From a virus (Duplodnaviria > Heunggongvirae > Uroviricota > Caudoviricetes): a stretch of DNA of 64,000 nucleotides. Positions within the stretch are counted from its first letter, which is position 1, and the number at the start of each line of letters is the position of its first letter. Positions 1-64,000 of this stretch are shown one piece after another. The notes under the pieces were generated by a model. It was not told the origin of the DNA. It ran no database searches and worked only from the letters and a program-made list of their open reading frames with translations. The translations under genes were made by a program, and so were the position numbers. The stretch lies in IMG/VR virus record IMGVR_UViG_3300042391_000580; one strand, given 5' to 3'.

Positions 1-17
1 TATATAGAAATTTAATT

Positions 18-239
18 ATGAATACAATAGAACAAGCAAAACAAGTATTAAGAGACAACGGATATTACGTTGATAATCTTTGGAGTGTAGAAGACGTAGT
101 AAGTAACTATAATTGTACAGACGAGGAGGCACAAGAGGTGCTAGATGGGGCATTACAAAATAATGCTACAATGGAACAAATTTGGTATGCTATTAATTAC
201 CATGCAGAAGAAATAGGGTTAACTAAAATAGAGCAGTAA
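18..239 (+). CDS. hypothetical protein (73 aa)
   Basis: ORF track; tightly packed with downstream ORFs; no recognisable motif. Confidence 0.45.
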   Translation: MNTIEQAKQVLRDNGYYVDNLWSVEDVVSNYNCTDEEAQEVLDGALQNNATMEQIWYAINYHAEEIGLTKIEQ

Positions 240-424
240 TGATGTTAGCAATAGCAATTATACTAGGTATCGCTATGATACTTAATATTGTAGAGACAAA
301 TGGTAACTATAATGTATTAATGGCATCAGCATTAGTAATATCTTTGTGGGGGTTAAGTCTTACACTTGCAATAATAGTGTTAGTAGTTTTGATTTTGATC
401 GGTATAAGCTGTTTAATGAAATAG
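239..424 (+). CDS. small hydrophobic membrane protein (61 aa, two predicted TM helices)
   Basis: ORF track; sequence almost entirely hydrophobic (ILGIAMILNIV..., LVISLWGLSLTLAIIVLVVLILIGI). Confidence 0.45.
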   Translation: MMLAIAIILGIAMILNIVETNGNYNVLMASALVISLWGLSLTLAIIVLVVLILIGISCLMK

Positions 425-426
425 TA

Positions 427-591
427 ATGACTTATATTGTATTCGAGTATAACTTGAAGTCAAACACCTTTGGCAAAGTAGTAAAGAAAGGTTTAACAAA
501 AGAGAAAGCCAAGTCCCTAGTTACAGAGCTAGGGGTTGGTTATTCTTATGGGGAAACAAATAGAATGTTAGAAGATTTTAAACTAAAATAA
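427..591 (+). CDS. hypothetical protein (54 aa; internal ATG of track ORF 346..591, starts just after stop of the 239..424 ORF)
   Basis: ATG at 427 follows TAG 422-424; the longer 346 start would overlap the membrane-protein ORF by 79 nt. Confidence 0.35.
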   Translation: MTYIVFEYNLKSNTFGKVVKKGLTKEKAKSLVTELGVGYSYGETNRMLEDFKLK

Positions 592-595
592 TATT

Positions 596-820
596 ATGGA
601 CATTAGAATAAATATAGTAGAAGTAGCTACAATACTTGCAGATAGAGACCTAATAACTTCATTTGGAGATGAGGGAGGTAAGCATAGATTTCCAAATGGT
701 ATCATACTAGACCTAGATGATGAGACTTCTCACACAGAAGAGGCACAAGACTATGTTAATGCAAGATACGATTATTGGTATGACTTTTTGTGGGACTTAA
801 AAAGAGCAGAGTATGAATAA
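596..820 (+). CDS. hypothetical protein
   Basis: ORF track; 4-nt gaps/overlaps with neighbours typical of phage early operon. Confidence 0.45.
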   Translation: MDIRINIVEVATILADRDLITSFGDEGGKHRFPNGIILDLDDETSHTEEAQDYVNARYDYWYDFLWDLKRAEYE

Positions 821-1037
821 GGATAACTTACTTCTCAACATAACAGATGTTAATGATTTTCTGTTAGACGACACAAGATGCTCTAAAGAGCAGAAAGAAG
901 AGATTATTAGTACTCTATGGGGTATCAATCAAGTAAGGGGCAGAAAGTGGGTTTTTAGCCACGATTGGAAAGAGTACATCATTGATGAGTACAACGAGCA
1001 TAACGACTTCATAAAAACCTATACATTTAAAGTATGA
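813..1037 (+). CDS. hypothetical protein
   Basis: ORF track; start overlaps previous stop. Confidence 0.45.
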   Translation: MNKDNLLLNITDVNDFLLDDTRCSKEQKEEIISTLWGINQVRGRKWVFSHDWKEYIIDEYNEHNDFIKTYTFKV

Positions 1038-1237
1038 ATACAAGAAAAACAAAATTAGTAGAGATAGATATTACCCTAAATACTGGGTTTAATATGTTTT
1101 TGAACCCAAATGTAGTAACTCTAAGATTTGACAAAAAAGTTTTAGACAGTACTCCAAGTAGAGAGGTTAAGTTAGGGCTAGAGACCACGCATAAAACTAG
1201 CATGGCAAAGTCAGCAAAAAACAAAAATAAAAAGTAA
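1034..1237 (+). CDS. hypothetical basic protein (K-rich C-terminus)
   Basis: ORF track; ATGA overlap with upstream ORF. Confidence 0.4.
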   Translation: MNTRKTKLVEIDITLNTGFNMFLNPNVVTLRFDKKVLDSTPSREVKLGLETTHKTSMAKSAKNKNKK

Positions 1238-1240
1238 GAT

Positions 1241-1471
1241 ATGGCAGATACATTTTTAATAAATAATATAGCAGCAAGTATTGTAAGTGAAACGGCTACA
1301 ATCACAGGGAAAGCTTCTCTAAGCCCCAATAAGATGAAAATTCAAATGGACGGAACTCAACTTGAGGACTTTACAAAGGGTATTGCAAATCAAGAGATAC
1401 AATCACAAGCAAACATTGACTTTATAAAAGGGTTAGTGTTAGAGGTGTTGGCAGAACAAAATTTGATATAG
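1241..1471 (+). CDS. hypothetical protein
   Basis: ORF track. Confidence 0.4.
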   Translation: MADTFLINNIAASIVSETATITGKASLSPNKMKIQMDGTQLEDFTKGIANQEIQSQANIDFIKGLVLEVLAEQNLI

Positions 1472-1607
1472 TATGATAGCATGGTTAATTTTGTTAATAT
1501 TGGCAATGTATTGGTTAAATAGTTTAAAAAGATTTTAGTATGCCCTTAATAGTAGTAGTAATAATAGTGTTTATTTATATATATTCAAACACATCAAGAT
1601 AAATGAT

Positions 1608-1841
1608 ATGAAAACAATAATCCACGTAAATCAACATGTAATTCGATCAAATAGTAAGAATGGAGAAGAAAAGCCGGTGCTTACTTGTAAGACTTACAAA
1701 GAAAACAAATATGCCAAGGAAGTAGAAATACTAGATGTTGAGGGGAGAGTTGTAGCAAAAGTTATTTATAGCCCAAACAAGCCCCTATCATGTGGGGCTA
1801 AAGTTTGGATAGAGACAGAAAACAAAGTAAATATAATATAA
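1608..1841 (+). CDS. hypothetical protein
   Basis: ORF track. Confidence 0.4.
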   Translation: MKTIIHVNQHVIRSNSKNGEEKPVLTCKTYKENKYAKEVEILDVEGRVVAKVIYSPNKPLSCGAKVWIETENKVNII

Positions 1842-1956
1842 TCTCCAAATTCAGTTGAAATCCTTACAAACCTTGTAATGTTGGTCGTTGTTATGTTCGT
1901 GTCGCTGTACTTTGAATTTAGGAGAGAAAATCATAATGGTACAAATAACAATATAG

Positions 1957-2580
1957 GTGACAATCTGGAAAGACAGATTTAATTTTAAATTAACTAATAT
2001 GAAACTAATAAGAGATTTTAAATATTTTATACGAGAGTTTGATTTTTTAAGAGCTTATAACTCTCCGTTCAAAGCACCAAAATTAAGGTGGTATTGCGGA
2101 AAGATAGCTTTAGGCACACCTTACTTCTACCCTAGAAAGTGGGTAAAATTCACTCCACAAGATGCTGTTGATAAAGCTACAGAGTATGTTAATGATGATA
2201 AGCATATTAAAAAGTCTTTTGAAGAGTGGTACGCTAGTTTTTTAAATTACAGAAAAGCGGTTCCTAGAAAGATAGGCTTTGACTTTGTGCCTCTAGGTTG
2301 GAAGACAAAGTACGATAGTTATAGATTTGAGTGGTCTCCAAGAATAAGTTTTGTATTTATTAAATGGCAGATAGCAGTCACATTTGTAGCAGAACACTCA
2401 GACCAATATTGGGAGAGTTGGCTATACTACACAAGAGAAACTGACAAGACTAAGCCTACAAAAGATAGGATTGCACAATGCAGAAAAGAGGCACGACAAA
2501 CTTGGACTACTCATCACTCAGATGGGACAAAAGAAACAACAAACTACTACAATAAAATATTAAAACGTAAGTGGTTGTAG
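1957..2580 (+). CDS. hypothetical protein (207 aa; true start may be internal MKLIRDF...)
   Basis: ORF track; W/Y-rich, no recognised motif. Confidence 0.45.
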   Translation: MTIWKDRFNFKLTNMKLIRDFKYFIREFDFLRAYNSPFKAPKLRWYCGKIALGTPYFYPRKWVKFTPQDAVDKATEYVNDDKHIKKSFEEWYASFLNYRKAVPRKIGFDFVPLGWKTKYDSYRFEWSPRISFVFIKWQIAVTFVAEHSDQYWESWLYYTRETDKTKPTKDRIAQCRKEARQTWTTHHSDGTKETTNYYNKILKRKWL

Positions 2581-2603
2581 ATAAAAAATAATTTAAAAAA
2601 ATG

Positions 2604-2634
2604 TTGTATGATTAAAAAATTAATCTTACCTTTG
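2604..2634 (+). promoter_or_regulatory. sigma-A-like promoter TTG-N20-TACCTTTG
   Basis: matches Bacteroidetes -33 TTG / -7 TAnnTTTG with the same 23-nt register as the other copies; 21 nt before ATG 2655. Confidence 0.5.
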
Positions 2635-2654
2635 CAAAAAATATTAGTAAAACT

Positions 2655-3017
2655 ATGAAACTATTTAAAAAAGAATTAGTACTAACTCAACAAGAAGAGG
2701 GTATAGTAAATGTAATTAAGAGCATGACTTTTAGGAAAGATTGCCTTATTGAAATAAACCCCGAAACTATGGACTATTTACTATCCATAGAGGACTTGCA
2801 GTATTTTATATTGATAGATTCAGAGGGTGTACAAATATCAAACCATAGCTTTTTTATAACACGAAGATTAAGGTCTAATGTTGTAGATAGTATAAAGAGT
2901 ATAGTAAAAGCTGAAACCTCTGCTAGAAGACAATTAAAAGCAGATAGTATTTTTAACAACGAACTAGAATTATTAACAAAAATAAATAAAGCAATAAATA
3001 ATGGCAGAAGTAAATAG
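2655..3017 (+). CDS. hypothetical protein
   Basis: ORF track; promoter motif TACCTTTG 21 nt upstream. Confidence 0.5.
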   Translation: MKLFKKELVLTQQEEGIVNVIKSMTFRKDCLIEINPETMDYLLSIEDLQYFILIDSEGVQISNHSFFITRRLRSNVVDSIKSIVKAETSARRQLKADSIFNNELELLTKINKAINNGRSK

Positions 3018-3495
3018 TGTGCTTAAAGTATCTGACTTAGTAAAGTTCAGCGAGAAAGATTACCTAGAGACAAAGAAAACTCTAGCTGTAATGGACGAAA
3101 TGGTTCGAGAGTATGTAAAAGGCACAGAGAGCCTAGATGCACTAGAAGACCTAAAGAGAAGATTTAATGGTTACTTAGTTTACCTAGCCGGTTATTATAG
3201 TAAGGTTAGATGCTTTCGTGAGAACTTCGAGTTCTTGGAGGCACAGAGAAAGCGTATAAAGAGTGAGGCGATAGAGGACTTAATAAGACATAGTGAAGAG
3301 AAAATCTCTCAATCTGCTGCTGAAAAAGTAGTATATTCACACCCTTATTACATTGAGCGTATTACCTTGTTAGAGCAGTTGAAACGTTTCTTCTACCTAG
3401 TGGACTTATCTTATCAAAACTATCAAGATGTACAAAGAAGTATCTATCAATCAATCTCTGTCTTAGCAAAAGAAAGGCACTCAACAATATCGTAG
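3001..3495 (+). CDS. hypothetical protein (164 aa)
   Basis: ORF track. Confidence 0.5.
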   Translation: MAEVNSVLKVSDLVKFSEKDYLETKKTLAVMDEMVREYVKGTESLDALEDLKRRFNGYLVYLAGYYSKVRCFRENFEFLEAQRKRIKSEAIEDLIRHSEEKISQSAAEKVVYSHPYYIERITLLEQLKRFFYLVDLSYQNYQDVQRSIYQSISVLAKERHSTIS

Positions 3496-3496
3496 T

Positions 3497-3925
3497 ATGG
3501 GAAGTGTAATAGATTTTATAGAATGTCCACGATGTAAAAGCGAAGATTGTTTCGATGATTACTACTACAAAACCGGAGAAGAGTATATAAGCTGTCCGGA
3601 TTGTGGCTATAATAGGTCTTCTTTTATCAAAAGAGATGATGAGGGTAATATGTTTAAAATAGATGAAGATAAAGACTTTGCTATTGATAATGTAGTAAGA
3701 GAAGAAACTTTGTTAGAAGAGCCTTATTGTGCCTTTATGATAAGGTACGAGGATGGTGTAGGTTCGGGGGGAGCGATCCCAACAAAAGAGGAGTATGATA
3801 TTTTTGTATCAGATATTGTGTCAATTACAAATCAGCCAGACCACAAAATGGAAGAGGTAACAATCAGTAGGTTTGTTGATGGGGAGATTAAGAAAGAAAC
3901 AATTTGGGGACAGACAAAAAAATAA
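3497..3925 (+). CDS. zinc-ribbon protein (CPRC...CPDC)
   Basis: N-terminal CxxC-X18-CxxC pair in translation. Confidence 0.5.
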   Translation: MGSVIDFIECPRCKSEDCFDDYYYKTGEEYISCPDCGYNRSSFIKRDDEGNMFKIDEDKDFAIDNVVREETLLEEPYCAFMIRYEDGVGSGGAIPTKEEYDIFVSDIVSITNQPDHKMEEVTISRFVDGEIKKETIWGQTKK

Positions 3926-3928
3926 GCT

Positions 3929-4291
3929 ATGACTTTAGAAAGACAATATAATAATTTCTTACACGAAAACCCAAACTCAAAGTTTTCGTTTAATGAATGG
4001 AAAGAGTGGCATGGTAATCAAATCAAGCAACAATTAGTTAGTATGATGAGAGCAGATGAAGAGTTAGGTCTATATGAGGAAGTACATGAAGATAACACTG
4101 AGAAGTGGAGAAATAACCCATTACTTATTGATGAAATGGGGCAATATAATTTTCCAAGACGTAGAATGTATAGTGAAGAAGAGTTTAAAGAGTTAGTATA
4201 TCACATGGTTGGTGCATTAGCTAACGCTAATAATATGACATTTAACGGAGCTATACTTGATGAATTTTTTAACAAATTTAAAAAGAAATAA
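3929..4291 (+). CDS. hypothetical protein
   Basis: ORF track. Confidence 0.5.
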   Translation: MTLERQYNNFLHENPNSKFSFNEWKEWHGNQIKQQLVSMMRADEELGLYEEVHEDNTEKWRNNPLLIDEMGQYNFPRRRMYSEEEFKELVYHMVGALANANNMTFNGAILDEFFNKFKKK

Positions 4292-4296
4292 GATTA

Positions 4297-4434
4297 TGAA
4301 AGTAGTTTATATGGAACAGACACTAAAGATGATTGCTAAATTAGAAGGTGTTGCAGAGGCAAAAAAGTTAGAGGCAGAAGGAGAGATAAAGTATGTAGGA
4401 GATACTCCTTATTTATTAATTATAAAAGAATAGT
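4297..4434 (+). CDS. small hypothetical protein (45 aa, MKVVYMEQTLKMIAKLEG...)
   Basis: own translation; fills otherwise empty gap between packed genes; below track cutoff. Confidence 0.3.
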
Positions 4435-4437
4435 AGT

Positions 4438-4704
4438 ATGATACTAGTAGATGGAAGACATGAGTACGATTACTCTTTAGAAGATGATAACGTACATATA
4501 TTAAGATATTCTGATAACGGCTCTTGGACATACCCTAAAGAGGTAGCTATGCAAGTTACAGACGATGGTAATGGACTAATAATAAAGCTCAGTGAAAAAG
4601 GAAGGATTGATTACTCAGAGGCAGAGATGTTACTGATACTTTTAAAATTAATTAATACAGAAAAAACTACTTACGAGGTAGTAACACAAAAAGAAAAACT
4701 ATGA
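4438..4704 (+). CDS. hypothetical protein
   Basis: ORF track; ATGA overlap with next ORF. Confidence 0.45.
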   Translation: MILVDGRHEYDYSLEDDNVHILRYSDNGSWTYPKEVAMQVTDDGNGLIIKLSEKGRIDYSEAEMLLILLKLINTEKTTYEVVTQKEKL

Positions 4705-5084
4705 AAAAGATTTTAATAGCATTATTATTAGTACTTGCAGTATCAACCGGATACTCACAGACACAATTTAGAGAAATTTATTCTCAAACAGCCTTGGTGG
4801 ACAAAGATAATAAATTAACAAGAAAGGTTGGAGAAAATATCTTTATATTTAATTATGGAAGTGAGCCAGTAATCAAACTTTACATGTATGATGGAAGTGT
4901 CAGAATGTTCGATCAAATAACAGACAGACAGTATGGTAAGACAGTGGGGGGGATGACATTCCACTACGCTAGATATGAAGAGAGGTCACAACATTTTACT
5001 GTAACCGTACAACTATTTGATGATAAACAATATGGAGTTAGGCTAGTATTTACAGATGGTCAAACAATTCAGTTTATACATTAG
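4701..5084 (+). CDS. secreted protein with N-terminal signal peptide
   Basis: MKKILIALLLVLAVSTGYSQ signal-peptide-like N-terminus. Confidence 0.5.
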   Translation: MKKILIALLLVLAVSTGYSQTQFREIYSQTALVDKDNKLTRKVGENIFIFNYGSEPVIKLYMYDGSVRMFDQITDRQYGKTVGGMTFHYARYEERSQHFTVTVQLFDDKQYGVRLVFTDGQTIQFIH

Positions 5085-5104
5085 TAAAAAATATTAAAAA
5101 AATA

Positions 5105-5135
5105 TTGCAAGATTAAAAAATAAGTTATATCTTTG
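5105..5135 (+). promoter_or_regulatory. promoter TTGCAAGATTAAAA...TATCTTTGCA
   Basis: TTG 5105-5107, TATCTTTG 5128-5135. Confidence 0.55.
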
Positions 5136-5160
5136 CAGAGAATTTAAAAACAAATAAAAT

Positions 5161-5340
5161 ATGACAATAGAAAAAAAGATTTTAGAAGAAAAAAAAGAGT
5201 TTGCTATGGATTTTGGAGATTGGTTACAATCTATGTGTAAGGATGTAGGAAATGGTAATTGGGAATACAGGATGGATAAAGAATTATATTCTACTTATGA
5301 AATAATAGATATTTTTTTAGAGGGAAGAGAGAACATTTAA
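5161..5340 (+). CDS. small hypothetical protein (59 aa, MTIEKKILEEKKEFAMDFGDWLQSMCK...)
   Basis: own translation; follows promoter 5105-5135; shares identical 21-nt leader with next gene. Confidence 0.35.
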   Translation: MTIEKKILEEKKEFAMDFGDWLQSMCKDVGNGNWEYRMDKELYSTYEIIDIFLEGRENI

Positions 5341-5353
5341 AAACAAATAAAAT

Positions 5354-6445
5354 ATGAAATTATTAAGAGACATCCCTACTAAACATTTTGTAGGCATTGA
5401 CATTGAAACAGTCCGTATTGTAGAAAAGTATGAAGACTTATCTCCGGAGTGGCAATCAGCATGGGAGTACAAGAACAAGCAATCGGGAGAGGTACCTTTC
5501 TTCGAGGAGTTAGCAGACTCTTGGGAAAAGACATCATCTTTGTATGCGGAGTTCAGTAAAGTTTGTGCTGTGAGTATTGTATTTATGATCGGGGAAGACA
5601 AAGCTAAGTACAAAGAGTTCTATGGAGAAGACGAGGCAGTATTACTTACAGACCTTAGAAATTTCTTACAAAGAATGTCAGATGGTGCCGATGGTAAAAA
5701 CTACAGATTGTTAGGGCATGCCGCTAAGTATTTTGATTACCCTTTCTTATGCAAAAGATTTGTAATCAACAGCATTCAAATACCGGTATTGTTAGATACA
5801 GCACACCAAAAACCTTGGGAGAGCAGAAACATGTGTACTAACCAAGACATTTGGAAGATGGGTGGCTCTGGTGCCGGTAGTTCATTACAAGCGTTGTGTA
5901 CTGCACTTAACATACCTATCAGTAAGGTAGACTTAGTAGGGGATGAAGTAGGTAGTGCTTATTACAGAGGAGAGGTAGAAAGAATTGCTCAGTATTGTAC
6001 ATTAGATACGATAGCTACTTTCAATGTAGTTCGTAGAATCAAGGGAGAAAAAGTATTTCAGTTTGATGAAGTTACTCCGGTAAAAGAAAGCACTCAGAAA
6101 GAAGAGTTAAAGTTAGTACCTAAGAAATCGACTATTGCTAAAGCAGTAAACAAAGTAGAAGTACCTAAGAAAGTTGAGGCTGTTGATACAAGAGAGCCGG
6201 AAGATGTACTTTTTGAGAAACTGCCAATATTACATAAGTTAGTAAACGCAACAGAAATTCTACCGGAGACTAGACAAGAACTTACAGAGTTGTTAAAGAA
6301 GAAAAAGATGACTAAGAAAGACAGAGTTATTGTAGAAGACATCTTAGTTAATTTGTATATCAATACAGAGATGTTCAAGTCAGATACATTAATACTACAA
6401 GAAGTAAAAAAAGCAGAAATTCAAGAACTATTAAATAAGATATAA
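5354..6445 (+). CDS. DnaQ-like DEDDy 3'-5' exonuclease with K/E-rich C-terminal extension
   Basis: Exo I VGIDIETV, Exo II GHAAKYFDYPFL, Exo III YCTLDT motifs in translation. Confidence 0.65.
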   Translation: MKLLRDIPTKHFVGIDIETVRIVEKYEDLSPEWQSAWEYKNKQSGEVPFFEELADSWEKTSSLYAEFSKVCAVSIVFMIGEDKAKYKEFYGEDEAVLLTDLRNFLQRMSDGADGKNYRLLGHAAKYFDYPFLCKRFVINSIQIPVLLDTAHQKPWESRNMCTNQDIWKMGGSGAGSSLQALCTALNIPISKVDLVGDEVGSAYYRGEVERIAQYCTLDTIATFNVVRRIKGEKVFQFDEVTPVKESTQKEELKLVPKKSTIAKAVNKVEVPKKVEAVDTREPEDVLFEKLPILHKLVNATEILPETRQELTELLKKKKMTKKDRVIVEDILVNLYINTEMFKSDTLILQEVKKAEIQELLNKI

Positions 6446-7125
6446 TGTTAGACTTACCAAAAGTATATGAGAATGAAGGGGGTAAATACCCCCAACATGT
6501 TGGGAAACCAAAACTTAGTTATTCTGCTTACAACTCCTTTAATGAGGAAGCATACAAAGGGGAGTTTTTTGCTAACTACTTCTTAGGAATCCGAGGAGAG
6601 GGTAACATCTTTACAGACTTTGGTGGAAAGTGTGGGGTATTGTTTGAAACAGACTCTGAGACCTCCGATCTTTCTGATTCTGATGTAGAGGTTATCAAAG
6701 GTGTAGAGAGACCTGCAAATGCTTTGTATGAGGTTGAGATAGTAGTAGACAGAGGTACATATGTTATCCAAGGGTTTATAGATAGAGAATACCTAGATGT
6801 TGAGGGTAATCTTGTTATTGATGATTTAAAGACCGGTGCTATAAAAAGCAAGAAGGCTTTCTACGGAGGCGATGAGTACCAACAGACAACTTTGTATGCT
6901 TATCAGAGAGAATTAGAGGGGGAGCATATTGCTTATTCGGGAGTTATTTTGTTAGATAGAAAAGGTAATGGTCAAGAAAAGCATCCACTAAGATTAACCG
7001 GAGAAATTGAGCGTATACCTACACCTTATTCTAAGAAAAGAGCAGAGGCTTTCCTGAAGTCTTTTGACAAGACTGCAAAAAAGATTGAGGAGTACCATAA
7101 AGTTTATAAAAAATATTTTGCGTAA
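6445..7125 (+). CDS. PD-(D/E)XK family nuclease (RecB/Cas4-like fold)
   Basis: GFIDREYLDVEGNLVIDDLKTG matches the GxIDRxD...IxDYKTG core of RecB-type nucleases; ATGA overlap with exonuclease gene. Confidence 0.55.
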   Translation: MLDLPKVYENEGGKYPQHVGKPKLSYSAYNSFNEEAYKGEFFANYFLGIRGEGNIFTDFGGKCGVLFETDSETSDLSDSDVEVIKGVERPANALYEVEIVVDRGTYVIQGFIDREYLDVEGNLVIDDLKTGAIKSKKAFYGGDEYQQTTLYAYQRELEGEHIAYSGVILLDRKGNGQEKHPLRLTGEIERIPTPYSKKRAEAFLKSFDKTAKKIEEYHKVYKKYFA

Positions 7126-7128
7126 TAC

Positions 7129-7159
7129 TTGCGAGATTAAAATATAGGTTGTATCTTTG
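7129..7159 (+). promoter_or_regulatory. promoter TTGCGAGATTAAAA...TATCTTTGCA
   Basis: TTG 7129-7131, TATCTTTG 7152-7159. Confidence 0.55.
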
Positions 7160-7362
7160 CAGAAGAAATAATAACACATAGAAAGACAAACAAGTAATTA
7201 GATGTAGAGGTATGAGTACACAGAGACTCTCTAGTTACAACACTACAAGAAGTGTTATGTTTGTTGAGTATGATAAGGATAGAAATAATCCCAATAGTAG
7301 ATGTCTCTTTGAAGAATCCGTTTGGTGTAAATACTAAACTATCTTTATCCCAATCTTGATGG

Positions 7363-7545
7363 ATGTGTTATTTTAATAAATTAAAAAGTATGGTAAATAA
7401 AGTAGCAGGAGTAATTCTCCTAGTTTTCGGATGGTTATTCGGAACATTTTGGATTTTTAATCACATCAATGCTTGGGCTGGAATTGCAGTTGGTGTGTTA
7501 GGTTTAATAATTTCAGCAAATCAAATTAGTAAAAAATTAAAGTAA
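7363..7545 (+). CDS. small two-TM membrane protein (holin-like topology)
   Basis: two hydrophobic helices and charged C-terminus KKLK. Confidence 0.4.
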   Translation: MCYFNKLKSMVNKVAGVILLVFGWLFGTFWIFNHINAWAGIAVGVLGLIISANQISKKLK

Positions 7546-7550
7546 GAAAA

Positions 7551-8363
7551 ATGAAAAAAGTTTTAGCAGTATTTTTAGTGTTAGTAGTAGCAGTGGGTTT
7601 TACCTCTTGCGAAAGAGTTGCTCCAAACTATTATGGAGTGTTGATGGAAAATTATGGTAAGGATGGCAAGGATGACTATTCTAAACAACAAGGTAGAGTA
7701 TCTACAATTTCTCCGGGGACAGAGTTATTTCAAGTACCGGCATGGGAACAACGTGGTAAGTTTACTAATGATGAGGGACAAGACAGAACTTTACAAGTAA
7801 AAGCAGCAGATAACACAGCCTTTACATCTAAGCCGTTATATTCATATAAAGTAATTCAAACTAAAGTTGTAGATGTAGTATTCCAAAATTCTAGGTTAGG
7901 TTCTGGAGATGATTTTATGAATGCCTTACAAGACAATGTATTGGAGCCAAGAATCTATGATATTATAAAAGAAGCATCAAGAAGTTATACAACAGAGCAA
8001 TTAATGGCTAATGGTGGTTCATTAAGATTTGAGCAATACGTTCAAGATATAGTTACAAAAGAGTTTGAGAAAGCCGGTTTAGAATTAATTAGTTTCAGTT
8101 TAAACTTAGACTTCTCTAATAAAGTAAAAGCTAAGATTGACTCAAGAAACGAGGTAAATACAAATATCTCTGTTTTGGATCAGCAAATTGCAGAACAAAG
8201 AAAACGTAATGAATTGGAAGTTTTAAGAACTGAGCAAAATAAAATTAGAAGTGCCGGTATTACTCCACAAATATTACAAGAACAAGCAATTCGTAAGTGG
8301 AATGGTCATTTACCAACTACTTATGCAGGAGGTGGCTTACCATTTGTTAAGGCAGTAAACTAA
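7551..8363 (+). CDS. lipoprotein (270 aa) with C-terminal coiled-coil; possible SPFH-like
   Basis: lipobox VGFTSC after signal peptide MKKVLAVFLVLVVA. Confidence 0.5.
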   Translation: MKKVLAVFLVLVVAVGFTSCERVAPNYYGVLMENYGKDGKDDYSKQQGRVSTISPGTELFQVPAWEQRGKFTNDEGQDRTLQVKAADNTAFTSKPLYSYKVIQTKVVDVVFQNSRLGSGDDFMNALQDNVLEPRIYDIIKEASRSYTTEQLMANGGSLRFEQYVQDIVTKEFEKAGLELISFSLNLDFSNKVKAKIDSRNEVNTNISVLDQQIAEQRKRNELEVLRTEQNKIRSAGITPQILQEQAIRKWNGHLPTTYAGGGLPFVKAVN

Positions 8364-8901
8364 TAAAAAATAACCTGTACCCCCGAAAAACTCGTATTTA
8401 AAGATAAGCAGGTTAGCTCTTATATAAAGGGGTATTAGAATAAGAGCAAAGGTGGTGTACCCAACCCGAAATGGGTGCTATTGGTCTCTGAAGAAAAGGG
8501 AACGCTTGTGAGTGGCAGTACATAACTCTCAAAAATAGCTAAGCTGTGTAAAGCACCAGATCTGATAAACTGTGTGAAGCTATGGGTTAAACATTGAATA
8601 CCTTTGTAAGAGAACCGTTATCTGCACCTTTTAGGTAGTAGAGAGCATACGTCATACTTCCATAAAGATACTATCAGTAATGGTAGATGTGTTGTTCCCT
8701 TGAGAAAGGAATGGTTAATAAAGAGATTAGACTTAATTGTTTGCTATCTACAACACAAATGAGTTCTCAGCAAGTAGTTATGAGATTCGAGCCTGCAAAG
8801 TTCTTTGAAGTAACTATGTGACCCTACTCTTGGTCCGGCTACGTAAGCTGATGCCGCTTACATGAAAGAGGGTGCTAAATTTTAATTAAAATAAATATAA
8901 A

Positions 8902-9075
8902 ATGAAAAAGATTTTCTTTTTAATGGCTATTATTTTAGCCTTTAGCGTAACAAGTTGTAAACAAGCTAGTGAAGTAAATTCAGATGCAACAACAGATTCA
9001 ACAGCAGTTCAAGTTGATTCAAATGGTGTAGACACAACAAGTGTTGATACTACTGCTTTAGATACAGTTAAATAG
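8902..9075 (+). CDS. small secreted lipoprotein (57 aa, T/D/V-rich) embedded in RNA island
   Basis: MKKIFFLMAIILAFSVTSC lipobox; below track cutoff; own translation. Confidence 0.35.
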   Translation: MKKIFFLMAIILAFSVTSCKQASEVNSDATTDSTAVQVDSNGVDTTSVDTTALDTVK

Positions 9076-9248
9076 TATTTAAGGATCGAGGCTTCTTCCT
9101 TTGAATGAAGCTACGCTACCGAAATGATAAGTGCCCTCACACGAGGGATTTTTAAAGAATGTTTTGGGTATGTTGGAAGGGGAAACAAGCACTGTGATCA
9201 GTGTGGCATAGAGTTGAGAGTCCGGATGTCAAAACTCTTTTAAGTCCT

Positions 9249-9341
9249 TGAGGGTTCGAGTCCCTCTACCTAATCGAAATAGTTTGTTGATGTATTATTG
9301 AATTTTGTTTGGACGGGAGTTCGATTCTCCCCACCTCCACA
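9249..9341 (+). ncRNA. ssrA: candidate tmRNA acceptor piece (T-arm GGGAG-TTCGATT-CTCCC + 3' acceptor strand CACCTCC-A) of a permuted two-piece ssrA
   Basis: close to E. coli tmRNA 3' end (UUUCGGACGCGGGUUCAACUCCCGCCAGCUCCACCA vs UUUGGACGGGAGUUCGAUUCUCCCCACCUCCA); pairs with GGGGGUG at 9437 with G3-U70. Confidence 0.4.
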
Positions 9342-9436
9342 AGAGTTTCCTTGAACTATAAACAAGGTGGTGGAGTCGCTGAGAAATCAGAGACCTAACA
9401 GTTTGAGGGAGCGTTCTGTTTAAAAACGTAACAATA

Positions 9437-9576
9437 GGGGGTGACTGGTTTTGACAGCAATCTAGTAGGTAGTAAGTAGAACTAATTTCAAATTTAAACG
9501 ACAACGTTTACCAACTTGGTGGGGTGCAAAGAATTGCAGCTTAACCACGCCTAGGGAGAGCGACATCTCCCTAACT
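9437..9576 (+). ncRNA. ssrA: candidate tmRNA coding piece: 5' tRNA-like strand GGGGGUGACUGGUUUUGAC, tag-like ORF ending GCA GCU UAA (..RIAA-stop) at 9542-9544, post-stop hairpin TAGGGAGA/TCTCCCTA
   Basis: 5' end resembles tmRNA consensus GGGGNUGAUUCUGGAUUCGAC; tag region shares AAACGAC...GCAGCUUAA with E. coli ANDENYALAA coding sequence; lies downstream of its own T-arm, implying permutation. Confidence 0.4.
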
Positions 9577-9650
9577 GGTCCTATAGCTCATTCGGTTAGA
9601 GCAACTGACTCATAATCAGTAGGTGCTTGGTTCGATTCCAAGTGGGACCA
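9577..9650 (+). tRNA. tRNA-Met (anticodon CAU; elongator type, could alternatively be tRNA-Ile2/lysidine)
   Basis: hand-folded cloverleaf: acceptor GGTCCTA/TGGGACC (one G-U), D-stem GCTC/GAGC, anticodon stem ACTGA/TCAGT with loop CTCATAA, T-stem CTTGG/CCAAG loop TTCGATT, discriminator A; CCA not encoded. Confidence 0.85.
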
Positions 9651-9913
9651 CTTAGCAAGGCATAAACGATAAGGAATACTCGTCACAGGTTTATGTTGAG
9701 TTGCAGACGGGCCGAAATGCTTACGGTTAACAAGGCTTAACTCATAAAGTCTAGAGAGCAAAATCTAACGAGTGACTGATGGAAAGACATCAACATGGGA
9801 AAGTAGCAGATAAGGTCGCCCCTGAACTGTGAGTGGGACTAATGTGACGGTCAATCGTAAAGGCTCAAGGTACGTAACAAGTAGTAGTTGGTTGGAGTAA
9901 GTGACTTAGCATC

Positions 9914-9937
9914 GGGGGTTCGATTCCCCCCTTTTTT
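9914..9937 (+). terminator. terminator closing the RNA island; hairpin mimics a tRNA T-arm
   Basis: GGGGG-TTCGATT-CCCCC followed by C TTTTTT. Confidence 0.5.
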
Positions 9938-9958
9938 ACAAACTAAAAATTATATAAA

Positions 9959-10156
9959 ATGTCAGTATTTAAAGTGTCTTTTATGGGAACTCGAATAGGA
10001 GAACATAATGGTAAGCCTAGTAAAATAAGATTTAAAGTGCAGGATGAAGAAGGTGAAGATTATTACAGTTCAGGGGGAGAACAAAAAATAGAATTTGATA
10101 TAGACTTAGAGTACAAGGATGTAACCAATTTAAAAATAACAGAAGTTTATGAATAA
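9959..10156 (+). CDS. hypothetical protein
   Basis: ORF track. Confidence 0.45.
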   Translation: MSVFKVSFMGTRIGEHNGKPSKIRFKVQDEEGEDYYSSGGEQKIEFDIDLEYKDVTNLKITEVYE

Positions 10157-10179
10157 AGTAAAAACAAAATTAATATAAG

Positions 10180-10485
10180 ATGAACGAACTATTTAAAAAA
10201 ACAAAAACAGACAGATTTCAGTTAGATGAAAACTACTTCCTAGAGTCAGATGGCTACCATGGGCTAACACTATTGTTTGAACAAGCTAGGATGAAGAAGA
10301 AAAAAGATGGTAGTGGGGAAGAAGAATACCTTTATGTAGACAAATGGTACTACCCTAAAGTATCAATGGTTCTCCATAAGTACTTAGAACTTGTAACAAA
10401 AGATACAAAATCTATAGAAGAATTAAGAGAAGTTGTGTTAAGGGTAGAAACAAAAATTGACTCCATTCGAGAGTCATGGAAATAG
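10180..10485 (+). CDS. hypothetical protein
   Basis: ORF track. Confidence 0.45.
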   Translation: MNELFKKTKTDRFQLDENYFLESDGYHGLTLLFEQARMKKKKDGSGEEEYLYVDKWYYPKVSMVLHKYLELVTKDTKSIEELREVVLRVETKIDSIRESWK

Positions 10486-10495
10486 TTTAACTAAT

Positions 10496-10526
10496 TTGCA
10501 AAAATAATTCTATTTTTGTATCTTTG
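10496..10526 (+). promoter_or_regulatory. promoter TTGCAAAAATAA...TATCTTTG upstream of nrdBA
   Basis: TTG 10496-10498, TATCTTTG 10519-10526. Confidence 0.5.
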
Positions 10527-10540
10527 TACCTTAATATCGG

Positions 10541-10572
10541 AGTACCTCTTTTAATTAGGAGGTACTTTTTTT
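10541..10572 (+). terminator. intrinsic terminator-like hairpin between promoter 10496-10526 and nrdB start
   Basis: AGTACCTC (10541-48) / GAGGTACT (10559-66) 8-bp stem, 10-nt loop, then T7. Confidence 0.5.
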
Positions 10573-10600
10573 ACCTTAATTTTTAAAATAATAAAAACCA

Positions 10601-11578
10601 ATGAGCATCTTCACAGAAAGAAAAAACTACAAGCCGTTTGAGTACAGCGGTATTACAGACCCCTTAATTAATGCAATGTGGGCCGGACACTGGACTCATA
10701 ATGAGTTCAATTTTTTGAATGACATTCAAGATTACAAAACAAAATTAACAGTAGAAGAACAAGGAGTAGTCAAAAGAGCTATACTACTAACTTCACAAGT
10801 AGAAGTTGCTGTAAAATCTTATTGGTCTAACATTGGGAAGTTACTCCCTAAGCCTGAGATAGCTGACATGGGGGCAGTATTCGGAGGGGTAGAAGTTGTC
10901 CACTCAAAAGCATATGCAGAGATACTATCAAAACTTGGATTGGAAGATCAATTTGAAGATTTGTTCTCAGAGCCGGTTGTTGTTGGGAGAGTGAATTATT
11001 TAACAAAGTATATCAACAAGATATACAAAAATGACCATAAGAATATTTGCTATTCTTTAGTTTTATTTACATTATTCACAGAATATACTGCTTTATTTTC
11101 ACAATTCTATACTATTCTAGGATTTAATAGGTTCAGAGGAGTGCTTAAAGATGTAGCAAATGTAGTGCAATATACTTCGAAAGAGGAAAACTTACATGCA
11201 GAAGGTGGTATTGCCTTACTTAACCAAATTAGAGCAGAGCACCCAGAATTATTTGATGCAGAGTTTGTTGAGAAGATTAGACAAGAAGTACTAGAGGCTT
11301 ACAAAGCTGAGGCAGATTTGATTGACTGGATTCTAGAGGGTTATGAAAATGAGTTTTTATCCCCTAAGATTTTAAAAGGTTATGTACAAATTAGATTAAA
11401 CGATGCCCTAGAGAAAATTGGTATGGGAACTTCTTTTGAGATTGATCCTCAGATTAGGGAAGAAACTCTTTGGATGGAAGAAGAAGTTTATGCAAGTGCT
11501 TTGACAGACTTCTTTCACAAAAAACCTATTGATTATAGTAAAAAAATGAAAACGTATAACGAAGAAGATTTATTTTAA
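10601..11578 (+). CDS. nrdB: ribonucleotide reductase class I small (beta) subunit
   Basis: di-iron ligand ExxH motifs VEVVHSKAYAE and SKEENLHAEG; size and adjacency to alpha subunit. Confidence 0.85.
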   Translation: MSIFTERKNYKPFEYSGITDPLINAMWAGHWTHNEFNFLNDIQDYKTKLTVEEQGVVKRAILLTSQVEVAVKSYWSNIGKLLPKPEIADMGAVFGGVEVVHSKAYAEILSKLGLEDQFEDLFSEPVVVGRVNYLTKYINKIYKNDHKNICYSLVLFTLFTEYTALFSQFYTILGFNRFRGVLKDVANVVQYTSKEENLHAEGGIALLNQIRAEHPELFDAEFVEKIRQEVLEAYKAEADLIDWILEGYENEFLSPKILKGYVQIRLNDALEKIGMGTSFEIDPQIREETLWMEEEVYASALTDFFHKKPIDYSKKMKTYNEEDLF

Positions 11579-11579
11579 G

Positions 11580-13226
11580 ATGGAAGATTTTAATTGGTTA
11601 AACAAAGACTCAAGAGCATTTCTTGAAAAAGACTACTTATTAGAGGGGGTTACCCCTGAAGAACGTATCAGACAAATAGCAGATACAGCAGAAAGTGTAC
11701 TAGGTATTGAAGGATTTTCAGATAAATTCTACGGCTACATGGCTAAAGGATTTTATTCATTAGCTACACCGGTTTGGATGAATTTTGGCCTTGATAGAGG
11801 GTTACCTATATCTTGTTATGGAATTGACATTCAAGATGACACAATGGATATTCTGAGAGCAACAGCTGAGATTGGTGCCTTAACTAAAATGGGAGGTGGT
11901 ACTGCCGGTTACTTCGGTAAGTTAAGAGGTAGAGGTGCACCTATTCGTAACAATGGAGTTTCAAACGGAGCTGTTAGTTTCTTACTACCTTTCCAAACAA
12001 CAACAGATGTTATTACACAAGGTCAAGCAAGAAGAGGTTATTTTGCTGCTTACTTACCTGTTGATCACCCAGATATTGAGGAGTTTTTACAATGTAGGAA
12101 TGAAGGTAATGTTATTCAAAATATTGCTCTAGGAGTTTGTATCTCAGATGAATGGATGGAGTCAGCAGAGGCCGGGGATAAAGATAAAAGAAAAATCTTA
12201 GCCAAGATACACCAAAAAAGAGCAGAGTCTGGGTTTCCTTACATCTTCTTTACCGGTAATGTAAACAAGAATAAGCCTAAAGTGTACAAAGATAAAGAGA
12301 TGGATATTAACCACTCTCAGATGTGTACAGAAATCTTAGAATATACAGATGAGCATAAATCATTTGTTTGTTGTTTATCTTCCTTGAACCTTTTACATTG
12401 GGATGAGATGGTTCAAACAGATGCAGTTGAAACTTTGGCTTACTTCTTAGATGCAGTTTATTCTGAGTTTATACAAAAGGCAGATGGTATTCCATTTATG
12501 GAGAAAGCTTTGTTGTTCGCAAAAGAACACAGAAGTATCGGTATTGGAGTTCTTGGATGGCACAGTTTCTTACAATCTAAACTTATTCCTTTTGAGGGCT
12601 TAGAATCTAAGATGTTGAATGCCGAGATTTTTAGAACTATCAACGATAAAAGTTTAATTGCAAGTATGCAGTTAGCAACTATGTTTGGGGAGCCGGAAAT
12701 GCTGAAAGGTTACGGACAAAGATTTACAACTAGACTAGCAATTGCCCCTACAACAAGTTCGTCTTTTATCCTTGGACAAGTTAGTCCAAGTATTGAGCCA
12801 TTACAGTCTAATTACTTTATTAAAGATCTAGCTAAAGGTAAGTTTGTTTATAGAAACCCTTACTTAAAGAAGTTATTGAAAGATAAAGAGCAGGATACTC
12901 CGGAAGTATGGAACAGCATCTTATTAAAAGGTGGTTCAGTACAACATTTAGATATTCTTGACGAAAAAGAAAAATTAGTATTCAAAACATTTGGTGAGAT
13001 AAGCCAATTAGAAATAGTACAACAAGCTGCCCAAAGACAGAGATTTATTGACCAAGGGCAGTCTTTAAACCTAATGATACACCCTGATACTTCCTTGAAA
13101 GAAGTCAATGCGTTGTTCTTTGAGTCTTGGAAGTTAGGTATAAAAACACTTTATTATCAAAGAAGTGTGAATATGGCCCAAGAGGTTAGCCGTAATCTTA
13201 TGGATTGCTCTAGTTGTGAGGGGTAA
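11580..13226 (+). CDS. nrdA: ribonucleotide reductase class I large (alpha) subunit, short form without ATP cone
   Basis: active-site NHSQMCTEI (cf SNLCTEI) and CCLSSLNL, C-terminal CSSCEG redox pair. Confidence 0.85.
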   Translation: MEDFNWLNKDSRAFLEKDYLLEGVTPEERIRQIADTAESVLGIEGFSDKFYGYMAKGFYSLATPVWMNFGLDRGLPISCYGIDIQDDTMDILRATAEIGALTKMGGGTAGYFGKLRGRGAPIRNNGVSNGAVSFLLPFQTTTDVITQGQARRGYFAAYLPVDHPDIEEFLQCRNEGNVIQNIALGVCISDEWMESAEAGDKDKRKILAKIHQKRAESGFPYIFFTGNVNKNKPKVYKDKEMDINHSQMCTEILEYTDEHKSFVCCLSSLNLLHWDEMVQTDAVETLAYFLDAVYSEFIQKADGIPFMEKALLFAKEHRSIGIGVLGWHSFLQSKLIPFEGLESKMLNAEIFRTINDKSLIASMQLATMFGEPEMLKGYGQRFTTRLAIAPTTSSSFILGQVSPSIEPLQSNYFIKDLAKGKFVYRNPYLKKLLKDKEQDTPEVWNSILLKGGSVQHLDILDEKEKLVFKTFGEISQLEIVQQAAQRQRFIDQGQSLNLMIHPDTSLKEVNALFFESWKLGIKTLYYQRSVNMAQEVSRNLMDCSSCEG

Positions 13227-13252
13227 TTAATTTTATTATTTTTTGTTTTTAG

Positions 13253-13276
13253 CCCTCCAGAAATGGGGGGTTTTTT
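13253..13276 (+). terminator. intrinsic terminator after nrdA
   Basis: CCCTCC-AGAAAT-GGGGGG then TTTTTT. Confidence 0.6.
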
Positions 13277-13304
13277 ATTTTATTAAAAAAAGTTTAACTT
13301 TTTC

Positions 13305-13335
13305 TTGCACATGTTAAATATTCTCCATATCTTTG
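13305..13335 (+). promoter_or_regulatory. promoter TTGCACATG...TATCTTTGCA
   Basis: TTG 13305-13307, TATCTTTG 13328-13335. Confidence 0.55.
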
Positions 13336-13362
13336 CAAAGTGAAATTAAAACATTAAAAATT

Positions 13363-13569
13363 ATGAAAAAATTATTATTACTTTTAATAGGGGTTGCTAC
13401 ATTATCTTGCTCCTCAGTAGAACAAAGAATAAAAGAGTATTCTTACACAAACGAGTGGTACTATATGGGTACTGAAAGATACCAAGTTTACAAAACAGAA
13501 AATGGTAGAAGGTATATTGTTGTGTTGAACAACAAACAAACTAATTTTAAACGTAAATATATTAAATAA
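13363..13569 (+). CDS. small lipoprotein (68 aa)
   Basis: ATG at 13363 (track start 13333 is an alternative TTG start codon inside the promoter); MKKLLLLLIGVATLSCSS lipobox. Confidence 0.5.
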   Translation: MKKLLLLLIGVATLSCSSVEQRIKEYSYTNEWYYMGTERYQVYKTENGRRYIVVLNNKQTNFKRKYIK

Positions 13570-13575
13570 TAAGAT

Positions 13576-14112
13576 ATGTATAAATTTAACAAAGACAGCT
13601 TAATTTACGAGAGAGTAAACATTTGGAAGTATGTTGGTATGATTGCCTTTTCTTTATTGATAGTATTCACATTAAGCTCTTTTGTTTTGAAAGAGGTTGT
13701 AATAGTCAACGCAGAAAAAGAAGTTATTTTAAAAACCAATGAGGACTTCTCTAAAGATAAGTTATTATTAGAAGTAGAAAAATACTCCTTTAAGTACCCC
13801 GATATTGTGATGGCCCAGGCTATTCTAGAAAGTGGGCATTTTAAATCTCCGGTATTCAAACAAAACCACAATATGTTTGGTATGAGACAGGCATTACGTA
13901 GAATAAGCACTGCACAGGGCTCAAATCTTAATCATGCGTATTATACTAGTTGGAAGGATTGCGTAGCTGACAGAGCCTTATATGAAGCCCAGTACCTATC
14001 TAAGCTGACAAGAGAACAATACTTTTCTTACTTAGACCAAGTTTATGCTGAGGGTGGAGGTTATAGCAAACTATTAAAGCAGGTAATACAAAAAATGAGC
14101 CATGATAAATAA
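13576..14112 (+). CDS. membrane-anchored peptidoglycan hydrolase, glucosaminidase (FlgJ/mannosyl-glycoprotein endo-beta-N-acetylglucosaminidase) domain
   Basis: N-terminal TM helix then AQAILESGHFKSPVFKQNHNMFGM, classic glucosaminidase-domain motif. Confidence 0.65.
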   Translation: MYKFNKDSLIYERVNIWKYVGMIAFSLLIVFTLSSFVLKEVVIVNAEKEVILKTNEDFSKDKLLLEVEKYSFKYPDIVMAQAILESGHFKSPVFKQNHNMFGMRQALRRISTAQGSNLNHAYYTSWKDCVADRALYEAQYLSKLTREQYFSYLDQVYAEGGGYSKLLKQVIQKMSHDK

Positions 14113-14704
14113 TCTAAATTCAATAAGGCCGTTGCTTAATTACGAAAGTAAAGGAGACTTCTACATGTTGTATATCTTTAAGCGTAAAAAAGACCAACCG
14201 GAAGGAGAAAGAGATAATCATCAATCTGTAAGGACAATCAAGACATACTGTATTGAAAGTATTGAGCACCTAGAAAGACGATATGATGAGATAATTCAAT
14301 TATGTGAGATGTTCAAAGCAAGGGCTTATATTCATGTTCAAAAACAAAACCATTTTGATGTATCATTAAGTATGATGTCTGCTTTGGCACAAAAGATTCA
14401 GAATGGAAACCATAATCAGAAGGGGCTGTTTGATTCAGTTGTAGGGCAAATAAAAACGCAAGAGAAAAGGTGGATTGTTGACGTTGATACTAAAGATCTT
14501 CAAGATTTAGTTGAGGTTGCGGAATTTATCTACAATCTTAGACCTATCGGACATAAGATTATAACCACACTCCCAACTAAAAACGGATTTCATTTAATAA
14601 CAGAGAGGTTTGATGTTAAATCATTTGGTGATAGATACCCAGAAATTGATATACAAAAGAAAAATCCAACACTGCTTTACTATCCAAAAAGCTTAGAAAA
14701 TTAA
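14102..14704 (+). CDS. hypothetical protein (200 aa)
   Basis: ORF track; no confident motif. Confidence 0.45.
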   Translation: MINNLNSIRPLLNYESKGDFYMLYIFKRKKDQPEGERDNHQSVRTIKTYCIESIEHLERRYDEIIQLCEMFKARAYIHVQKQNHFDVSLSMMSALAQKIQNGNHNQKGLFDSVVGQIKTQEKRWIVDVDTKDLQDLVEVAEFIYNLRPIGHKIITTLPTKNGFHLITERFDVKSFGDRYPEIDIQKKNPTLLYYPKSLEN

Positions 14705-14709
14705 AAATT

Positions 14710-15186
14710 ATGAGTACATTTTTTATATCCGACCTACATTTAGGTCATGAAAATATGGCTATCAAAAGAGGGTTCTCTTGTGCAGATGAGATGAACGAGC
14801 ACATCATTAAGTGTTGGAACTCTGTGATAAGTAAAAGAGACTTAGTTTACATACTTGGTGATGTTACAATGGAGAAAGTCAGAGATTATCCTATACTTCT
14901 ACAGCTTAAAGGGGAGAAGACAGTTGTTCTTGGTAACCACGATGAACCTCAGCACGCTAGAGAGCTGCTTAAGTATGTGAACAAAGTTGCAGGAATGATT
15001 GACTATAAAGGTAATTCTATACTTACACATTGCCCTATACACCCTAGTCAATTAGACTATAGATACAGCTATAATATTCATGGGCATGTCCATGAGAACA
15101 GCTTAGACGATCCTAGGTACATAAATGTATCATGTGAGGTAGTTGATTACACACCAGTAGAATATTTAAAATTAATAAATAAATAG
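14710..15186 (+). CDS. small calcineurin-like metallophosphoesterase
   Basis: SDLHLGH, GDV, GNHDE, GHVHE motif series. Confidence 0.7.
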   Translation: MSTFFISDLHLGHENMAIKRGFSCADEMNEHIIKCWNSVISKRDLVYILGDVTMEKVRDYPILLQLKGEKTVVLGNHDEPQHARELLKYVNKVAGMIDYKGNSILTHCPIHPSQLDYRYSYNIHGHVHENSLDDPRYINVSCEVVDYTPVEYLKLINK

Positions 15187-15187
15187 T

Positions 15188-15472
15188 ATGAAAATAGCAA
15201 CTAAAGAATTTGATATTGTAGCACATGATGAGTCTTTCGGTTATTTAATAACAGAGACATATTACATTATGGGGGTATCTATATGGTTACGTTACCATTA
15301 TGCCTCAGAACAATTACAAACACCCTTCGCAAAGATAGAAGAGGCAATCTACGCAATAACTGTGTTAGAAGATGAGTATGAATTAACTAATGTAAATTTT
15401 AAAGAAAACTTAGTGCTGTATGTACTATTAGTAATTTTTGTTCTTCTTATAATAAACAACACTTTTAAATAA
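15188..15472 (+). CDS. hypothetical protein with C-terminal TM anchor
   Basis: ORF track; LVLYVLLVIFVLLII hydrophobic tail. Confidence 0.4.
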   Translation: MKIATKEFDIVAHDESFGYLITETYYIMGVSIWLRYHYASEQLQTPFAKIEEAIYAITVLEDEYELTNVNFKENLVLYVLLVIFVLLIINNTFK

Positions 15473-15512
15473 TAAAAGCAGAAGAGCCAACTGTAAACCG
15501 GCAAAATTAATT

Positions 15513-15719
15513 ATGGAAATATTTGTATGGGCAATGGTAATATTGTCATTTGCAGCATTAATTTACTTTACTGTTAAACCTTATTTTAAAGGTCTTGACT
15601 ACAGTAAATTTAAGCAACCTGATTTTTCTATCGAGGAAGAGGTATTGGAAAAACCGGCTCCTAAGAAAAAGAGATACTACAAAAAAAGAAAGCCTAAAAA
15701 TGATAAAGGCGAAAAATAA
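15513..15719 (+). CDS. small membrane protein, N-terminal TM and basic tail
   Basis: MEIFVWAMVILSFAALIYF then KKKRYYKKRKPK. Confidence 0.4.
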   Translation: MEIFVWAMVILSFAALIYFTVKPYFKGLDYSKFKQPDFSIEEEVLEKPAPKKKRYYKKRKPKNDKGEK

Positions 15720-16236
15720 AGTGTGTATCGAATGTGGTAGAGATGATCAACCTTGGTTCTCAAAAAAGAGATGCCGAGGTTGTTCTATCATCCAGAATGC
15801 AAAGTCATCAATGACAGTAGTCAGAAAAGCTATAAAAAAACAAACAGATAAAAACAAGGAATATCGTAAATCGCAATCAGCAATACGTGACCCCTATTTT
15901 GAATATCACATAGCTAATTGTACAAGCTCTGAGCATAGTGGTGTGAATATATTTTTCCCTACTAGAGCAAATTGCTGTCATCTTTTTGACAAGGCTAGGC
16001 ATCAAAGTGTTCAAGGGAATTTAATAAATTGTGTTTATCTTACCTTAGATGAACATACTAGGTTTGATCAGTTATTGTATAGCCATCAGTTTGATAAACT
16101 ATCTAAAGAGTTCCCAAATGCTTGGGCACATGCTGTAAATAGAATGAAATTGTTATTACCAGAAGTAAAAGAAGAAACAAAATTTAAACATAGATTCGAA
16201 GAATGGATACAATCAAAACAGTCAGAGATAGACTAA
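15700..16236 (+). CDS. Cys-rich zinc-binding protein (CIECG...CRGC); internal ATG of track ORF 15595..16236
   Basis: start chosen to avoid 125-nt overlap with upstream ORF; CxxC pairs. Confidence 0.45.
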   Translation: MIKAKNKVCIECGRDDQPWFSKKRCRGCSIIQNAKSSMTVVRKAIKKQTDKNKEYRKSQSAIRDPYFEYHIANCTSSEHSGVNIFFPTRANCCHLFDKARHQSVQGNLINCVYLTLDEHTRFDQLLYSHQFDKLSKEFPNAWAHAVNRMKLLLPEVKEETKFKHRFEEWIQSKQSEID

Positions 16237-16350
16237 ATCATGTAAAGTCAGATTTGGCTACATTAAAACAGCCAAAGATGGGTAAGAGTCATTTTGATAG
16301 TCTTAGGATATGGGAGTTGGAACAAGAGAAAAAAGTTTTAGAAGAAAAGC

Positions 16351-16381
16351 TTGCAGAATTAAAAAACAATTCATAACTTTG
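16351..16381 (+). promoter_or_regulatory. promoter TTGCAGAATTAAAA...TAACTTTGCA
   Basis: TTG 16351-16353, TAACTTTG 16374-16381. Confidence 0.55.
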
Positions 16382-16412
16382 CAAAAAATTTATTAACAAT
16401 AAAAAAATTAAT

Positions 16413-16682
16413 ATGTATTACAATACTACAAATGAATCAGCAGAACAATTAAAAACGTTCAAAGGTAAAGCAACAAAGCAAGAAAATGAAATTTTGCAGT
16501 TGTTCAAAAGAGATAGTTTTTTGTCACCCTCAGATGTACAAAAAGAATTTCAAAACTACCCCCTAACTTCAGTTAGACGTGCAATTACTAACCTAACAAT
16601 AGCAGGGCTTTTAGAAAAAACTGCTGACAAAAGACCGGGTATCTATGGAAGAAACGAGTGTGTTTGGAAATATAAGTGCTAA
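16413..16682 (+). CDS. putative winged-HTH DNA-binding protein
   Basis: SPSDVQKEF...TSVRRAITNLTIAGLLEK helix-turn-helix-like segment; promoter 16351-16381 upstream. Confidence 0.4.
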   Translation: MYYNTTNESAEQLKTFKGKATKQENEILQLFKRDSFLSPSDVQKEFQNYPLTSVRRAITNLTIAGLLEKTADKRPGIYGRNECVWKYKC

Positions 16683-16903
16683 CAATGAGTAAAGCATACG
16701 AAGAAAGAAAACAATGGTTCTTAGATAGAGTAGGCAAAAGAGTATTTAGAGAATCAAATGGTTGTACCTGTGGGGTATGTGAACATAATCAAAAGAATGG
16801 GATAGTTATTACAAGTGATATGCATGCCTTATATATGCTAGATATGGAGGGTATGAGTAATATACCGGAAGAATCAGACCACCCATTTAAATACAGAGAT
16901 TAA
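16676..16903 (+). CDS. hypothetical protein (CxxC...CxxC)
   Basis: ORF track. Confidence 0.4.
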   Translation: MLTMSKAYEERKQWFLDRVGKRVFRESNGCTCGVCEHNQKNGIVITSDMHALYMLDMEGMSNIPEESDHPFKYRD

Positions 16904-16904
16904 T

Positions 16905-17198
16905 ATGAAAATAGGAATTGGAGAACACTGTTTTGGTTCATACGTTAGTGTAGATGATACTAACTTATGTAATGATGAGTATGTAGACTTAGAACTACAA
17001 AGAGAAGGTAGGATAATAATTTTATCTGAATTAACAAAAAACATAGATAACATACCTGCATACTATTGGAAAGAATTAGCAGAAATGGCTATGTCAAATA
17101 ACGAGAGTTTTGAAGTAGACCAAGAAGAGTCTTTTCATGATACTTGTGAACAATGTGGTAATTGGAATAACCATACAACGTATAACAAAAAACAATAA
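16905..17198 (+). CDS. hypothetical acidic protein
   Basis: ORF track. Confidence 0.4.
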   Translation: MKIGIGEHCFGSYVSVDDTNLCNDEYVDLELQREGRIIILSELTKNIDNIPAYYWKELAEMAMSNNESFEVDQEESFHDTCEQCGNWNNHTTYNKKQ

Positions 17199-17203
17199 AA
17201 GTA

Positions 17204-17449
17204 ATGAGAGGTACAATCAGAAAAGACCAAGACGGTTGGTCAGTAGTATACTTCGTAACAGCTGAGGATTGTGATGCAGTAGCTAGAGTAGAGATGAAGC
17301 TACATAAGGAAGATCATGAGCATGTAAAACATGGAGATTTAGTAGACTTTGAAGCAGTAAAAGTTGGTAAAAAACTTGTAGCTAAGCTAGAAAGAGTGAC
17401 TACTCACAAAAGAGAAATAAACGATCATTTAAAACAAGTAGTACTATGA
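17204..17449 (+). CDS. hypothetical protein
   Basis: ORF track; ATGA overlap with kinase gene. Confidence 0.4.
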   Translation: MRGTIRKDQDGWSVVYFVTAEDCDAVARVEMKLHKEDHEHVKHGDLVDFEAVKVGKKLVAKLERVTTHKREINDHLKQVVL

Positions 17450-18144
17450 TTATAGGTTTGTCAGGCCGTATGGGCAGCGGTAAAGATACCGTTGGTAAAA
17501 TTATACAATATCTTTTATGTAAGAATGTGGGGGATATTAGTCTAGAAGATGTGGTTTCGTGTAATGACCATGATTGGTGGTTAGATGAACAATCTAAATT
17601 TGAAATCAAGAAGTTTGCTGGTAAATTAAAAGCTGTTGGTAGCTTACTTACAGGGATACCTACAGAAAAGTTTGAAGACCAAGAGTTTAAAAAGACAGAC
17701 TTGCCAAATGAGTGGGTTTATATAGAAAATGGGTATGCTGCTAGAAATATGACAGTTCGTGATTTCTTACAGAAACTTGGTACAGAGGCAATGCGTAACG
17801 GCTTACATACAAATGTGTGGGTCAACGCTTTGTTTGCAGATTATAAAGAAGAGCTCGACCCCTATCATTTTAAATCTCATATAAACGAGTCTACATTAAA
17901 ATATCCAAATTGGATTTTGACAGACATGAGGTTTCCAAACGAACTAGAATCTGTTGTAGAAAGAAATGGTATTACTATTAGAGTAACAAGACCGGTTGAA
18001 AAAAGCAAAACAACTGCTAGATTACACCCCTCGGAAACATCTCTTGATAAAGCTGAGTTTGATTATGAGATTGTAAACGATGGCACTATCAAAGAGTTAG
18101 CAGAAAAGGTGCAAATAATTTTAATAAAAGAAGGCATACTATGA
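17446..18144 (+). CDS. deoxynucleoside monophosphate kinase (T4 gp1-like)
   Basis: N-terminus MIIGLSGRMGSGKDTVGKII parallels T4 gp1 MKLIFLSGVKRSGKDTTA P-loop. Confidence 0.6.
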   Translation: MIIGLSGRMGSGKDTVGKIIQYLLCKNVGDISLEDVVSCNDHDWWLDEQSKFEIKKFAGKLKAVGSLLTGIPTEKFEDQEFKKTDLPNEWVYIENGYAARNMTVRDFLQKLGTEAMRNGLHTNVWVNALFADYKEELDPYHFKSHINESTLKYPNWILTDMRFPNELESVVERNGITIRVTRPVEKSKTTARLHPSETSLDKAEFDYEIVNDGTIKELAEKVQIILIKEGIL

Positions 18145-18515
18145 ACCCAAGATTTGAACCAAAACACATATTAGCTATAGATTTCGATCTAACTATATGT
18201 ATGAGTGATTACCCAAAACTTGGCCCAATGAGAAGAGGTGCCAAAGAAGCAATAACAAAGCTTTATAATGATGGGTTTGGTATTGTGATTAACACATGTA
18301 GAGATGGTCACCCTTTGTCTGATGCAATGCATTGGTTAAAAGATAACGACATTCCTTACCATTATGTTAATTGTAATTTTCCACACTTAATCGAGCACTA
18401 CAAAGCTGATTGTCGTAAGATTTCAGCAGATATGTACATAGATGATAAGGGGGTAGAGGACCTACCGTCTTGGACTAAAATTTATAAAATAATAACAAAC
18501 AAATTTAAAATATGA
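18141..18515 (+). CDS. HAD-superfamily small hydrolase (nucleotidase-like)
   Basis: ILAIDFDLTIC (DxD nucleophile motif) and later GIVINTCRD. Confidence 0.5.
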   Translation: MNPRFEPKHILAIDFDLTICMSDYPKLGPMRRGAKEAITKLYNDGFGIVINTCRDGHPLSDAMHWLKDNDIPYHYVNCNFPHLIEHYKADCRKISADMYIDDKGVEDLPSWTKIYKIITNKFKI

Positions 18516-18814
18516 AAAGTTACGGTGAATTAGAGGCTCTTGTTATAGCATGGGCGGCACAAAAAGGCATTTTAGAAAAAGCTACGCCAATGGCTCAAGC
18601 ACTAAAAACATTAGAAGAATGTACAGAATTATGTACAGCAATCAACAATAATGACCGTCCTGAGATCATTGATGCTTTGGGTGACATTCTAGTAACAATC
18701 ATTATCCAAGCAGAGATGCAAGGCATGAGTCTTAGAAACTGTTTAGAGAGTGCATACAATGTAATTTCTCAGCGTACCGGTAGAATGGAGAATGGCCAAT
18801 TTGTAAAAGATTAA
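18512..18814 (+). CDS. MazG-like nucleoside triphosphate pyrophosphohydrolase
   Basis: LEECTELCTAI and DALGDILVTI, the two EExxE/D-type helices of all-alpha NTP-PPases. Confidence 0.6.
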   Translation: MKSYGELEALVIAWAAQKGILEKATPMAQALKTLEECTELCTAINNNDRPEIIDALGDILVTIIIQAEMQGMSLRNCLESAYNVISQRTGRMENGQFVKD

Positions 18815-18832
18815 AATTAAATAAGATTTAAT

Positions 18833-18863
18833 TAGGTTTATTAAGAAATACTTTGTACCTTTG
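18833..18863 (+). promoter_or_regulatory. promoter-like -7 element TACCTTTGCA (weak -33)
   Basis: TACCTTTG 18856-18863; no TTG at -23. Confidence 0.35.
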
Positions 18864-18984
18864 CACAATGATAAAAACTGTAAGAAGATTGGTGTATATT
18901 ATGATGTTAATTACCCCTTATTTATTGATAATAGCCGCTGAGCTTTATCTATTGTTGTTAGTAATAAGTAAACTATTTTAGTAA

Positions 18985-19572
18985 ATGTATATAAACTTTG
19001 AAATCGCAAAGAAGAGAGGATTGTCTCCCACAGATGTTGTAAATCTACAGCTTATCTCACAAAACAAATTAGAGAGTTTGTGGGAGATTATTACAGAAAC
19101 TATAACTCTAGGTACTTTAGATAGATACCAAACTTTAGAGTACATTACCTTAGTAAAAGCAAAGAACAAAAGTGATACTATTCAGAATCGTGTTAGGCTT
19201 ACACCTAAAGGCAATGAGTTACTAGAAGAGCTGCAAGTCCCTATGATAGATGAAGACGACTTAAAGTTATATGACTGGTTAGAGTCTGTATATAAGGCAG
19301 AGAATAAAGAAATAGGTAATAGAAAAAAGACAAAGTTGTTTATAGCTCTATTTAGAGTTAACTCTGGTATTGATAGAAATAAACTAGCTTACTTATGTAA
19401 AGTGTTTATGAATGATGCTAGTCAGTTTGAGTGGTCTAAAGTTTTAGAATACCTTTTCTTTAAGCCGGCCAATCTTTATAGTACCAAGTTCGATATTGAG
19501 CAATCAAGATTGTATAGATACTACTTGAAGTATCAAGATATGTTTGATAATAAATTTAAAACCTTAGAATAA
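18985..19572 (+). CDS. hypothetical protein (195 aa), precedes helicase
   Basis: ORF track. Confidence 0.45.
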   Translation: MYINFEIAKKRGLSPTDVVNLQLISQNKLESLWEIITETITLGTLDRYQTLEYITLVKAKNKSDTIQNRVRLTPKGNELLEELQVPMIDEDDLKLYDWLESVYKAENKEIGNRKKTKLFIALFRVNSGIDRNKLAYLCKVFMNDASQFEWSKVLEYLFFKPANLYSTKFDIEQSRLYRYYLKYQDMFDNKFKTLE

Positions 19573-19573
19573 A

Positions 19574-20719
19574 ATGCAAATACAAAAATTTAGAGACCTT
19601 ACTAAAAAAGCTTTCCAAGAGATTAAGCAGTACCAAATTGGTAACAAAGGTATTATAAAAACAGGACTTCCTTATTTTGATGATGTCTTTCCTGTAGTTA
19701 ATGGCTCAGTAATTGTATTTTCAGCAGGTTCCGGTATTGGTAAAAGTTACACATTGGCCAAAATGGTTGATAATATCTTAAGTAAAGAGTTAAACCCTAC
19801 AGCTGATAACTTTGTAGTACTTAATATATCTTTAGAGATGAGAGTTCTTAGTTTAGTCCTTCGTGGTATGGCTAAGAATATAAAGTCTAAATCTAAAAAA
19901 GAAATCTTATTACAAGAGTTTACAGAAGAAGAGAAGTTACAAGCTAAATCTTACTTTGAATCTTTACAAGATGATAGAGTTAGTATCTCACAAGTTCCGA
20001 CTACACCAAATAAGTTTTATGAAGGTTGTAAAGAGTTCTTAGAGATGAACAAAGATAAAGATTCAGTTATTATTACTGTCGATCACTTAGCATTGATTTC
20101 TGGAGATTCTGGAGAAGGTAGAAATACTATTATTGAAAAGTTTATAGAAAGGGTTAATGATTTAAAGATGGAGTACGAAAATGTTATTTTTATACTGTTG
20201 TCTCAAACAAACTCAGAGATGATTAAAAGAGCTAAAGATAAAGATATTATGGCTCAACCTCAACCCTCAGATTTGTACTACTCTCAGTTTACTTTCCAAG
20301 TTGCAGACTTTGTAGCCGTAATGACTAACCCAACCAGGCTTGGTATCAAAGAATACAGCAAGATTGATCCGGATAGGTATCCAAATTTAGAGAAGTTCTT
20401 CTTGGAAGAGGATCTAAAAGGTAGAGTTTCTTTAGAGCCATTTGGTGTAAATTATGTGCACTTACTAAAATGTAGAGAGGCCGATGGTTTATACTTAGAT
20501 ATTTATGCTGAAGAATTACCTATTCCTGATGTGGAGAATATCAGAAAGAGTAGAAAGAAAGAATCTATTTCAGTAAGTAATCTTAGTGCACCGGTCTTTG
20601 GTAAAACAGAAACTATAGCTGTTGATGCACCCCCACCACCTCCACCATTAGGTAAAATAGAGGATGCATTTGACCCTATAGTTTTAGCAGATGAAGAAGA
20701 CGATGATGCACCATTTTAA
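19574..20719 (+). CDS. SF4 DnaB/T7-gp4-like replicative helicase with poly-Pro linker and acidic C-terminal tail ending in Phe
   Basis: Walker A FSAGSGIGKSY, H2 IITVDHLALI; C-terminus PPPPPPPLG...EEDDDAPF. Confidence 0.65.
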   Translation: MQIQKFRDLTKKAFQEIKQYQIGNKGIIKTGLPYFDDVFPVVNGSVIVFSAGSGIGKSYTLAKMVDNILSKELNPTADNFVVLNISLEMRVLSLVLRGMAKNIKSKSKKEILLQEFTEEEKLQAKSYFESLQDDRVSISQVPTTPNKFYEGCKEFLEMNKDKDSVIITVDHLALISGDSGEGRNTIIEKFIERVNDLKMEYENVIFILLSQTNSEMIKRAKDKDIMAQPQPSDLYYSQFTFQVADFVAVMTNPTRLGIKEYSKIDPDRYPNLEKFFLEEDLKGRVSLEPFGVNYVHLLKCREADGLYLDIYAEELPIPDVENIRKSRKKESISVSNLSAPVFGKTETIAVDAPPPPPPLGKIEDAFDPIVLADEEDDDAPF

Positions 20720-20727
20720 TTAGAACA

Positions 20728-20761
20728 ATCCTGACTATTTATTTAGTTGGGATTTTTTTTT
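20728..20761 (+). terminator. weak terminator-like hairpin + T9 after helicase gene
   Basis: ATCCTGACTA / TAGTTGGGAT (2 mismatches) then T9. Confidence 0.3.
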
Positions 20762-20781
20762 GAAAATAATTTGCAAAAAGC

Positions 20782-20812
20782 TTGCAGGAATAAAATCTTG
20801 TTCGTATCTTTG
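20782..20812 (+). promoter_or_regulatory. promoter GCTTGCAGGAATAAAA...TATCTTTGCA
   Basis: TTG 20782-20784, TATCTTTG 20805-20812. Confidence 0.55.
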
Positions 20813-20839
20813 CATAGAATTTAAAAACAAATAGAAATT

Positions 20840-21421
20840 ATGATTAAAAAAATGTTATTAGGATTGACTATTTTAGTTAGTGTAGGGATGTCAAAATCAC
20901 CACAAAATATGACTATAGTTATACAACCTTTCGAAGGTATGCCTAAAGAAGAAGTAGAGTATGTAACAAGGGAAGTTAAAAAGATATACCCCTATGTAAC
21001 AGTTATGAAAGAAACCCCCTTACAGAAAAAGTTTATGAACTCTACCAAAACTAGGTATAGAGCAGACCTTTTGATAAAGGATCTTAACTTAAAGGCTAAA
21101 GAGGGTACTTGTGTTATAGGGTTAACAAACAAAGATATAAGCACCACTAAAGGTAAATACGCAGATTGGGGTGTTATGGGACTAGGTTATTGCCCAGGAA
21201 ATGCTTGTGTAATATCGAATTACCGAGTCAAGGGCACAGATAGACTAGATAAACTGTATAAACTATCAATACACGAATTAGGGCATACACAAGGACTACC
21301 GCACTGCCCATCAAAAGGTTGCATAATGCAAGATGCTAAGGGTAAAGATAATTTTAGTAAAGAATACGGATTTTGTAAAAAGTGCACTAAACATTTAAGA
21401 AATAGAAATTGGAAAATATGA
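20840..21421 (+). CDS. archaemetzincin-like zinc metalloprotease with signal peptide
   Basis: HELGHTQGLPHCPSKGCIMQ = HExxHxxGxxHC...C motif of archaemetzincins; N-terminal MIKKMLLGLTILVSVGMS. Confidence 0.6.
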   Translation: MIKKMLLGLTILVSVGMSKSPQNMTIVIQPFEGMPKEEVEYVTREVKKIYPYVTVMKETPLQKKFMNSTKTRYRADLLIKDLNLKAKEGTCVIGLTNKDISTTKGKYADWGVMGLGYCPGNACVISNYRVKGTDRLDKLYKLSIHELGHTQGLPHCPSKGCIMQDAKGKDNFSKEYGFCKKCTKHLRNRNWKI

Positions 21422-21690
21422 GACATGAATGCAGAGTTATCCCAAAAGAAGAAATAATGGCAAACAGATGTAGTGCTTATGAGTTTATAGATTTTGATAA
21501 TCTTGGACCAGAGACAGAGGTAAAAAGCGTATTCAACTATTTTAGAAAAGACTTTACAGAAATGTACCCTACAGAGGGTGCCGAAAAAACATTAGTTAGA
21601 CCTACAGATGTGTATTGTAGACTAACTCTAGCTTTAAATAAAAAGCTTGGTATACACAAAATTAATAAATCCTGGAAAAATAAAAAGTGA
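21409..21690 (+). CDS. hypothetical protein
   Basis: ORF track. Confidence 0.4.
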   Translation: MENMRHECRVIPKEEIMANRCSAYEFIDFDNLGPETEVKSVFNYFRKDFTEMYPTEGAEKTLVRPTDVYCRLTLALNKKLGIHKINKSWKNKK

Positions 21691-22058
21691 TGCAGTACAA
21701 AGATATAAACGAAGAAGTAGAGAACTGGAAAAACTCTTGGCAACAAAACCACTACATGGCTAAACTGACAGAAAAGCAAAGGGAAAAAGATTTCAGAGAA
21801 GGTTACATGAGAGGTTTTGAAATAGCTACAAAAATATCGGAAAAGAAAAACCTAGATATGATATTGAAAAGCATAGACACAGGTTTGCTAAATGAAATGG
21901 TTGCCTACGCAGAGAAAGATAAAGCAGAAGTAACACGAGTAGAGGTTATACAACACTCAGAGCCACACAATGGAAGAGCTTATACTAACTATAATGCTAA
22001 AGATGTTGAGGTACAATACCAAGATGGTGGTAAAACATTAAAAATATTTTGTAAGTAA
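21687..22058 (+). CDS. hypothetical protein
   Basis: ORF track; ATGA overlap with polymerase gene. Confidence 0.45.
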   Translation: MMQYKDINEEVENWKNSWQQNHYMAKLTEKQREKDFREGYMRGFEIATKISEKKNLDMILKSIDTGLLNEMVAYAEKDKAEVTRVEVIQHSEPHNGRAYTNYNAKDVEVQYQDGGKTLKIFCK

Positions 22059-24001
22059 TGAATTTAGATAAGATATACGTAATAGATGCAGAGTCAGATG
22101 GACTTGTAGATCAGTCTACAAAGATCTGGTGTATGGGTATAAGTTGGATGGACAAGTCTGGAAAGTGGAAAGTAAAATCTACTATTGACTATGATGATAT
22201 GCGTAACATCTTGACTAACCCTGACAATACATTAGTTTGTCATAACATAGTTAGATTTGACGTACCTTTATATGAAAAAATACTTGGGATAAAGGTTACA
22301 GCAAGTGTTATTGACTCTCTAGGTTTATCTTGGTACTTATACCCGGAAAGGGGCCAAAGAGACCATGGACTAGCTTCTTGGGGGGAAGAGTTTGGAGTAC
22401 CAAAACCAAAGATTGATAACTGGGAAAATCTTTCTATAGAAGAGTACAGAAATAGGGTAGAAGAGGATGTTAAGATTAACACAAACCTATGGGTAAAACA
22501 ATACAAGTATTTAAAAAAGATATATGATGACCCTAGAGATATAGTAAGAATCATAAGCTACTTGAACTTTAAACTAACTTGTCTAAAGATTCAAGAAGAA
22601 GATAAAATTCTGATTGATGTAGAACAATGTCAAAAAAACTTAGATTACTTACAAGGTATCGAGAATGAAAAGAAAGTATTACTAGAGGCTGCTATGCCAA
22701 AGTTACCAATAATAAAAACTTTGACTAAGCCAAAAGTTATGTATAAAAAAGACGGTAGTTTGAGTGTAGCTGGTAATAGATGGTTAGAGTTACTAGAGCA
22801 TAATGGAGTAAGAGAAGACTTTGAAGGAGAATTAAACGTTACTACTGGTTACGATGAGCCAAATGCCGGAAGTCCTACCCAAGTAAAAGACTGGTTGATG
22901 AAACTTGGTTGGAAGCCTTTACTGTTTGAAGAAGGTCGTAATGGTAAGGTGCCGCAAGTTCGTGATAAAGAAAAGATGTTGTGTAAGAGTGTACTGGCTC
23001 TTAGAGATAAGGAGCCGGCTATCGAACACTTAGATGGTTTATCTGTAGTTACTCACAGAGCAGGTTATTTGAAAGGTTTCTTAGAACGTGCTGATGAGAA
23101 TGGTTATGCTGTGGCTTATGCACATGGGTTTACAAAAACTTTAAGATTAAAACATGCAAAGCCATTTGTGAACTTACCTAAACCGACAGCCCCATATGGA
23201 GAGTACATCAGAAGTGTTATAATAGCACCTAAAGGCAGTATCTTGATTGGTTCCGATGTTAGTAGTTTGGAGGATAAAATGAAACAAATCTCTATCTACC
23301 CTTATGATCCTGGGTATGTTGAAGATATGAACAGACCGGGTTGGGATGCTCACCTAGATCTAGGTGTTAGAAGTGGTATTATATCACAAGAAGAGTCTGA
23401 CTTTTTTAGATGGTATAAAACTAAAGATAAAAAGAGAGAAGATTTACCTGAAATATTTAAAGTCTATAAAGACGAAGAATTATCTGAGCAATTTGAAAAG
23501 GTGAGTAAGAAAAGAGCAACTTCTAAAACTGGTAACTATGCTTTGACATATGGTTGTGGTGTACCTAAATTAAAAGAGTCAACAGGTCTTACAACAAAAG
23601 ATGCTAAGACTTTGTTTGATGGATATTGGGGCCGTAATTGGTCTGTTAAGAAGTATGCTGAGGATAGAGCAGTTAGGTTAGTAGATGGTAAGTCTTGGAT
23701 TTGGAACCCTATAACCAACTTTTACTACTTTTTGGCATCTGAGAAAGATAGATTTTCTGCTTGTAATCAGTCTGCCGGTGTTAGGGTGTTTGATGGTTAT
23801 GTTTATGAGATGATTAAACGTGGTGTTAGACCTATTTTTCAGGCTCATGATGAGGTTTTATTAAGAGTTAAAAATGAAGATGTGGATTCTACAATAGCGG
23901 CTCTTAAATCTTCTATAAATAAGGTAAATAAACAATACAATTTCCCAGTTGAAATTGAGATTGATATTCAAACAGGAGAGTCTTATGCAGCAGTGCATTA
24001 A
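22058..24001 (+). CDS. family A DNA polymerase (T7-like) with N-terminal 3'-5' exonuclease motif
   Basis: Exo I YVIDAESDG; motif A GSDVSSLEDKM; motif B RATSKTGNYALTYGCG; motif C QAHDEVLL. Confidence 0.85.
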   Translation: MNLDKIYVIDAESDGLVDQSTKIWCMGISWMDKSGKWKVKSTIDYDDMRNILTNPDNTLVCHNIVRFDVPLYEKILGIKVTASVIDSLGLSWYLYPERGQRDHGLASWGEEFGVPKPKIDNWENLSIEEYRNRVEEDVKINTNLWVKQYKYLKKIYDDPRDIVRIISYLNFKLTCLKIQEEDKILIDVEQCQKNLDYLQGIENEKKVLLEAAMPKLPIIKTLTKPKVMYKKDGSLSVAGNRWLELLEHNGVREDFEGELNVTTGYDEPNAGSPTQVKDWLMKLGWKPLLFEEGRNGKVPQVRDKEKMLCKSVLALRDKEPAIEHLDGLSVVTHRAGYLKGFLERADENGYAVAYAHGFTKTLRLKHAKPFVNLPKPTAPYGEYIRSVIIAPKGSILIGSDVSSLEDKMKQISIYPYDPGYVEDMNRPGWDAHLDLGVRSGIISQEESDFFRWYKTKDKKREDLPEIFKVYKDEELSEQFEKVSKKRATSKTGNYALTYGCGVPKLKESTGLTTKDAKTLFDGYWGRNWSVKKYAEDRAVRLVDGKSWIWNPITNFYYFLASEKDRFSACNQSAGVRVFDGYVYEMIKRGVRPIFQAHDEVLLRVKNEDVDSTIAALKSSINKVNKQYNFPVEIEIDIQTGESYAAVH

Positions 24002-24019
24002 AAATAAATCAGAAAAAGC

Positions 24020-24050
24020 TTGCGGCATTAAAATTAATGTTATATCTTTG
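24020..24050 (+). promoter_or_regulatory. promoter GCTTGCGGCATTAAAA...TATCTTTGCA
   Basis: TTG 24020-24022, TATCTTTG 24043-24050. Confidence 0.55.
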
Positions 24051-24069
24051 CAAAATAAAATTAGAAAAC

Positions 24070-24300
24070 ATGAGAACAGAAGAAATTAATTATTTTGGTG
24101 TAGAGATGACAGTAGAGGGTAATTACCATGCTGGAGAGTCTCAAGTAATGTATGACTCAGATATGGGTGGTCACCCTGGTAGTGGTCCTGAATTTGAATT
24201 GTATGATGTATTTGTTGGAGGTATTTCAATACTAAACTTATTATCGTATGAGCAATTAGCAGAAATTGAGTCTGAAGTAATAGAAAAAATAGAGGGATAA
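24070..24300 (+). CDS. hypothetical protein (76 aa; internal ATG downstream of promoter)
   Basis: track ORF 24037 start lies inside promoter -7 element; ATG 24070 in frame. Confidence 0.4.
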   Translation: MRTEEINYFGVEMTVEGNYHAGESQVMYDSDMGGHPGSGPEFELYDVFVGGISILNLLSYEQLAEIESEVIEKIEG

Positions 24301-24602
24301 TGGTAGCTATAACAAAAGAACAACAGATAATTTGGGATATTTATAGAGACCTATATAAAGCATCTACCCCAAAAGCTAACTTTGATACGTTAGTAGAAGA
24401 GGCTCCTACAAATAGCAGAGGTCAAAAAGATATTGGTTTTATGAACTATGAGATACCTGAGTCTTTGTTTAATGAGATATTAGACAAACATCTGAAGGGC
24501 CGTAGAATAACTAAAATAAAACAGCGTATGTTTCGTACTACAATATTGATGGGTTGCAGCCCTAAATTTAGTAAGAATGAGCCACAAATAGAAAAAAAAT
24601 GA
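24300..24602 (+). CDS. hypothetical protein
   Basis: ORF track. Confidence 0.45.
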   Translation: MVAITKEQQIIWDIYRDLYKASTPKANFDTLVEEAPTNSRGQKDIGFMNYEIPESLFNEILDKHLKGRRITKIKQRMFRTTILMGCSPKFSKNEPQIEKK

Positions 24603-24859
24603 GCTACAAATTAGTAAGAAAATCAGACGGATTGGTTAAAGAGTCTAGAGATGTTATATGGATTGAGTTCCATATAAATGGTACATTTAAAGAATCATTT
24701 GATGGACCAGTAGTTGGTAGGAGCTTATTAATGAGCCCTTTTAATGCCTTTTTTACTTGGCAAACTACGCCAATAACAAAGGTTATAAGAAAGACAAAGT
24801 ATACTGTTACATTTAAAACAGAAAATTCAGAGTATAAACTAACACTAAAAAAAGAATAA
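24599..24859 (+). CDS. hypothetical protein
   Basis: ORF track. Confidence 0.45.
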   Translation: MSYKLVRKSDGLVKESRDVIWIEFHINGTFKESFDGPVVGRSLLMSPFNAFFTWQTTPITKVIRKTKYTVTFKTENSEYKLTLKKE

Positions 24860-25158
24860 TGACAGAAGAAGAATCATTAGCACAAAGTTATTTATTAGAA
24901 GAAGATGACGAAAATGACAACTATAGCCCATATTGTCCAGTTTGTACTGGTTGTGGAGAGTCTGGTTGTTGTAGTCCTACTTATTGCGATCCGGACAATA
25001 TTAATTGTCAATACCCAAAGACGTATACCGAGGACCTTAAATTAGGTTATCGTACATTTGAAAGATTTTGGGATTTATTAGAAGAGAATCAATGGTTTGG
25101 TAAAAAAGAAGAATTTATGAAAATCTATGATGAACAATTAGATATTAGGTTTAAATAA
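24859..25158 (+). CDS. Cys-rich hypothetical protein (CPVCTGCGESGCCSPTYC)
   Basis: ORF track. Confidence 0.45.
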   Translation: MTEEESLAQSYLLEEDDENDNYSPYCPVCTGCGESGCCSPTYCDPDNINCQYPKTYTEDLKLGYRTFERFWDLLEENQWFGKKEEFMKIYDEQLDIRFK

Positions 25159-25159
25159 T

Positions 25160-25573
25160 ATGGAAGATAATAAAATAATAGTTCATAGCCAAGTTACTTG
25201 TCTAGAATGTAAAGAGGTTTTGATTAGTCAACATAGGCATGATTTTAAAACATGTAGTTGCCCAAATGAAACTATGATTGATGGTGGTAGTGCTTATGTA
25301 AGATTTGGTGGAAAAGATTTATCAAAAGTTGAAACTTTTACAGTATTTGATACTGACGACTTTAAATTTGTTCGTAGATATGCTTCTCGTGGTGGTCGTG
25401 GAGTTGATGGTAGAGAGCCCTTGACTTGGACTAAGTTATGTGATATGAATGATGAGTGGTTACAAGCTGTATTAATCTATTATCCTGAAGGTACAGATAA
25501 CGACCATTTAAAACTTATAAGAAAAGAAATTGAATACCGTAAAGAAACTAGACACAATGGAAAAAACGTATAA
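25160..25573 (+). CDS. hypothetical protein with CxxC...C.C motifs
   Basis: ORF track. Confidence 0.45.
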   Translation: MEDNKIIVHSQVTCLECKEVLISQHRHDFKTCSCPNETMIDGGSAYVRFGGKDLSKVETFTVFDTDDFKFVRRYASRGGRGVDGREPLTWTKLCDMNDEWLQAVLIYYPEGTDNDHLKLIRKEIEYRKETRHNGKNV

Positions 25574-26009
25574 AAAAGTAGGTAAAAGATATGTTGAGAT
25601 AGAGCAAAGGGTATCTTTAAATCAAGAGCTTGTATTAGGTTGTGCCTTTAGATATGCACTAGGTAGAGCTACTTATGTAGTTGGGGCCGTTTGTGAAGAA
25701 CTTGTAAGGCTTGAGCCAATTCTAGGTGATAATTTTAAATCTAGGATAGCTAAAGAAATTCAAGAGTATCAAGACGAACATGGTAAGGCCGGTTGGGATT
25801 TTGATAATGATGAATGGAACTATGTAAAATGGTTTTATACCCCTAGCAGAAGATTTATCTTAGAAGCTAACTTTTACAAAACTGATGATTGGGAAGAAGT
25901 TGAGGCTTTTAGGAGTGATGAGTTAACAGAAGATGGAGAGCACATATACTACCCAGTAGGTAATAAAAATGGTTACTACCATACAGTAAGAAACGTAAGA
26001 AATAAATAA
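25557..26009 (+). CDS. hypothetical protein (150 aa; internal ATG of track ORF 25530)
   Basis: MEKTYKKVGK start gives 17-nt overlap instead of 44. Confidence 0.45.
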   Translation: MEKTYKKVGKRYVEIEQRVSLNQELVLGCAFRYALGRATYVVGAVCEELVRLEPILGDNFKSRIAKEIQEYQDEHGKAGWDFDNDEWNYVKWFYTPSRRFILEANFYKTDDWEEVEAFRSDELTEDGEHIYYPVGNKNGYYHTVRNVRNK

Positions 26010-26905
26010 TGACAAACATATCCTTTTTTTATTACCCGGCAGATGTAACAATACCTAAACCTTTAGGTAAAGTAAACTTTAAGCAATTTTTACGAGCTAA
26101 CAAGAACCCAAGTTCTGATATTAGTGGTATTTTTGATTTAATTTCTGCTGCTACTATTGTGGGGGATATGGGGCTAAAACATGAGCTTAAGTCAAAACTC
26201 TATTACTTTACACCTTGTGTACAAACAGATGGTAATGGTCGTTGTTATGCAAATATAACTGGGTTTACTGGGCTAATGGTTCTAGACTTTGATAAGTTAC
26301 CGGATGCACCAGCCTTTAAGCAGTTTTTGTTTGATGCTGTGCCTAGTATAGTTGCAGCTTATTTGTCACCTAGTAAAAAAGGATGTAAGTTTATTGTTAA
26401 AATACCTGTGTGTAAAACTACAGACGAGTTCAAAAGTTACTTCTATGGTATGGCATATTTTTTAGATAAGTATGAAGGCTTTGACCCCTCTACCCAAAAC
26501 TGTATCTTACCTTTGTACTTGTCAATTGACCCTGATTTATTGTATAGAGATAATCCAGAGACTTGGGCTAAAAGAGGTACTAAGATAGATGAATTTAAGC
26601 CTTATGTTGGAGAGATAGAAGTCTTAGAAAATGTTAGCGAAAAAGACAAGAATAAGGTTAAAACTATGTTAACAAGGTCTATGGAAAAAATTGTAGACTC
26701 TGGCCACTATATTGTGAGATCAACAGCTTTATGTGCTGGAGGTTATGTAGCAAGTGGTTATTTAACAAGAGAAGAGGCAGAAGACTTGCTTTTCGGTCTA
26801 ATAGAGGACAACAGTTACTTACAAAAAAATGTAAGAGGTTACAAAATGACCACAAAAGAAATGATAACAAAGGGTATGACAGGCCCATTATATTTAAAAG
26901 AGTAA
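26009..26905 (+). CDS. hypothetical protein (298 aa); possible primase-polymerase-like (LMVLDFDKL DxD)
   Basis: only a DxD motif; a primase is otherwise missing from the replication set. Confidence 0.4.
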   Translation: MTNISFFYYPADVTIPKPLGKVNFKQFLRANKNPSSDISGIFDLISAATIVGDMGLKHELKSKLYYFTPCVQTDGNGRCYANITGFTGLMVLDFDKLPDAPAFKQFLFDAVPSIVAAYLSPSKKGCKFIVKIPVCKTTDEFKSYFYGMAYFLDKYEGFDPSTQNCILPLYLSIDPDLLYRDNPETWAKRGTKIDEFKPYVGEIEVLENVSEKDKNKVKTMLTRSMEKIVDSGHYIVRSTALCAGGYVASGYLTREEAEDLLFGLIEDNSYLQKNVRGYKMTTKEMITKGMTGPLYLKE

Positions 26906-27125
26906 TATATGAGAAAAAATAATTTTATATTTGATTGTTTACTATTTCAAAGCAAAGATAGATTACATATCTTTTTAGGCATTTGGGTATGGTTGCAATT
27001 TATAATTGGGGTGCTTGAAATACTTATAAGCCATGAATAAAAAAGATTTTTACAGAAAAGATTATTTAACATACAAAAAAAAGTACAATCTTTTATGTAA
27101 TATGGAGCCAATAAATTTAATTTGT

Positions 27126-27156
27126 TTGGAAAAACCGAATATTAGTAGTACTTTTG
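27126..27156 (+). promoter_or_regulatory. promoter TTG-N20-TACTTTTGCA
   Basis: TTG 27126-27128, TACTTTTG 27149-27156. Confidence 0.5.
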
Positions 27157-27189
27157 CAAAACAAATAGTAATAACCGAAATAAAAAAGA

Positions 27190-28425
27190 ATGGAAATTAA
27201 CAAAAAAAGATTACAAGAGCTCTATGAGCAAGAACAAAGTAAAACATTAGCCGCTAAGGCTTATTGTGAAGAAGTTGGAATTGTTTATGATGAGACATTT
27301 CGTAAAAAAGCAAATTCTTATATACTTAAATCAGAACGTGGTTTAGATGAAGATTTAGATAATACTACAGATACTGATACAAATCAGTATGAAAAAATAT
27401 CTTCTCTGTCGGCCTTAAAGGAAGACGGTACTATTATGAGTATAAAAGAATATTGTGAATTTTATAAAATCCCTTTTAATGATGTAAGGACTTATAAGTT
27501 AGTTACACACACTGGTAAAGGTGCTTATTATAATATAGCCTCTAATCAAATTGAGGGTGGCCATATGGAGGCTTTCCATAAAAAAATACTAGAGGATATT
27601 GCAAATATCCCTAACAAACCAAAAACAATAAATAGAGTTGGTACAGATGATCTCAAATTAGATGATGAGCATTTATTTGTAATAGATCCAGCAGATGTTC
27701 ACATTGGAAAATTAGCTAAAAGTTTTGAAACAGGAGAAGATTATGATAACCAGATTGCAGTTCAAAGAGTTCGTGAAGGTGTCGAAGGTCTTCTTACTAA
27801 AGCCAAGGGTTTTAGGATTGATAAAATTTTGTTTGTTGGAGGTAATGATATTTTGCATATTGATACACCTAAAAGAACCACTACTTCAGGTACTGACCAA
27901 GATACTGATGGTATGTGGTATACCAACTTTCTGATTGCAAAAGAGCTTTATATTGAGATCTTGAATAGACTTGTTAAAGTTGCAGACGTACATTTTGTAT
28001 TCAATCCTAGTAACCACGATTACACTCATGGCTTCTTTTTAGCTGATGTAATACAAACTTATTTCAAAGACTGTAAGAATATCACTTTTGATTGTTCTAT
28101 CGCTCACAGAAAGTATTATAGATATGGATCTAACTTAATTGGTACCACTCATGGTGACGGTGGTAAAATGGATAACTTGCCTTTAACCATGGCTCATGAA
28201 AGTCCAGATTGGGGTGCTTGTAAACATAGGTATATTTATATACACCATTTTCACCATAAGATCAGTAAAGATTATATGAGTGTATGTGTAGAAGCTTTGA
28301 GAAGCCCATCGGGTACAGACTCCTGGCACCACAGAAATCAATACCAGCACGCCCCAAAGGCGATTGAAGGCTATATACATCACCCATTACATGGTCAGAT
28401 TGCCAGACTAACACATTTATTTTAG
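27190..28425 (+). CDS. metallophosphoesterase-family protein (411 aa; possibly SbcD/Mre11-like nuclease)
   Basis: ordered motifs DPADVH, GGNDILH, PSNHDY, GTTHGDG, HHFHH. Confidence 0.5.
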   Translation: MEINKKRLQELYEQEQSKTLAAKAYCEEVGIVYDETFRKKANSYILKSERGLDEDLDNTTDTDTNQYEKISSLSALKEDGTIMSIKEYCEFYKIPFNDVRTYKLVTHTGKGAYYNIASNQIEGGHMEAFHKKILEDIANIPNKPKTINRVGTDDLKLDDEHLFVIDPADVHIGKLAKSFETGEDYDNQIAVQRVREGVEGLLTKAKGFRIDKILFVGGNDILHIDTPKRTTTSGTDQDTDGMWYTNFLIAKELYIEILNRLVKVADVHFVFNPSNHDYTHGFFLADVIQTYFKDCKNITFDCSIAHRKYYRYGSNLIGTTHGDGGKMDNLPLTMAHESPDWGACKHRYIYIHHFHHKISKDYMSVCVEALRSPSGTDSWHHRNQYQHAPKAIEGYIHHPLHGQIARLTHLF

Positions 28426-28432
28426 TTTATTG

Positions 28433-28475
28433 TAAAAAAATACCCCCTTGGATTTTGTCCTTGGGGGTTTTTTAA
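28433..28475. terminator. bidirectional terminator at the convergent strand switch
   Basis: AAAAAAATA CCCCCTTGGA TTTTG TCCTTGGGGG TTTTTT; A-run one side, T-run other. Confidence 0.6.
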
Positions 28476-28479
28476 TTTA

Positions 28480-31400
28480 TTATTCTTCTTCTGATATTTC
28501 TGCCCAGCCTCCTTCTTTTAGATCATTTTCATCTATAAGGATAGCTATTGGTATTAATGACTCATCTTTATTATAGTAGTCATATGTATCTCTCAAAGAT
28601 TTAAGGTTACCGGCATTCCATAAATCAAATGTAGGTTTTGCTCCAGTAACGTTCTTCAAGAAGTATATTTGTTGTTTTGTCATACCTTTAAACCTACCTC
28701 TATCTTCTACTTCTGTGTCGAATGCTCTGGTGATGTTAAATAAGTTTTCTAATTTTTGTACTCCTACTAGAGGCTCTTTTACAGAACTATAAAATTCACC
28801 AATTACCCCAAACTGTGTTGAAGATGTTTCTGTGGTTACCCTTTCTAACATATAAGCCGCAAATTGTGCTGCCCACATATCTTCTTCATCATCTGCCCAG
28901 TGTCCAACTCCAATTGTTAATAAAAACAATACTGAAAGGAATGCAAAATCAACCATTACTCTCCTGATGTTTTCTCTTTGTACATCATCACCATTTAAGT
29001 ACTGGCTTTTTAGTTCACCTAATGCAGATTTCATACCTCCTTTTTGTAAACCGTTGTTAAAATTTTGTACAAAAAAGTTATAAACTGAGAAGTAAGTACC
29101 CTCTTCCATTTGACCGGTTTGTAGGTTTAAGTGTCTTCTCTTGAACCTATTTGCTGCAGATATAGCTAACCACCCTTTGTGTGTCATTGCAAATCTACCT
29201 AGTACGTCTCTTTGCATAGAGGTTCTTTCCTCGTTGGTAATCATACCATCAATTCTTTCTACAACTTTCTTTAATTTAGTTATAACCCCAATCTCAATGT
29301 TTCTAAAATCTTTTTGAAACTGCTCATCGTTAGTTCTACCCATATCTCTAGCTAAACTATCATAGTCATAAGCTACTGTTCCGTCTTTTGGTGACATGTA
29401 GTTGTACAGGGTTTTATCTCTAAGTAAGTCCCATTGATTTGCCAGGTCTTTTTTAGTAGCTGACGGATTTACTGTTTTATATAAGGATTCAAATTTTTTA
29501 GAATCTACTAATTTACCTTCATATATTCTAAATCCATATAACTGAGAAAGCATTGCTTTAGACAAAGGTGCAAAGTTACCTGCTGTGTGTAGTATATACT
29601 TTGATTTAGCTAATACTCTAGGCCCTTTTGAGTACATAGAGTTTTCAAATTTATTACTTAAATCAAATACACCAAAATATTCTCCATATATAGATAGCTT
29701 AGATTTTGAGTCTATTTCTAAACTTTCCTTCATTGCAGGAAAAGCTATCTTTCTAAACTCTTTTGAAGCTAAATTCATAGATCCAGAATCTACATACTGA
29801 CCAACATATTTTTCTATAATCATAGATGCCTCAGCTGTAAGCCATGAAGTAACTGGTACTACAACATTCAATGCAAGAGAGTTATCTCTAATAAGTTTAT
29901 GCAACATATTTATTATCTTAGTTACATCAATTTGCCCTAGTACTGGTACAGTTACTCTCCAGTTTTTTCTTTCTTTTATACCAAATAAATTATGGTCGTA
30001 GTAAGATTGAAACATTTTGTAAGTGTTTGTAGATGTAGCATCTTTACCTTCTGGATAAGCTCTCTTTAAAACTAAATCATTAAGTGTAGCAAACTCAGAG
30101 AATCTTTCTTTTCTAGCTTTATATAACTGAGATTGTTGTGCAAATAACATAGAGCTATAGAATAAATCTGTAGATACGTCTGTTTCTTCTTCTAATTTTT
30201 TCAAAAAGTACTTCGGTATAATTTTCATGTTTGTTGCTTTTACTAAAGCCTCTCCCTCTACTTCTTCACCAAATGCTTGCTCATCTACTCTAAATCTAAC
30301 AGCATCTCTCCACCACTCTTTTATAGTCCCTCTTTTACCTTTTATTAAATCATTAGCTTTTTCTAGGCCGGTTTTTGAAACTTGTGGTGCTAAGTATAAG
30401 TTGTGTGTACCTAGTTCCCCATAAGATCTTAAACTTTCTCTTTGGAACTCCATGTATTCCTTGTACAAACTAAATAGTTTTTGATTAGTTGTAGCTTGAA
30501 TATTGCCTTCATTATCTAATATAGGGTTATTGTCAGCGTCTAACACAGGTCTAAAAAGGTCTACGAAGTTTTTATTCAAGTACTTACTAAGTTTAGGTTG
30601 TTTAGAACCACCTTCAAAATCCTCTTTGTAATTTGGGTTCTTAAACTTAATTTCCCCCATTTCGTAGTAAGAAAAATTATTACTAACTTTTACATCTCTT
30701 CTTTTGTTTAGCTCTGTTACTAATGTATACACATTCTGATTTCCATTTTTTAATTGGTCGTAAAAGTTTTGTAAACCTACTGGGGCAAATGCTTTATAAT
30801 AAGGTGCTAATTTTGTCTCTGCATATTTTAATTTTGCTGCTGGAATATCATCCTTATTTAATTCAGACAATTCGTTTATCCCCACAGTTCTTAGTATTAA
30901 TGCTTTGTGTCCCTCTGATACTCTTAACCCTTTTAATACATCATCTAAAGCGTCTGAAAATTGTCTTGCTTTCTTAGCATTTTCAACTGTCATATTTTCA
31001 AGAGCAAATTTGTATTTGCCTTCAGCAGTTGTTATTCTTGCGTCAGCTAACATATCGTAGTAAGACTGATTAGGCGTAGACTCAGAAACTCTATTCTCCT
31101 CTGTACCTAGACTAACTTTATCTTTAAATATAGTGTATAGCTCTACGGCCATTCTGTCTATTTCTTCAGATAATTCTATAACTTTACTTCTTTGTTGCGT
31201 TGACATTTCTTCAGCCATCGTGTTAGTAAAGTTTCTAGAGTCTTGGTATTGTTTTAATATAGATTTTCTAGATTGTAGTTTGTCTTTATAAGATTTTATT
31301 TTCTCTATCCAAGCTTGCTCTGAATTTGGGTCTTGGCTATATGAATCTATATAAGTCATCATGCTTTCTGATACATCAAAGTTATTCCAGAAATCATTAG

Positions 31401-34203
31401 AAAAACCTACGCTTGAGTTTAATATAAAAAATTCAACTGCTGCTTCTCTACCTTCTTCTAATTCAATCTTTTGAAGCTCTTCTAGAAATTTAGGTGCAAG
31501 TTTTTCAATATCTATTTTTTGCCCACCAGAAAGTCTTGCCTCTTCTTGCTTCTCAGCTAAAAAAGCTTGGTCTAATTTATTTATTTCAAAAGCTATCTTA
31601 GCCTCCTCACTTACAACTCCTTGAAGTTCATAGTATATTCCAGATACTTCTATAGAGTTTTCAGATGGGTTTTCAACTGGTTTTAGACCTGTTTTAATAT
31701 CCCCAAAACTTTCGAATAAAGATTTTAAACTTTTTCTTTTTAAGTTTATAGCATCTAATTCATACTTATCTTGAGATGTGTACCTTGGTAAACCTTTTTC
31801 ATTTTTAACTCTAGACATAAGACTACCTAAGTCTGTAGACAATAGTCTAAGCTCTGTTTTAGTAGTGTCACTTATTCCAAGTTTTTCATATTTATCATCT
31901 CTATTTTGATAATAATCTTCTGTAAAACTTCTCTCCACTCTTGAATTAACTGCATCATTAACTTCTTTTTCATAAGCTTTTTCTGCTGCCTCATCTGTTA
32001 TTTTTGGTAAGTCGTAGCTTTTTATACCCTTTATTATATCTTCGTCAGACATTGCTGTACCGCTATGAATCTTATAAGCTTGTAACTTTATATCTGTAAT
32101 GTCTTTTTCAAAAGCGTTAAAATCATATAAACTTGTTACATAACCTCCTTTTTCCATAAATTTAGGTAGGTCAGCTTCTGTAAAACCAAGTTTACGAATT
32201 GTATCTTGAAACTGTTTTGCTCTTACTAAATAGCTTTGTTCTGCATCTAGAGTCATATCTGCAATAACACTCCCTAAAATATTAAGTAGTGGATCATGTG
32301 CATGTGTGATTTGACCAAATGCTGAATAAAATAATTGTGTATCTCTAGTAGCAGTAGTAACTGCATCTCTTAGTTTTTGTCTAACTTCGTCATCAAAACT
32401 GTGTCTTATCATTAACCTGTCTATGATTCTGTCTAGTACATCATTTTGTACGTTATCTGCAGCCCCGGTTACAGCTGATACTTTTACAACAACTGCGTTA
32501 ATATCATTTACAATATCTGCTAAATCTGCATCCTCTTTTGATAGGGCTACTAATCTAGATAATACTGGTACAATGTTATCTTTCAAGCCTTGTAATACAA
32601 TACCCTCTTCATTAGATAAAGTCTCACCTCTTCTTTTAGATGTTTCAATAGCTGTAGATACATAGTCTGCTTGTCTTTTTGCTAAAGATATTAAGTCAAG
32701 TATTGAGCTTTTTGTAATAGCTTTATCTAATGCTGAGTTTAACATCTGTATACTAGCTGCAGATCCTCTACCGGCATTTCTAAGACTTCTTTCTTGGTCA
32801 AGTAATGATTTTACCAGTCTTTTTACAATAACATTCTTAGTATCAAGAACCACGTTTCCGCTTGCTTGTTGCTGATACATTCTAAAAGTCTTAGTTTTAG
32901 TTTTGTCTAAGTTTAAATACTTATTTACATCTTTGGTTAATAGCAAGTCCTCTACTTTTACCGTTAGTGCCTCTAAGTCAGTATAGAATGTATCCTTTAC
33001 AACTACAGAATTAAAAAACTTACCTAAAAGCTCAAAAATTCTTTCTATTATTGTTTTGTGTATTTCTGTTTTACCCTCTGTATTAAATCTTTCTTGTATA
33101 GCTTTTGCCAGTTCTTTACCTAATATCTCTCTTCTAACTAAGTTTTCAACTTGTTCAGTAGACATACTTGGGTTTTCTCTTGTGTACAATTCTCTATAAG
33201 ATTGTGAAAATTCTACATAAGAACTGGTTTTGTTTATATTTCTTAATAGGCCCTCTATCTCAGCATCATCCCAAGTTTCAACTATGAAGTGTGAAGTCTC
33301 TTCTGCTAATCCATCAATAGTCATCAGACCATCTTTGAATGCAATTACTTGTCTAGATACATCTAATAATGCTTGAGCTGATGGATCAACACCATTTCTA
33401 ATATTATAGCTATTTATGTAGCTGTTTATAGATGTCACCTTGACACCCATACTGTTTAAAAGATCCAAAAGATTCATTTTTAAAGACTCTTCATTAGTGT
33501 TCAAAGACTCTGTTGAGATACCTGATGGTAATGCATCTTTTACTGCATTGTTTATCATAAGCTCTACAGCTTCATCTTTACTAACAGACTTTTCTAACTC
33601 TCTTAGAGTAGTAGCCCTGAAGTCTTCTAAAGACATTGATTTATTACCTACTTGTACTTTATTCTTGTTGTTCAGTAATTCAATTCTACCGTCTTTGTAG
33701 ATCTTAAAGTTCTTTCTGTTTAGGTTGGTTTTGGCTTCCTCCTTTATGATCTGTTCATTTACTATTTGTAATGGCCCATGGTTACCAGCTGCTTGGTGGT
33801 AAGTTTTTCCATTTTCTATTATTTTTTGATCAGAAAGAATATCACTTTTGATCATGTTGTTTATAAACCCTTCATAGCTAGCCGGGTTTGTGTTTGAAGA
33901 CACTGAAACTAGGTTTTTAAACGTGTTTTCAATACCCATACCTATCTGTATATCCCCTCCTGCTGAGTTCTGTAAAGCTTCTTTGTAAGAATTGAACGTC
34001 ACACCTTTATCAGAAATAAAAGTGATAGGGCTTTGGTCGTTTATTTTTTCTGAATAAACATTTTTAAAAATAGACAAAGCTTCTTCTAAACTTTCTACAT
34101 GTGGAAGTCTAGCTATTTGTTTGAATAGTCTACTTTCTTTACCTTCTAGGTCAAAAACGTTTTTTATACTACCGTTTTTATTATAATTAATCGTACAGCT
34201 CAT
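28480..34203 (-). CDS. giant virion/ejected protein candidate (1907 aa) with C-proximal TM segment
   Basis: single uninterrupted ORF; own promoter; hydrophobic VMVDFAFLSVLFLLTIGVG near C-terminus; no recognised catalytic motif. Confidence 0.6.
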   Translation of the reverse strand: MSCTINYNKNGSIKNVFDLEGKESRLFKQIARLPHVESLEEALSIFKNVYSEKINDQSPITFISDKGVTFNSYKEALQNSAGGDIQIGMGIENTFKNLVSVSSNTNPASYEGFINNMIKSDILSDQKIIENGKTYHQAAGNHGPLQIVNEQIIKEEAKTNLNRKNFKIYKDGRIELLNNKNKVQVGNKSMSLEDFRATTLRELEKSVSKDEAVELMINNAVKDALPSGISTESLNTNEESLKMNLLDLLNSMGVKVTSINSYINSYNIRNGVDPSAQALLDVSRQVIAFKDGLMTIDGLAEETSHFIVETWDDAEIEGLLRNINKTSSYVEFSQSYRELYTRENPSMSTEQVENLVRREILGKELAKAIQERFNTEGKTEIHKTIIERIFELLGKFFNSVVVKDTFYTDLEALTVKVEDLLLTKDVNKYLNLDKTKTKTFRMYQQQASGNVVLDTKNVIVKRLVKSLLDQERSLRNAGRGSAASIQMLNSALDKAITKSSILDLISLAKRQADYVSTAIETSKRRGETLSNEEGIVLQGLKDNIVPVLSRLVALSKEDADLADIVNDINAVVVKVSAVTGAADNVQNDVLDRIIDRLMIRHSFDDEVRQKLRDAVTTATRDTQLFYSAFGQITHAHDPLLNILGSVIADMTLDAEQSYLVRAKQFQDTIRKLGFTEADLPKFMEKGGYVTSLYDFNAFEKDITDIKLQAYKIHSGTAMSDEDIIKGIKSYDLPKITDEAAEKAYEKEVNDAVNSRVERSFTEDYYQNRDDKYEKLGISDTTKTELRLLSTDLGSLMSRVKNEKGLPRYTSQDKYELDAINLKRKSLKSLFESFGDIKTGLKPVENPSENSIEVSGIYYELQGVVSEEAKIAFEINKLDQAFLAEKQEEARLSGGQKIDIEKLAPKFLEELQKIELEEGREAAVEFFILNSSVGFSNDFWNNFDVSESMMTYIDSYSQDPNSEQAWIEKIKSYKDKLQSRKSILKQYQDSRNFTNTMAEEMSTQQRSKVIELSEEIDRMAVELYTIFKDKVSLGTEENRVSESTPNQSYYDMLADARITTAEGKYKFALENMTVENAKKARQFSDALDDVLKGLRVSEGHKALILRTVGINELSELNKDDIPAAKLKYAETKLAPYYKAFAPVGLQNFYDQLKNGNQNVYTLVTELNKRRDVKVSNNFSYYEMGEIKFKNPNYKEDFEGGSKQPKLSKYLNKNFVDLFRPVLDADNNPILDNEGNIQATTNQKLFSLYKEYMEFQRESLRSYGELGTHNLYLAPQVSKTGLEKANDLIKGKRGTIKEWWRDAVRFRVDEQAFGEEVEGEALVKATNMKIIPKYFLKKLEEETDVSTDLFYSSMLFAQQSQLYKARKERFSEFATLNDLVLKRAYPEGKDATSTNTYKMFQSYYDHNLFGIKERKNWRVTVPVLGQIDVTKIINMLHKLIRDNSLALNVVVPVTSWLTAEASMIIEKYVGQYVDSGSMNLASKEFRKIAFPAMKESLEIDSKSKLSIYGEYFGVFDLSNKFENSMYSKGPRVLAKSKYILHTAGNFAPLSKAMLSQLYGFRIYEGKLVDSKKFESLYKTVNPSATKKDLANQWDLLRDKTLYNYMSPKDGTVAYDYDSLARDMGRTNDEQFQKDFRNIEIGVITKLKKVVERIDGMITNEERTSMQRDVLGRFAMTHKGWLAISAANRFKRRHLNLQTGQMEEGTYFSVYNFFVQNFNNGLQKGGMKSALGELKSQYLNGDDVQRENIRRVMVDFAFLSVLFLLTIGVGHWADDEEDMWAAQFAAYMLERVTTETSSTQFGVIGEFYSSVKEPLVGVQKLENLFNITRAFDTEVEDRGRFKGMTKQQIYFLKNVTGAKPTFDLWNAGNLKSLRDTYDYYNKDESLIPIAILIDENDLKEGGWAEISEEE

Positions 34204-34223
34204 ATTTTTTTATTATTATAATG

Positions 34224-34254
34224 CAAAATTAGTATTTTTATTTGTCATATCCAA
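34224..34254 (-). promoter_or_regulatory. minus-strand promoter TTG-N20-TAATTTTGCA for the 1907-aa gene
   Basis: plus-strand CAAAATTA 34224-34231 and CAA 34252-34254; same 23-nt register. Confidence 0.55.
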
Positions 34255-34271
34255 ATACATTAAAAAGTTAA

Positions 34272-34296
34272 GGCTACTTTTCAGCAGCCTTTTCTT
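34272..34296 (-). terminator. terminator after 2469-aa gene (minus strand), GNRA-type loop
   Basis: minus-strand GGCTGCT-GAAA-AGTAGCC then TTAACTTTTT; plus strand also has T-run. Confidence 0.45.
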
Positions 34297-34297
34297 A

Positions 34298-37200
34298 TTA
34301 TTGACAGTTGAAATATTCATCGTCTATCTGTTTTAATTCTTCTTTAGAATAGTAATTTTTTGATGTCTTAAACACCTCTGGGCTATTTTCCAGGTATTGG
34401 TACTTGTTAAAGTTTACATCTGACAAAGGTTTTTCTATACCAGTTAGTTTAAAGTTAGGGTCTACTGAAGGCAGTTTGTTGTAAAACTTAACGTTCCCTG
34501 CTTCGTATATCATTTCAAAAACCCCTTGTGTTGTTCTTACAAATGTATCTGTTTCATTCTTTACAGCTAATACCCCATCTTCTATGTATCTGTAATCTCC
34601 GGATATTTTCTTAGCACTTTCAGGATTATTTGCAAAAAACTCTCTTTGGCTTGTTTGGCTGTCATAGTCTTCAAATACTAACTCTTCTGATGTCATTCCT
34701 AAATTCAAATTCTTAGATATTGCATCGTAGTCTGCCAAGTCTTTTTCAAATTCTAATGGGATAGACATTATTGCTTCCTCTTTAGATAAAGGGTCTTTTT
34801 CTACTAATTCTATTCCTTTTCCTGTAACCTTGAAGTACTTATTGTTTGTCTCTAGTATAAATCTATTGAAGTCTTTTACAAACTCTGTAACCAAATACTC
34901 TGGGCTAGATATTACACTACCTAAACTATCTGTTGATACTTTTATAGGAGTCACTACTAATGGGAAGCCAAAGAACTTTTTATACAAATATATCTTAGCC
35001 AGCTTATCAGGGTCTACTTCGTAATCTGCTACTTCAAGATTTGTTACTTCTTTTTCTACAAAGCTTCTTAAGTCTTCAATATTAGCTACTTCATCTGGTA
35101 ACATTTCAGGATACTCTAGCATTGTATCGTAAAGCTCCTCTAAGCTCTGCTCCTCTGTTTGTCTATAAATATCCCCTTGCTTTTTGACTAAACCAAAATT
35201 ATCAAACATTTGATACTCCGACATATCTGATTCAACAACTGTATCAAATTCATTATCTGTTTCTATTACAGCTGATTCTTCTGTGCTTGTATCAAATAAC
35301 TCTTTATAAATAGTAGAGTAGTTAATTATATTTTCCTCAGTTGGTCCTGTTTCTAGTAGATTTTCCATAGCGTCTAAAAACGCAAGTATATCTTCTCTAC
35401 TATGAGATAACACTTTAGTAGGAATGTCTCTTAGGTCAATACCGTTTGTCATAGCTTTCTTTTTAATAGAGGCTAATAATTTTACTACTGCATTAGGGTT
35501 TTCGTCCCAAACTTCTTCAGAAAACTCTTCGTTTATATATCTAATTTCCTCAGATAATTTAGAATTTTCTTCGTCAATCAATGTATTAGCTACAATGTTT
35601 TCTATGTCTTCTGCCTTATCAACTAACACCCCGTCTTTTGTAACCTTTATATTAACTAATTTATGATTCTTAGCTATATTATCTACTGAAGATTTAAAGT
35701 TAGAGTCTTTTGCATATTTATTGCTAAGATCTGGTAACAAATTATCTGAGATCTCTTCTTCAGAAATACCAGCTATATCTCTAGCTAACTCTGCTTCAAC
35801 TATAAATGGGTTTGCTATTTCTTGTTTTCCAAATATGTTTAAGCTTGTTCCAGTAAGTGTTATAAAGTTTTTATTGTATTCTATCTCAAAAGGTTCTGTA
35901 TTTTTTAATTTTAAATAAGCTTCTTTTATACTTCTTTGTAAGTCTAATGAGCTCATTATTTTTGTTGCCTCATACTTATTAAACACCCCACCTCTTTGTA
36001 AAGATACTAAATTAAAAGATATAATACCAGATTTTGTAATAGCACTTTCTAATTTTTCTAAAAGCTCCGATGAAGAGTTTACTCCAAGTGCCATAGCTGC
36101 ATTTCTTGCAACAACTTGGTCCTCTAATGATAAAGACTCTGTAGAATTATTTTTAAATTGCATCAAATCTTTAATCGAAGGCTCTCCGTTTTCATCATAA
36201 CCATTTGGTGCAAGCTTTCTCGCTGGTCTTTGCATTTCAAAATCAGATGTCTTTTTATACCCAAGTGATGTGTAGAACTTTTCAAGTCCGGCATTAGTAG
36301 TGTTTTTATCTCTACTAGAAATAGTCAATACTGTACTTTTACCTATTGAGTCTGTGTATTTTAAAGCTGTATTAAAAGCTTCTCTTGCTCTACCCTGGCC
36401 TCTAAATTCTTCTGGTGTTTCTACCAATTCCATTTCTATTTTGCCAGTAGGTTTTTCAGTAATTGGGTTTACTTCATTTCTAAAATAAACTTTACTTCCA
36501 TTTACATCTGCAACCATTCTTTCTCCAGCACTTTTTATGTTTAGTTCAGAGACCCAAGAAGGTAATAATCCTACTTTTTGTTCTGCAAAACTCATCATAT
36601 CATATACTTGGTTAGTCAAGATTTTAGCTCCCTCTGTATCACCATTTCTTCTAAGTACTCTAGCTTTATCTCTTAATTCGAAAGCTTTGTCGTTTACTCC
36701 AGAGAAATTAACCCAAGAGTTTTGACCTCTAGTCTCAGTTGTCATGGCAAGTCTAGCTAATGGAGAGTACATTCTAGAGTGTATATTCCATGCGTTTTCT
36801 TCTCCTAATGCACCAAAACCATTTCCAAATTTAGCATGCCCAAAGAAATCGTGTACAAATCTAAATATGTCATTTGCTAATAAAGGCTCCCCATTTACAT
36901 CTTTAAACTTAGTCTTTTGTAAAAGTGGGTTGTCTTTTCTTTGTTGAGCTGTTATAGCCTCATCCCCAAATCCAGACTCCGTTGAGAAAATCTTCATACG
37001 CTTATTACCACGTAAGTCAGCTATCATGTCGGCAGAGTTTTCATACGGCTCCGAATTATTTATCTCTGGTTTGTAACCATAGCTTAGTATTTTTTTATAC
37101 TGGTCTACAGTCTCTTTTACCATAGCTTTGTAAGCCGCTTTTGTTTTAGTATCGTTTGGTGTAGGTTGCATCTTATCAAACTCAGCTGCTATACTTTTGC

Positions 37201-40200
37201 TATTTTCTTTATTTAATTCCTTTATCGGTTCTATTGCATCAATGCTTATACCTTTCTCTAACATGTATTCATCAGCTATTTTTGATGCGTCCTCTAAAGG
37301 TGCATTAAATAACTTATTACCATCTACTATAGAAAAGTTTACATAGCTGTCAGAATCATTAAATCTCTTTTTGGCTTCTTGGCTTTTCTCATATACTTCT
37401 CTAAAGTCTCCAAAATACATATTTTTGACTCTTGCATAAGCACGTATGATATTCATACCACCAAAAGTTCCGGCATCTAAATGCACAGGTTTTCCGTCTT
37501 TTATGCCCCAATTAGCAATATCTCCTAAATCACCATAGATTATGTCGTAGTTTAAATACTCTTCTAATCCATAGTTTTTAAGTACTTCAACCAAGTCTGG
37601 GTTTTTAGTATCAAAGTCTGCTTGACTATATCTGTATAGTTCCATAAGCATTACCTCTGCATCTTCTGTACCATATTGTTCACCATTCACTATGTTGTAT
37701 ATAGGAATTTGATCATTTGGTTCAAGTTGAGTTAACTTTTCAGCTATAACATAATTAAGGCCAGTTTCATAAACTTGTGGAAGGACACCTTTACTTATAA
37801 GCTCTTCATTACCTTCTTGCATGTTTTGAGCTAGTCCTCTGGCATTATTTGCTACTTTTAGCACCTTACCCTCACCTAAATCAAAAACAACTCTGTCAGA
37901 GCCTTGAGATAACTTTACTAAGTTTGGTATATCAAATCTATCTCTTGCTACTTGGTTTACGTCATATTTATACCTAAGATAAGTACTATCTATACCTAGA
38001 TTTTTTTGCATTCTGGATCCAGATAATAATTCAGTGGCAGATGCTGATCCAAACTCTGCTAGTGTCATTGCTGATACTTGTTCAGCTGTGTAGTTTGATA
38101 ACCCAACTGCTGCTTTTATAGCACCCCAAACACTTTTTAACCACTCGCTTAAGCTTCCTTTTTTATTGCTTAACAATAATTTAGCCCCTTGATCACCTAT
38201 TACTTGTGCAAGGACTTCATTATTAAACTCTTCTGAACCTTCTTCTAGATCTGGTTGTGTGTTTTTTACAATATCTATGTATTGTTGAGCTTCTTCTTTA
38301 TTTTTTTCAACAAGAGATAGTCCAGATTTATATATGTCTTCTCTGTTTTCTTTTAGCCAATCTAGATGTAAATGTCCAAATTCATGTATTGGTGTATCTA
38401 ACCCCATTACATCGTTGTTCAAGTACACATCTCCTCTATAAGTAAAACCTGCAGTACTTAGTTTTATACCTTTTTCTAATAACTGTTTGCTAAATTTAAT
38501 ATCTTTGTTTATAGGCTCAACTAAAGTTTTATCTTTTATTGCAAATACAATTTGTCCTTTGTTACCTATATCTTCTCCTTTTATAATTTTTGCATTTTCT
38601 ACTTCTTTTATAAAAGCGTCAAGTTCTTCTTTAGGTAATTCTATTCCTTCTGCTAGTAAAGAGTATCTAATTCTAGTTTTCCACTCTTTTAAATCAGATA
38701 GATTGTCTTGGTGAACTGTTAATAAACCTTGGCCAAAACCTACTTTTTCTACTCCCCATCTTTTATTCCAATTATCTAGGTCTAAAATATCTGGGCTTTT
38801 GATTTTAAATTCTTCTATATTTCTACCAAAAACTCCGGCATATTTTTTTTGTACAGCAAAGTATTGTGTACCTTTATAGTTTGAATCAAACTCTCCATTT
38901 ATGCCTCTGTATACTGCAGGTAAAGATTCTATTTTATATTCTCTTATTAAAGCTGCTGCTTCTTCTTTTACTTCTTGTTCTGTTGAGTTTTCTGATAAGT
39001 ATACCTCTAAATATGAACCATCCACTAAATTAACTTCCCAGAAGTCTTCTTCTGTGTTAAAAAATAAAGAGTCTACATCTTCTTGTGACATAGTTACTTG
39101 CTTAGCTATTTTTGAATCTAAACCAAGGTTTACTAACTTAGCCTCTATCTGAGAGTTAGTCATTTGGAATACATTATTAGCTAACCCACTTAGTTCTAGC
39201 TTAGATATAATCTCTTGTGTTATCTCATTCTTAGAAGTCTCACTCAAGCTTTTAGAAAACATAGGTATAGACGACTTTAACTCAGAACGCATCTTATTTG
39301 TTATCTCAATATAAGGCTGTTCTGCTAAAGTCAGTTTGTCTGCGTTTATTTCTTGTGGTACATATTTTTCAAAATACTTTCTAGCTCCCCCTGCTGTGTT
39401 ATCTAAGTCTGAATTAGATAGTGTTTCTTCATCAACATACTCTACAAATTCTCCATTAACTCTTAAAACAAATCCATCCTCTTCTTCTGTAATTTCTACA
39501 TTAGATTTTTCTGCAAAGTTAACTGTTTCTAATTTAGCATCTTTGTCAAATCTTTGAGCTTCTTTTTGTGCTACTTTTGTTACAATATTGTCATAGAAAG
39601 ATTTCATACCTTCTCCACCTACTTCTAGGTCTAAGCCTGAGTACTCTTTACCTTGACCAGTTGACTTTAAGTCTCTTATTTCATCTAAGTCATTTACTAC
39701 TTTTTTTGCAAACTCTTTCCCAAAAAAAGATTCTAATTCTGCATCATCTCTTACACCTTTTGCACTTAAAATTTTACCGTCTTTTTTTACCTCGGCATTA
39801 TATTTAAACAAACTACTTCCAGCATAGCTTATCTCTATAGCATCTACTTGATTAGATAAACTATACATACTAGAAGATTGCTGTCCTGTAGCAAAAGCTA
39901 CACCACTGTACCCCTCTTGTGCTGCCATTTGTAAAACACGTCTTGTAGCTAAGCCAACCCATTGATCAGTATTTTTATAAGGCATTTCTTGTAAGCCAGA
40001 CTGATCAATATCAATAATATCTCTTTTTGCAGCAGCTATTTGTCTTTCTAAAGGTGTTACTTTTGAGTAGTAGTCTTGTATTACTCTAAAACCTTCTTGT
40101 TCAACACTTGGTAGATCTTCTACCCCAATAGTATTTTCAAGACTTTTTCTAAAATCTAATTCGTTTGCTCTTCTTTCTATAGTTGTATCAGCAACCTCTT

Positions 40201-41707
40201 TAGAGCCATAGTAGTTATTTTGTCCTGATACTTGTCCATCAACATATATTCTATAATCTCCATTGTTCTCTTTTACTGCTTCTACTCCTGTAGAATCACC
40301 TAACTTTTTACCAAAAGAGTTTACAGATTTAGCTATAGTTACATTTCCATACTCATCAATATTTGTAGTATAGCCTTTACCATCATTATAAATAACTCTC
40401 TGATAAGCATCCTTATCTATTTTTTTCTCTTCTTTAATCTTTAAAAGCTCCTCTGTTAAAGCTTTATATTTAGCTAATGCTATATCATTTTTAATTTGTA
40501 ATTTTCTATCAGTAAAACCTATCTTACGACCAGCTTGTGCCCAATCAGATTGTATCTCATTTACTACCAAAACTTTATCACCATTTGGTAAACCTTTCTC
40601 GTTTAACCTTATGTGAGCCAAAATATTACCTTCATCCCAATGAGATGATTTATACTCTTCCTTAATATAAGGTGTTAAGTTATTTCCGATAGCTACTTTA
40701 TCTCCAAAAATCTGGTTTATTTTTTCTATTTCTGTTCTTATTCTTGCATGTTCTTCTCTTTGTTCCTGGGTTGGTGCCTGCCCAAAGGGTATACTTAGTA
40801 TAAGTTTTTTTTCAGATATTTTTATTGATTTATATTGCTCAATTGCAGAATTTAATTTAGTGTCTGGCATCGTCAATAATATCTCTCTATAGTTTTCTCC
40901 CCCCTTTAGTTGATAACCTTGGTATTTTACATCTCCATCTTCTCTGTCTAATACTTCTTCAATTGCTGCTTTTTTTGCATTTTCTTGTGCACTATAATAA
41001 TCAAAGTTTTCATCAAAAGTATCTTCATCTGTTAAACCTATTTGGTCTAGTGTTATATAAGGCATAATTAAATTACCTTGGCCGGAGTACTTTATGTTAA
41101 ACCCATTACCGTCAAACTCTGCGTCTAAGTCATTAATGTCTATTTCAGGCTTACCCTTACTAACATCAACAATGCTAATTTGATTTGATTTAATATAATC
41201 TTCTACAACAGAAGCTGGTATGTTACCTGCTCTAGTATTGTTTTCTGCTACATAGCTGTTTAAATAATCTGCAAGTCCTATCCACTCAAGTTCTTGATTT
41301 ACATTTTTTACTCCACCATTCTTTTGTGTGTCTGTAAGCTGTTTTAACCAACCTTGTGTGTTTTTGGGATTTAAGTCAGTCAAATTGTTGATAGCAGACA
41401 AAGCATTTGAAAAGTAAGTACTATCTGGAGCTATTCTACTAAACTTTACAGCGTCTAGATTTGTTGCTAAATCTTTTTCAGATTTAACTAAATTGTTTAC
41501 TCTATTTTTTATAGATGTAACTTTTGCTTTCACCATATCCTTGAAGTCTTCAACTTCAGTCAAGGCATAAAGATTTAAGGCGGTCTTTTTATTACCGCCT
41601 GTTATATTCACTAATGTATCAAATAATTTACTTCTACTGCCATTTGCAGCTTCCACAAAATCAATATCCCCATTCTCGTCTTTATAAATTCTACATTTTA
41701 AGCTCAT
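34298..41707 (-). CDS. giant multidomain (polyvalent-like) protein (2469 aa): zincin HEFGH, protein-kinase-like segment, GNAT acetyltransferase motif
   Basis: HEFGHLH at 38372-38386; FDLGEGKVLKV...YGDLGDIANWG...HLDAGTFGG at ~37447-37930; RGQGRAREAFNTAL at 36377-36406. Confidence 0.6.
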   Translation of the reverse strand: MSLKCRIYKDENGDIDFVEAANGSRSKLFDTLVNITGGNKKTALNLYALTEVEDFKDMVKAKVTSIKNRVNNLVKSEKDLATNLDAVKFSRIAPDSTYFSNALSAINNLTDLNPKNTQGWLKQLTDTQKNGGVKNVNQELEWIGLADYLNSYVAENNTRAGNIPASVVEDYIKSNQISIVDVSKGKPEIDINDLDAEFDGNGFNIKYSGQGNLIMPYITLDQIGLTDEDTFDENFDYYSAQENAKKAAIEEVLDREDGDVKYQGYQLKGGENYREILLTMPDTKLNSAIEQYKSIKISEKKLILSIPFGQAPTQEQREEHARIRTEIEKINQIFGDKVAIGNNLTPYIKEEYKSSHWDEGNILAHIRLNEKGLPNGDKVLVVNEIQSDWAQAGRKIGFTDRKLQIKNDIALAKYKALTEELLKIKEEKKIDKDAYQRVIYNDGKGYTTNIDEYGNVTIAKSVNSFGKKLGDSTGVEAVKENNGDYRIYVDGQVSGQNNYYGSKEVADTTIERRANELDFRKSLENTIGVEDLPSVEQEGFRVIQDYYSKVTPLERQIAAAKRDIIDIDQSGLQEMPYKNTDQWVGLATRRVLQMAAQEGYSGVAFATGQQSSSMYSLSNQVDAIEISYAGSSLFKYNAEVKKDGKILSAKGVRDDAELESFFGKEFAKKVVNDLDEIRDLKSTGQGKEYSGLDLEVGGEGMKSFYDNIVTKVAQKEAQRFDKDAKLETVNFAEKSNVEITEEEDGFVLRVNGEFVEYVDEETLSNSDLDNTAGGARKYFEKYVPQEINADKLTLAEQPYIEITNKMRSELKSSIPMFSKSLSETSKNEITQEIISKLELSGLANNVFQMTNSQIEAKLVNLGLDSKIAKQVTMSQEDVDSLFFNTEEDFWEVNLVDGSYLEVYLSENSTEQEVKEEAAALIREYKIESLPAVYRGINGEFDSNYKGTQYFAVQKKYAGVFGRNIEEFKIKSPDILDLDNWNKRWGVEKVGFGQGLLTVHQDNLSDLKEWKTRIRYSLLAEGIELPKEELDAFIKEVENAKIIKGEDIGNKGQIVFAIKDKTLVEPINKDIKFSKQLLEKGIKLSTAGFTYRGDVYLNNDVMGLDTPIHEFGHLHLDWLKENREDIYKSGLSLVEKNKEEAQQYIDIVKNTQPDLEEGSEEFNNEVLAQVIGDQGAKLLLSNKKGSLSEWLKSVWGAIKAAVGLSNYTAEQVSAMTLAEFGSASATELLSGSRMQKNLGIDSTYLRYKYDVNQVARDRFDIPNLVKLSQGSDRVVFDLGEGKVLKVANNARGLAQNMQEGNEELISKGVLPQVYETGLNYVIAEKLTQLEPNDQIPIYNIVNGEQYGTEDAEVMLMELYRYSQADFDTKNPDLVEVLKNYGLEEYLNYDIIYGDLGDIANWGIKDGKPVHLDAGTFGGMNIIRAYARVKNMYFGDFREVYEKSQEAKKRFNDSDSYVNFSIVDGNKLFNAPLEDASKIADEYMLEKGISIDAIEPIKELNKENSKSIAAEFDKMQPTPNDTKTKAAYKAMVKETVDQYKKILSYGYKPEINNSEPYENSADMIADLRGNKRMKIFSTESGFGDEAITAQQRKDNPLLQKTKFKDVNGEPLLANDIFRFVHDFFGHAKFGNGFGALGEENAWNIHSRMYSPLARLAMTTETRGQNSWVNFSGVNDKAFELRDKARVLRRNGDTEGAKILTNQVYDMMSFAEQKVGLLPSWVSELNIKSAGERMVADVNGSKVYFRNEVNPITEKPTGKIEMELVETPEEFRGQGRAREAFNTALKYTDSIGKSTVLTISSRDKNTTNAGLEKFYTSLGYKKTSDFEMQRPARKLAPNGYDENGEPSIKDLMQFKNNSTESLSLEDQVVARNAAMALGVNSSSELLEKLESAITKSGIISFNLVSLQRGGVFNKYEATKIMSSLDLQRSIKEAYLKLKNTEPFEIEYNKNFITLTGTSLNIFGKQEIANPFIVEAELARDIAGISEEEISDNLLPDLSNKYAKDSNFKSSVDNIAKNHKLVNIKVTKDGVLVDKAEDIENIVANTLIDEENSKLSEEIRYINEEFSEEVWDENPNAVVKLLASIKKKAMTNGIDLRDIPTKVLSHSREDILAFLDAMENLLETGPTEENIINYSTIYKELFDTSTEESAVIETDNEFDTVVESDMSEYQMFDNFGLVKKQGDIYRQTEEQSLEELYDTMLEYPEMLPDEVANIEDLRSFVEKEVTNLEVADYEVDPDKLAKIYLYKKFFGFPLVVTPIKVSTDSLGSVISSPEYLVTEFVKDFNRFILETNNKYFKVTGKGIELVEKDPLSKEEAIMSIPLEFEKDLADYDAISKNLNLGMTSEELVFEDYDSQTSQREFFANNPESAKKISGDYRYIEDGVLAVKNETDTFVRTTQGVFEMIYEAGNVKFYNKLPSVDPNFKLTGIEKPLSDVNFNKYQYLENSPEVFKTSKNYYSKEELKQIDDEYFNCQ

Positions 41708-41727
41708 TTTTCTTAGTTTATTTTATG

Positions 41728-41758
41728 CAAAATTAGTACTTTTTTTTGTAAAAACCAA
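41728..41758 (-). promoter_or_regulatory. minus-strand promoter TTG-N20-TAATTTTGCA for the 2469-aa gene
   Basis: plus-strand CAAAATTA 41728-41735 and CAA 41756-41758. Confidence 0.55.
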
Positions 41759-41776
41759 ATTTGTTAACTATTTTTA

Positions 41777-44700
41777 TTAACAAGGTTCATTTTTAGCATC
41801 ATCAACATCAGATTGTTGATCTGTATTTAGTCTAAAATACTCATCTATTAAGGATTGTACTAAAGGGTGATCTGATAAATCAGACTCTTGTGTTGTAAGA
41901 GCTTCATCAAGTAACATCATCTTATTAAAGATCTCTGTTGCTTTTTCTAAGCTTAGGTTTCCAGTAGCTATAGCATCTGAGTACCAATCCCTTTTTATTT
42001 CTACCATTTTGTCTAAGTTTATGATTGGCTTAGGTGAAGATAGTGGATTGTTTTCTATGTCTATCGCTAAAGAAGCTTCTGATACTAAATTCTCTTTTGT
42101 GTGTTCTGTTGACATCCATGTAGATACATCTACTGTTTGTTTTACTTTATTTAGGTCACTTATTGCTCTTAGTAACGGTTCAGAAAAATTCCCATTCATG
42201 TCAACTAAAGTCTGTGCGTCTTCTCCAACATGGTATAAATTATAAGAGGCTGGAGATAGTCCATTTACTGCTAAAGTTTGATTGAACTCTAAAACTGCAG
42301 ATCCTAAATTTTCAGTCTCCATTAACTTTTGTACTGCTGTGTCCCCTGCATTTGATGCCAACTCTTTTAATTGTATTGGGAAAGCTACTAAGTATTTACC
42401 TTGATTAAATATAATTACTGGTAACCCAGTTTTGTTAAGGTGATTACTTATGTAATCTTTTCTTACATTTTTAGTGTTACCTTTAAGTACTAATTTTCCA
42501 TCTTGTATATAACCGTAGTCAACAACAGCTTTTGGAGAAATATCAAAATACTTTATAGTACCACCTTCCATATTAAAGTTTGGTACACCTAAAAAGACAT
42601 GTTTAATAAAACTTTCTTTTGGTAATTGTATGTCTATATCTGCTTCAGTTCCTAATCCTTTCTCTTTTACTATTTTTAAAGCCTCTTCTCTAATAAGTAA
42701 GAACTCTGAGCTTTGGCTAGTATTGTAGTTAGCTTTTAGATCACCAAATTTTCTACCTCTAACATCTGATACGTTAATCTTAAGTTGGTCTGATAATAAT
42801 TTTTCTATCTTTAGAACTTCCGGAGACATTTTACCATCTTGGTCTATCATTACATCTCTGTCTTCAAGATCTTGTATAGCCTCTTGGTATTCTAGAATTA
42901 TCTTTTGATTATACTCATCGGTCAAATCTAGACTAAAGGTTACAGTGTCTCCAGGTACCATGTTGTAAAGCTCCATAGGTGAATAATCACTAGAGTCTTT
43001 AAAGTCTGTCTCCATTATCTCCCCCGTTTCATTGCTATAAACTGGCGAATACCCTGAATCTTTAGTAAAAGAGTTTTCCATGTAACCCATGTTAGCCTCT
43101 CTTAATACTTGCTCAACCTCTGATCCTTTTTTTATAGTTAGGCTTCCACCTTTATCTATAATTATAGTAGCTGTATTACCGTCTCTGAATGTTAAGACAA
43201 ATGTAGCACCGTACTTAACATTTTCAGCAACTTCTTGTATTGATATGTCTTTTGCTGTGTTTGGTACAGTTACTGTTTTATTATTAACAACTTCTGTTTG
43301 TACAAAAGCTACTGTATCTGCTAAATCCACTCTTGACAATAAGCCAGGAAGTGTCAAATGAGATATTGTAGTTCCAAATTTATTTCTGTTTATAAATACA
43401 TTTTGGTAAACTTGTAATACTTCTTCATTTCTAATAGCTTCCCCTGAATCGGTTTCTTTTGGCTCTTTCTTGGATATATTTACAATCTCTGTTTCAGTAA
43501 GTTCACTATTTATCTTAGGGTCTACAAACTGATTTACTATAATATCTTGTAATAACATATCACTTATAGATATACCAGTATCATTAGCTACATTTTCTAG
43601 TAACCTCCAATTAGCTAATCTTTCGTTAAGCTCTTGTAATCTTTTTATCTCTGCTTTTTTCAAAGAAGGTCTTGTAGTTGGTGTTAGCCTATTCCAAGTA
43701 TAAGGGCTTTTAAAAGATATTGTTTTATTGTCAATCTTAGGGTCTGCTAAAGCTCTTATTGCTAAGTCTTCGTACTCATCTAACTCTTCCTCTGTCATCA
43801 TAACAGGTACATCTGTACCATAATAGTCTAAAAGGTATGGACTGTTTTTGATCATGTCTACAACAGTTTCTTTTATAGTCTTCTTTCGAACTTCTTTTTT
43901 GGTTGTCTGACCATTTTTAGGTGCATATTTCTTTTCAATAGCGTCTAACTTAGCTTTTCTTTCTTTTTCAAGGCTTTCTGTACTATTAGAACTATTTCCA
44001 CCAACAAGATTCATCCTACCGTTTGAGAAAGTAGCTAAATTAAATGATGGTGGTATTCTTATACCTGCATCATTTGGGCTAACTGCCATTATATGTTCCA
44101 TCACAATATCTCCAAAATACTTATTTATATTAAGATTTTGAGTATTTATACTATTTGGGAAACCCATTATTACTAACTTGGTAGCTCCTCTATGATTTAT
44201 TTTACCGTCTATTAAAGCCTCTATTGAATTATATAAACCCTCTTTTGTAGTATTTACATTTGTGGTCCCTTCTGCCGAAGGTCCTGTATTAAGACCTGTT
44301 TTAAGTATCCCTTCTAGTGTTACTTCAGATGTTGTAAGATGTGATAAAAAGAAGAAGTCGTCTGGTAAACTTTCGATTCTATCTTTTAATTCTTTCTTGA
44401 GATTATCTTTTTCTTCTTTTGATAACTTGTTAAAGTCTTCTATATTTTGTATAGATGTACTTGGGGTATCAGAGTTTGATATTTTAGAATCATACTCATC
44501 ATTTACTTTTTGTATTTCTGCTTGTTTTTTAGCTTCTTTTTCTTCTATTGTAGGCTTATTTATTTTAGCACCTTTTTCGTTATCAATAACTTCTTTTACT
44601 GGTTCTAAATTCTCTAACCCTTGTACTATTGTATCTTCTGCTCTTTCTATAGAGCTTTCTGATAGCCCTCTTAAAAATTCTACAGTTATGTCGGTAGAGT

Positions 44701-47356
44701 TCTTGCCTCTTCCTAGTTCTGATACAATGTTTCTTCTTCCTCTAGCTCCTAATGTTGTATCAGAAAGTTGTCTAGATAAGTCTGCGTATCTTTTAAAGGC
44801 AGTTATTGACTTACCGTACTCGCTTATTAATTTTTGTAATTGGGCCCCTTTTTGTGGGTCTACTTCACTAAATGATGCGGCTAGTTCTCTTACTTGTTTT
44901 AAAGTTCTTTCTCTATTTCTTATACTTTGTGCACTAATCAAAACATCATCAACATTCTTACCAAATGGGTTTTTCATGTTGGCTGTTTTTATCAGCATTG
45001 TATATTCTTTTGTTAAGGACTCTATGTTTTTATCTATCTCAGATATTCTAGATCTTATACCATCAGCTTTTGATAAAAATTCTTTTTTGGCATCTGTATC
45101 CACTGTTCCAAAAAGTGTCTTCTCTACTTCTTTATATTCTCTTTCTAGAGTTTCTTTTTCTCTATCTAGAACTTTTAATTCTTTCTCTTTCTTTGTAGCT
45201 TCTTTTTTAGTATCCTTACTGGCTTTTAAAAGAATATCTTCTATGTTAAGAGTGTCAGACATCTCTTGACCTAAAATAGTCTCTCCAGTCTTCTGTTTTA
45301 TAGCTGTTAATAAGTCGTTAGAAAAGTCATGTACTTTTTCTCCAAGAGTTAATTCATAAGCAACAGCATCTTTTACTTGGCTCATATTAAGACCTAAGTC
45401 TTTGAACTCTTCTTTTTCATTTTTTGTAAAATCTTTACCTAATATATACTCGGTATAATTTCTATTTTTCTCGTAAGATTTAGCTGTAGATTTATACTCC
45501 TTTACTAACTTTTCTTTTATATCTTCTGCCCCTTTTTCATCAACTCCGTACTCTTTCATAAGAACATCATTACCAATATTTCTAATACCAGTTTCTGTTC
45601 TTTCCATACTTTCATCTAGATAATCTAGGTTAAGTGCATGCGAGGCTTGAGCGATAATTGCTGATTGTCTAGCTAATTCCCCTCCTGTAAAATCTCCTTT
45701 TTTTGCAGCTTTGTCTGCACTTTGGTTAGCAGCTTGTACTCTACCAGAGTAGGCTAATGTTTCAGCCATGTTGTTAGGTGAATAGTACTTATCATAAAAG
45801 TCTACTACTTGGTTTGCTTTTATTTCTTCCCCTTTTAATTCACCTTTTAAACTACCATAAGTTTTCATATTAATACCAGTACCTGTAAGTAAACCTACAA
45901 TCATACCGATACCAACTTCTTTCATCCCCTCTTTGGTACCATAAGTGTCAGATAACCCTTGTGTAAAAGCATCTCCAACATCCATAGTTGTACCTAAATA
46001 CTTAGGGTCATATGTAGAGTTTATCCAATTTTTAGCAGTATTTGTTCCAACAGATTGCATACCTTCTTCCCATACTCCTTCTATAAGTGGACTTTTACCA
46101 ATACCCCAAGAGTATTTGGCTACATTTTGTAATTTGCTAGCTGTTTTTGCTACCATTTTACCTGCTGACTCTTCTACCCCTATTCCAAAAAGCTTAGAAT
46201 TAGCCCATTTAGATGAGGCTGAAAGTGGGCTTTTCATATCAAAAAGTCTACCTATAGTCATAAAATTACTTGAGCCTACAATTGCTAAGTTGAATCCGTA
46301 CAAAGAGTTAGCAGAAGATGTTAAATTATTGTTGAAATCTTGTAACTCTTCTTCACTAGGCTTTCTTCCGTTTTTTGTTTCAAAACTTTCTTCAAAGTTA
46401 TCCTTCATTTCTCGTATATAATTACGAGCTTCCATACCTGCTTCAAATCCTGCAGATGTATATGTAAACCTAGCTACGTTAGCAAACTCTCCTGCTTTAC
46501 CAAAAGCCGTTGCCATTTTTGTAGGTAATTTTGCATTTAGGTAAGTTTTTAATATTGGCTGTGATGCTAAAGCTTTAGCTTTAGACATTTCCCCATATGC
46601 TTTTAATCCTTTAGCTATTTTTGCCTCTGCTCCTAAAATTCTAGTAACTTTTGGAGCTAATCTAGCAGCAGCTGTCCCTAAAGACATACCTCCTGTGGCC
46701 CAAGCCCATATAGCCTCTGAACCTATCGCTGATACTGTAAAAGCAGCACCACCTAATACGTCCTTGGCCCAAAAATTTGCTGTACCCATTGACTCAAAAA
46801 ACCCCATATCTCTCTCTTCTTGAGAAACATAGTTTGGTAATTTGTAGTCTAATTTTTCATTTAAGTCATCTAAGTAGTTTGAAAAATCATTATCATAAGT
46901 TGCTCTAAAGCTTCCTTCTTTTATACCTTCATAAATACCGTCTACTACTCCTATTGTACCTCCTACTATTCCTGTACCTACTTGTCCAGCAAATTTAGTT
47001 ATACCATTTAACCATTTCTCACTTGTACTTTGATTAGCTGCTGCATATTCTGCATTATCTCTTCCTGCTTTATATGTTGGAAATCTTGCTATGTAGCTTC
47101 CATCTCCTAATTTACCATAAGCTTCCTCTACGTTATAGTTCTTTTCTTCCAGAGAACCTCTATAATCAGAACGCATACCAGTGTTACCCCAAAGACCGTT
47201 GTCTGGGGTAAACCATTCTGGATTTTGCGTAAACTTTTTGCCAGTAGTATAAGAGGTTCTTATACTGTCCATTACTTGATTAATTTGAGGATCTTGGCTT
47301 TTTCCTAAAGAGGATTCAACTGCTTGTCTCCCTAATTCTGCTGGGTTAAAATCCAT
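41777..47356 (-). CDS. giant virion protein (1859 aa) with N-terminal Gly-zipper hydrophobic segments and central coiled-coil
   Basis: FAGQVGTGIVGGTIGVV and GGAAFTVSAIGSEAIWAWATGG glycine-rich helices; K/E-rich coiled-coil ~residues 700-900. Confidence 0.6.
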   Translation of the reverse strand: MDFNPAELGRQAVESSLGKSQDPQINQVMDSIRTSYTTGKKFTQNPEWFTPDNGLWGNTGMRSDYRGSLEEKNYNVEEAYGKLGDGSYIARFPTYKAGRDNAEYAAANQSTSEKWLNGITKFAGQVGTGIVGGTIGVVDGIYEGIKEGSFRATYDNDFSNYLDDLNEKLDYKLPNYVSQEERDMGFFESMGTANFWAKDVLGGAAFTVSAIGSEAIWAWATGGMSLGTAAARLAPKVTRILGAEAKIAKGLKAYGEMSKAKALASQPILKTYLNAKLPTKMATAFGKAGEFANVARFTYTSAGFEAGMEARNYIREMKDNFEESFETKNGRKPSEEELQDFNNNLTSSANSLYGFNLAIVGSSNFMTIGRLFDMKSPLSASSKWANSKLFGIGVEESAGKMVAKTASKLQNVAKYSWGIGKSPLIEGVWEEGMQSVGTNTAKNWINSTYDPKYLGTTMDVGDAFTQGLSDTYGTKEGMKEVGIGMIVGLLTGTGINMKTYGSLKGELKGEEIKANQVVDFYDKYYSPNNMAETLAYSGRVQAANQSADKAAKKGDFTGGELARQSAIIAQASHALNLDYLDESMERTETGIRNIGNDVLMKEYGVDEKGAEDIKEKLVKEYKSTAKSYEKNRNYTEYILGKDFTKNEKEEFKDLGLNMSQVKDAVAYELTLGEKVHDFSNDLLTAIKQKTGETILGQEMSDTLNIEDILLKASKDTKKEATKKEKELKVLDREKETLEREYKEVEKTLFGTVDTDAKKEFLSKADGIRSRISEIDKNIESLTKEYTMLIKTANMKNPFGKNVDDVLISAQSIRNRERTLKQVRELAASFSEVDPQKGAQLQKLISEYGKSITAFKRYADLSRQLSDTTLGARGRRNIVSELGRGKNSTDITVEFLRGLSESSIERAEDTIVQGLENLEPVKEVIDNEKGAKINKPTIEEKEAKKQAEIQKVNDEYDSKISNSDTPSTSIQNIEDFNKLSKEEKDNLKKELKDRIESLPDDFFFLSHLTTSEVTLEGILKTGLNTGPSAEGTTNVNTTKEGLYNSIEALIDGKINHRGATKLVIMGFPNSINTQNLNINKYFGDIVMEHIMAVSPNDAGIRIPPSFNLATFSNGRMNLVGGNSSNSTESLEKERKAKLDAIEKKYAPKNGQTTKKEVRKKTIKETVVDMIKNSPYLLDYYGTDVPVMMTEEELDEYEDLAIRALADPKIDNKTISFKSPYTWNRLTPTTRPSLKKAEIKRLQELNERLANWRLLENVANDTGISISDMLLQDIIVNQFVDPKINSELTETEIVNISKKEPKETDSGEAIRNEEVLQVYQNVFINRNKFGTTISHLTLPGLLSRVDLADTVAFVQTEVVNNKTVTVPNTAKDISIQEVAENVKYGATFVLTFRDGNTATIIIDKGGSLTIKKGSEVEQVLREANMGYMENSFTKDSGYSPVYSNETGEIMETDFKDSSDYSPMELYNMVPGDTVTFSLDLTDEYNQKIILEYQEAIQDLEDRDVMIDQDGKMSPEVLKIEKLLSDQLKINVSDVRGRKFGDLKANYNTSQSSEFLLIREEALKIVKEKGLGTEADIDIQLPKESFIKHVFLGVPNFNMEGGTIKYFDISPKAVVDYGYIQDGKLVLKGNTKNVRKDYISNHLNKTGLPVIIFNQGKYLVAFPIQLKELASNAGDTAVQKLMETENLGSAVLEFNQTLAVNGLSPASYNLYHVGEDAQTLVDMNGNFSEPLLRAISDLNKVKQTVDVSTWMSTEHTKENLVSEASLAIDIENNPLSSPKPIINLDKMVEIKRDWYSDAIATGNLSLEKATEIFNKMMLLDEALTTQESDLSDHPLVQSLIDEYFRLNTDQQSDVDDAKNEPC

Positions 47357-47357
47357 A

Positions 47358-49982
47358 TTACTGCATTAATTTTATGTACTTATCTATGTTTTTTGGCTCG
47401 TATTTTATACTCTTTAAAAGAGCATCCGATATAAATATCTGAGGTTGGTATCTTATTAGATAAGATGTATCTTCTTCTAAATATCTCATACCTAAATCTT
47501 TTTCCCAAACTACTCCTCCATTTTTATCTTTTACTGTAGTTGTCCATCCACCATCTTGTGAGCTGGCTTCTACTGTAAAATCATCTAAGTTTTTACTTAA
47601 TAATTCTGTAAATGAGTCTATTTTTTCTTCTGGTATTTGCTTGTATAAAGTACCTTTGAAAACATCCTCTACACCTTTTTTTGTTATGTAGTTTATAGGA
47701 GGTACTTCAAAACCTCTTTGTGTATTAGCAGGCATGTTGTTTATAGTAGTACCTATCTTATTTATAGTAGTTCTCTTTGACATCTCTATAAACTGAGGTT
47801 TTGTAAAAGGTTTTACTTTTACATTAGTGTTTTCTGCATCTACTCTATCGCTGCTATTGATATATTTTGATAACTCTATGTATGCTGCATCTTTAGAATC
47901 TACTATAACTGTTGGTTTCTTTTTGAAGTATCCTCCTTCTTTATTATCTGAAAAACCTGCATTTTGAGTAATAGTTATACTGTTATCTTTATTTTTATAA
48001 AAAGATATAGGTTTTTCTTTATCAAAAATATTACCTTCCTCTGTTTGTGGTATCTTATTCAAAACACTTTCAACAGCCGCTTTTCCTGATATTGTGCTTA
48101 CATTTGGTGTTTTAAAATATGAAGAGCTGCCTTTTATATCTGCATTAGCTTTTTCTAAAGAGTCCTTTTTTAAATCTTGTCTTATAAAATTGGTAGTAAG
48201 AGTGTATACGTTTTGAGTTGTTAGCCCGTTTAATACGTTAGCAAACTCCTCTAGTTTTTTACTGTCCTTTGCTAGTACCGATTTTATATTTTTTATACCC
48301 CCATTGGCTTTTAAGAATTTATCTGCTTTCTGGTAAGCTGCCCATCTTTCTGCTGCATGATCTTCAAATAAATCAGATTGTCCGTCTCTACCTGCTGTTG
48401 ACATTTCGTCTTCTAATGAAGTAATATACTTGTCTGGGTCTTCATTAAATACAGAAGTTAGACTTTTAGTTTTTGTACTATTGTACTCTTTTGAGTACTC
48501 ACTTCTTTTTATATCTAAATTGGCAACTTTTTTAGCTATCTCTGGGTGTATGTTAGCCATACCTGAGTTATTAAAAGCTGATTGCATAGATGCAGACAAT
48601 GAGTTTTTAGCTGCTAAGTCTTTGTTAATAACTTGACCTTTAGCATTGTAACCTCTTTTCTTCATCTCCTCAGCATAATGATTTTTAGCATCAATAGGTG
48701 TCTTATCACTATTAACAGCACTACTTATCGTAGTGTTAAATTCTTTATTTGTATTTTCATATAACTTTTTTAAGTTATCAAAAGGATCAAAGTCTTCAGC
48801 TAGATCACCTTCCATAGGTGACTCAGAGTAAGCCGCCATATTTGCTGCACCGGGTTGTCCAGGTGTACTGGCCCCATACTCTTTTTGCATTTTTGCTCTA
48901 TGTTCTTCGTCTTCTCTTTGGTTCTTTTGTATGTCTAAATCTAAGTCTTGTTTTGCGAAATAATATTCGTCTTTTTTAGTTTCTATAGACCACTTAGCTT
49001 GTGCCATATCAGCTATACCTCTTTTCCAAGACTCTCTTTCTAAAAAATATCCTAGGCTCTCTGGGTCGTCTTTTTTTAGACCTGAAAATGTAGAGTCCAT
49101 AATTTTTCTTTGTTCTTGATAAGCATCGTATCTAGCTTTTGCTTCGGATCTATCTGATTCTGATAAAGCTGTATTGTCTTTAGCTATACCTTCTGCTTTT
49201 ATATTCGCATCAATATCCTTATAAGAGGCTTCTTTGTACATATCTACAGATTTATTTGCCTCTTCTATATTATCTTTATACTTTGCCCAGCCGTTTATTT
49301 TTAGCTGTTCGTTTTCTTTAGATGTTAGTATATTAGGCATGTACTTGAATATCTCTTCTTGTGTCAAACCTTTGATTGTTCTTTCTATTAACTGACCAGG
49401 ATTATTTGGATCTGGCATAGATAATTTTTGCTCTCCTCTTAGATCCTTTAACTCTTTGATTTTATCCAAAGCTGTTTTTGTTACGTCTGTATATGGAGAG
49501 TAGCTTAGGCTACCTAAGTTATCTGTACCCCCTGCCATATAAGCATCAAAACCCCCTTTGCTTAAAGCATAAGCATGGTTTGCTGCATTGTAACTTTCAG
49601 GCTTTTTCTCTTTTACTTCTTTTATTTCAGAGTTAAACTGATATATTGATTGTGAGTTTGCTATTTGTTGTCTTACTTTTCCATCAATAGCTGATCCTAT
49701 ATAAGATGTTATCTGTCTAGCTACCACATTATCTGTTAAGTCTACGTTTGCATTAGCATCAACCATAGCAAGTAACCCCTGGAGTTTTTCTCCAAGGTAT
49801 TTTTTATCTTCGGGTCTTACCAGAGGTACGCTAGTTATTTTTGCAACAAGCTCGTCCATTTTAGCTAAGTTTATATCAAACTTCTGTTGCATGCTACTTT
49901 GTATAGCTCCTAAATACTTTATTGTGTTCCCTATTGGTATAGGTGAACCATAATTAATAGGTGTTGAATATGCGTTTGCCAT
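47358..49982 (-). CDS. large structural protein (874 aa)
   Basis: ORF; stop 1 nt before start of 1859-aa gene (translational coupling); promoter motif upstream. Confidence 0.55.
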   Translation of the reverse strand: MANAYSTPINYGSPIPIGNTIKYLGAIQSSMQQKFDINLAKMDELVAKITSVPLVRPEDKKYLGEKLQGLLAMVDANANVDLTDNVVARQITSYIGSAIDGKVRQQIANSQSIYQFNSEIKEVKEKKPESYNAANHAYALSKGGFDAYMAGGTDNLGSLSYSPYTDVTKTALDKIKELKDLRGEQKLSMPDPNNPGQLIERTIKGLTQEEIFKYMPNILTSKENEQLKINGWAKYKDNIEEANKSVDMYKEASYKDIDANIKAEGIAKDNTALSESDRSEAKARYDAYQEQRKIMDSTFSGLKKDDPESLGYFLERESWKRGIADMAQAKWSIETKKDEYYFAKQDLDLDIQKNQREDEEHRAKMQKEYGASTPGQPGAANMAAYSESPMEGDLAEDFDPFDNLKKLYENTNKEFNTTISSAVNSDKTPIDAKNHYAEEMKKRGYNAKGQVINKDLAAKNSLSASMQSAFNNSGMANIHPEIAKKVANLDIKRSEYSKEYNSTKTKSLTSVFNEDPDKYITSLEDEMSTAGRDGQSDLFEDHAAERWAAYQKADKFLKANGGIKNIKSVLAKDSKKLEEFANVLNGLTTQNVYTLTTNFIRQDLKKDSLEKANADIKGSSSYFKTPNVSTISGKAAVESVLNKIPQTEEGNIFDKEKPISFYKNKDNSITITQNAGFSDNKEGGYFKKKPTVIVDSKDAAYIELSKYINSSDRVDAENTNVKVKPFTKPQFIEMSKRTTINKIGTTINNMPANTQRGFEVPPINYITKKGVEDVFKGTLYKQIPEEKIDSFTELLSKNLDDFTVEASSQDGGWTTTVKDKNGGVVWEKDLGMRYLEEDTSYLIRYQPQIFISDALLKSIKYEPKNIDKYIKLMQ

Positions 49983-50002
49983 CTTTATCTTTATAATTTA
50001 TG

Positions 50003-50033
50003 CAAAATTACAAATTTTATTTGTATCCTGCAA
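50003..50033 (-). promoter_or_regulatory. minus-strand promoter TTG-N20-TAATTTTGCA for the 874-aa/1859-aa operon
   Basis: plus-strand CAAAATTA 50003-50010 and CAA 50031-50033. Confidence 0.55.
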
Positions 50034-50043
50034 ATTAATTAAA

Positions 50044-52152
50044 TTATTTTTTCTTCTTAAATCTACCACCAAACTTACCTACAGTAGTTTTTTCTTTAGC
50101 TTTTTTCTCTGCCTCCGTAGCATTTACGTTAGTTATACCATATGGATTTATTAAGCTATCTACTTGTCCTGCATAATCTTTTTGCGTTTCCGGTTTATAA
50201 TTTATCCTGTATGTACCATCGCCTTGTAGCTGTACTTGTTTGTTTAATGCGTTTTGTGCATTTGCACTAGCTACTGCGTCCCAATTAGTATACTGATCAT
50301 TAAACCTAGTGTTTCTAAGATTTTGCCAATCGTTTTCATAATTAGCTAAACCTTTGTATGTTCTAGCTTCATAACTCAATGCATTTTGGTTTTCTGCCAT
50401 TTGTTCAGCATCACCTATCTTAGCATTGTAAATATCTGCTGTATTTTGTGCTTGATTATTGAATCTATTTGCCTCTGTTATTGCACTTCCTGCAGCTGCA
50501 CCTTGATTTGCTGTTAGGCCTATATTTGCTGCTGCTCTTTGTGCGTCAGACATTCCAGATAAATTCTGTTGTGCTGCTACTACTGCTCTATCTGTCTCCA
50601 TTATTTTTTGTGTTGGAGATATATAGTTAGGTTCTATTCTATTTAACCTAGTAGCAACTTTTAAAGCTGGATTTAATGTAGGTGTTTGGTAGATTCTTTG
50701 TGGTAAACTAAGAAAATCATAGTTCACAGTTCTACTTAAATCTAAACCTGGTGGATCTTTTGGTGTTTCTTTAATTGGTTCTTGTTTAACATTAAACTGA
50801 TTAATTGCATAATCTGCGTTAGTTTCCCCAACTTGTTTTTCTACATCTGTAACATTCTTTAAACTCTCTGTTGACAATTTATCTCTTAGAGGTGATGTTT
50901 TTAATTGTCTTAATGTAAATATACCGTTATCATTTAAGAACTTCTTATCTTCAGGTGTTACTAGATTCATACCCATAGAGTATCTACCTGATGTAAATTG
51001 TCCAAGTTTTGAATCAAATCCTCTAGCTATTTCTTTTTCATTAAATGTTTGATTAGTCAAGTAATCTTGTGCTTGTTTTACAGCATCCTCTCCATAAACA
51101 CTTGCGTTACTTATTATGTTTTGTGCAGAAGCCGCCATTCTATCATTCATTTTTGATTGAAGTGAGCCTATTACTTTTTGTTGAGTGTTTAACTTAACAT
51201 TATTTTTGAACTTTAGATTACCTCTATTATCAATCTCTACATTCTCTTTAAGAGTGTCGTCTGAGTAAACTAAATCTGGGAAGTTTCTATAAAGTTGTTG
51301 TAATGCTTCTTGTGCACTTTCTACATCTCCATAAGCTTCTACTCCTGTTTTTTGTTTCTCTCTTTTTCTAGTACTAAATTTATTTTCTCCTAGTGCAGTT
51401 TTTTTCTCTCCTGTTATTGTTTTTTTGAACTTTCCTGCAGTTTGGTATTTAGGTAAGTCTTTTAATAATTTAGCTGCTTTTTCTTCGCTTATGCCATACT
51501 TATTTGCTAATTCAACAATACCTCCATTTTCCATTTTATAATCTGTAGAGTCTTTTTCTTTACTCTCTTCTTGTATTTGGAACATTATATTAAACATCAT
51601 TTCTCTATCTTTTTCGATAGGTTTTTTACTTTGTGCTTGTTTATATAATTGTTTTGATAAGTAGTCTGAATTAAGGTCAGAAGTCTTTTTATCTTTAATT
51701 TTTAACTTTTGGTCTTTCATCATGCCCATTAGTTTTTCTAATTCTGCATTTATTTTATCAAGACCTGTTTTTGAATTAAATCTATCTAGTATTTTGGCGT
51801 AAGTGTCTGTAGCTTTTGCTGGTAACCCTAGCTCTTTATTTACTTTTCTAGCAACATCTGCTCCAATTTTTAAATGGTCACTTAATATTCTAGTACCGTC
51901 CTCTAGTGCTACTGGCATACCTCCTTTTTCGTGAGTTTTACCTTGGGCTTTTCTTATACCTTGTGAATCAAATATGTATTCTCCACCTTCAATTTCAGCG
52001 TTTGGTTCTACCATAGGTTTCTTACTATCTAAGGCAAACTGGTATTCCCCAGTAAGTGCCTTGAACAAATCTTTCTTCTGGCCACCTTCTGCAAAGAATA
52101 GGTTTTCAAAAACTTCTTTTGGTATTGATATTTTATTCGAACTCGACATCAT
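50044..52152 (-). CDS. virion protein (702 aa), K-rich C-terminus
   Basis: ORF overlaps end of upstream 950-aa gene by 20 nt. Confidence 0.55.
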   Translation of the reverse strand: MMSSSNKISIPKEVFENLFFAEGGQKKDLFKALTGEYQFALDSKKPMVEPNAEIEGGEYIFDSQGIRKAQGKTHEKGGMPVALEDGTRILSDHLKIGADVARKVNKELGLPAKATDTYAKILDRFNSKTGLDKINAELEKLMGMMKDQKLKIKDKKTSDLNSDYLSKQLYKQAQSKKPIEKDREMMFNIMFQIQEESKEKDSTDYKMENGGIVELANKYGISEEKAAKLLKDLPKYQTAGKFKKTITGEKKTALGENKFSTRKREKQKTGVEAYGDVESAQEALQQLYRNFPDLVYSDDTLKENVEIDNRGNLKFKNNVKLNTQQKVIGSLQSKMNDRMAASAQNIISNASVYGEDAVKQAQDYLTNQTFNEKEIARGFDSKLGQFTSGRYSMGMNLVTPEDKKFLNDNGIFTLRQLKTSPLRDKLSTESLKNVTDVEKQVGETNADYAINQFNVKQEPIKETPKDPPGLDLSRTVNYDFLSLPQRIYQTPTLNPALKVATRLNRIEPNYISPTQKIMETDRAVVAAQQNLSGMSDAQRAAANIGLTANQGAAAGSAITEANRFNNQAQNTADIYNAKIGDAEQMAENQNALSYEARTYKGLANYENDWQNLRNTRFNDQYTNWDAVASANAQNALNKQVQLQGDGTYRINYKPETQKDYAGQVDSLINPYGITNVNATEAEKKAKEKTTVGKFGGRFKKKK

Positions 52153-54985
52153 AGTTTCCTGTTTTTTTATTGTATGTATAGTTTTTTATTGTCTTACCTT
52201 TCATCATAGATAAATACTCTCCACCATTTTTCATCATTGGCTGACCTTCTTCTGGACCTTCCATTTCTGTTTCTCCTCCTTGTATCTCTTGTAATAACTC
52301 TTGTATCATCTGTATTGCCTGTTCTTCTGGCATACCCATTTGTACTAATTGTTGTAAGATTTGCTTAGGATCAGCTCCTTGTTTCAAAGCTTGTTCTACT
52401 TGTGATTCAATTTGTTCCATGTTTGGAGTTTCTCCTTCTGCACCTTCATTTTCACCTTCCATTTGTTCATCCATCATCTCTCCACCTTCTTGGTAACTTC
52501 CTTGGTACCCTAGTTGCATACCTGCTTTGTTATTTTCATACCAGTTTGGTTTTTTATTTTGAACCATTCTAGACATAGTGGCTAAGTTCCCAGATCCTAC
52601 ATTAGCTAAGTTTGAACTGTATTTTTTATTTTGTTGTTCTTTAAAAAGTTGATCCATAGCGGATAGGTTTCCAGAGCCCACTTTAGCTAAGTTTGCAGCG
52701 TATTGTGAATCTTTCATATCTTGATTATCTTTTTCAGCTTTGGCTATAGCCTCTCTGTAATCTCCACCTTCTTGGTAGTAACCGCCTTTCCTTAGCTGTG
52801 GTGTTCCTTGTGGTGCTTCTTGTTGACCACCTTGCATTTGCTCCATAACCATTTGGATTACTTGCGTAGCTTGCTCTTCTGGAATACCTGCTTGTACTAA
52901 TTGTTGTAGTATTTCTTGAGGGTCTGCCCCTTGTTGTAACATACCTGCAACTTGTTGTACTATAGCTTGCATTTGATCTCCTCCTGCTTGCTCTTCTTGT
53001 GGATTACCCATCATCATTTGCCCTCCTTCTATTTCTGGTTGCATACCTCCGTCTTGGTAACCTAACATTTTAGGAGCAGCTTGCCCTAATCTTTGTGTTC
53101 CTTGAGTGATAAAACCTGCGGCTCTAGGTGCAGCAGCTTCTCCAATACCTATAGGCATTGCTTCAAATGTTGTGTAAGGAGATGCAGATAATACTGCAGC
53201 AGCATTAAGTGTAGCTTTAGGTACTAGCTTTAATCCCATCTTAGTTTTATTTTTTAATTTTTCAGATGCAGATAATGTAGGATTGTACCTATTAGCCATT
53301 ACTTGTTTTCTGTATCCTTCAGATGTTTCACTTTCTGGAGTATTTGGATTAAGCCATGCTTTAAAATCTCCGAAAGCTTTGCTAGGATTAGCCATGTAAT
53401 ATAAAGGTAGTTCAAGACCTAATTGATCATCATATTCTGCTTGAGATCTCTTAGCATCTAATTCTCTTTGGTAGCTACCTCTTGTGTCTTGTTTAAGCTC
53501 TGGACCTTTAGGTCTTTTAGACATATCATATCCTTTAGACTTCCAAAAATCTTCAAGTGTCATTGATTTTTCAGCAGGTGCTACTTTTGCTTTTGCTTTA
53601 GGTGTAGCTTTACGCTGTACCGGTTTAGGTGTTGTAGCAACTGGTGCCTTTCTTAAATTCTCTTTTTTAAACTTCTCACTTTTTAGTTCTGATAAAAGTT
53701 TTGTATTATCTTTTGATGATCCATCTGTATAACCTAATCTCTTAGCTTCAGACCATGGCATACCTGTTTTTTCTACCCAAGTATCTCTGGCTGAACCTTC
53801 ATCATACGATGTCTTAGCTGCACTTTCAGTTTTTGGTACAGATTTGTATCCTTCAGCTTCAAGTTGATTTTTAAACCCGTAGTATGTGTCTTTGTCCATA
53901 CCTTCTTCATACCAATCTGTGGCAACTTTTGGCTCTTCCTGTGGACCAAATACTGGGTTTCTAGCTGCTATTTCTGCTTCTACTCTAGCTGAATTTGGGT
54001 ACTTGTTGATCATATCATCTTCGTAACCCATTTCCTCTTCCCCACCTTCTTGGTAATAACCACCATACCTATTCATTTCAAGCGGTCTATCTTCCCCTGT
54101 CATGTTTTTTCTTTGCTCTTCAGCATAATCCTTCATGACTTGATTTTGTCTTTTTTGAGCACCCATTCCTTGTAAGAAAGATTTTGTACCTTTCAATAAA
54201 GAGAGTGCTGCACCCCCAACAGTGGCTCCTATATTTCCATTGGCTGCACTCTTACCAGTAAAAGTAAGTGCATCATCTAAGCCCACGTCTCCATAAGGGT
54301 TTACAAATTGAGTTGTACCCATTCCTGGAGTTTCTACTTTTTTTCTAGCTGCAGCTCCTCCATCGTCAGTTGGTTTTAGTTGCTCATCTTCTGTAGACAT
54401 ACCCATGTACATTTTATTGTAATCAGGTTTGTCAGTACCTAAAGCGTTACTTTGTGCTTCTTGTGTCGGAGATTGTCCAAAATTAGTTTGCATCCCAGCT
54501 GGATTATTCTGATACCAGTTAGGTGTAGGTGTTGGTGAAGCTTTAGGCAATGGTTGGCCATATTGATCTAACTCTGCAGTTCCTGCAAATTGATATTTTG
54601 GTAATTGCGTACCACCCATTTCATGCTTTTGGTTCCACATAGAGTAAGCAATTGCTATTGCCTGTTTTTGTGGACGGCCCTCTTTCATCAAGATTCCTAT
54701 TTTTTCACTAATCCAATCTTGTTTCATACCACCATCTTTATAAGCTTTAGTTTCCGCTACATAGCTTGCCCCTCCAAATTTGTAGTCTTGGCCTGGCTCC
54801 ATATATGTAGGTTCATCCATTGCCATACCATTCTGGTCTAATGGTTGACCATATAATGGATATGGTGTGTTTCTCATTGTTATGTCTTCACTAGGTATAT
54901 AGTTTATTGGATTACTTTCAGAAGCATATCCAGGAGTATAACCTGTGTTGTTTATAAGCTTAGATGTTTTTTTGTATTTTCTCAT
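52133..54985 (-). CDS. Q/M/E/G-rich internal virion protein (950 aa) with internal duplications
   Basis: duplicated ADPxxILQQLVQxGxPEEQAxQxIQ (52273-52408, 52825-52960), GGYYQEGG x3, shares 44-aa motif with next gene. Confidence 0.55.
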   Translation of the reverse strand: MRKYKKTSKLINNTGYTPGYASESNPINYIPSEDITMRNTPYPLYGQPLDQNGMAMDEPTYMEPGQDYKFGGASYVAETKAYKDGGMKQDWISEKIGILMKEGRPQKQAIAIAYSMWNQKHEMGGTQLPKYQFAGTAELDQYGQPLPKASPTPTPNWYQNNPAGMQTNFGQSPTQEAQSNALGTDKPDYNKMYMGMSTEDEQLKPTDDGGAAARKKVETPGMGTTQFVNPYGDVGLDDALTFTGKSAANGNIGATVGGAALSLLKGTKSFLQGMGAQKRQNQVMKDYAEEQRKNMTGEDRPLEMNRYGGYYQEGGEEEMGYEDDMINKYPNSARVEAEIAARNPVFGPQEEPKVATDWYEEGMDKDTYYGFKNQLEAEGYKSVPKTESAAKTSYDEGSARDTWVEKTGMPWSEAKRLGYTDGSSKDNTKLLSELKSEKFKKENLRKAPVATTPKPVQRKATPKAKAKVAPAEKSMTLEDFWKSKGYDMSKRPKGPELKQDTRGSYQRELDAKRSQAEYDDQLGLELPLYYMANPSKAFGDFKAWLNPNTPESETSEGYRKQVMANRYNPTLSASEKLKNKTKMGLKLVPKATLNAAAVLSASPYTTFEAMPIGIGEAAAPRAAGFITQGTQRLGQAAPKMLGYQDGGMQPEIEGGQMMMGNPQEEQAGGDQMQAIVQQVAGMLQQGADPQEILQQLVQAGIPEEQATQVIQMVMEQMQGGQQEAPQGTPQLRKGGYYQEGGDYREAIAKAEKDNQDMKDSQYAANLAKVGSGNLSAMDQLFKEQQNKKYSSNLANVGSGNLATMSRMVQNKKPNWYENNKAGMQLGYQGSYQEGGEMMDEQMEGENEGAEGETPNMEQIESQVEQALKQGADPKQILQQLVQMGMPEEQAIQMIQELLQEIQGGETEMEGPEEGQPMMKNGGEYLSMMKGKTIKNYTYNKKTGNYDVEFE
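52273..52960 (-). repeat. two ~135-bp diverged direct repeats within the 950-aa gene
   Basis: plus-strand ctggcatacccatttgtactaattgttgtaagat (52310s) vs ctggaatacctgcttgtactaattgttgtagtat (52870s). Confidence 0.55.
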
Positions 54986-55001
54986 TATATTTTTATTAAT
55001 T

Positions 55002-57200
55002 TTATTTTCTACTAAATAACTTTCTTCCTAAAAACTCTGCATCTTTTCTATTTTTTGAGTCTATAACTATAGTTGTATCTCCTTTTTTAAACCTATCTGT
55101 TAAATAATTAATATCCGGTTTTCTACAGTTAACACAGCCATAGCTAGCATATCTATTTTTTGCCTCTTGTGAGTATAGTGGATTTCTGTTCTTAAAATCA
55201 TATGTTACATGCAATGCTACGTCTTTTGATTTTGGTGCTGGTTGTCCAAAAGCTGGTATAGGGTTTATCCTAAAACCTGGTTCTCCATATATATCAGCTT
55301 TAGGGTCCATTACATATGCACCTACAGGTGTTCCCCTAGATTCTGGGTGTGTTTCTAAATAGTGAACGCCCCTATTATTAACGTTTTGATCCGGGTTTAA
55401 GGCTGTTAATACTGGAAATGTTCTTGTCACTACTCCATCTTCTACTACATAACTAGTATTACTTCTCTTATCTGTAATAACTCCATTTTGTAGGTTTTGA
55501 GTGTTCCCAATATTACCTGTTATAAAATCATTAAATATATCTAACCCACTTCTATTTGATAAAGGACTCCTGTTTTCTTTATTTAATTTGTTAACTGTTT
55601 TGGTATCATTTTTAGCCTTTCTTATAGGTGCAGCAACAGATTTTTTAGTTACAGGTGGTTTTCTATCCCATAGTGGGTTAATAGGCACTTGAGGAAAAAA
55701 CTCATTAGTATTTTCTGTATCCATTTTTTTATTACTTTTTATTTTAAAATTTTTGTCTTTTAGTTGGCTTAGTAACTCTATATTAGAATCTCTTGAGCCG
55801 TCTGTATAACCTAATCTCTTAGCTTCAGACCAAGGGAGTCCTGTTTTTTCTACCCAGTTATCTCTTGCTGAGTTATGGTCAAAATTACCCCCTTCTTGGA
55901 ATTGTTCTTGAGGAAACATTATGTTTTGTTTTTTTTCCACTGCTGGATGTCTTGTAGTTCTTTCCCATTCATCTGCTTCTTGCCATGTTTTAAAAGGGCC
56001 TCCTAAGTGCTCTCCTGTTTTTTTAAATTCTTCAATAGGATCTGCTAATGGTTTACCATATTTAAAACTAGGAATCAAATAAGCTGGTTCTCCATTTTCT
56101 CCACCTATAGACATAGCTAATTCAGAACTAGGTTCAGCATAAGGTATTCTATACCCTTCTGGTAACTTTTCGCTAGTTGGTTGTAAGAAAGTTAGACTTC
56201 TGCCGCCAGTTTGGTATTTTGACACCTTGGTTACACTTTTGCCTGTACTTTGTCCACCACATTTATGGCAGTTATACATATCTTTTTCCGTAGATTCAGA
56301 TTTGTCCCATGACCAACCACAGTTAGTACACTCTACTTCTCCTTCTATCTCTCCCCCATCTTTGTAAGCTGGCTCTTGTGGTATTTGGTTTTGGAGTTGC
56401 TCGTATTGTATAGCTTCGTAATTAGGTAATTCTATCTGTGGTACTTGGTAAAACGATGAGTCTAATCCGCTATCTTGTTGTTGTTGTTGTTGAATTTGCT
56501 GTTGTTGCTCTTCTTGTTTTTGTCTTAAGGCTGTAGCTTGGTTTTGTTTAGTTTGTAATTCTGCTAAAAAATCTTTTTCTTTTTGTTTTTGTAATAGCTC
56601 TGCCTTTGCTTGCTGTGCTTCTATTTCTTCTTTAGTAGTACCTATCTCTGGAGCTGTTATGTTTGCTCCTGGATCTGTAAATAAATTCATTGACATATCT
56701 GATTCATCCTCGTAATCATAGTTTTCAGATGCAGATGGTTTTAGACTCATTTTTTTAGATAGCCAATTTTTTACAAAACCTACGCTTTTACCTTGTACAA
56801 AAGGATTATCATGTATTGCTCTAGTTGACATTACATCTGAAATTGGTCTGTTATCTGCTGTTTTATACAATTTTTTATAACCAACAGCCCCTAAAAAATG
56901 AGCCCCATACAAATCTGCATGGGTTGGCTCTATACCTAAGTTTTTTTTAAGGTAGCTTATATTACTATTAGTAAATCTAACAGCTGCTTCTTGCTGTAGT
57001 TTTGTATTAAATCTGTCTTTCCAGTCATAGCCTAAGCCTGTCCATGTATCCTTTGTAAACTGGTAAAGTCCAGATGCACTTCCAAATGGGTTTTCTGCAT
57101 ACTTCTTCCCTGCACTTTCTGAACCCCTTACTTTTGCAAAGTAGTTTGTCAAATCGTTTTCAAGTTTTTTTACTTTCCCTGTTTTATCTTCTATGTACAT
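55002..57200 (-). CDS. virion-associated cell-wall hydrolase candidate (732 aa): SLT-like N-terminus, poly-Q, zinc ribbon, C-terminal L,D-transpeptidase-like Cys motif
   Basis: ENPFGSASGLYQFTKDTW; QQQQIQQQQQQ; CTNCGWSW...CHKCGG; H...ASYGCVNC. Confidence 0.5.
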   Translation of the reverse strand: MYIEDKTGKVKKLENDLTNYFAKVRGSESAGKKYAENPFGSASGLYQFTKDTWTGLGYDWKDRFNTKLQQEAAVRFTNSNISYLKKNLGIEPTHADLYGAHFLGAVGYKKLYKTADNRPISDVMSTRAIHDNPFVQGKSVGFVKNWLSKKMSLKPSASENYDYEDESDMSMNLFTDPGANITAPEIGTTKEEIEAQQAKAELLQKQKEKDFLAELQTKQNQATALRQKQEEQQQQIQQQQQQDSGLDSSFYQVPQIELPNYEAIQYEQLQNQIPQEPAYKDGGEIEGEVECTNCGWSWDKSESTEKDMYNCHKCGGQSTGKSVTKVSKYQTGGRSLTFLQPTSEKLPEGYRIPYAEPSSELAMSIGGENGEPAYLIPSFKYGKPLADPIEEFKKTGEHLGGPFKTWQEADEWERTTRHPAVEKKQNIMFPQEQFQEGGNFDHNSARDNWVEKTGLPWSEAKRLGYTDGSRDSNIELLSQLKDKNFKIKSNKKMDTENTNEFFPQVPINPLWDRKPPVTKKSVAAPIRKAKNDTKTVNKLNKENRSPLSNRSGLDIFNDFITGNIGNTQNLQNGVITDKRSNTSYVVEDGVVTRTFPVLTALNPDQNVNNRGVHYLETHPESRGTPVGAYVMDPKADIYGEPGFRINPIPAFGQPAPKSKDVALHVTYDFKNRNPLYSQEAKNRYASYGCVNCRKPDINYLTDRFKKGDTTIVIDSKNRKDAEFLGRKLFSRK
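56475..56492 (-). repeat. (TTG)6 microsatellite, encodes poly-Gln on minus strand
   Basis: ttgttgttgttgttgttg read directly. Confidence 0.8.
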
Positions 57201-57235
57201 GTATTTATATAAATCTATTCTAGTTATATTAGTGG

Positions 57236-57265
57236 CAAAATTAAGAAAAATTATTTAATTTACAA
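57236..57265 (-). promoter_or_regulatory. minus-strand promoter-like TAATTTTGCC (22-nt register) for the 732-aa operon
   Basis: plus-strand CAAAATTA 57236-57243; TTG one position off the usual register. Confidence 0.4.
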
Positions 57266-57271
57266 AATTAG

Positions 57272-58204
57272 TTAAATATCTGACTCATTGAGAGTGAACT
57301 TTAAAGCTATGCTATATCTACTATCTTTGTCGTATGTAATTCTGTTTAAGAACCAATCCCCTACCATTCTTTCAAGAAGTGCTTTTCCTTTAAAGCTTAC
57401 AGCATTTGTGTTTACAAACTTATCTATTTGATTTTTGTCCTGTAATAAAAATGGAATGTTATTAGTATTGCTCTTTACTCTATTGTAGAAGTAGTCGTAG
57501 TTCCATTTAAAACCATCTGGGTTAGTTATCATAATATCCTGTGTACCGTTTGTGTTAGTTTTAGGATAGTTTCTTGAATTAGCCGTTTTTGTTTTCTCCG
57601 GTATTAGGTTAATATTTCCTGAACATACAATATTATTGTATATCATAGACTTATTAAATGTTAATCCTATACTAGTAGCATAATCATACTCATTGTGGTA
57701 TCTTTTTGCCTCTGTCCATATTTGGACATTGTTCAATGTCTTAGTTACAAATTCTTCTTTTATTGGGTACTCTACTGTAAATGGTTGTTTTTTACCGTAG
57801 AATACTTGGTAAGATTTGTTTGTTAATAAGTGAGACCATAGACCAAATTCTGAGTAGTCTGGGGTTACATTCATACCTGTTTGGAAGTACTTATTATGAT
57901 TTATATAATAGTTTGGCTCAAATCCATAAAAACTCATCCAGGAACCTAATACTGGAGAGTAAGCAATTGTCCAAGATACATCCTCAAAATCTGTTGGGTT
58001 TACCTCTACTGGTACTACTATATTAGTTATTATTGGATCCACTACATCCAGACAGTTGCAGTGTGCGTTCCCGTTTTGTGTTAATACAAGTGTGCACCCT
58101 TCAGGGCACTGAATATCTGTTAGTACAGTTATCTTTGTGCATTCCTGAAATGGAAACGCTTGTATTGGTGTTAATTCATATCCTTCTGGGCAAGTACAAT
58201 TCAT
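57272..58204 (-). CDS. tail fiber/adhesin-like protein (310 aa) with N-terminal CPEGYEL Cys-rich module
   Basis: N-terminus MNCTCPEGYEL...CPEGC shared with the next two genes. Confidence 0.5.
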   Translation of the reverse strand: MNCTCPEGYELTPIQAFPFQECTKITVLTDIQCPEGCTLVLTQNGNAHCNCLDVVDPIITNIVVPVEVNPTDFEDVSWTIAYSPVLGSWMSFYGFEPNYYINHNKYFQTGMNVTPDYSEFGLWSHLLTNKSYQVFYGKKQPFTVEYPIKEEFVTKTLNNVQIWTEAKRYHNEYDYATSIGLTFNKSMIYNNIVCSGNINLIPEKTKTANSRNYPKTNTNGTQDIMITNPDGFKWNYDYFYNRVKSNTNNIPFLLQDKNQIDKFVNTNAVSFKGKALLERMVGDWFLNRITYDKDSRYSIALKFTLNESDI

Positions 58205-58215
58205 TTTCTATATTT

Positions 58216-60123
58216 TTATGTTGTTACTGCTGTAAAACTTAATGGTACCATACTTCCAGATGATATATCTGGTGTAAAGGTATGTGTGCCTGCTGCTAGT
58301 GGTGTGCCTAATGCTGTAAGTGTAATTGTTTGTACACCGGTTCCTGCAAATACTCCTGTGCCTCTAAATGTTACTCCATTCGCACTTGCAATAATATCAT
58401 ATGAACCTACACTTAAACCTGTTCCTAAACTTGTTACAGTTACTGTAAGAGATTTTGTTACACCGGTTGTTATTGCTACTCCTGCTGACATAGTTCCTGT
58501 TTGTGCCCCCCAAATTAGTGCTGAAGCAATAGTACTCTTACCTCCAGTTGATGGTTGTAGTACTCTTGGTGCTGCTGATGGATTACATGGATTAATTTCA
58601 AGGATCTTATCTCCAATAATACCTTGATATACACGAGTTGTCCCTACAAAAAATTCTAATCCTACTACACCTGAGTGTTGGTCATAATATTGATTTGGGG
58701 CAGTCCCTAATACATTTGTTCCTCTTAACCTAATTTTTAAAGTCCCTACCCCAGAAGGTAATCCATTACCTATTGCTAATATTTCAGCAGCACTATATGT
58801 TATAGAAGATTGTCTTGCACCTGCTGCTGCCATATGTGTTGAGGGATCATCCCAATTAGCTATTGGTATAGGGCCACCGCCAGCATTATTCATATTTGCT
58901 ATACCTACTGGTATACCGTTTGTCATAAATTCAAACCTTGCTCTGTTACAAGTATGTCCTGATGCAGAACTTAGTGCCCATTGTGGGTTTAGTGTGCCTC
59001 CAGGAACTGTGACAACTCCTATTAAACTACCGTCTAATCTTTGAAAAGTAGGAGTTGATAAAGCTCCAGCTGTTCTTGTCATATTTATTATATTAGCAGA
59101 ACTTGTGACTGTTATTCCAAGACTTAATAGTCCTGCAGAATGTGTAGTAACAAAAGTTGCAGCTGTTTGTGTTAAGTCTACATTAAACTCTATAAAGTAG
59201 ATATGTGATTCATCATATCTAACTTCTGCTGATCCATCTGTCCCTGATAAAGTTATTGAGTGGTTAGTTGTTGCATTTGTATACTGCGAGCCTATTCCAT
59301 CGTAAACTACTCTAGCTGTAAGTGCTGCTAAACATGTAGTTACTGTTGCTCCTACATTCACTACGTAGTTAAGGTTAGTTGTACAACCGTTTGGTGCAGT
59401 TGCTTGTATGTGGTATGTTACTACTCCTGCTACTGATGCTGTCAATGTGTTTGATATTGTTGTACCTGAACCAGCTATTGCACCAGTTATTGTGCCAGGA
59501 GATGTTACAGTCCATGTAAATGTTGTCCCTGGTAATCCACTGCTAATAGCTATATTTACTGTAGCTCCACTTGCTATTGCTTGTGGTGAGCTAGGTGTTA
59601 CTATTATATCTGGGACTGTATTTACTGTGACTATTACTTCAACTGGCTGCCCTTGGCATTGGCTAGATATTTCAAAAGGTGTTATAGTATAAGTTACTGT
59701 ACCTAATCCTGTTAATGTTTGTGCTATTACGCTACTATTACCTGATGAAGCCCCCATTACTCCTGATTGAACAGCGGTCCATGTGTAAGCAATCCCAGAT
59801 TCTGTACTTGCTAATGCTATATTTGTTGCAGATCCACTACAAATAGTTTGCGGACTTGCAAATACGTCTGCTGTACATACACAAGTTGCTGCTACAATTT
59901 CTATAAGTGTACATGTGTCAAGATTTGGGTCATACGTATATCCATCTGGGCATAAGTCTAGGCCCTGTGTAATTATTTGACAATACCCACCAACTAACTC
60001 ATACCCATCTGGACAGGTTGTTATTGTGCATGACGGGTATATTGAGTCTATGTATTCACAAAAATATTCTCCTCCTATTTGTACTAGAGTTCTTCCCTCT
60101 AAGCATGTGCATGATTCTGCCAT
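58216..60123 (-). CDS. Thr/Gly/Val-rich fiber-like protein (635 aa) with N-terminal CPDGYEL module
   Basis: CPDGYELVGGYC...CPDGYTYD; long T/G/V/S beta-rich repeats. Confidence 0.5.
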   Translation of the reverse strand: MAESCTCLEGRTLVQIGGEYFCEYIDSIYPSCTITTCPDGYELVGGYCQIITQGLDLCPDGYTYDPNLDTCTLIEIVAATCVCTADVFASPQTICSGSATNIALASTESGIAYTWTAVQSGVMGASSGNSSVIAQTLTGLGTVTYTITPFEISSQCQGQPVEVIVTVNTVPDIIVTPSSPQAIASGATVNIAISSGLPGTTFTWTVTSPGTITGAIAGSGTTISNTLTASVAGVVTYHIQATAPNGCTTNLNYVVNVGATVTTCLAALTARVVYDGIGSQYTNATTNHSITLSGTDGSAEVRYDESHIYFIEFNVDLTQTAATFVTTHSAGLLSLGITVTSSANIINMTRTAGALSTPTFQRLDGSLIGVVTVPGGTLNPQWALSSASGHTCNRARFEFMTNGIPVGIANMNNAGGGPIPIANWDDPSTHMAAAGARQSSITYSAAEILAIGNGLPSGVGTLKIRLRGTNVLGTAPNQYYDQHSGVVGLEFFVGTTRVYQGIIGDKILEINPCNPSAAPRVLQPSTGGKSTIASALIWGAQTGTMSAGVAITTGVTKSLTVTVTSLGTGLSVGSYDIIASANGVTFRGTGVFAGTGVQTITLTALGTPLAAGTHTFTPDISSGSMVPLSFTAVTT

Positions 60124-60134
60124 TTTTTATTCTT

Positions 60135-63100
60135 TTAAAAATTTCTTATTGCTCTTACTCTACTTCCATTTCCTCCTTGACCGTTTGGTTGTTGTGGTCT
60201 TAGAGACCCTGCTGGTGTAGTATTGTAGTTATAAAATTGTATATTATAAGCTAAAGTGCTAGATGGAACTCTGCTTGAAGTCCAATAGTGAGATCTTCTT
60301 GTATCTCCATCTGTTGCAAAGTTTCCTATTACTGCCATATTTTGCCAAACTTTATATAATTCATCTGCACTTGGTAAATACCAGTCCGTATAACCCCCAC
60401 CTGTATAGTCTACACAAAGTTGTGCTGCGTAGTCTGTTGAAGTTGTAGATGTTGTGTAGCCAAAAGTTGAAAATAACAAATTTGTATTTGCTAATCCTGA
60501 ACCAAAAGTGGTAGGTAGAGGAGATGGTAATGGGACTGTTGGAGAAAATGTTGTCATACCTAAGCCTGCTGTTAATCCTGGCACTCCTATTGTTGGTAAA
60601 TCAAATTCTGTGACTACTAATCCATGGCATCCTGAACTATCTAGGTGAAAGATAATTCCTCCTTGATGACTATCTCCAATTGCTAAGGTACATACTTCTG
60701 CTAATACTTGAAAGCTTACAGTAGCTGTGTCACAATTTGTTAGGTTTAAATTTTCACATACTTGGTATGTTAAACTATGTGCTCCTATTGGTACTCCTAC
60801 AGAAACAACTACATCATTTCCTGATAGTGTAATTCCAGTGTCGGTTGATGATACAAAACTTACTGTTACATTTGCAGGTATTACTGCTGCTCCATTTAAG
60901 GTGTCATTTGTAAGTACATTTGTAAATGTTGTACCTCCTATTGCATCTGTTATATTTATTCCTGTTTCATCATTTGCTACTATTGGTGCACTATTTACTA
61001 CTGCAGTTGCTACTGCAGTATCACAGTTTGTTGGATTAGCTATCTCACAAATTCCGTATGTTAATGTGTACGATCCTGGAGGTGTTCCAGCAGCTACCAA
61101 TACGCTATTTCCAACAAGTGTTACGCCAGGATTGGTAGAAGATACAAAACTAGTTGTTACTTGTGCTCCTGTAACTGGTAATCCATTAAGAGTATCGTTT
61201 ACTAATACATTTGGTACTGATGTTCCTCCAGCTGCTACCGTTAATGGTACTCCTGTATTATCATTTGCTACTATTGGCACACTGTTTACTAATACTGAAA
61301 CTGTTCCTATATCACAATTTGATGGGTTTGCTACTTCACATATTCTATATGTTAATATGTATGATCCTGGAAGTGTCCCTGGAGCTACTACAACACTATT
61401 TCCAACAAGTGTTACACCAGGATTGGTAGAAGACACAAAACTAGTTGTTACTTGTCCTGATGATATTGCTACTCCATTTAGTGTGTCGTTTATCAATACA
61501 TTTGCAAATGCTGTTCCACCTGATATACTAGTTAGTGGTGTTCCTATATCGTCATTTGCTAAAATTACTGCATTATTAACTAATATATTGACATTAGCAG
61601 TATCACAGTTTGTTGGATTAGCTATCTCACATATTCTATATGTTAACGTGTACAATCCAGACGGTGTTCCTGGAGCTACTACAACGCTATTTCCAACAAG
61701 TGTTACGCCAGGATTGGTAGAAGACACAATTGTTGTGTTTACTTGTGTAGAAACTACAGGTAACCCCTCTAATGTGTCATTTACTAGAACATTTGCTACA
61801 GATGTTCCACCAGATATTGAAACTACTGGTGTACCTGTATCATTTGTTGCAATTATTTCTGGTAATGGACAATTTGCTGGTACTCTAACTAATTTGTCGC
61901 ACATAGAAGTTTCTATATTGTATGTATATCCAGGTGGACAATTTGTAGTTGTTTCTGGGTCACAGCATTTTGTTACGTTGTAAACAAATCCTTGTCCTTC
62001 AATATACTCTATACATGGGTTTTTAGGGATATAATCTTTCTTAGTTATAAAAACTCTTCTGTATCTACTATCCCACCCCATTGTAAGCCCAAGGCCATTA
62101 TATGGATTGTCTATATCTACATTTGGTAGGTAGTTTAACATTTTGAATGGTAGGTGTTCTTTAAACCAGTTTCTCATTCCACTAGCTTTGTCTCCTGCCA
62201 TAGCAGATATTTCTATCATACCTTCGCCATTTGATGGTACCATCAATACTTGCCCTCTTTTTGCATCTGCGAAAAAGTGTCCAAATTCATTTGAAACAAA
62301 AGTGGAATTTTGCGTTCCTCCATAGCCTAACCTAGTGTTATGGAAAGATGTAGATCTTCTTTGGAAGAAGGAGTTTCCTCCAAGTAATGACATTACTGGA
62401 CTAGATCCATCATCTACTTTGCTATCTACTTTGTTATATAATACAGATGTATTTGCAAATCTAGCTAAAATAGCTTGACCTTCAATATCAATTATATCTT
62501 TTAATTTTCCATAATTTGAAGGAAACTCAAAAATATCCAATGGTCTATATATTAACCATGGATCGTATAAAGAGTTCTCTGTACTATCTGGTAAGCTAGC
62601 TATTATACCATTTGGCATATCTTGAGTACACTCATTAAATGATCTTTCGTAAGTATCTGTAAGTGTTCTTCTTCTAGTCAAAGATATTTGTTTTGAATAC
62701 TCTGAGTTATATAAGAACACATTAGGCTCTCTTATAGATACTTTTTCTTCTTGTGTCCAATCTCCTAAATCTCCTACTAGTGGATAAAACTTTCTATTTG
62801 ATTCTTTTCCTGCATATCTGTAATTAGTATTTATTCTAGTTTCAGATAAAAAATTAGTTATACCATAGTAGTATAAATAGAATTTAGAGGGGCTTGTAAT
62901 ATAATTTCCTGAAGATGCAAGATTATCAAATATGTAGTCGCTATCAATGTCTGGAAAATTTGAGCCAGCATTAGAAAAATCTTTATTTTGCTCATAGCTG
63001 CAATAGAATTGAGGATTTCTGCCTATGTTACTATAAAAAAAGTAATTGTAAGGTGTTAAATCTGCTTGTTTCATTGCAGTAACTAAAAATAGTGGCATTT

Positions 63101-64000
63101 TTCTTTTTAGGGTGTGCCTTGAGATATAAGTATCCCCACCAAATATTGGTAAACATCCTGAAGTTGCATTTCTAAGATTTCCTACATATCCTGTAGATAG
63201 CCATTTTATAGAGCTTATAGTTCCATATTGAGTAGGTAAATAATTTTTTATTGCAACATATGGTGATGCTATATTTCTTACTATCTCTGGGCTTCTCCCT
63301 GCTCCACCAAATCCGGATGCTGATTGATAAGTAATACTTGCATCCGCACCTTTATCATATATTCTATAATTATTAATACTAGCAGTAGGATAAGTAATAG
63401 GCATATCTCCAAAGGATAGCAATACAGATCTTTCTCTATCAATATTATTAACATTTAATCTTTCTCCGGTTACTTCATTTGTTGTAACAAGTCTTCCGTC
63501 ATTCAAGTATTTTGCAATATGCAGTCCTCTTAATTTATTCCCATTTAACCCAGGATCTAGCATGTAGTTATAGTAACCATCTGCATAATAATAGTATGCA
63601 AAATTCTGTGGGCTACCAAAATCTCTAAATATTTTTAACCATTGGTATCTATATTCAGCATGTTTATAGATTAATGCTTCTGCTGTGCCAAATATAGCAA
63701 CGATTCCTGCTGATATGAATGCTGGAAGTCCTATACTAGTACCTACAACAAATCCACCCATAAACCAAACTTGTGCATTAGATGTAATCTCAGCTACTTT
63801 TATTAGTATTTCTCCTGCTACTTCTATTGTAGCTAAAAAGTTTGCAAGACTTCTTGCTGCAGGTGATAAGATTACCCATTTAGGGTGTCCCTGGACTTCA
63901 TCAAAATGACCTCTTGAGTTTCCAAACATGTAACCTTGAATACTAAGCTCTGAGGGTAGTCCTTGTCTATAGTAGTCTGTCTCTGGTGAATGAAATGTGT
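60135..64000 (-). CDS. large adhesin/tail fiber (>=1288 aa, N-terminus outside window): 4 cadherin-like tandem repeats + DUF1566-like C-terminal domain
   Basis: reading frame stays open upstream of ATG 63929 to the window edge; repeats with NVLVNDTLNG motifs; C-terminus GGIIFHLD...DWYLPSADELYKVW...RVRAIRNF. Confidence 0.6.
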   Translation of the reverse strand, partial: TFHSPETDYYRQGLPSELSIQGYMFGNSRGHFDEVQGHPKWVILSPAARSLANFLATIEVAGEILIKVAEITSNAQVWFMGGFVVGTSIGLPAFISAGIVAIFGTAEALIYKHAEYRYQWLKIFRDFGSPQNFAYYYYADGYYNYMLDPGLNGNKLRGLHIAKYLNDGRLVTTNEVTGERLNVNNIDRERSVLLSFGDMPITYPTASINNYRIYDKGADASITYQSASGFGGAGRSPEIVRNIASPYVAIKNYLPTQYGTISSIKWLSTGYVGNLRNATSGCLPIFGGDTYISRHTLKRKMPLFLVTAMKQADLTPYNYFFYSNIGRNPQFYCSYEQNKDFSNAGSNFPDIDSDYIFDNLASSGNYITSPSKFYLYYYGITNFLSETRINTNYRYAGKESNRKFYPLVGDLGDWTQEEKVSIREPNVFLYNSEYSKQISLTRRRTLTDTYERSFNECTQDMPNGIIASLPDSTENSLYDPWLIYRPLDIFEFPSNYGKLKDIIDIEGQAILARFANTSVLYNKVDSKVDDGSSPVMSLLGGNSFFQRRSTSFHNTRLGYGGTQNSTFVSNEFGHFFADAKRGQVLMVPSNGEGMIEISAMAGDKASGMRNWFKEHLPFKMLNYLPNVDIDNPYNGLGLTMGWDSRYRRVFITKKDYIPKNPCIEYIEGQGFVYNVTKCCDPETTTNCPPGYTYNIETSMCDKLVRVPANCPLPEIIATNDTGTPVVSISGGTSVANVLVNDTLEGLPVVSTQVNTTIVSSTNPGVTLVGNSVVVAPGTPSGLYTLTYRICEIANPTNCDTANVNILVNNAVILANDDIGTPLTSISGGTAFANVLINDTLNGVAISSGQVTTSFVSSTNPGVTLVGNSVVVAPGTLPGSYILTYRICEVANPSNCDIGTVSVLVNSVPIVANDNTGVPLTVAAGGTSVPNVLVNDTLNGLPVTGAQVTTSFVSSTNPGVTLVGNSVLVAAGTPPGSYTLTYGICEIANPTNCDTAVATAVVNSAPIVANDETGINITDAIGGTTFTNVLTNDTLNGAAVIPANVTVSFVSSTDTGITLSGNDVVVSVGVPIGAHSLTYQVCENLNLTNCDTATVSFQVLAEVCTLAIGDSHQGGIIFHLDSSGCHGLVVTEFDLPTIGVPGLTAGLGMTTFSPTVPLPSPLPTTFGSGLANTNLLFSTFGYTTSTTSTDYAAQLCVDYTGGGYTDWYLPSADELYKVWQNMAVIGNFATDGDTRRSHYWTSSRVPSSTLAYNIQFYNYNTTPAGSLRPQQPNGQGGNGSRVRAIRNF
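60660..61850 (-). repeat. four tandem ~291-bp (97-aa) cadherin-like repeats inside the 1288+-aa fiber gene
   Basis: protein repeats NDxGxP...GGT...NVLVNDTLNG...VSSTNPGVTLVGNSVVVAPGT.PGSYTLTYRICE.ANP.NCD; plus-strand shadow ORF 60727..61983 repeats LFPTSVTPGLVEDTKLVVTC x3. Confidence 0.7.

Follow-up and report, generated by a model that had tools for sequence, protein, structure and literature searches.

Promoters of the Bacteroidota and of their phages

Promoters read by the primary sigma factor of the Bacteroidota combine a -33 element, TTTG, with a -7 element, TAnnTTTG (Bayley 2000; Vingadassalom 2005). They have been summarized as TTG-N17-23-TAnnTTTG (Chen 2007), with a typical spacing of 19-21 nt (see also PMC9723704; PMC7366714), and the -7 consensus has been refined to TAHHTTTG in F. 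johnsoniae (Baez 2019, PMC6847099). Genome-wide mapping in F. johnsoniae (PMC6847099) and B. thetaiotaomicron has shown a weak -33 motif, or none that could be detected. Phages use this architecture too. The middle promoters of the Cellulophaga crAss-like phage phi14:2 form an 'extended tripartite motif' read by the host RNA polymerase (RNAP), and similar motifs occur in 14 crAss-like genomes (Drobysheva et al., bioRxiv 10.1101/2020.03.07.982082). The promoters of g070, g075, g108 and g110, mapped by primer extension, belong to the rifampicin-sensitive middle and late classes, while early transcripts, made by the virion RNAP, have no common upstream motif (bioRxiv 10.1101/2020.03.07.982082).

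We analysed a window, that is, the whole 64-kb stretch of DNA at hand, out of a phage genome of about 123 kb. It had been predicted from its letters to carry one such architecture on both of its arms. This is confirmed: 14 sites are near-consensus copies of the Bacteroidota -33/-7 promoter. The feature is real but ordinary, giving new sites of an already known promoter type.

Fourteen sites on two convergent arms

The plus strand carries the replication and nucleotide-metabolism arm, with the following sites (scores are those of the weight matrix described below):

2604..2634, plus strand: promoter, plus-arm class, 36.9 bits; TTG at 2604-2606, -7 box TACCTTTG at 2627-2634, then CA; ATG of ORF 2655-3017 20 nt on
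5105..5135, plus strand: promoter, plus-arm class, A7-TATTGCAAGATTAAAA...TATCTTTGCA, 44.0 bits; ahead of ORF 5161-5340, then a 3'-5' exonuclease gene (5354-6445)
7129..7159, plus strand: promoter, plus-arm class, CTTGCGAGATTAAAA...TATCTTTGCA, 43.4 bits; ORF 7363 starts 203 nt past it, then come a Band_7 gene and the tmRNA/tRNA block
10496..10526, plus strand: promoter, upstream half TTTAACTAATTTGC, box TATCTTTGTA, 25.0 bits (leave-one-out 5.9); ahead of nrdB (10601-11578) and nrdA (11580-13226)
13305..13335, plus strand: promoter, CTTGCA...TATCTTTGCA, 30.2 bits; intrinsic terminator 13251-13272 ahead of it
16351..16381, plus strand: promoter, plus-arm class, AAAAGCTTGCAGAATTAAAA...TAACTTTGCA, 45.0 bits
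18833..18863, plus strand: promoter variant outside the regular expression, TTAGG at -33, box TACCTTTG then CA, 22.5 bits
20782..20812, plus strand: promoter, plus-arm class, AAAAAGCTTGCAGGAATAAAA...TATCTTTGCA, 46.4 bits; follows terminator 20727-20754, itself downstream of a DnaB-like helicase gene
24020..24050, plus strand: promoter, plus-arm class, 43.0 bits; directly after the PolA gene
27126..27156, plus strand: promoter, TTTGG...TACTTTTGCA, 36.3 bits; upstream of an SbcD-like exonuclease gene (27190-28425)

The distance from box to ATG varies on this arm from 19 to 203 nt. The site at 24020..24050 overlaps the start of the longest ORF at 24037, the true start being probably the in-frame ATG at 24070, and that at 27126..27156 falls within a doubtful ORF of 55 aa. 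Directly after the site ahead of nrdB comes a hairpin of 12 bp with a T-run (10539-10568), and the upstream half of this site resembles the minus-arm class. The window also holds a circularly permuted tmRNA gene; the non-coding block 8364-8901 folds unremarkably (z-score -1.2).

The two arms converge in the intergenic segment 28426-28479, where the compositional skew switches (at about 28 kb), and beyond it lies the virion-protein arm:

28436..28472, no strand: bidirectional terminator, hairpin CCCCCTTGG...CCTTGGGGG, A-run on one side and T-run on the other
34224..34254, minus strand: promoter, minus-arm class, ATTTGG..ACAAATAAAA..TAATTTTGCAT, 29.7 bits; box 20 nt from the ATG of a 1907-aa virion protein gene; terminator 34291-34270 ahead
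41728..41758, minus strand: promoter, minus-arm class, TAACAAATTTGG..ACAAAAAAAA..TAATTTTGCAT, 32.6 bits; box 20 nt from the ATG of a 2469-aa gene
50003..50033, minus strand: promoter, minus-arm class, TAATTAATTTGC..ACAAATAAAA..TAATTTTGCAT, 43.5 bits; box 20 nt from the ATG of an 874-aa structural gene
57236..57265, minus strand: promoter with N19 spacing, TTTAACTAATTTTG...TAATTTTGCC, 17.3 bits; upstream of a 732-aa transglycosylase-like structural gene

Terminator and promoter are thus paired at 13251/13305, 20727/20782 and 34291/34254. No site of this type lies within the window's first 2.6 kb, which hold nine small ORFs and may therefore be served by another mode of transcription.

Statistical weight of the motif

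The regular expression TTG-N19/20-TAnnTTTG finds 19 matches on the two strands, 13 of them intergenic and sense-oriented, with the next start codon 21-36 nt away (75-204 nt in a few cases). When the spacing is varied (TTG-Nk-TAnnTTTG, k = 10-30), N20 stands alone, with 14 matches in the window, 11 of which have an intergenic box; all other spacings yield 1-5 matches each, 0-1 of them intergenic. Dinucleotide shuffles of the whole window (200) give an expectation of 2.15 +/- 1.5 for the 14 matches at N20, with a maximum of 8. For the 3,719 nt of intergenic DNA (500 shuffles) 10 matches are observed and 0.086 expected, with a maximum of 2.

A position weight matrix (PWM) 42 nt wide, built on the 12 N20 sites, singles out the same set. 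At least 15 bits are reached at 14 of 127,918 positions, the lowest of these scoring at least 17 bits, and the runner-up has only 8.3 bits. All 14 fall in non-coding DNA or at the edge of an ORF and have the sense orientation of their own arm, and the coding DNA (about 60 kb per strand) contains no match of at least 15 bits.

Several details of that prediction had to be amended. It counted ten plus-strand and four minus-strand copies, but its tenth plus copy was likely 12658-12687, an N19 chance match inside nrdA that reads TATGTTTG and scores -30.6 bits; the variant at 18833-18863 takes its place. The offset of 23 nt between TTG and TA, announced as identical throughout, is found in 12 sites, where TTG stands at N20; it is 22 nt at 57236-57265, the one N19 site, and the remaining site is the TTAGG variant. 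The plus-arm boxes, said to be mostly TATCTTTGCA, are so in five of ten sites (the others have TACC, twice, TAAC, TACT or TATCTTTGTA), and the minus-arm boxes, said to be all TAATTTTGCA, in three of four, the fourth being TAATTTTGCC. An extended -33 element, (G)CTTGCrrnATTAAAA or a close variant, belongs to six plus-arm sites. The matches at 1463-1493, 12658-12687, 29646, 51178, 60845 and 62456, with PWM scores from -30.6 to 2.6 bits, were rejected; all are coding except 1463-1493.

Conservation in related phages

In related phages from IMG/VR the sites are kept in the orthologous intergenic regions, several directly after terminators. In a divergent relative, high-scoring sites are retained at all ten orthologous positions compared, and identity at positions that played no part in the selection is 0.6-0.9 from -47 to -40 and from -28 to -22, and 0.9 at -18, against 0.43-0.48 in the flanks. 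In agreement with this, F. johnsoniae promoters have AT-rich elements around -28 and -18 (PMC6847099). The 42-nt site at 50003..50033 is about 88% identical in a relative where the downstream protein is only 39% identical. The TTAGG of 18833..18863 is kept in relatives, and the promoter at 20782..20812 is retained where the stem of the terminator at 20727-20754 varies by compensatory substitutions. In relative L014 the orthologue of 7129..7159 precedes a tRNA gene by about 190 nt.

The PWM has 35 distinct matches in 311 kb of related loci, 34 of them on the sense strand. A search of IMG/VR with the extended -33 half alone returned 37 matches, 18 of them with TAnnTTTG at exactly +23, the rest resembling coding DNA. 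The late-type upstream half retrieved mostly chance or coding matches, with a -7 box in 9 of 62, eight of these nine from this clade. The same N20 peak at intergenic sites appears in Cellulophaga phage phi17:2. No match was obtained when 20 kb were compared with the phage collection by megablast; there is therefore no close sequenced relative in GenBank.

Probable promoters of the sigma-A type

The 14 sites are very probably promoters for the primary holoenzyme of the host, of the Bacteroidota sigma-A (sigma-ABfr) type. The original prediction stands on this point: TAnnTTTG, with no G at nn in any of 14 boxes (P ~0.006 from base composition), follows at 20 nt a TTG that is often TTTG, as in sigma-ABfr promoters, and the layout is identical to that of the mapped host-RNAP promoters of phi14:2. 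An AT-rich spacer near -28/-18, short A-rich leaders lacking a Shine-Dalgarno sequence and sense-direction placement ahead of genes are likewise common to both. The phage sites differ from host promoters in being far more uniform, with a nearly invariant -33 TTG and a spacing fixed at 20; their box is extended to TTTGCA, and upstream A-tracts or TTTAAY blocks are conserved. In a small sample of Bacteroidota chromosomal DNA (119 kb, fetched via NrdA) there are four matches at N20 and 1-11 at other spacings, hence no N20 peak. This marks the phage sites as unusually complete; it agrees with a weak host -33 element, and neither confirms nor refutes the sigma-A model. Given that the -33 element and spacer are so much more uniform in the phage, promoter strength may not be the whole explanation of the extra conservation, which could be due to a factor specific to the phage.

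The geometry is shared with E. coli sigma-70 promoters (TTGACA-N17-TATAAT), where TTG and TA are also 20 nt apart, but the phage has TAnnTTTG in place of the -10 hexamer. In positions 1-20000 the sigma-70 consensus (TTGACA-N16-18-TATAAT) is not enriched (67 matches vs 80 +/- 9.2 in shuffles), and none of these matches coincides with a conserved intergenic motif. Promoters of this type from phi14:2 can nevertheless be used by the E. coli holoenzyme in vitro (bioRxiv 10.1101/2020.03.07.982082).

In all four mapped phi14:2 promoters the layout is A-tract-TTG-N20-TAnnTTTG. The fuller form, A-tract-(C/T)TTG(C/A)-N-TAnnTTTG, is matched by the A5-(G)CTTGC...TAnCTTTG of the plus-arm sites (compare g070, g075 and g108), which have the make-up of the 'extended tripartite' motif (A-tract, -35-like TTG, -10-like block). 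The minus-arm sites, by contrast, have TTTAAY-nAA where phi14:2 has its A-tract. phi14:2 is a phage of Bacteroidota, as ours probably is, and both place the motif upstream of virion, expression and tRNA genes. They differ in that the replication arm is motif-driven here, while in phi14:2 it is an early module transcribed by the virion RNAP without a common motif, and in the second, arm-specific version of the motif present here. No marker tested places our phage among the crassviruses, and the window has no DFDxD virion RNAP.

What the sequence shows is the motif with its statistics, placement, orientation and conservation, and a layout identical to the mapped phi14:2 promoters; recognition by the host holoenzyme, the positions of transcription starts and any difference in timing between the two versions are inferred. 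Sigma region 4 would contact the -33 TTG, and region 2 the TAnnTTTG lying 20 nt downstream. Transcription, predicted at first to begin about 7 nt after the box, is rather expected to start 4-5 nt after its G (PMC6847099), which would leave A-rich leaders without Shine-Dalgarno sequence, for the most part about 15-30 nt long. Two further stretches, the A-tract or TTTAAY block between -47 and -40 and the AT-rich part of the spacer between -28 and -22, are probably UP-like or DNA-shape elements that would make the sites strong. The phage would partition both arms into transcription units by means of its 14 promoters, several directly after intrinsic terminators, using an A5-GCTTGC...ATTAAAA...TAnCTTTGCA version for replication and nucleotide metabolism, and a TTTAAY-nAATTTG...ACAAAnAAAA...TAnTTTTGCAT version, fixed at 20 nt from the ATG, for virion proteins.

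Two arm-specific versions and other readings

That these versions represent two temporal classes is plausible. The original prediction recognized the classes by TATC and TAAT in the -7 box, which is not diagnostic, the orthologue of 13305..13335 in relatives reading TAATTTTGCA, and early-type -33 halves being joined there to TAATTTTGCA boxes. The consistent difference between the arms is in the upstream half, A5-GCTTGC...ATTAAAA on the plus arm and TTTAAY-nAATTTG...ACAAAnAAAA on the minus arm. It is conceivable, if on balance unlikely, that host core RNAP is used while a phage factor (an activator, a sigma appropriator or an anti-sigma) separates the two sub-classes, reading the virion-arm sequence and so switching from early to late; this would be a refinement of the main explanation, compatible with it. 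Class-specific blocks outside the -33 and -7 elements, common to three of the four minus-arm sites and their orthologues, fit such a factor, as do the fixed 20 nt from box to ATG at three late sites and the spacer of 50003..50033, almost unchanged in the relative where the protein has diverged; the late-like upstream halves of the plus-arm sites at 10496 and 27126 hint at a third grouping. Yet the spacer of 41728..41758 is not kept in the divergent relative, relatives mix -7 variants between classes, and ordinary host promoters also have AT-rich spacer elements (PMC6847099). Late-type halves followed by a -7 box come only from this clade and one further contig, hence from few independent examples, and the Pfam-scanned ORFs include no candidate regulator.

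Taken further, the arm versions would be a temporal code written by the phage, its factor turning the sigma-A holoenzyme away from the replication arm and towards the virion arm; this we hold to be rather improbable. The code could lie in TTTAAY around -43, ACAAAnAAAA from -24 to -15 and the fixed 20-nt leader. If true, it would be functionally comparable to sigma appropriation by T4 MotA/AsiA, which to our knowledge is without precedent for the atypical sigma of the Bacteroidota.

It is very unlikely that the motif is read by a phage RNAP or sigma (crAss-like virion RNAP, N4 or T7-type), its host likeness being coincidence or mimicry. The closest relatives of this phage do include crAss-like phages that package an RNAP, giant virion-protein ORFs without recognized function are present, and the window is about half of the genome, some 59 kb lying beyond it. 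Against this, Pfam finds no sigma or RNAP family in 54 plus-arm ORFs and the five largest minus-arm ORFs (1907, 2469, 1859, 1264 and 950 aa), nor does a PHROGs scan find a sigma factor or RNA polymerase. DFDxD is absent from the minus-arm ORFs of the window and DxDxD from the three giant ORFs, which have no match in a sequence search of the PDB, where phi14:2 gp66 is included. Two DxDxD strings in smaller minus-arm ORFs, considered as signs of a crAss-type virion RNAP, are unrelated. The annotation of phi17:2 lists neither RNA polymerase nor sigma factor, and in phi14:2 this very motif marks the rifampicin-sensitive host-RNAP classes, not the early transcripts. The many ORFs without family, or the part of the genome beyond the window, could encode a sigma factor, an RNAP or a sigma-modifying factor. 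As for a non-promoter intergenic cassette (for instance a 'start-associated' sequence linked to translation, a repeat that serves recombination or marks a boundary, or a target of a replication or packaging protein), to which the fixed 20-nt distance of the three late sites and the strong conservation past both sigma-contact elements might point, it is scarcely credible, since the bipartite form and sharp N20 optimum reproduce the published sigma-A geometry exactly, the sites lie just past terminators, before the gene that opens each block, the distance to the ATG varies on the plus arm, and identical phi14:2 motifs have mapped transcript 5' ends.

Host phylum and significance

With recognition by the host sigma-A holoenzyme as the preferred reading, the promoters point, indirectly but consistently with independent lines, to a host in the Bacteroidota, probably Flavobacteriia-like. 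The host phylum proposed from the motif is supported by leaders, closest cultured relatives and NrdA homologues alike. A Shine-Dalgarno-like 4-mer is present for only 4 of 63 genes, leaders being A-rich, with A at -3 in 73%. Among cultured phages, those nearest to this one are Cellulophaga phages phi17:2 and phi4:1 (Lightbulbvirus, with about 29% protein identity to this phage), then crAss-like phages; the former infect Cellulophaga baltica, the latter Bacteroides. Among NrdA homologues, the nine best (50-54% identity) come without exception from Bacteroidota.

The current understanding of Bacteroidota transcription is unchanged by these 14 sites. As E. coli signals do not work in Flavobacteriia/Bacteroidota, near-consensus and probably strong cassettes with short leaders are possible parts for genetic tools in these organisms. 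Beside a pointer to a Bacteroidota host drawn from sequence and agreeing with three independent lines, the promoters and terminators together supply a map of transcription units for an uncultured clade of phages of about 123 kb. They suggest that this clade relies on host RNAP even for its replication arm, where phi14:2 uses its virion polymerase.

A probable promoter motif on both arms

TTG-N19/20-TAnnTTTG, the pattern behind the original prediction of one promoter architecture for both arms, has 19 matches in the window, 13 of them intergenic and on the sense strand. When the spacing between TTG and box was scanned from N10 to N30, N20 gave 14 matches, with the box intergenic in 11, and every other spacing 1-5. 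Dinucleotide-preserving shuffles, taken as the null model, yielded 2.15 +/- 1.5 matches for the whole window (maximum 8, n = 200) against the 14 observed at N20, and 0.086 for intergenic DNA only (maximum 2, n = 500) against 10. Finally, a 42-nt weight matrix trained on 12 N20 sites retained, at a cut-off of at least 15 bits, exactly 14 of the 127,918 positions scanned; the runner-up scored 8.3 bits. Each of the 14 is oriented as its own arm and is either extragenic or situated at a doubtful ORF start. By spacing peak, shuffles and weight matrix alike, the repeated architecture is real. Given the intergenic enrichment and the non-coding, sense placement of the sites, the motif is therefore clearly not as frequent in coding DNA, the objection that the prediction had raised against itself.

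The details had to be amended. Ten plus-arm copies had been counted, and ten there are, with a different membership: the original ten are most likely the ten regular-expression matches from 2604 onward, including 12658-12687, an N19 match within nrdA that reads TATGTTTG, scores -30.6 bits and is a chance match. The genuine tenth site, 18833-18863, was overlooked because its -33 element reads TTAGG, a variant kept in relatives. The 23-nt offset from TTG to TA, announced as identical throughout, is found in 12 sites and is 22 nt at 57236-57265. TATCTTTGCA, thought to prevail on the plus arm, is seen in five of its ten sites; TAATTTTGCA, ascribed to all minus-arm copies, in three of four, the last being TAATTTTGCC. 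As for the doubtful starts, the longest-ORF call at 24037-24300 (+) overlaps a promoter and probably begins at the in-frame ATG at 24070, while the 55-aa ORF at 27033-27200 (+), also overlapping a promoter, is probably no gene.

Anatomy and placement of the sites

The plus-arm consensus is approximately A5-(G)CTTGCrrnATTAAAA-N8/9-TAnCTTTGCA, and that of the minus arm TTTAAY-nAATTTG(G/C)-N5/6-ACAAAnAAAA-N5-TAATTTTGCAT. The late-like upstream half also occurs in two plus-arm sites, 10496 (nrdBA) and 27126 (exonuclease). In three minus-arm sites the distance from box to ATG is exactly 20 nt. Several promoters directly follow an intrinsic terminator, the arrangement expected at transcription-unit boundaries, and a bidirectional terminator marks the point where the arms converge.

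Intrinsic terminators directly followed by a promoter
13251-13272, intrinsic terminator, then promoter 13305
20727-20754, intrinsic terminator, then promoter 20782
34291-34270, intrinsic terminator, then promoter 34254

Two sites have unusual surroundings. The nrdBA promoter is followed, only about 13 nt past its -7 box, by a 12-bp hairpin and then a T-run (10539-10568, +). This structure may serve as terminator for the upstream gene from a position past the promoter, or else provide the ribonucleotide reductase operon with a protective 5' stem-loop or an attenuator in its leader. At 18833-18863, an ATG 4 nt past the -7 box (TACCTTTGCACAATG) opens a short hydrophobic ORF (18868 to ~18980, +), under the 50-aa cut-off, which may be a leaderless or near-leaderless gene for a small membrane protein.

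Genome layout and relatives

The window (33% G+C) has a coding density of 94% in the longest-ORF map, on the plus strand only up to 28425 and on the minus strand only from 28480; the sign of the strand skews flips near 28 kb. Besides many small ORFs, the plus arm carries genes of nucleotide metabolism and replication, among them those for NrdB, NrdA, a DnaB-like helicase, PolA, exonucleases, MazG and a dNMP kinase. Virion structural proteins are encoded on the minus arm, three of them by giant ORFs (1907, 2469 and 1859 aa). The 2469-aa ORF (34298-41707, -) has no Pfam match and a mosaic composition: the 500 C-terminal residues match a virion protein of the Cellulophaga phages phi17:2 and phi4:1, and residues ~1470-1765 match segments of cyanophages and other phages annotated 'lysin', 'RelA/SpoT' or 'large polyvalent protein'.

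GenBank holds no near-identical phage. Relatives in IMG/VR, on contigs of ~123-124 kb, have helicases 70-94% identical. The closest cultured relatives are the Cellulophaga baltica phages phi17:2 and phi4:1 (genus Lightbulbvirus), with the two-arm layout in common and 29% identity across the entire 1907-aa protein; crAss-like phages of Bacteroides come next.

The left end, 1-2600 (+), comprises nine small ORFs without a promoter of the -33/-7 type; the sole candidate there, 1463-1493, scores -11.7 bits and was rejected. Assuming collinear genomes, position 1 lies ~160 bp from the end of the related, 94%-identical contig IMGVR_UViG_3300047272_000350 (122,875 bp). The nine ORFs would then be candidates for early genes at the genome end, whose transcription may start outside the window or follow another route.

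A permuted tmRNA gene

Two RNA genes lie in a non-coding block (8364-9958): one for tRNA-Met, the other a circularly permuted tmRNA gene, which is probably a more unusual feature than the promoter set.

RNA genes of the non-coding block
9282-9544, plus strand, permuted two-piece tmRNA (Rfam RF04321, 64 bits; related pieces 9179-9342 and 9913-9930)
9577-9650, plus strand, tRNA-Met (CAT), 69.5 bits, just after the permuted tmRNA

Segment 9291-9342, which matches the acceptor/T-arm (3') end of the tmRNA in a relative, lies upstream of 9437-9457, which is 100% identical to the 5' end of that tmRNA; the tag frame ends in ...RIAA*. The same locus of L014, a divergent relative, carries a conventional tmRNA in one piece (RF00023, 93.7 bits, L014:1141-1463), and both gene forms therefore exist within one phage clade. 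The nearest promoter upstream of the block is 7129-7159, whose L014 orthologue stands ~190 nt before a tRNA gene. The first 538 nt, 8364-8901 (+), have neither ORF nor Rfam match; ~300 nt of them (especially 8532-8831) are 80-97% identical to L014:733-1048, located there between tRNA and tmRNA. The 538-nt stretch may be a conserved non-coding RNA, with a folding z-score of only -1.2.

Conservation of the proposed promoters

Related loci (311 kb) carry 35 distinct sites above 14 bits, 34 of them on the sense strand. In an independent check, in which IMG/VR was queried with the extended -33 half alone (AAAAGCTTGCNNNATTAAAA), TAnnTTTG stood at exactly +23 in 18 of 37 matches, for a chance expectation far below one; the other matches were coding-like. 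Ten sites were further compared with their orthologues in a divergent relative (124-kb contig, structural proteins ~39% identical), scoring only positions outside the selection criterion. Identity reached 0.9 at -18 and 0.6-0.9 in the two stretches -47 to -40 and -28 to -22, compared with 0.43-0.48 for flanking positions. Relatives preserve a terminator hairpin past the helicase gene through compensatory changes, and the promoter that follows is kept as well, even where ~75 nt have been inserted between the two.

A probable Bacteroidota host

The prediction had read the host phylum from the motif; three lines that do not rely on the motif likewise point to Bacteroidota. Among 63 starts, a 4-mer of the Shine-Dalgarno core occurs between -25 and -1 in four and a 5-mer in none, the A content of leaders is 60-75% from -15 to -10, and A occupies -3 in 73%, the pattern of translation initiation in Bacteroidota. 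Every one of the nearest cultured relatives has a Bacteroidota host. The nine best genomic homologues of NrdA (50-54% identity) belong to Flavobacterium, Psychroflexus, Saprospiraceae, Chitinophagaceae, Aureispira and Porphyromonas, those from other phyla reaching at most 29%. The -7 box is itself reasonably phylum-specific, since the related sigma factor of Chlorobi reads a different -7 motif.

Probable recognition by the host polymerase

The layout, as predicted, is that published for the atypical primary sigma factor of Bacteroidota: -33 TTTG and -7 TAnnTTTG, or TTG-N17-23-TAnnTTTG for Flavobacterium (PMC6847099, PMC9723704, PMC7366714). The refined consensus of F. johnsoniae excludes G from the two variable box positions, places AT-rich elements near -28 and -18 and puts the start 4-5 nt past the box (PMC6847099). 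G is absent from both positions in all 14 sites (P about 0.006), and the conserved spacer positions coincide with the reported AT-rich elements. Sigma-70-type matches showed no enrichment. What we regard as the strongest link to known promoters is experimental: in Cellulophaga phage phi14:2 the middle and late genes are sensitive to rifampicin, and an 'extended tripartite' promoter was mapped by primer extension upstream of g070, g075, g108 and g110 (bioRxiv 10.1101/2020.03.07.982082). All four of these upstream regions contain A-tract-TTG-N20-TAnnTTTG. The N20 peak is also found at intergenic sites of phi17:2, cultured on Cellulophaga.

The two arm-specific versions may, as suggested, represent temporal classes. 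TATC versus TAAT does not discriminate between them in relatives, where early-type -33 halves precede TAATTTTGCA boxes and the orthologue of the promoter at 13305 has TAATTTTGCA. A phage factor telling the versions apart would fit the extra conserved blocks, as well as the spacer of the promoter at 50003, nearly unchanged in a relative although the protein encoded downstream shares just 39% identity; yet no regulator was found, the spacer of the promoter at 41728 is not conserved in the divergent relative, and independent examples are few. That a phage polymerase or sigma factor reads the sites is unlikely: in the window, about half of the genome, no member of the sigma or RNA polymerase families was detected among 54 ORFs of the plus arm and the five largest of the minus arm, nor any DFDxD motif, neither protein is annotated in phi17:2, and the virion-polymerase transcripts of phi14:2 lack a common motif (bioRxiv 10.1101/2020.03.07.982082).

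The sites, most probably read by the host holoenzyme, differ from host promoters in one respect. Bacteroidota chromosomes have no N20 peak (119-kb sample) and genome-wide maps of host promoters show a weak -33 element (PMC6847099), so that the phage set is unusually complete and uniform. This uniformity is the main reason why refinement by a phage factor stays in play; it is also what is expected of strong promoters competing for the host polymerase. The sites would add to a known kind of promoter, one with direct experimental precedent in another Cellulophaga phage.

Follow-up and report, generated by a model that had tools for sequence, protein, structure and literature searches.

Within the window, by which we mean the whole 64,000-nt stretch of phage DNA analysed here, positions 8584-8878 of the plus strand are best explained as encoding a structured RNA, stable and trans-acting, that belongs to an uncatalogued family, and we consider this explanation likely. 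The RNA is probably aimed at translation, a function that we infer from its genomic context only. The family is in no RNA catalogue; we cannot exclude that fragments of it are among the 10,006 unnamed candidates of Fremin et al. 2023. A literature search found its motifs printed in no paper, and they are absent from the ROOL, GOLLD and OLE supplements.

The intergenic gap and its surroundings

The RNA lies in a gap bordered upstream by the stop codon of a gene for a 270-aa SPFH/band-7-like lipoprotein (7551-8363) and downstream by the ATG of a small lipoprotein ORF. The features of the region are as follows.

8364-8901, no strand assigned: ORF-free intergenic gap, longest internal ORF 44 aa on either strand
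8371-8377 and 8409-8415: TAACCTG/CAGGTTA, first hairpin of the preliminary description
8459-8463 and 8472-8476: ACCCA/TGGGT, second hairpin of the preliminary description
8843-8848 and 8856-8861: GTAAGC/GCTTAC, third hairpin of the preliminary description
8584-8878, plus strand: core structured RNA, unclassified phage RNA family, from GGGUUAAACAUUGAAUACC to GAAAGAGGGUGCUAA
8902-9075, plus strand: 57-aa ORF with lipoprotein signal (MKKIFFLMAIILAFSVTSC), between the core RNA and the tmRNA cluster
9087-9147, plus strand: module V, a conserved leader directly 5' of phage tmRNA genes
9282-9544, plus strand: permuted tmRNA (RF04321, 64.1 bits; ARAGORN)
9577-9650, plus strand: tRNA-Met (RF00005, 69.5 bits; ARAGORN)

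A preliminary description of the gap, made from the letters alone, reported no ORF of 60 aa or more, and this holds for both strands of 8364-8901, where the longest ORFs are of 44 aa (8687-8821, plus strand) and 39 aa (8413-8532, minus strand). The same description placed the gap immediately upstream of the tRNA/tmRNA cluster, which is not correct, as the 57-aa ORF and 200 nt intervene before the permuted tmRNA. At three other loci (L010, L018 and L023) the core RNA likewise has, on its 3' side, an ORF with this type of signal, though a diverged one. Module V also occurs after the core RNA in L009, L046, L049 and L064, to which a motif scan adds L003 and L085, and in L068 it continues straight into the tmRNA 5' end (GGGGGTG).

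The three hairpins that had been singled out are all present, displaced by 0-1 nt at most, but the wider impression of a gap rich in local hairpins does not rise above chance. Minimum free energy z-scores against shuffled sequences are unremarkable (-1.2 for the plus and -0.1 for the minus strand of the whole gap, -0.2 for the core and -0.2 for the 5' part). Folding energy was therefore dropped as evidence, and the case for a real RNA rests on comparison with other genomes.

Architecture and conservation of the core RNA

In the core, joining strands that hardly vary connect eight helices (Pa to Ph), and the peripheral hairpins grow and shrink freely. Its ends are inferred from the limits of conservation and from abutting tRNA and tmRNA genes, and have not been mapped.

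8584-8602, plus strand: helix Pa, GGG(U)/(A)CC closing the conserved loop UAAACAUUGA (8588-8597)
8603-8667, plus strand: helix Pb, a hairpin of variable length with the base UGUAAG/CUUCCA
8671-8686, plus strand: helix Pc, CUAUC[AGUAAU]GGUAG
8688-8757, plus strand: helix Pd, UGUGUUG 8688-8694 with CAACACA 8751-8757, enclosing Pe and Pf
8695-8711, plus strand: helix Pe, UUCC[CUUGAGAAA]GGAA
8712-8750, plus strand: variable hairpin region Pf, inside Pd
8757-8773, plus strand: near-invariant joiner AAAUGAGUUCUCAGCAA
8774-8817, plus strand: helix Pg, GUAGUUA/UAACUAU closing a variable hairpin
8820-8878, plus strand: helix Ph and tail, ACCC 8821-8824 with GGGU 8870-8873, a UAC bulge and UCUU/AAGA

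The family is defined by the blocks UAAACAUUGA, AAAGAUAC, GAUGUGUUG, UUGAGAAA, ACACAAAUGAGUUCUCAGCAAGUAG, GUGACCCUAC and GGGUGCUAA, which follow one another in this order and are joined by helices Pa-Ph; all of them are found in the window, at 8588-8878. The covariance model R1 matches the window only once, at 8580-8884 (139 bits, E 4.8e-39). Abundant compensatory changes support the eight helices in the covariance model alignment A3 and again in A4, a set of separately retrieved homologues that had been left out of the derivation of the model. This model match and the changes in two sequence sets bear out the suggestion of a structured RNA of unknown class. They do so for only part of the 538 nt to which the suggestion had been applied, since about 295 nt (8584-8878) are widely conserved while the 5' 215 nt consist of optional cassettes and do not form one uniform unit with the core.

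In A3, 92.1% of the cells at paired positions are paired, compared with 37-48% when the partners are slid, 35 of the 43 pairs show two-sided changes and the covariation score is 0.266 against about 0.05. The corresponding values for A4 are 91.5% of cells paired, 37 of 43 pairs with two-sided changes and a score of 0.355 against at most 0.086. Covariance model alignments are fitted to the model and the percentages paired are thereby inflated; the compensatory changes can, however, also be seen in the raw sequences. An alignment of full-length homologues with MAFFT and RNAalifold was too gappy (803 columns) and recovered only three helices, and was replaced by a block-anchored reading and a covariance model made from tip-trimmed sequences. 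Across the paired positions G-U cells number 140 and A-C cells 64, an excess that marks one strand as the functional one.

The individual helices differ in how they vary. The stem of Pa covaries (AGGU/ACCU, GUCG/CGAC, ACUCA/UGAGU, CUC/GAG) around a near-invariant loop. Pb, which is missing or of very different length in some homologues, has two-sided changes at all seven modelled pairs; after it comes the conserved joiner CAUAAAGAUA (8661-8670). Pc is paired in 95-99% of cells, with the compensatory variants CACAU/AUGUG, CCAGU/ACUGG, CUAAU/AUUAG and UCUAC/GUAGA, and is enlarged into a three-way junction in the cultured phage phi14:2 and in other homologues. The first pair of Pd is UA in 24, CG in 12 and AU in 4 sequences of the second set, and Pe covaries as UCAC/GUGA, UUGC/GCAA, CAAC/GUUG and GGG/CCC. 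Within the joiner that follows, AGUUCUCAGCAAG is nearly invariant even in homologues fetched with a different anchor. Pg is paired in 94-95% of cells, and in A4 all eight of its pairs show two-sided changes. Ph, whose variable tip contains the GTAAGC/GCTTAC hairpin (8843-8861), is kept by the variants GUUUAUAU/AUAUAAAC, UCAUUA/UAAUGA and CAG.AUUAUCA/UGAUAAU.CUG; it is followed by the conserved 3' tail GCUAA, past which conservation ends.

The UUCUCA of the joiner is complementary to the UGAGAA of the Pe loop, and a pseudoknot between the two is possible. It is inferred from invariant nucleotides only, without covariation, and the test for it is uninformative because both strands are invariant.

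Distribution of the family

The family occurs almost only in phage contigs, at least about 125 of them in IMG/VR. A conserved 23-mer (8755-8777) is found exactly in 74 IMG/VR contigs of 6.6-306 kb, and a second anchor fetches 95 stretches, with 51 new ones among the 80 matches listed. In 185,579 bacterial and archaeal species genomes a 20-mer was found in only three MAG contigs, so that the family is essentially absent there. When the window copy and the best-scoring homologue served as queries for blastn (distant mode) against 50,697 phage records, the only isolate matched was the Cellulophaga crAss-like phage phi14:2. The homologues are 255-498 nt long (median 330 nt) and differ by insertions and deletions of any length in the hairpin tips.

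Genomic neighbourhood

Taken together, 108 distinct instances of the core RNA have 71 tRNA and tmRNA genes within about 2 kb, every one of them co-oriented with the core and none opposite. Such a gene is present at 42 of the 108 instances, with a tmRNA at 16, mostly 0-200 nt downstream. ARAGORN detected none at the remaining 66, a number to be read with caution, as many of these loci are truncated and aberrant tRNAs or tmRNAs are missed by ARAGORN. The 3' ends of tRNAs or 5' ends of tmRNAs often lie 2-5 nt from the core RNA, and in L051 a tmRNA 5' end abuts it. The flanks are otherwise unrelated between loci, comprising tRNA ends, cassettes, promoter-like sequence, tmRNA starts and various ORFs. 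What lies downstream of the core depends on the locus and may be a tmRNA, a tRNA or tRNA-like elements, ORFs that are unrelated, or the core once more.

ORFs located up to 4 kb to either side were compared all against all, and no conserved protein partner emerged. The one recurrent product, a multi-copy phage family (MKNIHVLPT...KIILTTDQDL) whose function is unknown, sits at variable positions and was discounted as a partner. Pairing between core and tmRNA was likewise considered: the invariant UUCUCAGC has an 8-nt complementarity to GCUGAGAA in the spacer of the window's tmRNA (within 9371-9400). This complementarity is absent, by eye, from the phi14:2 tmRNA and from the inspected part of the L051 tmRNA, and we therefore treat it as chance.

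Optional cassettes in the 5' part of the gap

The 5' 215 nt of the gap hold three optional cassettes, Z, Y and X, stacked on the core, each of which is found in only about 3-7 other distinct loci.

8371-8447, plus strand: cassette Z, three interleaved helices read from the sequence
8457-8532, plus strand: cassette Y, hairpin GUACCCA/UGGGUGC (the second hairpin of the preliminary description) and conserved AUUGGUCUCUGA..GGGAACRCUUGUGAGU..AACUCUCAA
8535-8583, plus strand: cassette X, AUAGCU...AGCUAU hairpin abutting the core

The helices of Z are ACCUG 8373-8377 with CAGGU 8409-8413 (the first hairpin of that description), CCCC 8380-8383 with GGGG 8429-8432 and GCUCU 8416-8420 with AGAGC 8443-8447. 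Z is common only to the window, L010 and L048, which is too few sequences for covariation. Y is common to the window and L010, L017, L023, L061, L062, L068 and L130, and always ends at the core or at X. Six loci besides the window have X, at offset -49/-48 relative to the 5' end of the core.

These structured add-ons, which are joined without spacers, belong to the core transcript as its 5' domains or else are small RNAs processed along with it. That Z, Y, X and the core are separate small RNAs, and not one long RNA with 5' domains, is a serious possibility, if somewhat short of an even one. The combinations of cassettes differ, and each can abut the core alone (Z in L048, Y in L017, L062 and L068, X in L003, L020 and L051); in L020, moreover, a promoter-like box of the Bacteroidota -7 type (TATATTTG) was recognized by eye right upstream of X. 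On the other hand, no processing signal is evident between the cassettes, and the order is always Z-Y-X-core with spacers of 0-3 nt, as expected for domains of one transcript.

More generally, the RNA islands around the core contain stackable 5' cassettes as well as tRNA shells with foreign inserts.

A homologue in a cultured phage

The covariance model places the phi14:2 homologue at 2908-3365, with putative ends at the conserved AGGUUAAAC and at GCUAA. At the level of blastn, the window and phi14:2 share a single 105-nt stretch of 74% identity. According to RefSeq, g004 extends over 2194-2904 and g006 over 4602-4901; the coordinates of g005 are deduced and not taken from the tables of the paper on this phage. 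That study describes the g004-g005 and g005-g006 junctions as sources of lncRNAs without a known function, which are transcribed rightward and early and are abundant and persistent (bioRxiv 10.1101/2020.03.07.982082). The first of these junctions (from 2905) holds the core homologue and the other one the phage tmRNA (4031-4500). For the intergenic stretch with the homologue, the study gives an RNA-seq signal that appears early, has the direction of the RNA gene, exceeds that of most protein-coding genes and does not decay (bioRxiv 10.1101/2020.03.07.982082). Expression of the window RNA is inferred from this diverged homologue only, as there is no experiment on the window itself.

GenBank KC821624 carried three spurious reverse-strand ORFs at this phi14:2 locus, which RefSeq later removed; they illustrate how an RNA locus can be misannotated.

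Alternative explanations

A decayed protein-coding gene, which the preliminary description had named as the outcome that would refute its suggestion, is not supported, because the homologue lengths are spread evenly modulo 3 (20/17/20, with a median stop-free stretch of 51 aa) and the insertions and deletions fall in hairpin tips. The gap is AT-rich with many small inverted repeats, and the 44-aa ORF does overlap the core, as one would expect of such a gene or of a DNA-level element (origin, packaging site or promoter array). Either is nevertheless scarcely tenable, as the two sides of a pair vary in concert while the joiners are constant, the 140 G-U to 64 A-C cells single out one strand as the functional one, and the strand is always that of the neighbouring RNA genes. 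We also find it very improbable that the element is a cis-acting leader, attenuator or terminator of the downstream gene. It does sit between two co-oriented genes, with a U-rich run (GCUAAAUUUUAAUU) after the last helix in the window; but the downstream neighbour varies from locus to locus, 255-498 nt far exceeds known leaders, and the homologous phi14:2 region is above mRNA levels and persistent (bioRxiv 10.1101/2020.03.07.982082). Nor does the element qualify as a tmRNA, since in the window ARAGORN and Rfam place no tmRNA match before 9179, so that the core is outside all of them, and many loci with the core are without a tmRNA.

Searches with cmscan against Rfam 15, a check that had been proposed for the gap, gave no match in the gap for the whole window at gathering thresholds. 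With 8200-10100 at E<=10 there was no match in the gap or core to GOLLD, ROOL, RNase P, group I or II introns, 6S or tmRNA, and the homologues of phi14:2 and 16 further loci gave none at E<=1. The earlier judgement, made by eye, that this is not RNase P RNA, a group I or II intron or 6S RNA is thus upheld. A self-splicing intron (group I or II) or other mobile ribozyme spread among phages would account for the ribozyme-like architecture, with its invariant joiners and freely variable peripheral stems, and for the scatter over very different phage contigs. CAUAAAGAUAC and AGUUCUCAGCAAGUAG are, moreover, superficially similar to what we take to be the S and R elements of group I introns. The R-like and S-like strands are, however, in reverse order and tied up in Pc and Pg, which are local hairpins; none of the intron models of Rfam, including those for group I with their P3-P7 double pseudoknot core, gives a match, and the flanks are not two halves of any conserved gene. 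Taken with the accumulation of the phi14:2 region as an abundant and persistent RNA (bioRxiv 10.1101/2020.03.07.982082), this leaves an intron hardly credible. A highly diverged member of GOLLD or ROOL would have much the same setting, being phage-encoded, beside tRNA genes and large, with ornate and variable peripheral stems, and the setting is indeed met by the at least about 125 viral contigs and by the 42 of 108 instances near a tRNA or tmRNA. The better-conserved 3' part and variable 5' part are also as in GOLLD (PMC12286853). We nonetheless hold such membership to be very unlikely, as cmscan found no match in the window (E<=10), in phi14:2 or in the 16 other loci (E<=1), the invariant motifs are absent from published ROOL, GOLLD and OLE alignments and construct sequences, and the core is much shorter (median 330 nt). 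Somewhat less remote, but still unlikely, is a ribozyme or RNA cofactor acting on the neighbouring tRNA/tmRNA precursors in an RNase P-like, elbow-binding or T-box-like manner, which would fit the strict co-orientation, the frequent abutment and the invariant single-stranded nucleotides. GAAAGAGGGUGC resembles GUGAAAGGGUGC, presumably of the RNase P specificity domain, and the UGAGA in the Pe loop fits what we assume to be a T-loop pattern. The resemblances to RNase P are, however, short, out of order and found by eye only; no match to T-boxes or to RNase P models (P4 pseudoknot and conserved regions CR-I to CR-V in order) was obtained at permissive thresholds, the host already supplies RNase P, and no tRNA or tmRNA was detected near 66 of the 108 instances.

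Proposed mode of action and implications

A stable trans-acting RNA, the explanation that we prefer, would be made within a polycistronic precursor of stable RNAs. Host tRNA-processing nucleases would excise it, RNase P cutting at the 5' end of a downstream tRNA or tmRNA and RNase Z or a similar enzyme at the 3' end of an upstream tRNA; such shared processing is implied by the same strand, the same transcription unit and the abutment to tRNA 3' and tmRNA 5' ends. The RNA may then adopt a compact tertiary core, which pairing of UGAGAA in the Pe loop with UUCUCA in the joiner could lock as a pseudoknot. The single-stranded nucleotides that do not vary would be the place where the RNA binds, or acts as a catalyst on, a conserved host translation component, candidates being the ribosome, tRNA or tmRNA, or their processing or defence nucleases.

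As a tentative hypothesis, and one that may well prove wrong, we suggest that, next to GOLLD and ROOL, the family makes up a third and independent class of large structured phage RNAs, and that the core is a new ribozyme or a dedicated binder of tRNA, tmRNA or the ribosome which serves the translation or anti-defence needs of virulent Bacteroidota phages. If so, these phages would use an RNA together with their own tRNAs and tmRNA to sustain translation or to defeat host defences that target tRNAs, and the stackable cassettes and insert-bearing tRNA shells would be signs of a modular RNA toolkit. To our knowledge, it is rare for a large structured RNA to have an invariant core, and each one that we know of has brought new biochemistry. 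Examples are the ribosome, RNase P, introns, tmRNA and, most recently, the nanocages of ROOL and GOLLD. The family offers a fold supported by covariation, more than 100 natural variants, near restriction to phages and a link to tRNA and tmRNA, and the core is a compact target of about 300 nt for structural biology. Cellulophaga baltica with phi14:2 provides a cultured model in which abundant transcription of the homologue region is already known. With a conserved fold, more than 100 variants and a cultured model, the question of why lytic phages carry large ncRNAs in their tRNA islands becomes directly testable.

Comparison with known systems

The lncRNAs of phi14:2 were left uncharacterised by Drobysheva et al., without a structure, a family or a note of conservation in other phages in the available part of their report (bioRxiv 10.1101/2020.03.07.982082), and the phi14:2 lncRNA and the window copy are diverged relatives (105 nt at 74% identity by blastn). 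The UG27 reverse-transcriptase ncRNA arrays (bioRxiv 10.64898/2026.09.22.753630) were set aside solely on the grounds that, according to the abstract, they are prophage-borne and their ncRNAs diverse in sequence, in contrast to the conserved family here. With phage tRNA/tmRNA arrays the core RNA shares strand, transcription unit and direct abutment, but it has no cloverleaf, no tRNA-like domain recognized by ARAGORN or Rfam and no tag reading frame.

ROOL (RF03087) is phage-encoded, often by tRNA islands, and several hundred nt long with many helices and pseudoknots; it has no known protein partner, can be very abundant and is of unknown function (PMC12286853). It is common in prophages and bacterial genomes, whereas the core RNA is almost absent from the 185,579 species genomes, and the two have no sequence or covariance model similarity. 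GOLLD (RF01998) is found in phages and prophages next to tRNAs, sometimes embedding them, and its expression rises in lytic growth (PMC12286853). It often exceeds 800 nt, compared with 255-498 nt for the core RNA, and there is no model or motif match between them. A tmRNA link is seen in 16 of the 108 instances of the present family. ROOL and GOLLD form nanocages that are homo-oligomers of RNA only, a feature not ascribed here to the core RNA. The translation target proposed here for the core RNA resembles the role suspected for ROOL and GOLLD as large phage RNAs of tRNA islands.

Results

Setting of the gap

The ORF-free gap at 8364-8901 lies on the plus arm of a crAss-like phage; this arm encodes ribonucleotide reductase, DNA polymerase and exonuclease, and the minus arm carries three giant ORFs of 1859-2469 aa. 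The longest ORFs within the gap have 39 and 44 aa, in line with the preliminary description, which had seen no sizeable ORF there, and the three hairpins that it listed exist, at most 1 nt from where they had been placed. It had also put the gap immediately upstream of the tRNA/tmRNA cluster, which does not quite hold: the permuted tmRNA is preceded by the 57-aa ORF and then by some 200 nt. The relevant features are as follows.

Features of the window around the gap
7242-7374: module W, conserved non-coding, ACTACAAGAAGTGTTATGTTTGTTGAGTATGAT ... TCCCAATCTTGATGGATGTGT (ORF-poor stretch 7190-7362)
7551-8363: 270-aa lipoprotein gene, directly 5' of the gap
8364-8901: ORF-free gap, from the lipoprotein-gene stop codon to the 57-aa ORF start
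8371-8447: cassette Z, offset from the core -78, -161 or -210; three interleaved helices
8457-8532: cassette Y, offset -54 to -59 beside the core, -104 with X between
8535-8583: cassette X, offset -49 (or -48) here and in six further loci; hairpin AUAGCU...AGCUAU
8584-8878, plus strand: conserved core RNA, helices Pa-Ph
8902-9075: 57-aa ORF with lipoprotein signal peptide, separating the RNA from the tmRNA cluster
9087-9147: module V, CGAGGC..GCTACGCTACCGAAATGATAAGTGCCCTCACACGAGGG, ending in a hairpin and then a U-run
9282-9544: permuted tmRNA (RF04321, 64 bits)
9577-9650: tRNA-Met, 3' of the permuted tmRNA

The 270-aa product is a 'lipoprotein' in PHROGs and band 7 or HflC-like in related phage records; five further loci have a homologue of this SPFH/band 7-like gene at most 4 kb from the RNA. 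Small signal-peptide ORFs are also found 3' of the RNA in three homologous loci (L010, L018, L023).

Distribution

The preliminary description had suggested a scan against the whole of Rfam; with cmscan and all 4227 families of Rfam 15, the gap gave no match, whether at gathering scores or with the limit relaxed to E<=10. Among 50,697 deposited phage records searched with blastn, the crAss-like Cellulophaga phage phi14:2 (KC821624) is the sole isolate with similarity. Read directly, its locus is homologous across the entire 3' part of the gap and shares, in identical order, GGUUAAACAUUGAA, UAGAUGUGUUGU, ACAACACAAAUGAGUUCUCAGCAAGUAGUUA, GUGACCCUACUCUU and GAAAGAGGGUGCUAA, separated by unalignable stretches whose lengths differ between the two phages; here also a tmRNA follows, about 700 nt downstream.

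The 23-mer ACAAATGAGTTCTCAGCAAGTAG occurs exactly in 74 IMG/VR contigs (6.6-306 kb). A second, independent anchor (GTGACCCTAC, a gap of 38-68 nt, then GGGTGCTAA) returned 95 stretches, with 51 new ones among the 80 listed, while a 20-mer was found in three contigs only, all MAG-derived, in 185,579 bacterial and archaeal species with one genome each. On these anchor, MAG and phage-record counts, the element is widespread, nearly restricted to phage contigs, and nearly all of those come from uncultured phages.

Fold of the core RNA

The core RNA has a conserved, strand-specific fold supported by covariation; its joiners are invariant and its peripheral stems free. When the homologues were laid out block by block, eight helices were found whose strands co-vary.

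Helices and joiner of the core RNA
Pa: closes the conserved loop UAAACAUUGA; variants AGGU/ACCU, GUCG/CGAC, ACUCA/UGAGU, CUC/GAG
Pb: hairpin of highly variable length, missing from the shortest members
Pc: CUAUC[AGUAAU]GGUAG; variants CACAU/AUGUG, CCAGU/ACUGG, CUAAU/AUUAG; enlarged into a three-way junction in phi14:2 and others
Pd: UGUGUUG/CAACACA; encloses Pe and the variable hairpin Pf
Pe: UUCC[CUUGAGAAA]GGAA; variants UCAC/GUGA, UUGC/GCAA, CAAC/GUUG, GGG/CCC
Joiner between Pd and Pg: AAAUGAGUUCUCAGCAA, near-invariant
Pg: GUAGUUA...UAACUAC
Ph: ACCC[UAC]UCUU...AAGAGGGU, followed by the tail GCUAA

The covariance model (R1) was built from 29 homologues with hairpin tips trimmed (alignment A2) and holds 43 base pairs. 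It found one full copy in every source searched (n=78); in the window it matches once only, at 8580-8884 (139 bits, E 4.8e-39). Two alignments to the model were assessed: A3, and A4, which comprises 47 distinct matches from loci found with the other anchor (three loci contribute two each) and had no part in deriving the structure. Paired cells amounted to 92.1% in A3 and 91.5% in A4, against 37-48% and 38-48% when the 3' partners were slid by 1-3 columns. Changes on both sides were seen in 35/43 and 37/43 pairs, respectively, and the covariation scores of 0.266 and 0.355 compare with about 0.05 and at most 0.086 in the slid controls; no shuffle out of 500 attained the observed values in either set. 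The first pair of Pd, a helix near-invariant in the first set, is UA:24, CG:12 and AU:4 in A4. A3 and A4 were both fitted to the model, a bias towards pairing; the same compensations are visible in the raw sequences. G-U pairs outnumber A-C pairs (140 vs 64), which indicates the plus strand. Folding energy offers no argument for structure, the z values against dinucleotide shuffles being -1.2 (plus strand), -0.1 (minus strand) and -0.2 in each of the two halves.

The Pe loop (UGAGAA) could form a pseudoknot with the joiner (UUCUCA); covariation cannot speak for or against it, because both strands are invariant, also in the second set. Possible partners of UCUUAU in Ph are two neighbouring AAGA repeats and also AUAAAGA, which lies in the Pb/Pc joiner.

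The region 8371-8583 is unconserved in most homologues and consists of three cassettes, each common to few loci, with offsets from the core that are fixed in every case; they are stacked as Z-Y-X-core without spacers. The ACCCA/TGGGT hairpin of the preliminary description belongs to Y and its TAACCTG/CAGGTTA to the helices of Z. The cassettes may be 5' domains of a single RNA or else RNAs that are processed on their own.

Stable-RNA gene arrays

The core RNA is embedded in, and co-oriented with, arrays of stable-RNA genes. In 42/108 distinct instances ARAGORN detects tRNA or tmRNA genes no further than about 2 kb away; 71/71 of them share the strand of the RNA and 0 are opposite. A tmRNA is present in 16 instances, downstream in 13, mostly with a start no more than about 200 nt past the RNA 3' end; Rfam adds tmRNAs missed by ARAGORN in L033 and L046. 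Eight loci (L002, L015, L036, L055, L056, L057, L067, L071) have a tRNA or tRNA-like 3' end 2-5 nt before AGGUUAAAC, and in L051 the tmRNA 5' end GGGGGUGA begins 4 nt past GGGUGCUAA. Conservation runs from AGG to GCUAA regardless of neighbours, and no protein family is found consistently next to the core RNA. By eye, a Bacteroidota-type -7 box (TAnnTTTG) lies a few nt upstream in L060 and upstream of X in L020. Two to three core RNA copies stand in tandem in L027 (3857-4541), L039 and L070, where the next AGGTTAAACATTGAA begins 4 nt past the preceding GGGTGCTAA.

Module W carries a Bacteroidota-type -7 promoter box (TATGTTTG, 7256-7263). It lies directly 5' of the core RNA in L009, L013 and L043 and 5' of other cassettes in L048, L072 and L073, and may be the promoter and leader of a full unit comprising a 60-aa ORF, the lipoprotein gene, the RNA and the tmRNA. 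Module V recurs 5' of phage tmRNA genes, leading directly into the tmRNA 5' end in L068, and is found 3' of the core RNA in L009, L046, L049 and L064; it resembles a conserved leader or processing element of tmRNA genes.

At the tmRNA locus of the window (9179-9930), the Rfam match at 9282-9544 differs from the ARAGORN call of a permuted tmRNA at 9250-9821, which engulfs the tRNA-Met; a T-arm-like GGGGGTTCGATTCCCCC with a T-run at 9914-9930 fits a tmRNA 3' end (RF00023 positions 346-363). The invariant core string UUCUCAGC (8763-8770) is complementary to GCUGAGAA in the permuted tmRNA spacer (within 9371-9400). The spacer string is present in the relative L010 and, by eye, missing from the phi14:2 tmRNA and the inspected part of the L051 tmRNA; the complementarity is probably due to chance.

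Nine loci (L002, L048, L093, L104, L015, L071, L042, L073, L060) contain repeated 'tRNA shells', at most four per locus, on the core RNA strand and often abutting it (in L048 at 8064, 8356, 8576 and 8830, minus strand). Their constant parts are the acceptor stem (AGTCAGG/CCTGACT), the D-arm (GGCGGAATTGGTAGACGC) and the T-arm (ACAGGTTCGAATCCTGT), and unrelated inserts of about 25-90 nt replace the anticodon and variable-arm region. ARAGORN detects few of them, as tRNA-Tyr; none were found in the window.

Transcription in phi14:2

Strand-specific RNA-seq of phi14:2 infection has been reported by Drobysheva et al. (bioRxiv 10.1101/2020.03.07.982082), who describe persistent and abundant long non-coding transcripts, rightward in direction, from the g004-g005 and g005-g006 junctions; the intergenic region with the homologue is thus abundantly and persistently transcribed. 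RefSeq NC_021806 places g004 at 2194-2904 and g006 at 4602-4901, with only three features between.

Features between g004 and g006 of phi14:2
2908-3042 and 3066-3365: RNA homologue (covariance model matches)
3590-3910: 106-aa ORF, since removed from RefSeq
4031-4500: tmRNA

We deduce that g005 is the 3590-3910 ORF. The g004-g005 junction contains the homologue, since it begins 4 nt before it. In KC821624, the homologue is overlain on the reverse strand by three ORFs of 34-39 aa (gp007-gp009, 3106-3431) annotated as 'hypothetical protein'; they were dropped by RefSeq in June 2020 and are annotation artefacts covering the RNA gene.

Discussion

We are highly confident that the gap truly holds a gene for a structured RNA, and that its family is not yet catalogued; the preliminary reading, a structured RNA of unknown class, was correct in essence and the feature is real. 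Among the rival readings are a decayed gene, which that description had named as its refutation, and a DNA-level element. The core measures 255-498 nt (median 330), and its lengths spread evenly modulo 3 (20/17/20), so the element is not coding; the fold is strand-specific. A cis-acting leader is another reading; in the window the element has a gene of its own strand on either side, but its downstream neighbour varies between loci. An intron or mobile ribozyme and an RNase P-like or elbow-binding RNA were also considered; no intron or RNase P model of Rfam matches. A diverged GOLLD or ROOL would share this setting, but the core RNA belongs to neither: the models of both fail to match it, and its motifs are missing from their alignments.

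For the new RNA gene we infer that it would be co-transcribed with its neighbours and freed by the tRNA-processing nucleases that trim them, and that it may act in trans. The invariant nucleotides could then form a contact site for a conserved component of the host, a translational one being the most plausible (ribosome, tRNA/tmRNA, or their processing or defence nucleases). A translation-related target remains a tentative suggestion, which we would rather doubt than assert. The function could be approached by experiment via phi14:2.

In the prior literature, as far as accessible, the sole trace is the remark on a 'lncRNA', left uncharacterised, in phi14:2; the unnamed candidates of Fremin et al. 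2023 are not covered by this statement. The setting of the core RNA is of a known kind, the RNA class itself is new, and its function is unknown. ROOL and GOLLD form RNA-only cages (PMC12286853), and all three are alike in being large structured phage RNAs at tRNA islands, with no protein partner and without a known function.

Follow-up and report, generated by a model that had tools for sequence, protein, structure and literature searches.

A predicted circularly permuted tmRNA gene lies among tRNA-like genes in a marine Flavobacteria-type phage

Identification of the permuted tmRNA gene

Judged from its own sequence and those of its relatives, a locus in a 64,000-nt stretch of tailed phage DNA (Caudoviricetes; IMG/VR record IMGVR_UViG_3300042391_000580; "the window" throughout) is a real circularly permuted tmRNA gene, with tRNA-like genes around it, in a marine phage of Flavobacteria type. 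It is probably a functional phage-encoded ssrA gene giving rise to a two-piece tmRNA. Permuted tmRNA genes are already known from phages, and the one described here is a new example and not a new kind.

The Rfam model for permuted tmRNA (RF04321, tmRNA_permuted) matches the plus strand at 9282-9544 and scores 64.1 bits, above its gathering score of 47 (E = 4.7e-10 with the entire 64-kb window as search space), and model positions 1-213 of 213 are covered. A permuted tmRNA was also called by ARAGORN, with a tRNA domain split into 9304-9340 and 9437-9465; this call is independent of the Rfam match, and the locus is far beyond chance. An initial sequence-only reading had proposed a permuted two-piece tmRNA adjoining a tRNA-Met gene and had suggested ARAGORN and the Rfam tmRNA models as a check. 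Both match the locus, every sequence element that it listed lies at the position it gave, and the proposal is borne out by the covariance model, by ARAGORN, by conservation in relatives and by covariation.

RF04321 models the tRNA domain only, with pseudoknots outside the model, and was formed by merging the former alpha, beta and cyano subtype models RF01849, RF01850 and RF01851 (PMC11915505); the gene is assigned to its class by this merged model and not by any subtype-specific one. The sole match in the window to the standard tmRNA model (RF00023, threshold 47 bits) reaches 31.9 bits at 9179-9342 and is a chimeric alignment with non-canonical acceptor pairs. The gene forms part of an RNA island on the plus strand with the following elements:

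9072-9148, plus strand: leader with hairpin CCCTCACACGAGGG (9134-9147), homologous to the segment directly preceding the one-piece tmRNA of L134
9164-9274, plus strand: TLS-1, a tRNA-like element whose acceptor stem and T-arm are retained in the MFE fold
9275-9339, plus strand: acceptor piece of the tmRNA, 65 nt, to which a CCA must be added later, from RF04321 and the ARAGORN tRNA domain; P2 3' strand 9276-9311, T-arm 9315-9331, acceptor 3' strand 9332-9338, discriminator A9339
9340-9436, plus strand: intervening spacer, 97 nt, which must be excised; fold z-score -2.4
9437-9576, plus strand: tmRNA coding piece, 140 nt, with the RF04321 alignment extending through the stop codon; acceptor 5' strand 9437-9443, P2 5' strand 9455-9489, 10-nt linker, tag frame, hairpin
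9577-9651, plus strand: tRNA-Met (CAT), from ARAGORN; Rfam tRNA 69.5 bits
9651-9796, plus strand: el3a, a conserved pseudoknotted RNA module of 146 nt, a neighbour and no part of the tmRNA
9797-9938, plus strand: TLS-2, a tRNA-like element of 141 nt, called as a tRNA by relaxed ARAGORN

The tRNA-like domain and the joining helix

The 3' half of the tRNA-like domain (9311-9339), the spacer and the 5' half (from 9437) follow one another on one strand in the permuted order. The T-arm and acceptor 3' strand read GGACGGGAG-TTCGATT-CTCCC-CACCTCC-A, and GGGGGTGACTGGTTTTGAC begins at 9437, 97 nt 3' of A9339. The two pieces form in trans a 7-bp acceptor stem (GGGGGTG/CACCTCC) in which G9439-T9336 supplies G3-U70, the identity pair for alanine; A9339 serves as discriminator, and TTCGATT is a canonical T-loop. 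Both the position of the acceptor piece upstream of the coding piece and the Ala-type stem proposed between the two strands are thereby confirmed. A CCA end is not encoded, and CAA stands directly 3' of A9339. The first 19 nt of the 5' end are identical to those of the one-piece tmRNAs that many Bacteroidota encode on their chromosomes, Wenyingzhuangia and Ochrovirga of the marine Flavobacteriaceae among them, which fits the use of host SmpB and AlaRS.

Three sister phage contigs carry the permuted gene at the same locus, with RF04321 scores of 64.6 (L007/L121), 57.3 (L122) and 51.1 bits (L123). Base pairs were counted over eight distinct family members, with slid partners as the control. Pairing is complete (100%) in the T-stem and acceptor stem, and 8/8 of these sequences have G3-U70; the acceptor stem is invariant across the family and contributes no covariation evidence. 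Covariation is seen in P2, a long irregular helix (9276-9311 with 9455-9489) that joins both pieces. Its P2a part (9305-9311 with 9455-9460) is 97.9% paired, with three of six pairs changed on both sides and a closing G-C replaced by A-T in L123, whereas pairing in the distal P2 helices reaches only 66-79% over the family members. Overall, 86% of cells in the structure are paired versus 43-62% with slid partners, for which the covariation score is at most 0.173 compared with 0.299 for the true pairing.

The sequence-only reading had looked to related phages for covariation of the joining helix, and P2 provides it. The helix named there as P2 was a different one, 9266-9272 (CTACCTA) with 9466-9472 (TAGGTAG). 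These strands are complementary, yet the upstream partner has been swapped for unrelated tRNA-like 3' ends in L122 and L123, in which the coding side is kept as TAGGTAG/TAGGTAA; 9266-9273 is part of TLS-1, and we regard the match as a coincidence.

The tag reading frame and the minimal coding piece

The tag frame runs from GAC 9500 to TAA 9542-9544 and encodes (A)DNVYQLGGVQRIAA-stop, in the resume context UAAAC-GAC. Its end, GCA GCT TAA (9536-9544), is as first proposed; its start is not, the resume codon being most likely GAC 9500 and not the preceding AAC, because the Rfam alignment and ARAGORN on the relatives place it there. A non-canonical IAA degron had been suggested for the tag; an AA-COOH end is not very non-canonical. 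ARAGORN flags the window gene itself with "Tag not identified" and selects the DNVYQ... frame on L121 and L122. The tag that it gives for the window (DKEYSSQVYVELQTGRNAYG, 9668-9730) was rejected as wrong; its position is past tRNA-Met, within the separate el3a module.

The frame is open in four genomes (the window, L121, L122 and L123), whose tag codons 1-10 show four synonymous versus one non-synonymous change and whose frames differ by one 3-nt in-frame codon indel. The tags encoded by these frames read DNVYQLGGVQ-RIAA, -RRFAA and -LRAVA, and DNVYTLGGVQKRFAA. By this pattern of substitution, the tag frame evolves like coding sequence. Past the stop codon, the 8-bp hairpin noted in the sequence-only reading was found as a helix-5-like element at 9552-9573, with TAGGGAGA (9552-9559) pairing with TCTCCCTA (9566-9573). 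Its stem covaries in relatives, from GGGAG/CTCCC to GGGGG/CCCCC, and the loop GCGA(C/A)A is conserved.

Only 10 nt link the end of P2 (9489) to the resume codon (9500), and the stop codon is separated from tRNA-Met by only one hairpin of 22 nt, which leaves no room for PK1-PK4 and makes this a minimal tmRNA; neither PK1 before the tag nor PK2-4 or their remnants after it were found in the window gene. PK1 matters in E. coli, where it is replaceable by a hairpin, and its loss is unusual for a tmRNA. The missing pseudoknots reduce the typicality of the gene, not its membership of RF04321, and we assume that so minimal a tmRNA would work.

A different role would be that of a decoy, with the tRNA-like domain sequestering host SmpB, AlaRS or EF-Tu and inhibiting host trans-translation, the tag being irrelevant. 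Mycobacteriophage DS6A has a TLD-only tmRNA for which such a role has been suggested, and TLD-only phage tmRNAs that inhibit tmRNA have been described (PMC4131195, PMC11915505). The tRNA-like domain is indeed the best conserved part of the present gene, with a 5' half identical to host-type tmRNA. A reading frame would be needless in a decoy, yet the frame, the stop codon, the UAAAC-GAC context and the hairpin are conserved and evolve as a coding unit, and distant members of the family retain the tag pattern (G/D)(K/N)V..L....R.A(A/V). We consider a pure decoy very improbable and favour a two-piece tmRNA with a translated tag.

Flanking elements of the RNA island

The tmRNA is enclosed by further RNA elements on both sides. 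The leader is 93.5% identical over 77 nt to L134 11364-11440, where the homologous segment ends 4 nt before the 5' end of the L134 tmRNA, and its hairpin was scored as terminator-like in a terminator scan. TLS-1 combines an acceptor stem of 7 bp (TTGGGTA/TACCTAA) with a D-like arm and a T-arm (GAGGG-TTCGAGT-CCCTC); its anticodon region is aberrant, and relaxed ARAGORN calls the element a tRNA with an "intron". In L007 one of its G-U pairs has become A-U through a G-to-A change. The 3' end of TLS-1 directly adjoins the acceptor piece. L122 and L123 carry a different tRNA-like element with the same exact end junction, before CGAAAT. Counted on the sequences, the T-loop lies 45 nt from the tRNA or tRNA-like 3' end in the window, L122, L123, L227 and the cultured Maribacter phage Panino; the interval is 46 nt for L229, L103 and L092 and 40 nt for L228. 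At the other end, tRNA-Met begins 3 nt past the tmRNA hairpin; in L121, L122, L123, L227 and Panino a tRNA follows 3-5 nt past the hairpin, and the tRNA sequences differ. The tRNA or tRNA-like genes at both outer ends of the tmRNA probably set those ends.

The spacer is composite by local blastn: its first half (9340-9397) is common to L122 and L123 at 93-98% identity, and its last 38 nt (9397-9434) resemble the leader of a one-piece-type tmRNA in L135 (11262-11299) at 97% identity. A simple tandem duplication was considered as the origin of the spacer and set aside, as the first half matches no one-piece tmRNA trailer and the match to the L135 leader is suggestive only. Within the spacer, UGGUGGAG (9367-9374) is complementary to the mature 3' end CUCCACCA.

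Downstream of tRNA-Met, el3a was found in 22 viral contigs, each time directly 3' of a tRNA-like 3' end. Its pair cells are 99.2% paired versus 22-40% in slid controls, with eight pairs changed on both sides, and it has no match among Rfam families. It may turn out to be a more original lead than the tmRNA itself. TLS-2 has an acceptor stem (GGGAAAG/CTTTTTT) and a T-arm (GGGGG-TTCGATT-CCCCC) whose stems covary among the window, L121, L122 and L123; its T-arm and T-run also resemble a terminator of the RNA island and were listed by the terminator scan. The region 9652-9937 was also considered as a remnant of the 3' portion of an ancestral one-piece tmRNA. This was rejected, with no similarity found beyond the T-arm; the region splits into el3a and TLS-2, both of which are found elsewhere with no tmRNA present.

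The island is highly mosaic, L007 having an inserted HNH ORF and a different tRNA-Met, and TLS elements being swapped between relatives. This would suit a decaying, non-functional relic, that is, a tmRNA scrambled by insertions of tRNA-like elements and homing endonucleases and still recognisable to covariance models, as would the loss of all pseudoknots, the lack of an encoded CCA and, in L123, a shortened T-loop with several changes in the tRNA-like domain. A relic is, however, not expected to keep a tag frame open in four genomes with mainly synonymous changes and an in-frame indel, or to acquire compensatory changes in P2a and the post-stop hairpin. The same minimal architecture also recurs in many unrelated phage contigs and in one cultured phage, the family comprising the window, L121-L123, L087, L072, L107, L117, L227-L234 and Panino. 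Decay of this kind seems improbable to us, if somewhat less so than a decoy, and a functional gene remains the preferred reading.

Comparison with known tmRNA genes

A two-piece tmRNA from a circularly permuted ssrA gene was reportedly described in Alphaproteobacteria (Caulobacter) by Keiler et al. in 2000. The two-piece tmRNAs of Alphaproteobacteria, certain Betaproteobacteria and marine cyanobacteria all fall within RF04321 (PMC11915505). The window gene shares with them the order of acceptor piece and then coding piece, the acceptor stem formed in trans with G3-U70, the T-arm, a P2 between the pieces and a tag ending in AA. It differs from them in having no room for pseudoknots and no encoded CCA, in a tRNA-like 5' half of the Bacteroidota one-piece type, and in being phage-encoded and embedded among tRNA-like genes. 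The 5' tail of its acceptor piece, unlike theirs, pairs only with the P2 5' strand, which leaves the tag and the hairpin as a free 3' tail.

The sequence-only reading knew of no permuted example carried by a phage, but published ones exist: 53 two-piece tmRNA calls have been made in phage genomes, including Melnitz and its relatives (Buchholz et al. 2022, PMC9004378). Like the window phage, OM43 phage Melnitz, pelagimyophages and cyanophages (PMC9004378) are marine phages of lytic type with a permuted ssrA, and in Melnitz, too, the form of the phage tmRNA differs from that of the host's own. Their genes are of the alphaproteobacterial type and some are associated with a glutamine riboswitch, whereas the window gene belongs to a different sequence family without their features. 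Genes matching one alpha-like permuted pattern are common in IMG/VR, with 66 contigs found; unlike the window gene, these mostly encode CCA, have the 5' end GGGGGTGACTAGGTTTCGAC and a PK1-sized region, and carry tags like ANDAQFALAA.

A published counterpart of the same family and architecture is in Maribacter phage Panino (PP540027; host Maribacter halichondriae, Flavobacteriaceae), where a tmRNA is annotated at 27557-27889 and is called permuted by ARAGORN. In Panino, tRNA-Asp is followed by a 45-nt P2 strand, the T-arm, CACCTCCA-CTA, a spacer and GGGGGTGATTGGATTTGAC, and then by the tag GKVMNVSFAPTVRQFA, a hairpin with an ACGACA loop and tRNA-Thr. The spacer is 36 nt versus 97 nt in the window, the tag and flanking tRNAs differ, and the phage (77 kb) is unrelated. 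Its publication mentions "one tmRNA (SsrA) gene" and does not remark on the permuted form. Panino excepted, a blastn search of the locus against GenBank phages gave only matches the size of tRNA-Met or the T-arm.

A further group of sister phages (L125, L126, L127, L128, L129, L133 and L134) has a one-piece tmRNA (RF00023) at the same locus. Like the window gene, these lie 0.2-1.2 kb 3' of an SPFH-like gene, share the upstream leader and lack an encoded CCA; over the first 21 nt there is no difference, and the T-arm and acceptor region agree at 32/33 nt with L134. Unlike it, they have the standard order, a body of 330-400 nt with a long pseudoknot-sized region, and long, different tags such as ANAQIEANMNKVFSLLREEVAVAA.

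Since tmRNA genes are common integration sites and ssrA fragments are often carried by phages (PMC9004378, PMC11590407), the locus could also be an attP copy of the host ssrA 3' end in a temperate phage, with integration restoring the host gene; several of the 66 alpha-like viral contigs may indeed carry host-derived ssrA. The presence of both tRNA-like halves, the tag frame and P2 far exceeds an attP copy. None of the flanking genes, which code for exonucleases, an SPFH-like protein and RNR, is an integrase gene. Among cultured phages, Cellulophaga phages phi4:1 and phi17:2 are the nearest relatives. The mRNA-like part is unlike host tags such as GEESFAMAA and GENNYALAA. We give an attP origin hardly any credence, and retain a phage-encoded tmRNA gene as the interpretation.

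In phi4:1 itself, no tmRNA was found by Rfam, and the "tmRNA*" that ARAGORN reports within its tRNA cluster is probably a false positive; this tmRNA is marked "Permuted" in a published supplementary table (PMC9004378). Together with the wrong tag given for the window, this Rfam-unsupported call means that published counts of phage two-piece tmRNAs based on ARAGORN only contain errors.

Proposed processing and function

The RNA island (9.08-9.94 kb) would be transcribed as a single precursor and cut by the tRNA-processing enzymes of the host. RNase P would make G9437 the first nucleotide of the coding piece and, acting on tRNA-Met, would set its 3' end at 9576; 3' processing of TLS-1 would free the 5' end of the acceptor piece at 9275. 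The 3' end would be completed by trimming past A9339 followed by the CCA-adding enzyme, which is needed because CAA and not CCA is encoded. A search of the window, which is part of the genome, found neither a CCA-adding enzyme nor, with an approximate query, an SmpB homologue; together with the lack of an encoded CCA, this suggests that the element is wholly dependent on host factors.

After charging by host AlaRS, host SmpB and EF-Tu would deliver the tmRNA to stalled ribosomes, translation would restart at GAC 9500 and continue to the UAA stop, and the product ending in ...RIAA would pass to host proteases. The rescue of stalled ribosomes or tagging of proteins proposed in the sequence-only reading is a reasonable candidate function. 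The benefit to the phage would probably be more ribosome-rescue capacity during mRNA degradation in infection; an altered fate of the tagged proteins is a possible alternative.

Origin and significance

The minimal permuted family is so far known only from phage-like contigs, Panino included. We tentatively suggest that this pseudoknot-free, CCA-less family may have arisen independently in Bacteroidota phages from a Bacteroidota-type one-piece tmRNA, with its outer ends coming to be set by flanking tRNA-like "punctuation", and not by import from alphaproteobacteria, betaproteobacteria or cyanobacteria, although we hold this origin to be somewhat less than an even prospect. If it is true, the one-piece and two-piece sister phages would form a before-and-after series for tmRNA permutation at one locus. 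Close relatives with either form of the gene in the same place make the origin of permuted tmRNA testable by comparison.

The RNA described here is reduced to a bare minimum, with a single long helix and a single hairpin beside the tRNA-like domain and the tag, and defines a natural minimal tmRNA that would be useful to structural and functional work. Flavobacteria-type hosts have a one-piece tmRNA, yet their phages can carry a two-piece tmRNA that looks to be in working order.

Detection of the permuted tmRNA gene

A circularly permuted (two-piece) tmRNA gene next to tRNA-Met, first proposed in a sequence-only reading, was identified by two independent detectors. The Rfam tmRNA_permuted model (RF04321) matched over its full length at 9282–9544 with 64.1 bits (gathering score 47; E = 4.7e-10 with the whole window as search space), and ARAGORN called a permuted tmRNA with its tRNA domain at 9304–9340 and 9437–9465. 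All sequence strings quoted in that reading were found at their coordinates. The two strands form a 7-bp acceptor stem with the G3–U70 pair at G9439–T9336 and the discriminator at A9339, and the tag frame ends in GCA GCT TAA (9536–9544). The tag offered by ARAGORN for the window was rejected; it lies beyond tRNA-Met within a separate conserved RNA and is flagged "Tag not identified". Readings of the locus as a relic, a decoy or an attP fragment were weighed as well and are improbable.

Features of the RNA island (window positions)
9164–9274, +, tRNA-like element TLS-1, 111 nt
9275–9339, acceptor piece
9311–9339, +, T-arm and acceptor 3' strand, GGAC-GGGAG-TTCGATT-CTCCC-CACCTCC-A
9340–9436, spacer
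9437–9576, coding piece, opening with the tmRNA 5' strand GGGGGTGACTGGTTTTGAC, 97 nt downstream of the acceptor strand
9552–9573, post-stop hairpin, 8 bp
from 9577, tRNA-Met
9651–9796, +, el3a, conserved RNA module of ~146 nt with a pseudoknot
9797–9938, +, tRNA-like element TLS-2, 141 nt

Revised anatomy

The P2 helix had originally been placed between CTACCTA (9266–9272) and TAGGTAG (9466–9472). This pairing is a coincidence, as the upstream strand belongs to TLS-1, whose T-arm and acceptor 3' strand occupy 9250–9273 and whose 5' strand is TTGGGTA. The related contigs L122 and L123 carry very different tRNA-like elements at this position, all terminating exactly before CGAAAT, the first bases common to the acceptor pieces. 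P2 is instead formed by 9276–9311 with 9455–9489, a long and irregular helix that stops 10 nt short of the resume codon, which the Rfam alignment and ARAGORN on relatives place at GAC 9500. Since the stop codon is followed by the hairpin only, with tRNA-Met starting 3 nt after it, there is no room for PK1–PK4. CCA is not encoded—A9339 is followed by CAA—and must therefore be added, so that the predicted mature RNAs would be ~68 nt (65 nt plus CCA) and ~140 nt.

Conservation of the tag frame and covariation

Close relatives, of which only four exist, were obtained from IMG/VR with a sequence-pattern scan and by scanning for neighbouring proteins. The same permuted gene lies in the same place in three of the close relatives: L007/L121 (~91% DNA identity to the window; 64.6 bits in Rfam), L122 (57.3 bits) and L123 (51.1 bits, missed by ARAGORN).

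Tags of the permuted tmRNAs
window: DNVYQLGGVQRIAA
L121: DNVYQLGGVQRRFAA
L122: DNVYQLGGVQLRAVA
L123: DNVYTLGGVQKRFAA

Across these four sequences, codons 1–10 show four synonymous changes and one non-synonymous change, and the tag length varies by one in-frame codon. To judge from these substitutions, the tag frame is under coding constraint. The post-stop hairpin keeps its loop with its stem altered on both sides (GGGAG/CTCCC to GGGGG/CCCCC).

In an alignment of eight distinct family members, with the two pieces concatenated, the spacer left out and the structure supplied by us, 86% of pair cells were paired (43–62% with slid partners) and the covariation score was 0.299 (≤0.173 with slid partners). 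P2a, the helix adjoining the tRNA-like domain (9305–9311 with 9455–9460), was 97.9% paired, with three pairs altered on both sides and a closing pair that changes from G–C to A–T in L123. G3–U70 is present in every sequence; the acceptor stem never varies and thus neither supports nor contradicts the structure. At the sequence level, the gene form is well established, as are the alanine identity elements and the co-varying P2 and post-stop hairpin. Two outcomes that the sequence-only reading had named as refuting it, the lack of a covariance-model hit and the lack of covariation, did not occur.

tRNA punctuation and proposed maturation

In every member within a tRNA cluster, the acceptor piece is directly preceded by a tRNA or tRNA-like 3' end. 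The distance from this end to the T-loop, counted on the sequences, is near constant: 45 nt in the window, L122, L123, the phage-like contig L227 and Maribacter phage Panino (L235), 46 nt in L229, L103 and L092, and 40 nt in L228. On the other side, a tRNA begins 3–5 nt past the post-stop hairpin in the window, L121, L122, L123, L227 and Panino; in stand-alone members (e.g. L231, L233, L230) the hairpin is followed by a T-run. From the tRNA and tRNA-like genes at the outer ends we infer that all four tmRNA ends would be made by tRNA-processing enzymes. The tmRNA would be co-transcribed with the neighbouring tRNA-like genes, its ends formed by RNase P and tRNA 3' processing, and CCA added to the acceptor piece; host AlaRS would then charge the RNA, which would use host SmpB and EF-Tu for tagging, followed by proteolysis of the tagged product. 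Neither an SmpB homologue nor a CCA-adding enzyme homologue was found within the window.

At 9367–9374 within the spacer, UGGUGGAG follows a hairpin and is the complement of CUCCACCA, the mature acceptor 3' end. A very similar hairpin with a UGGUGGAU motif lies inside the one-piece tmRNA bodies of sister phages, just past the tag (L125 ~8047–8060; L126 ~11417–11432). The spacer motif could reflect precursor pairing or be a remnant of rearrangement. Short minus-strand ORFs also overlap tmRNA and tRNA genes, both in the window (9295–9504 and 9588–9761) and in Panino, where PANI_CDS0067 (L235 1555–1704) carries a hypothetical-protein annotation; all are most likely gene-calling artefacts over structured RNA.

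Neighbouring structured RNAs

TLS-1 and TLS-2 combine a good acceptor stem and T-arm with an aberrant, enlarged anticodon or variable region and are reminiscent of the T4 tRNA cluster's stable RNAs, whose function is unknown. For TLS-2, covariation of the acceptor and T stems is seen in four genomes, and the T-arm together with the T-run is also scored as a terminator of the RNA island (~9.08–9.94 kb). Related "AGTCAGG...CCTGACTA" elements are scattered over the same locus in L125, L127, L135, L123 and L007.

The el3a module was found in 22 IMG/VR viral contigs, and relatives carry it as follows.

el3a in relatives
L121, 6251–6399
L122, 11864–12012
L123, 11392–11541
L127, 11282–11431
L236–L256

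Its start (CTTAGCAAGG) always directly follows a tRNA or tRNA-like 3' end, and it is usually succeeded by a further tRNA-like element or the 5' end of a tmRNA. Of the pair cells in the alignment, 99.2% are paired (22–40% in slid controls), with eight pairs altered on both sides. No Rfam family matches el3a, and it lacks an ORF; it may represent a new family of phage small RNAs that tRNA processing releases.

In L007, the 91%-identical sister, an extra ORF of ~140 aa (8630–8200, minus strand; window counterpart 9635–9652) is inserted between the tmRNA and el3a. It has an HNH-like motif and Cys-rich motifs, and the insertion brings a different tRNA-Met sequence; the arrangement suggests that a homing-endonuclease cassette took the place of the tRNA.

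Phage and host context

The window encodes replication proteins (an exonuclease, RNR, DnaB and a family-A DNA polymerase) alongside very large virion proteins, whose sole cultured relatives are those of Cellulophaga phages phi4:1 and phi17:2 (Lightbulbvirus; 50.6% identity over 635 aa), with a similar gene order. The tmRNA 5' 19-mer is shared, base for base, with the 5' end of the one-piece tmRNAs on the chromosomes of many Bacteroidota, including the marine Flavobacteriaceae Wenyingzhuangia and Ochrovirga (tag GEESFAMAA), which makes a Bacteroidota host likely, probably within Flavobacteriia. Such hosts use a one-piece tmRNA: Bacteroidota genomes in the tmRNA database hold 24,380 standard versus 48 permuted genes (PMC11915505 supplement).

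In the closest relatives, the locus immediately 3' of an SPFH-like gene is found in one of three states.

States of the locus
Permuted tmRNA: window, L121, L122, L123
One-piece tmRNA above the Rfam threshold: L125, L126, L127, L128, L129, L133, L134
No tmRNA call by Rfam or ARAGORN, with tRNA arrays instead in some: L124, L130, L136, L138, L183

L135 is borderline, with a one-piece-type tmRNA-like sequence called by neither tool. Over 77 nt, the leader upstream of the window's gene shares 93.5% identity with its counterpart at the one-piece gene of L134. The first 21 nt at the tmRNA 5' end are identical to those of sister one-piece genes, and the T-arm and acceptor region matches that of L134 at 32/33 nt. 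The leader of the L135 gene matches the 38 nt just before G9437 at 97%. An origin of the phage-borne permuted genes from a Bacteroidota-type one-piece gene is possible, though less likely than not. P2 and the tag are nearest to those of permuted genes in Panino and in unrelated phage-like contigs (L087, L072, L107, L117, L227–L234), all without an encoded CCA and sharing the tag pattern (G/D)(K/N)V..L....R.A(A/V). By this kinship across unrelated phages, the genes form a distinct phage-borne permuted tmRNA family that moves between phages.

Relation to known phage tmRNAs

Permuted tmRNA genes are well known from Alphaproteobacteria, some Betaproteobacteria and marine cyanobacteria. Of 44 distinct spacers from alpha-like viral permuted tmRNA genes, which are unrelated to the window's gene, at least 8 (L004, L015, L025, L028, L033, L038, L051, L054) encode a peptide of 22–27 aa with a strongly hydrophobic C-terminal half. 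Its TGA stop lies one base upstream of the tmRNA 5' GGGGG, and the four genes with an upstream AAGGAG or AAGGAT have a clear ribosome-binding site. These are predicted small membrane-peptide genes inside the segment excised from the tmRNA precursor.

The sequence-only reading knew of no phage-borne permuted example, yet PMC9004378 had already reported two-piece tmRNAs in OM43 phage Melnitz and its relatives and counts 53 two-piece calls across phage genomes, and the tmRNA database lists 79 phage tmRNAs (PMC11915505). The GenBank annotation of Panino already has a tmRNA of the window's family, the permuted form of which goes unmentioned in the Panino paper. For phi4:1, ARAGORN's call of a "permuted tmRNA" extends over several tRNAs of a tRNA cluster (L068 39919–40580; record 89919–90580), and PMC9004378 lists it as "Permuted" in a supplementary table; Rfam finds no tmRNA in that genome, so the published two-piece counts probably include false positives.

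As standard tools flag it above threshold, the window's gene is an instance of an already known gene form. Moderately new are its minimal tmRNA architecture, the tRNA-flanked ends of its pieces, and the fact that sister phages, whose likely hosts themselves use a one-piece tmRNA, carry either form of the gene at a single locus.
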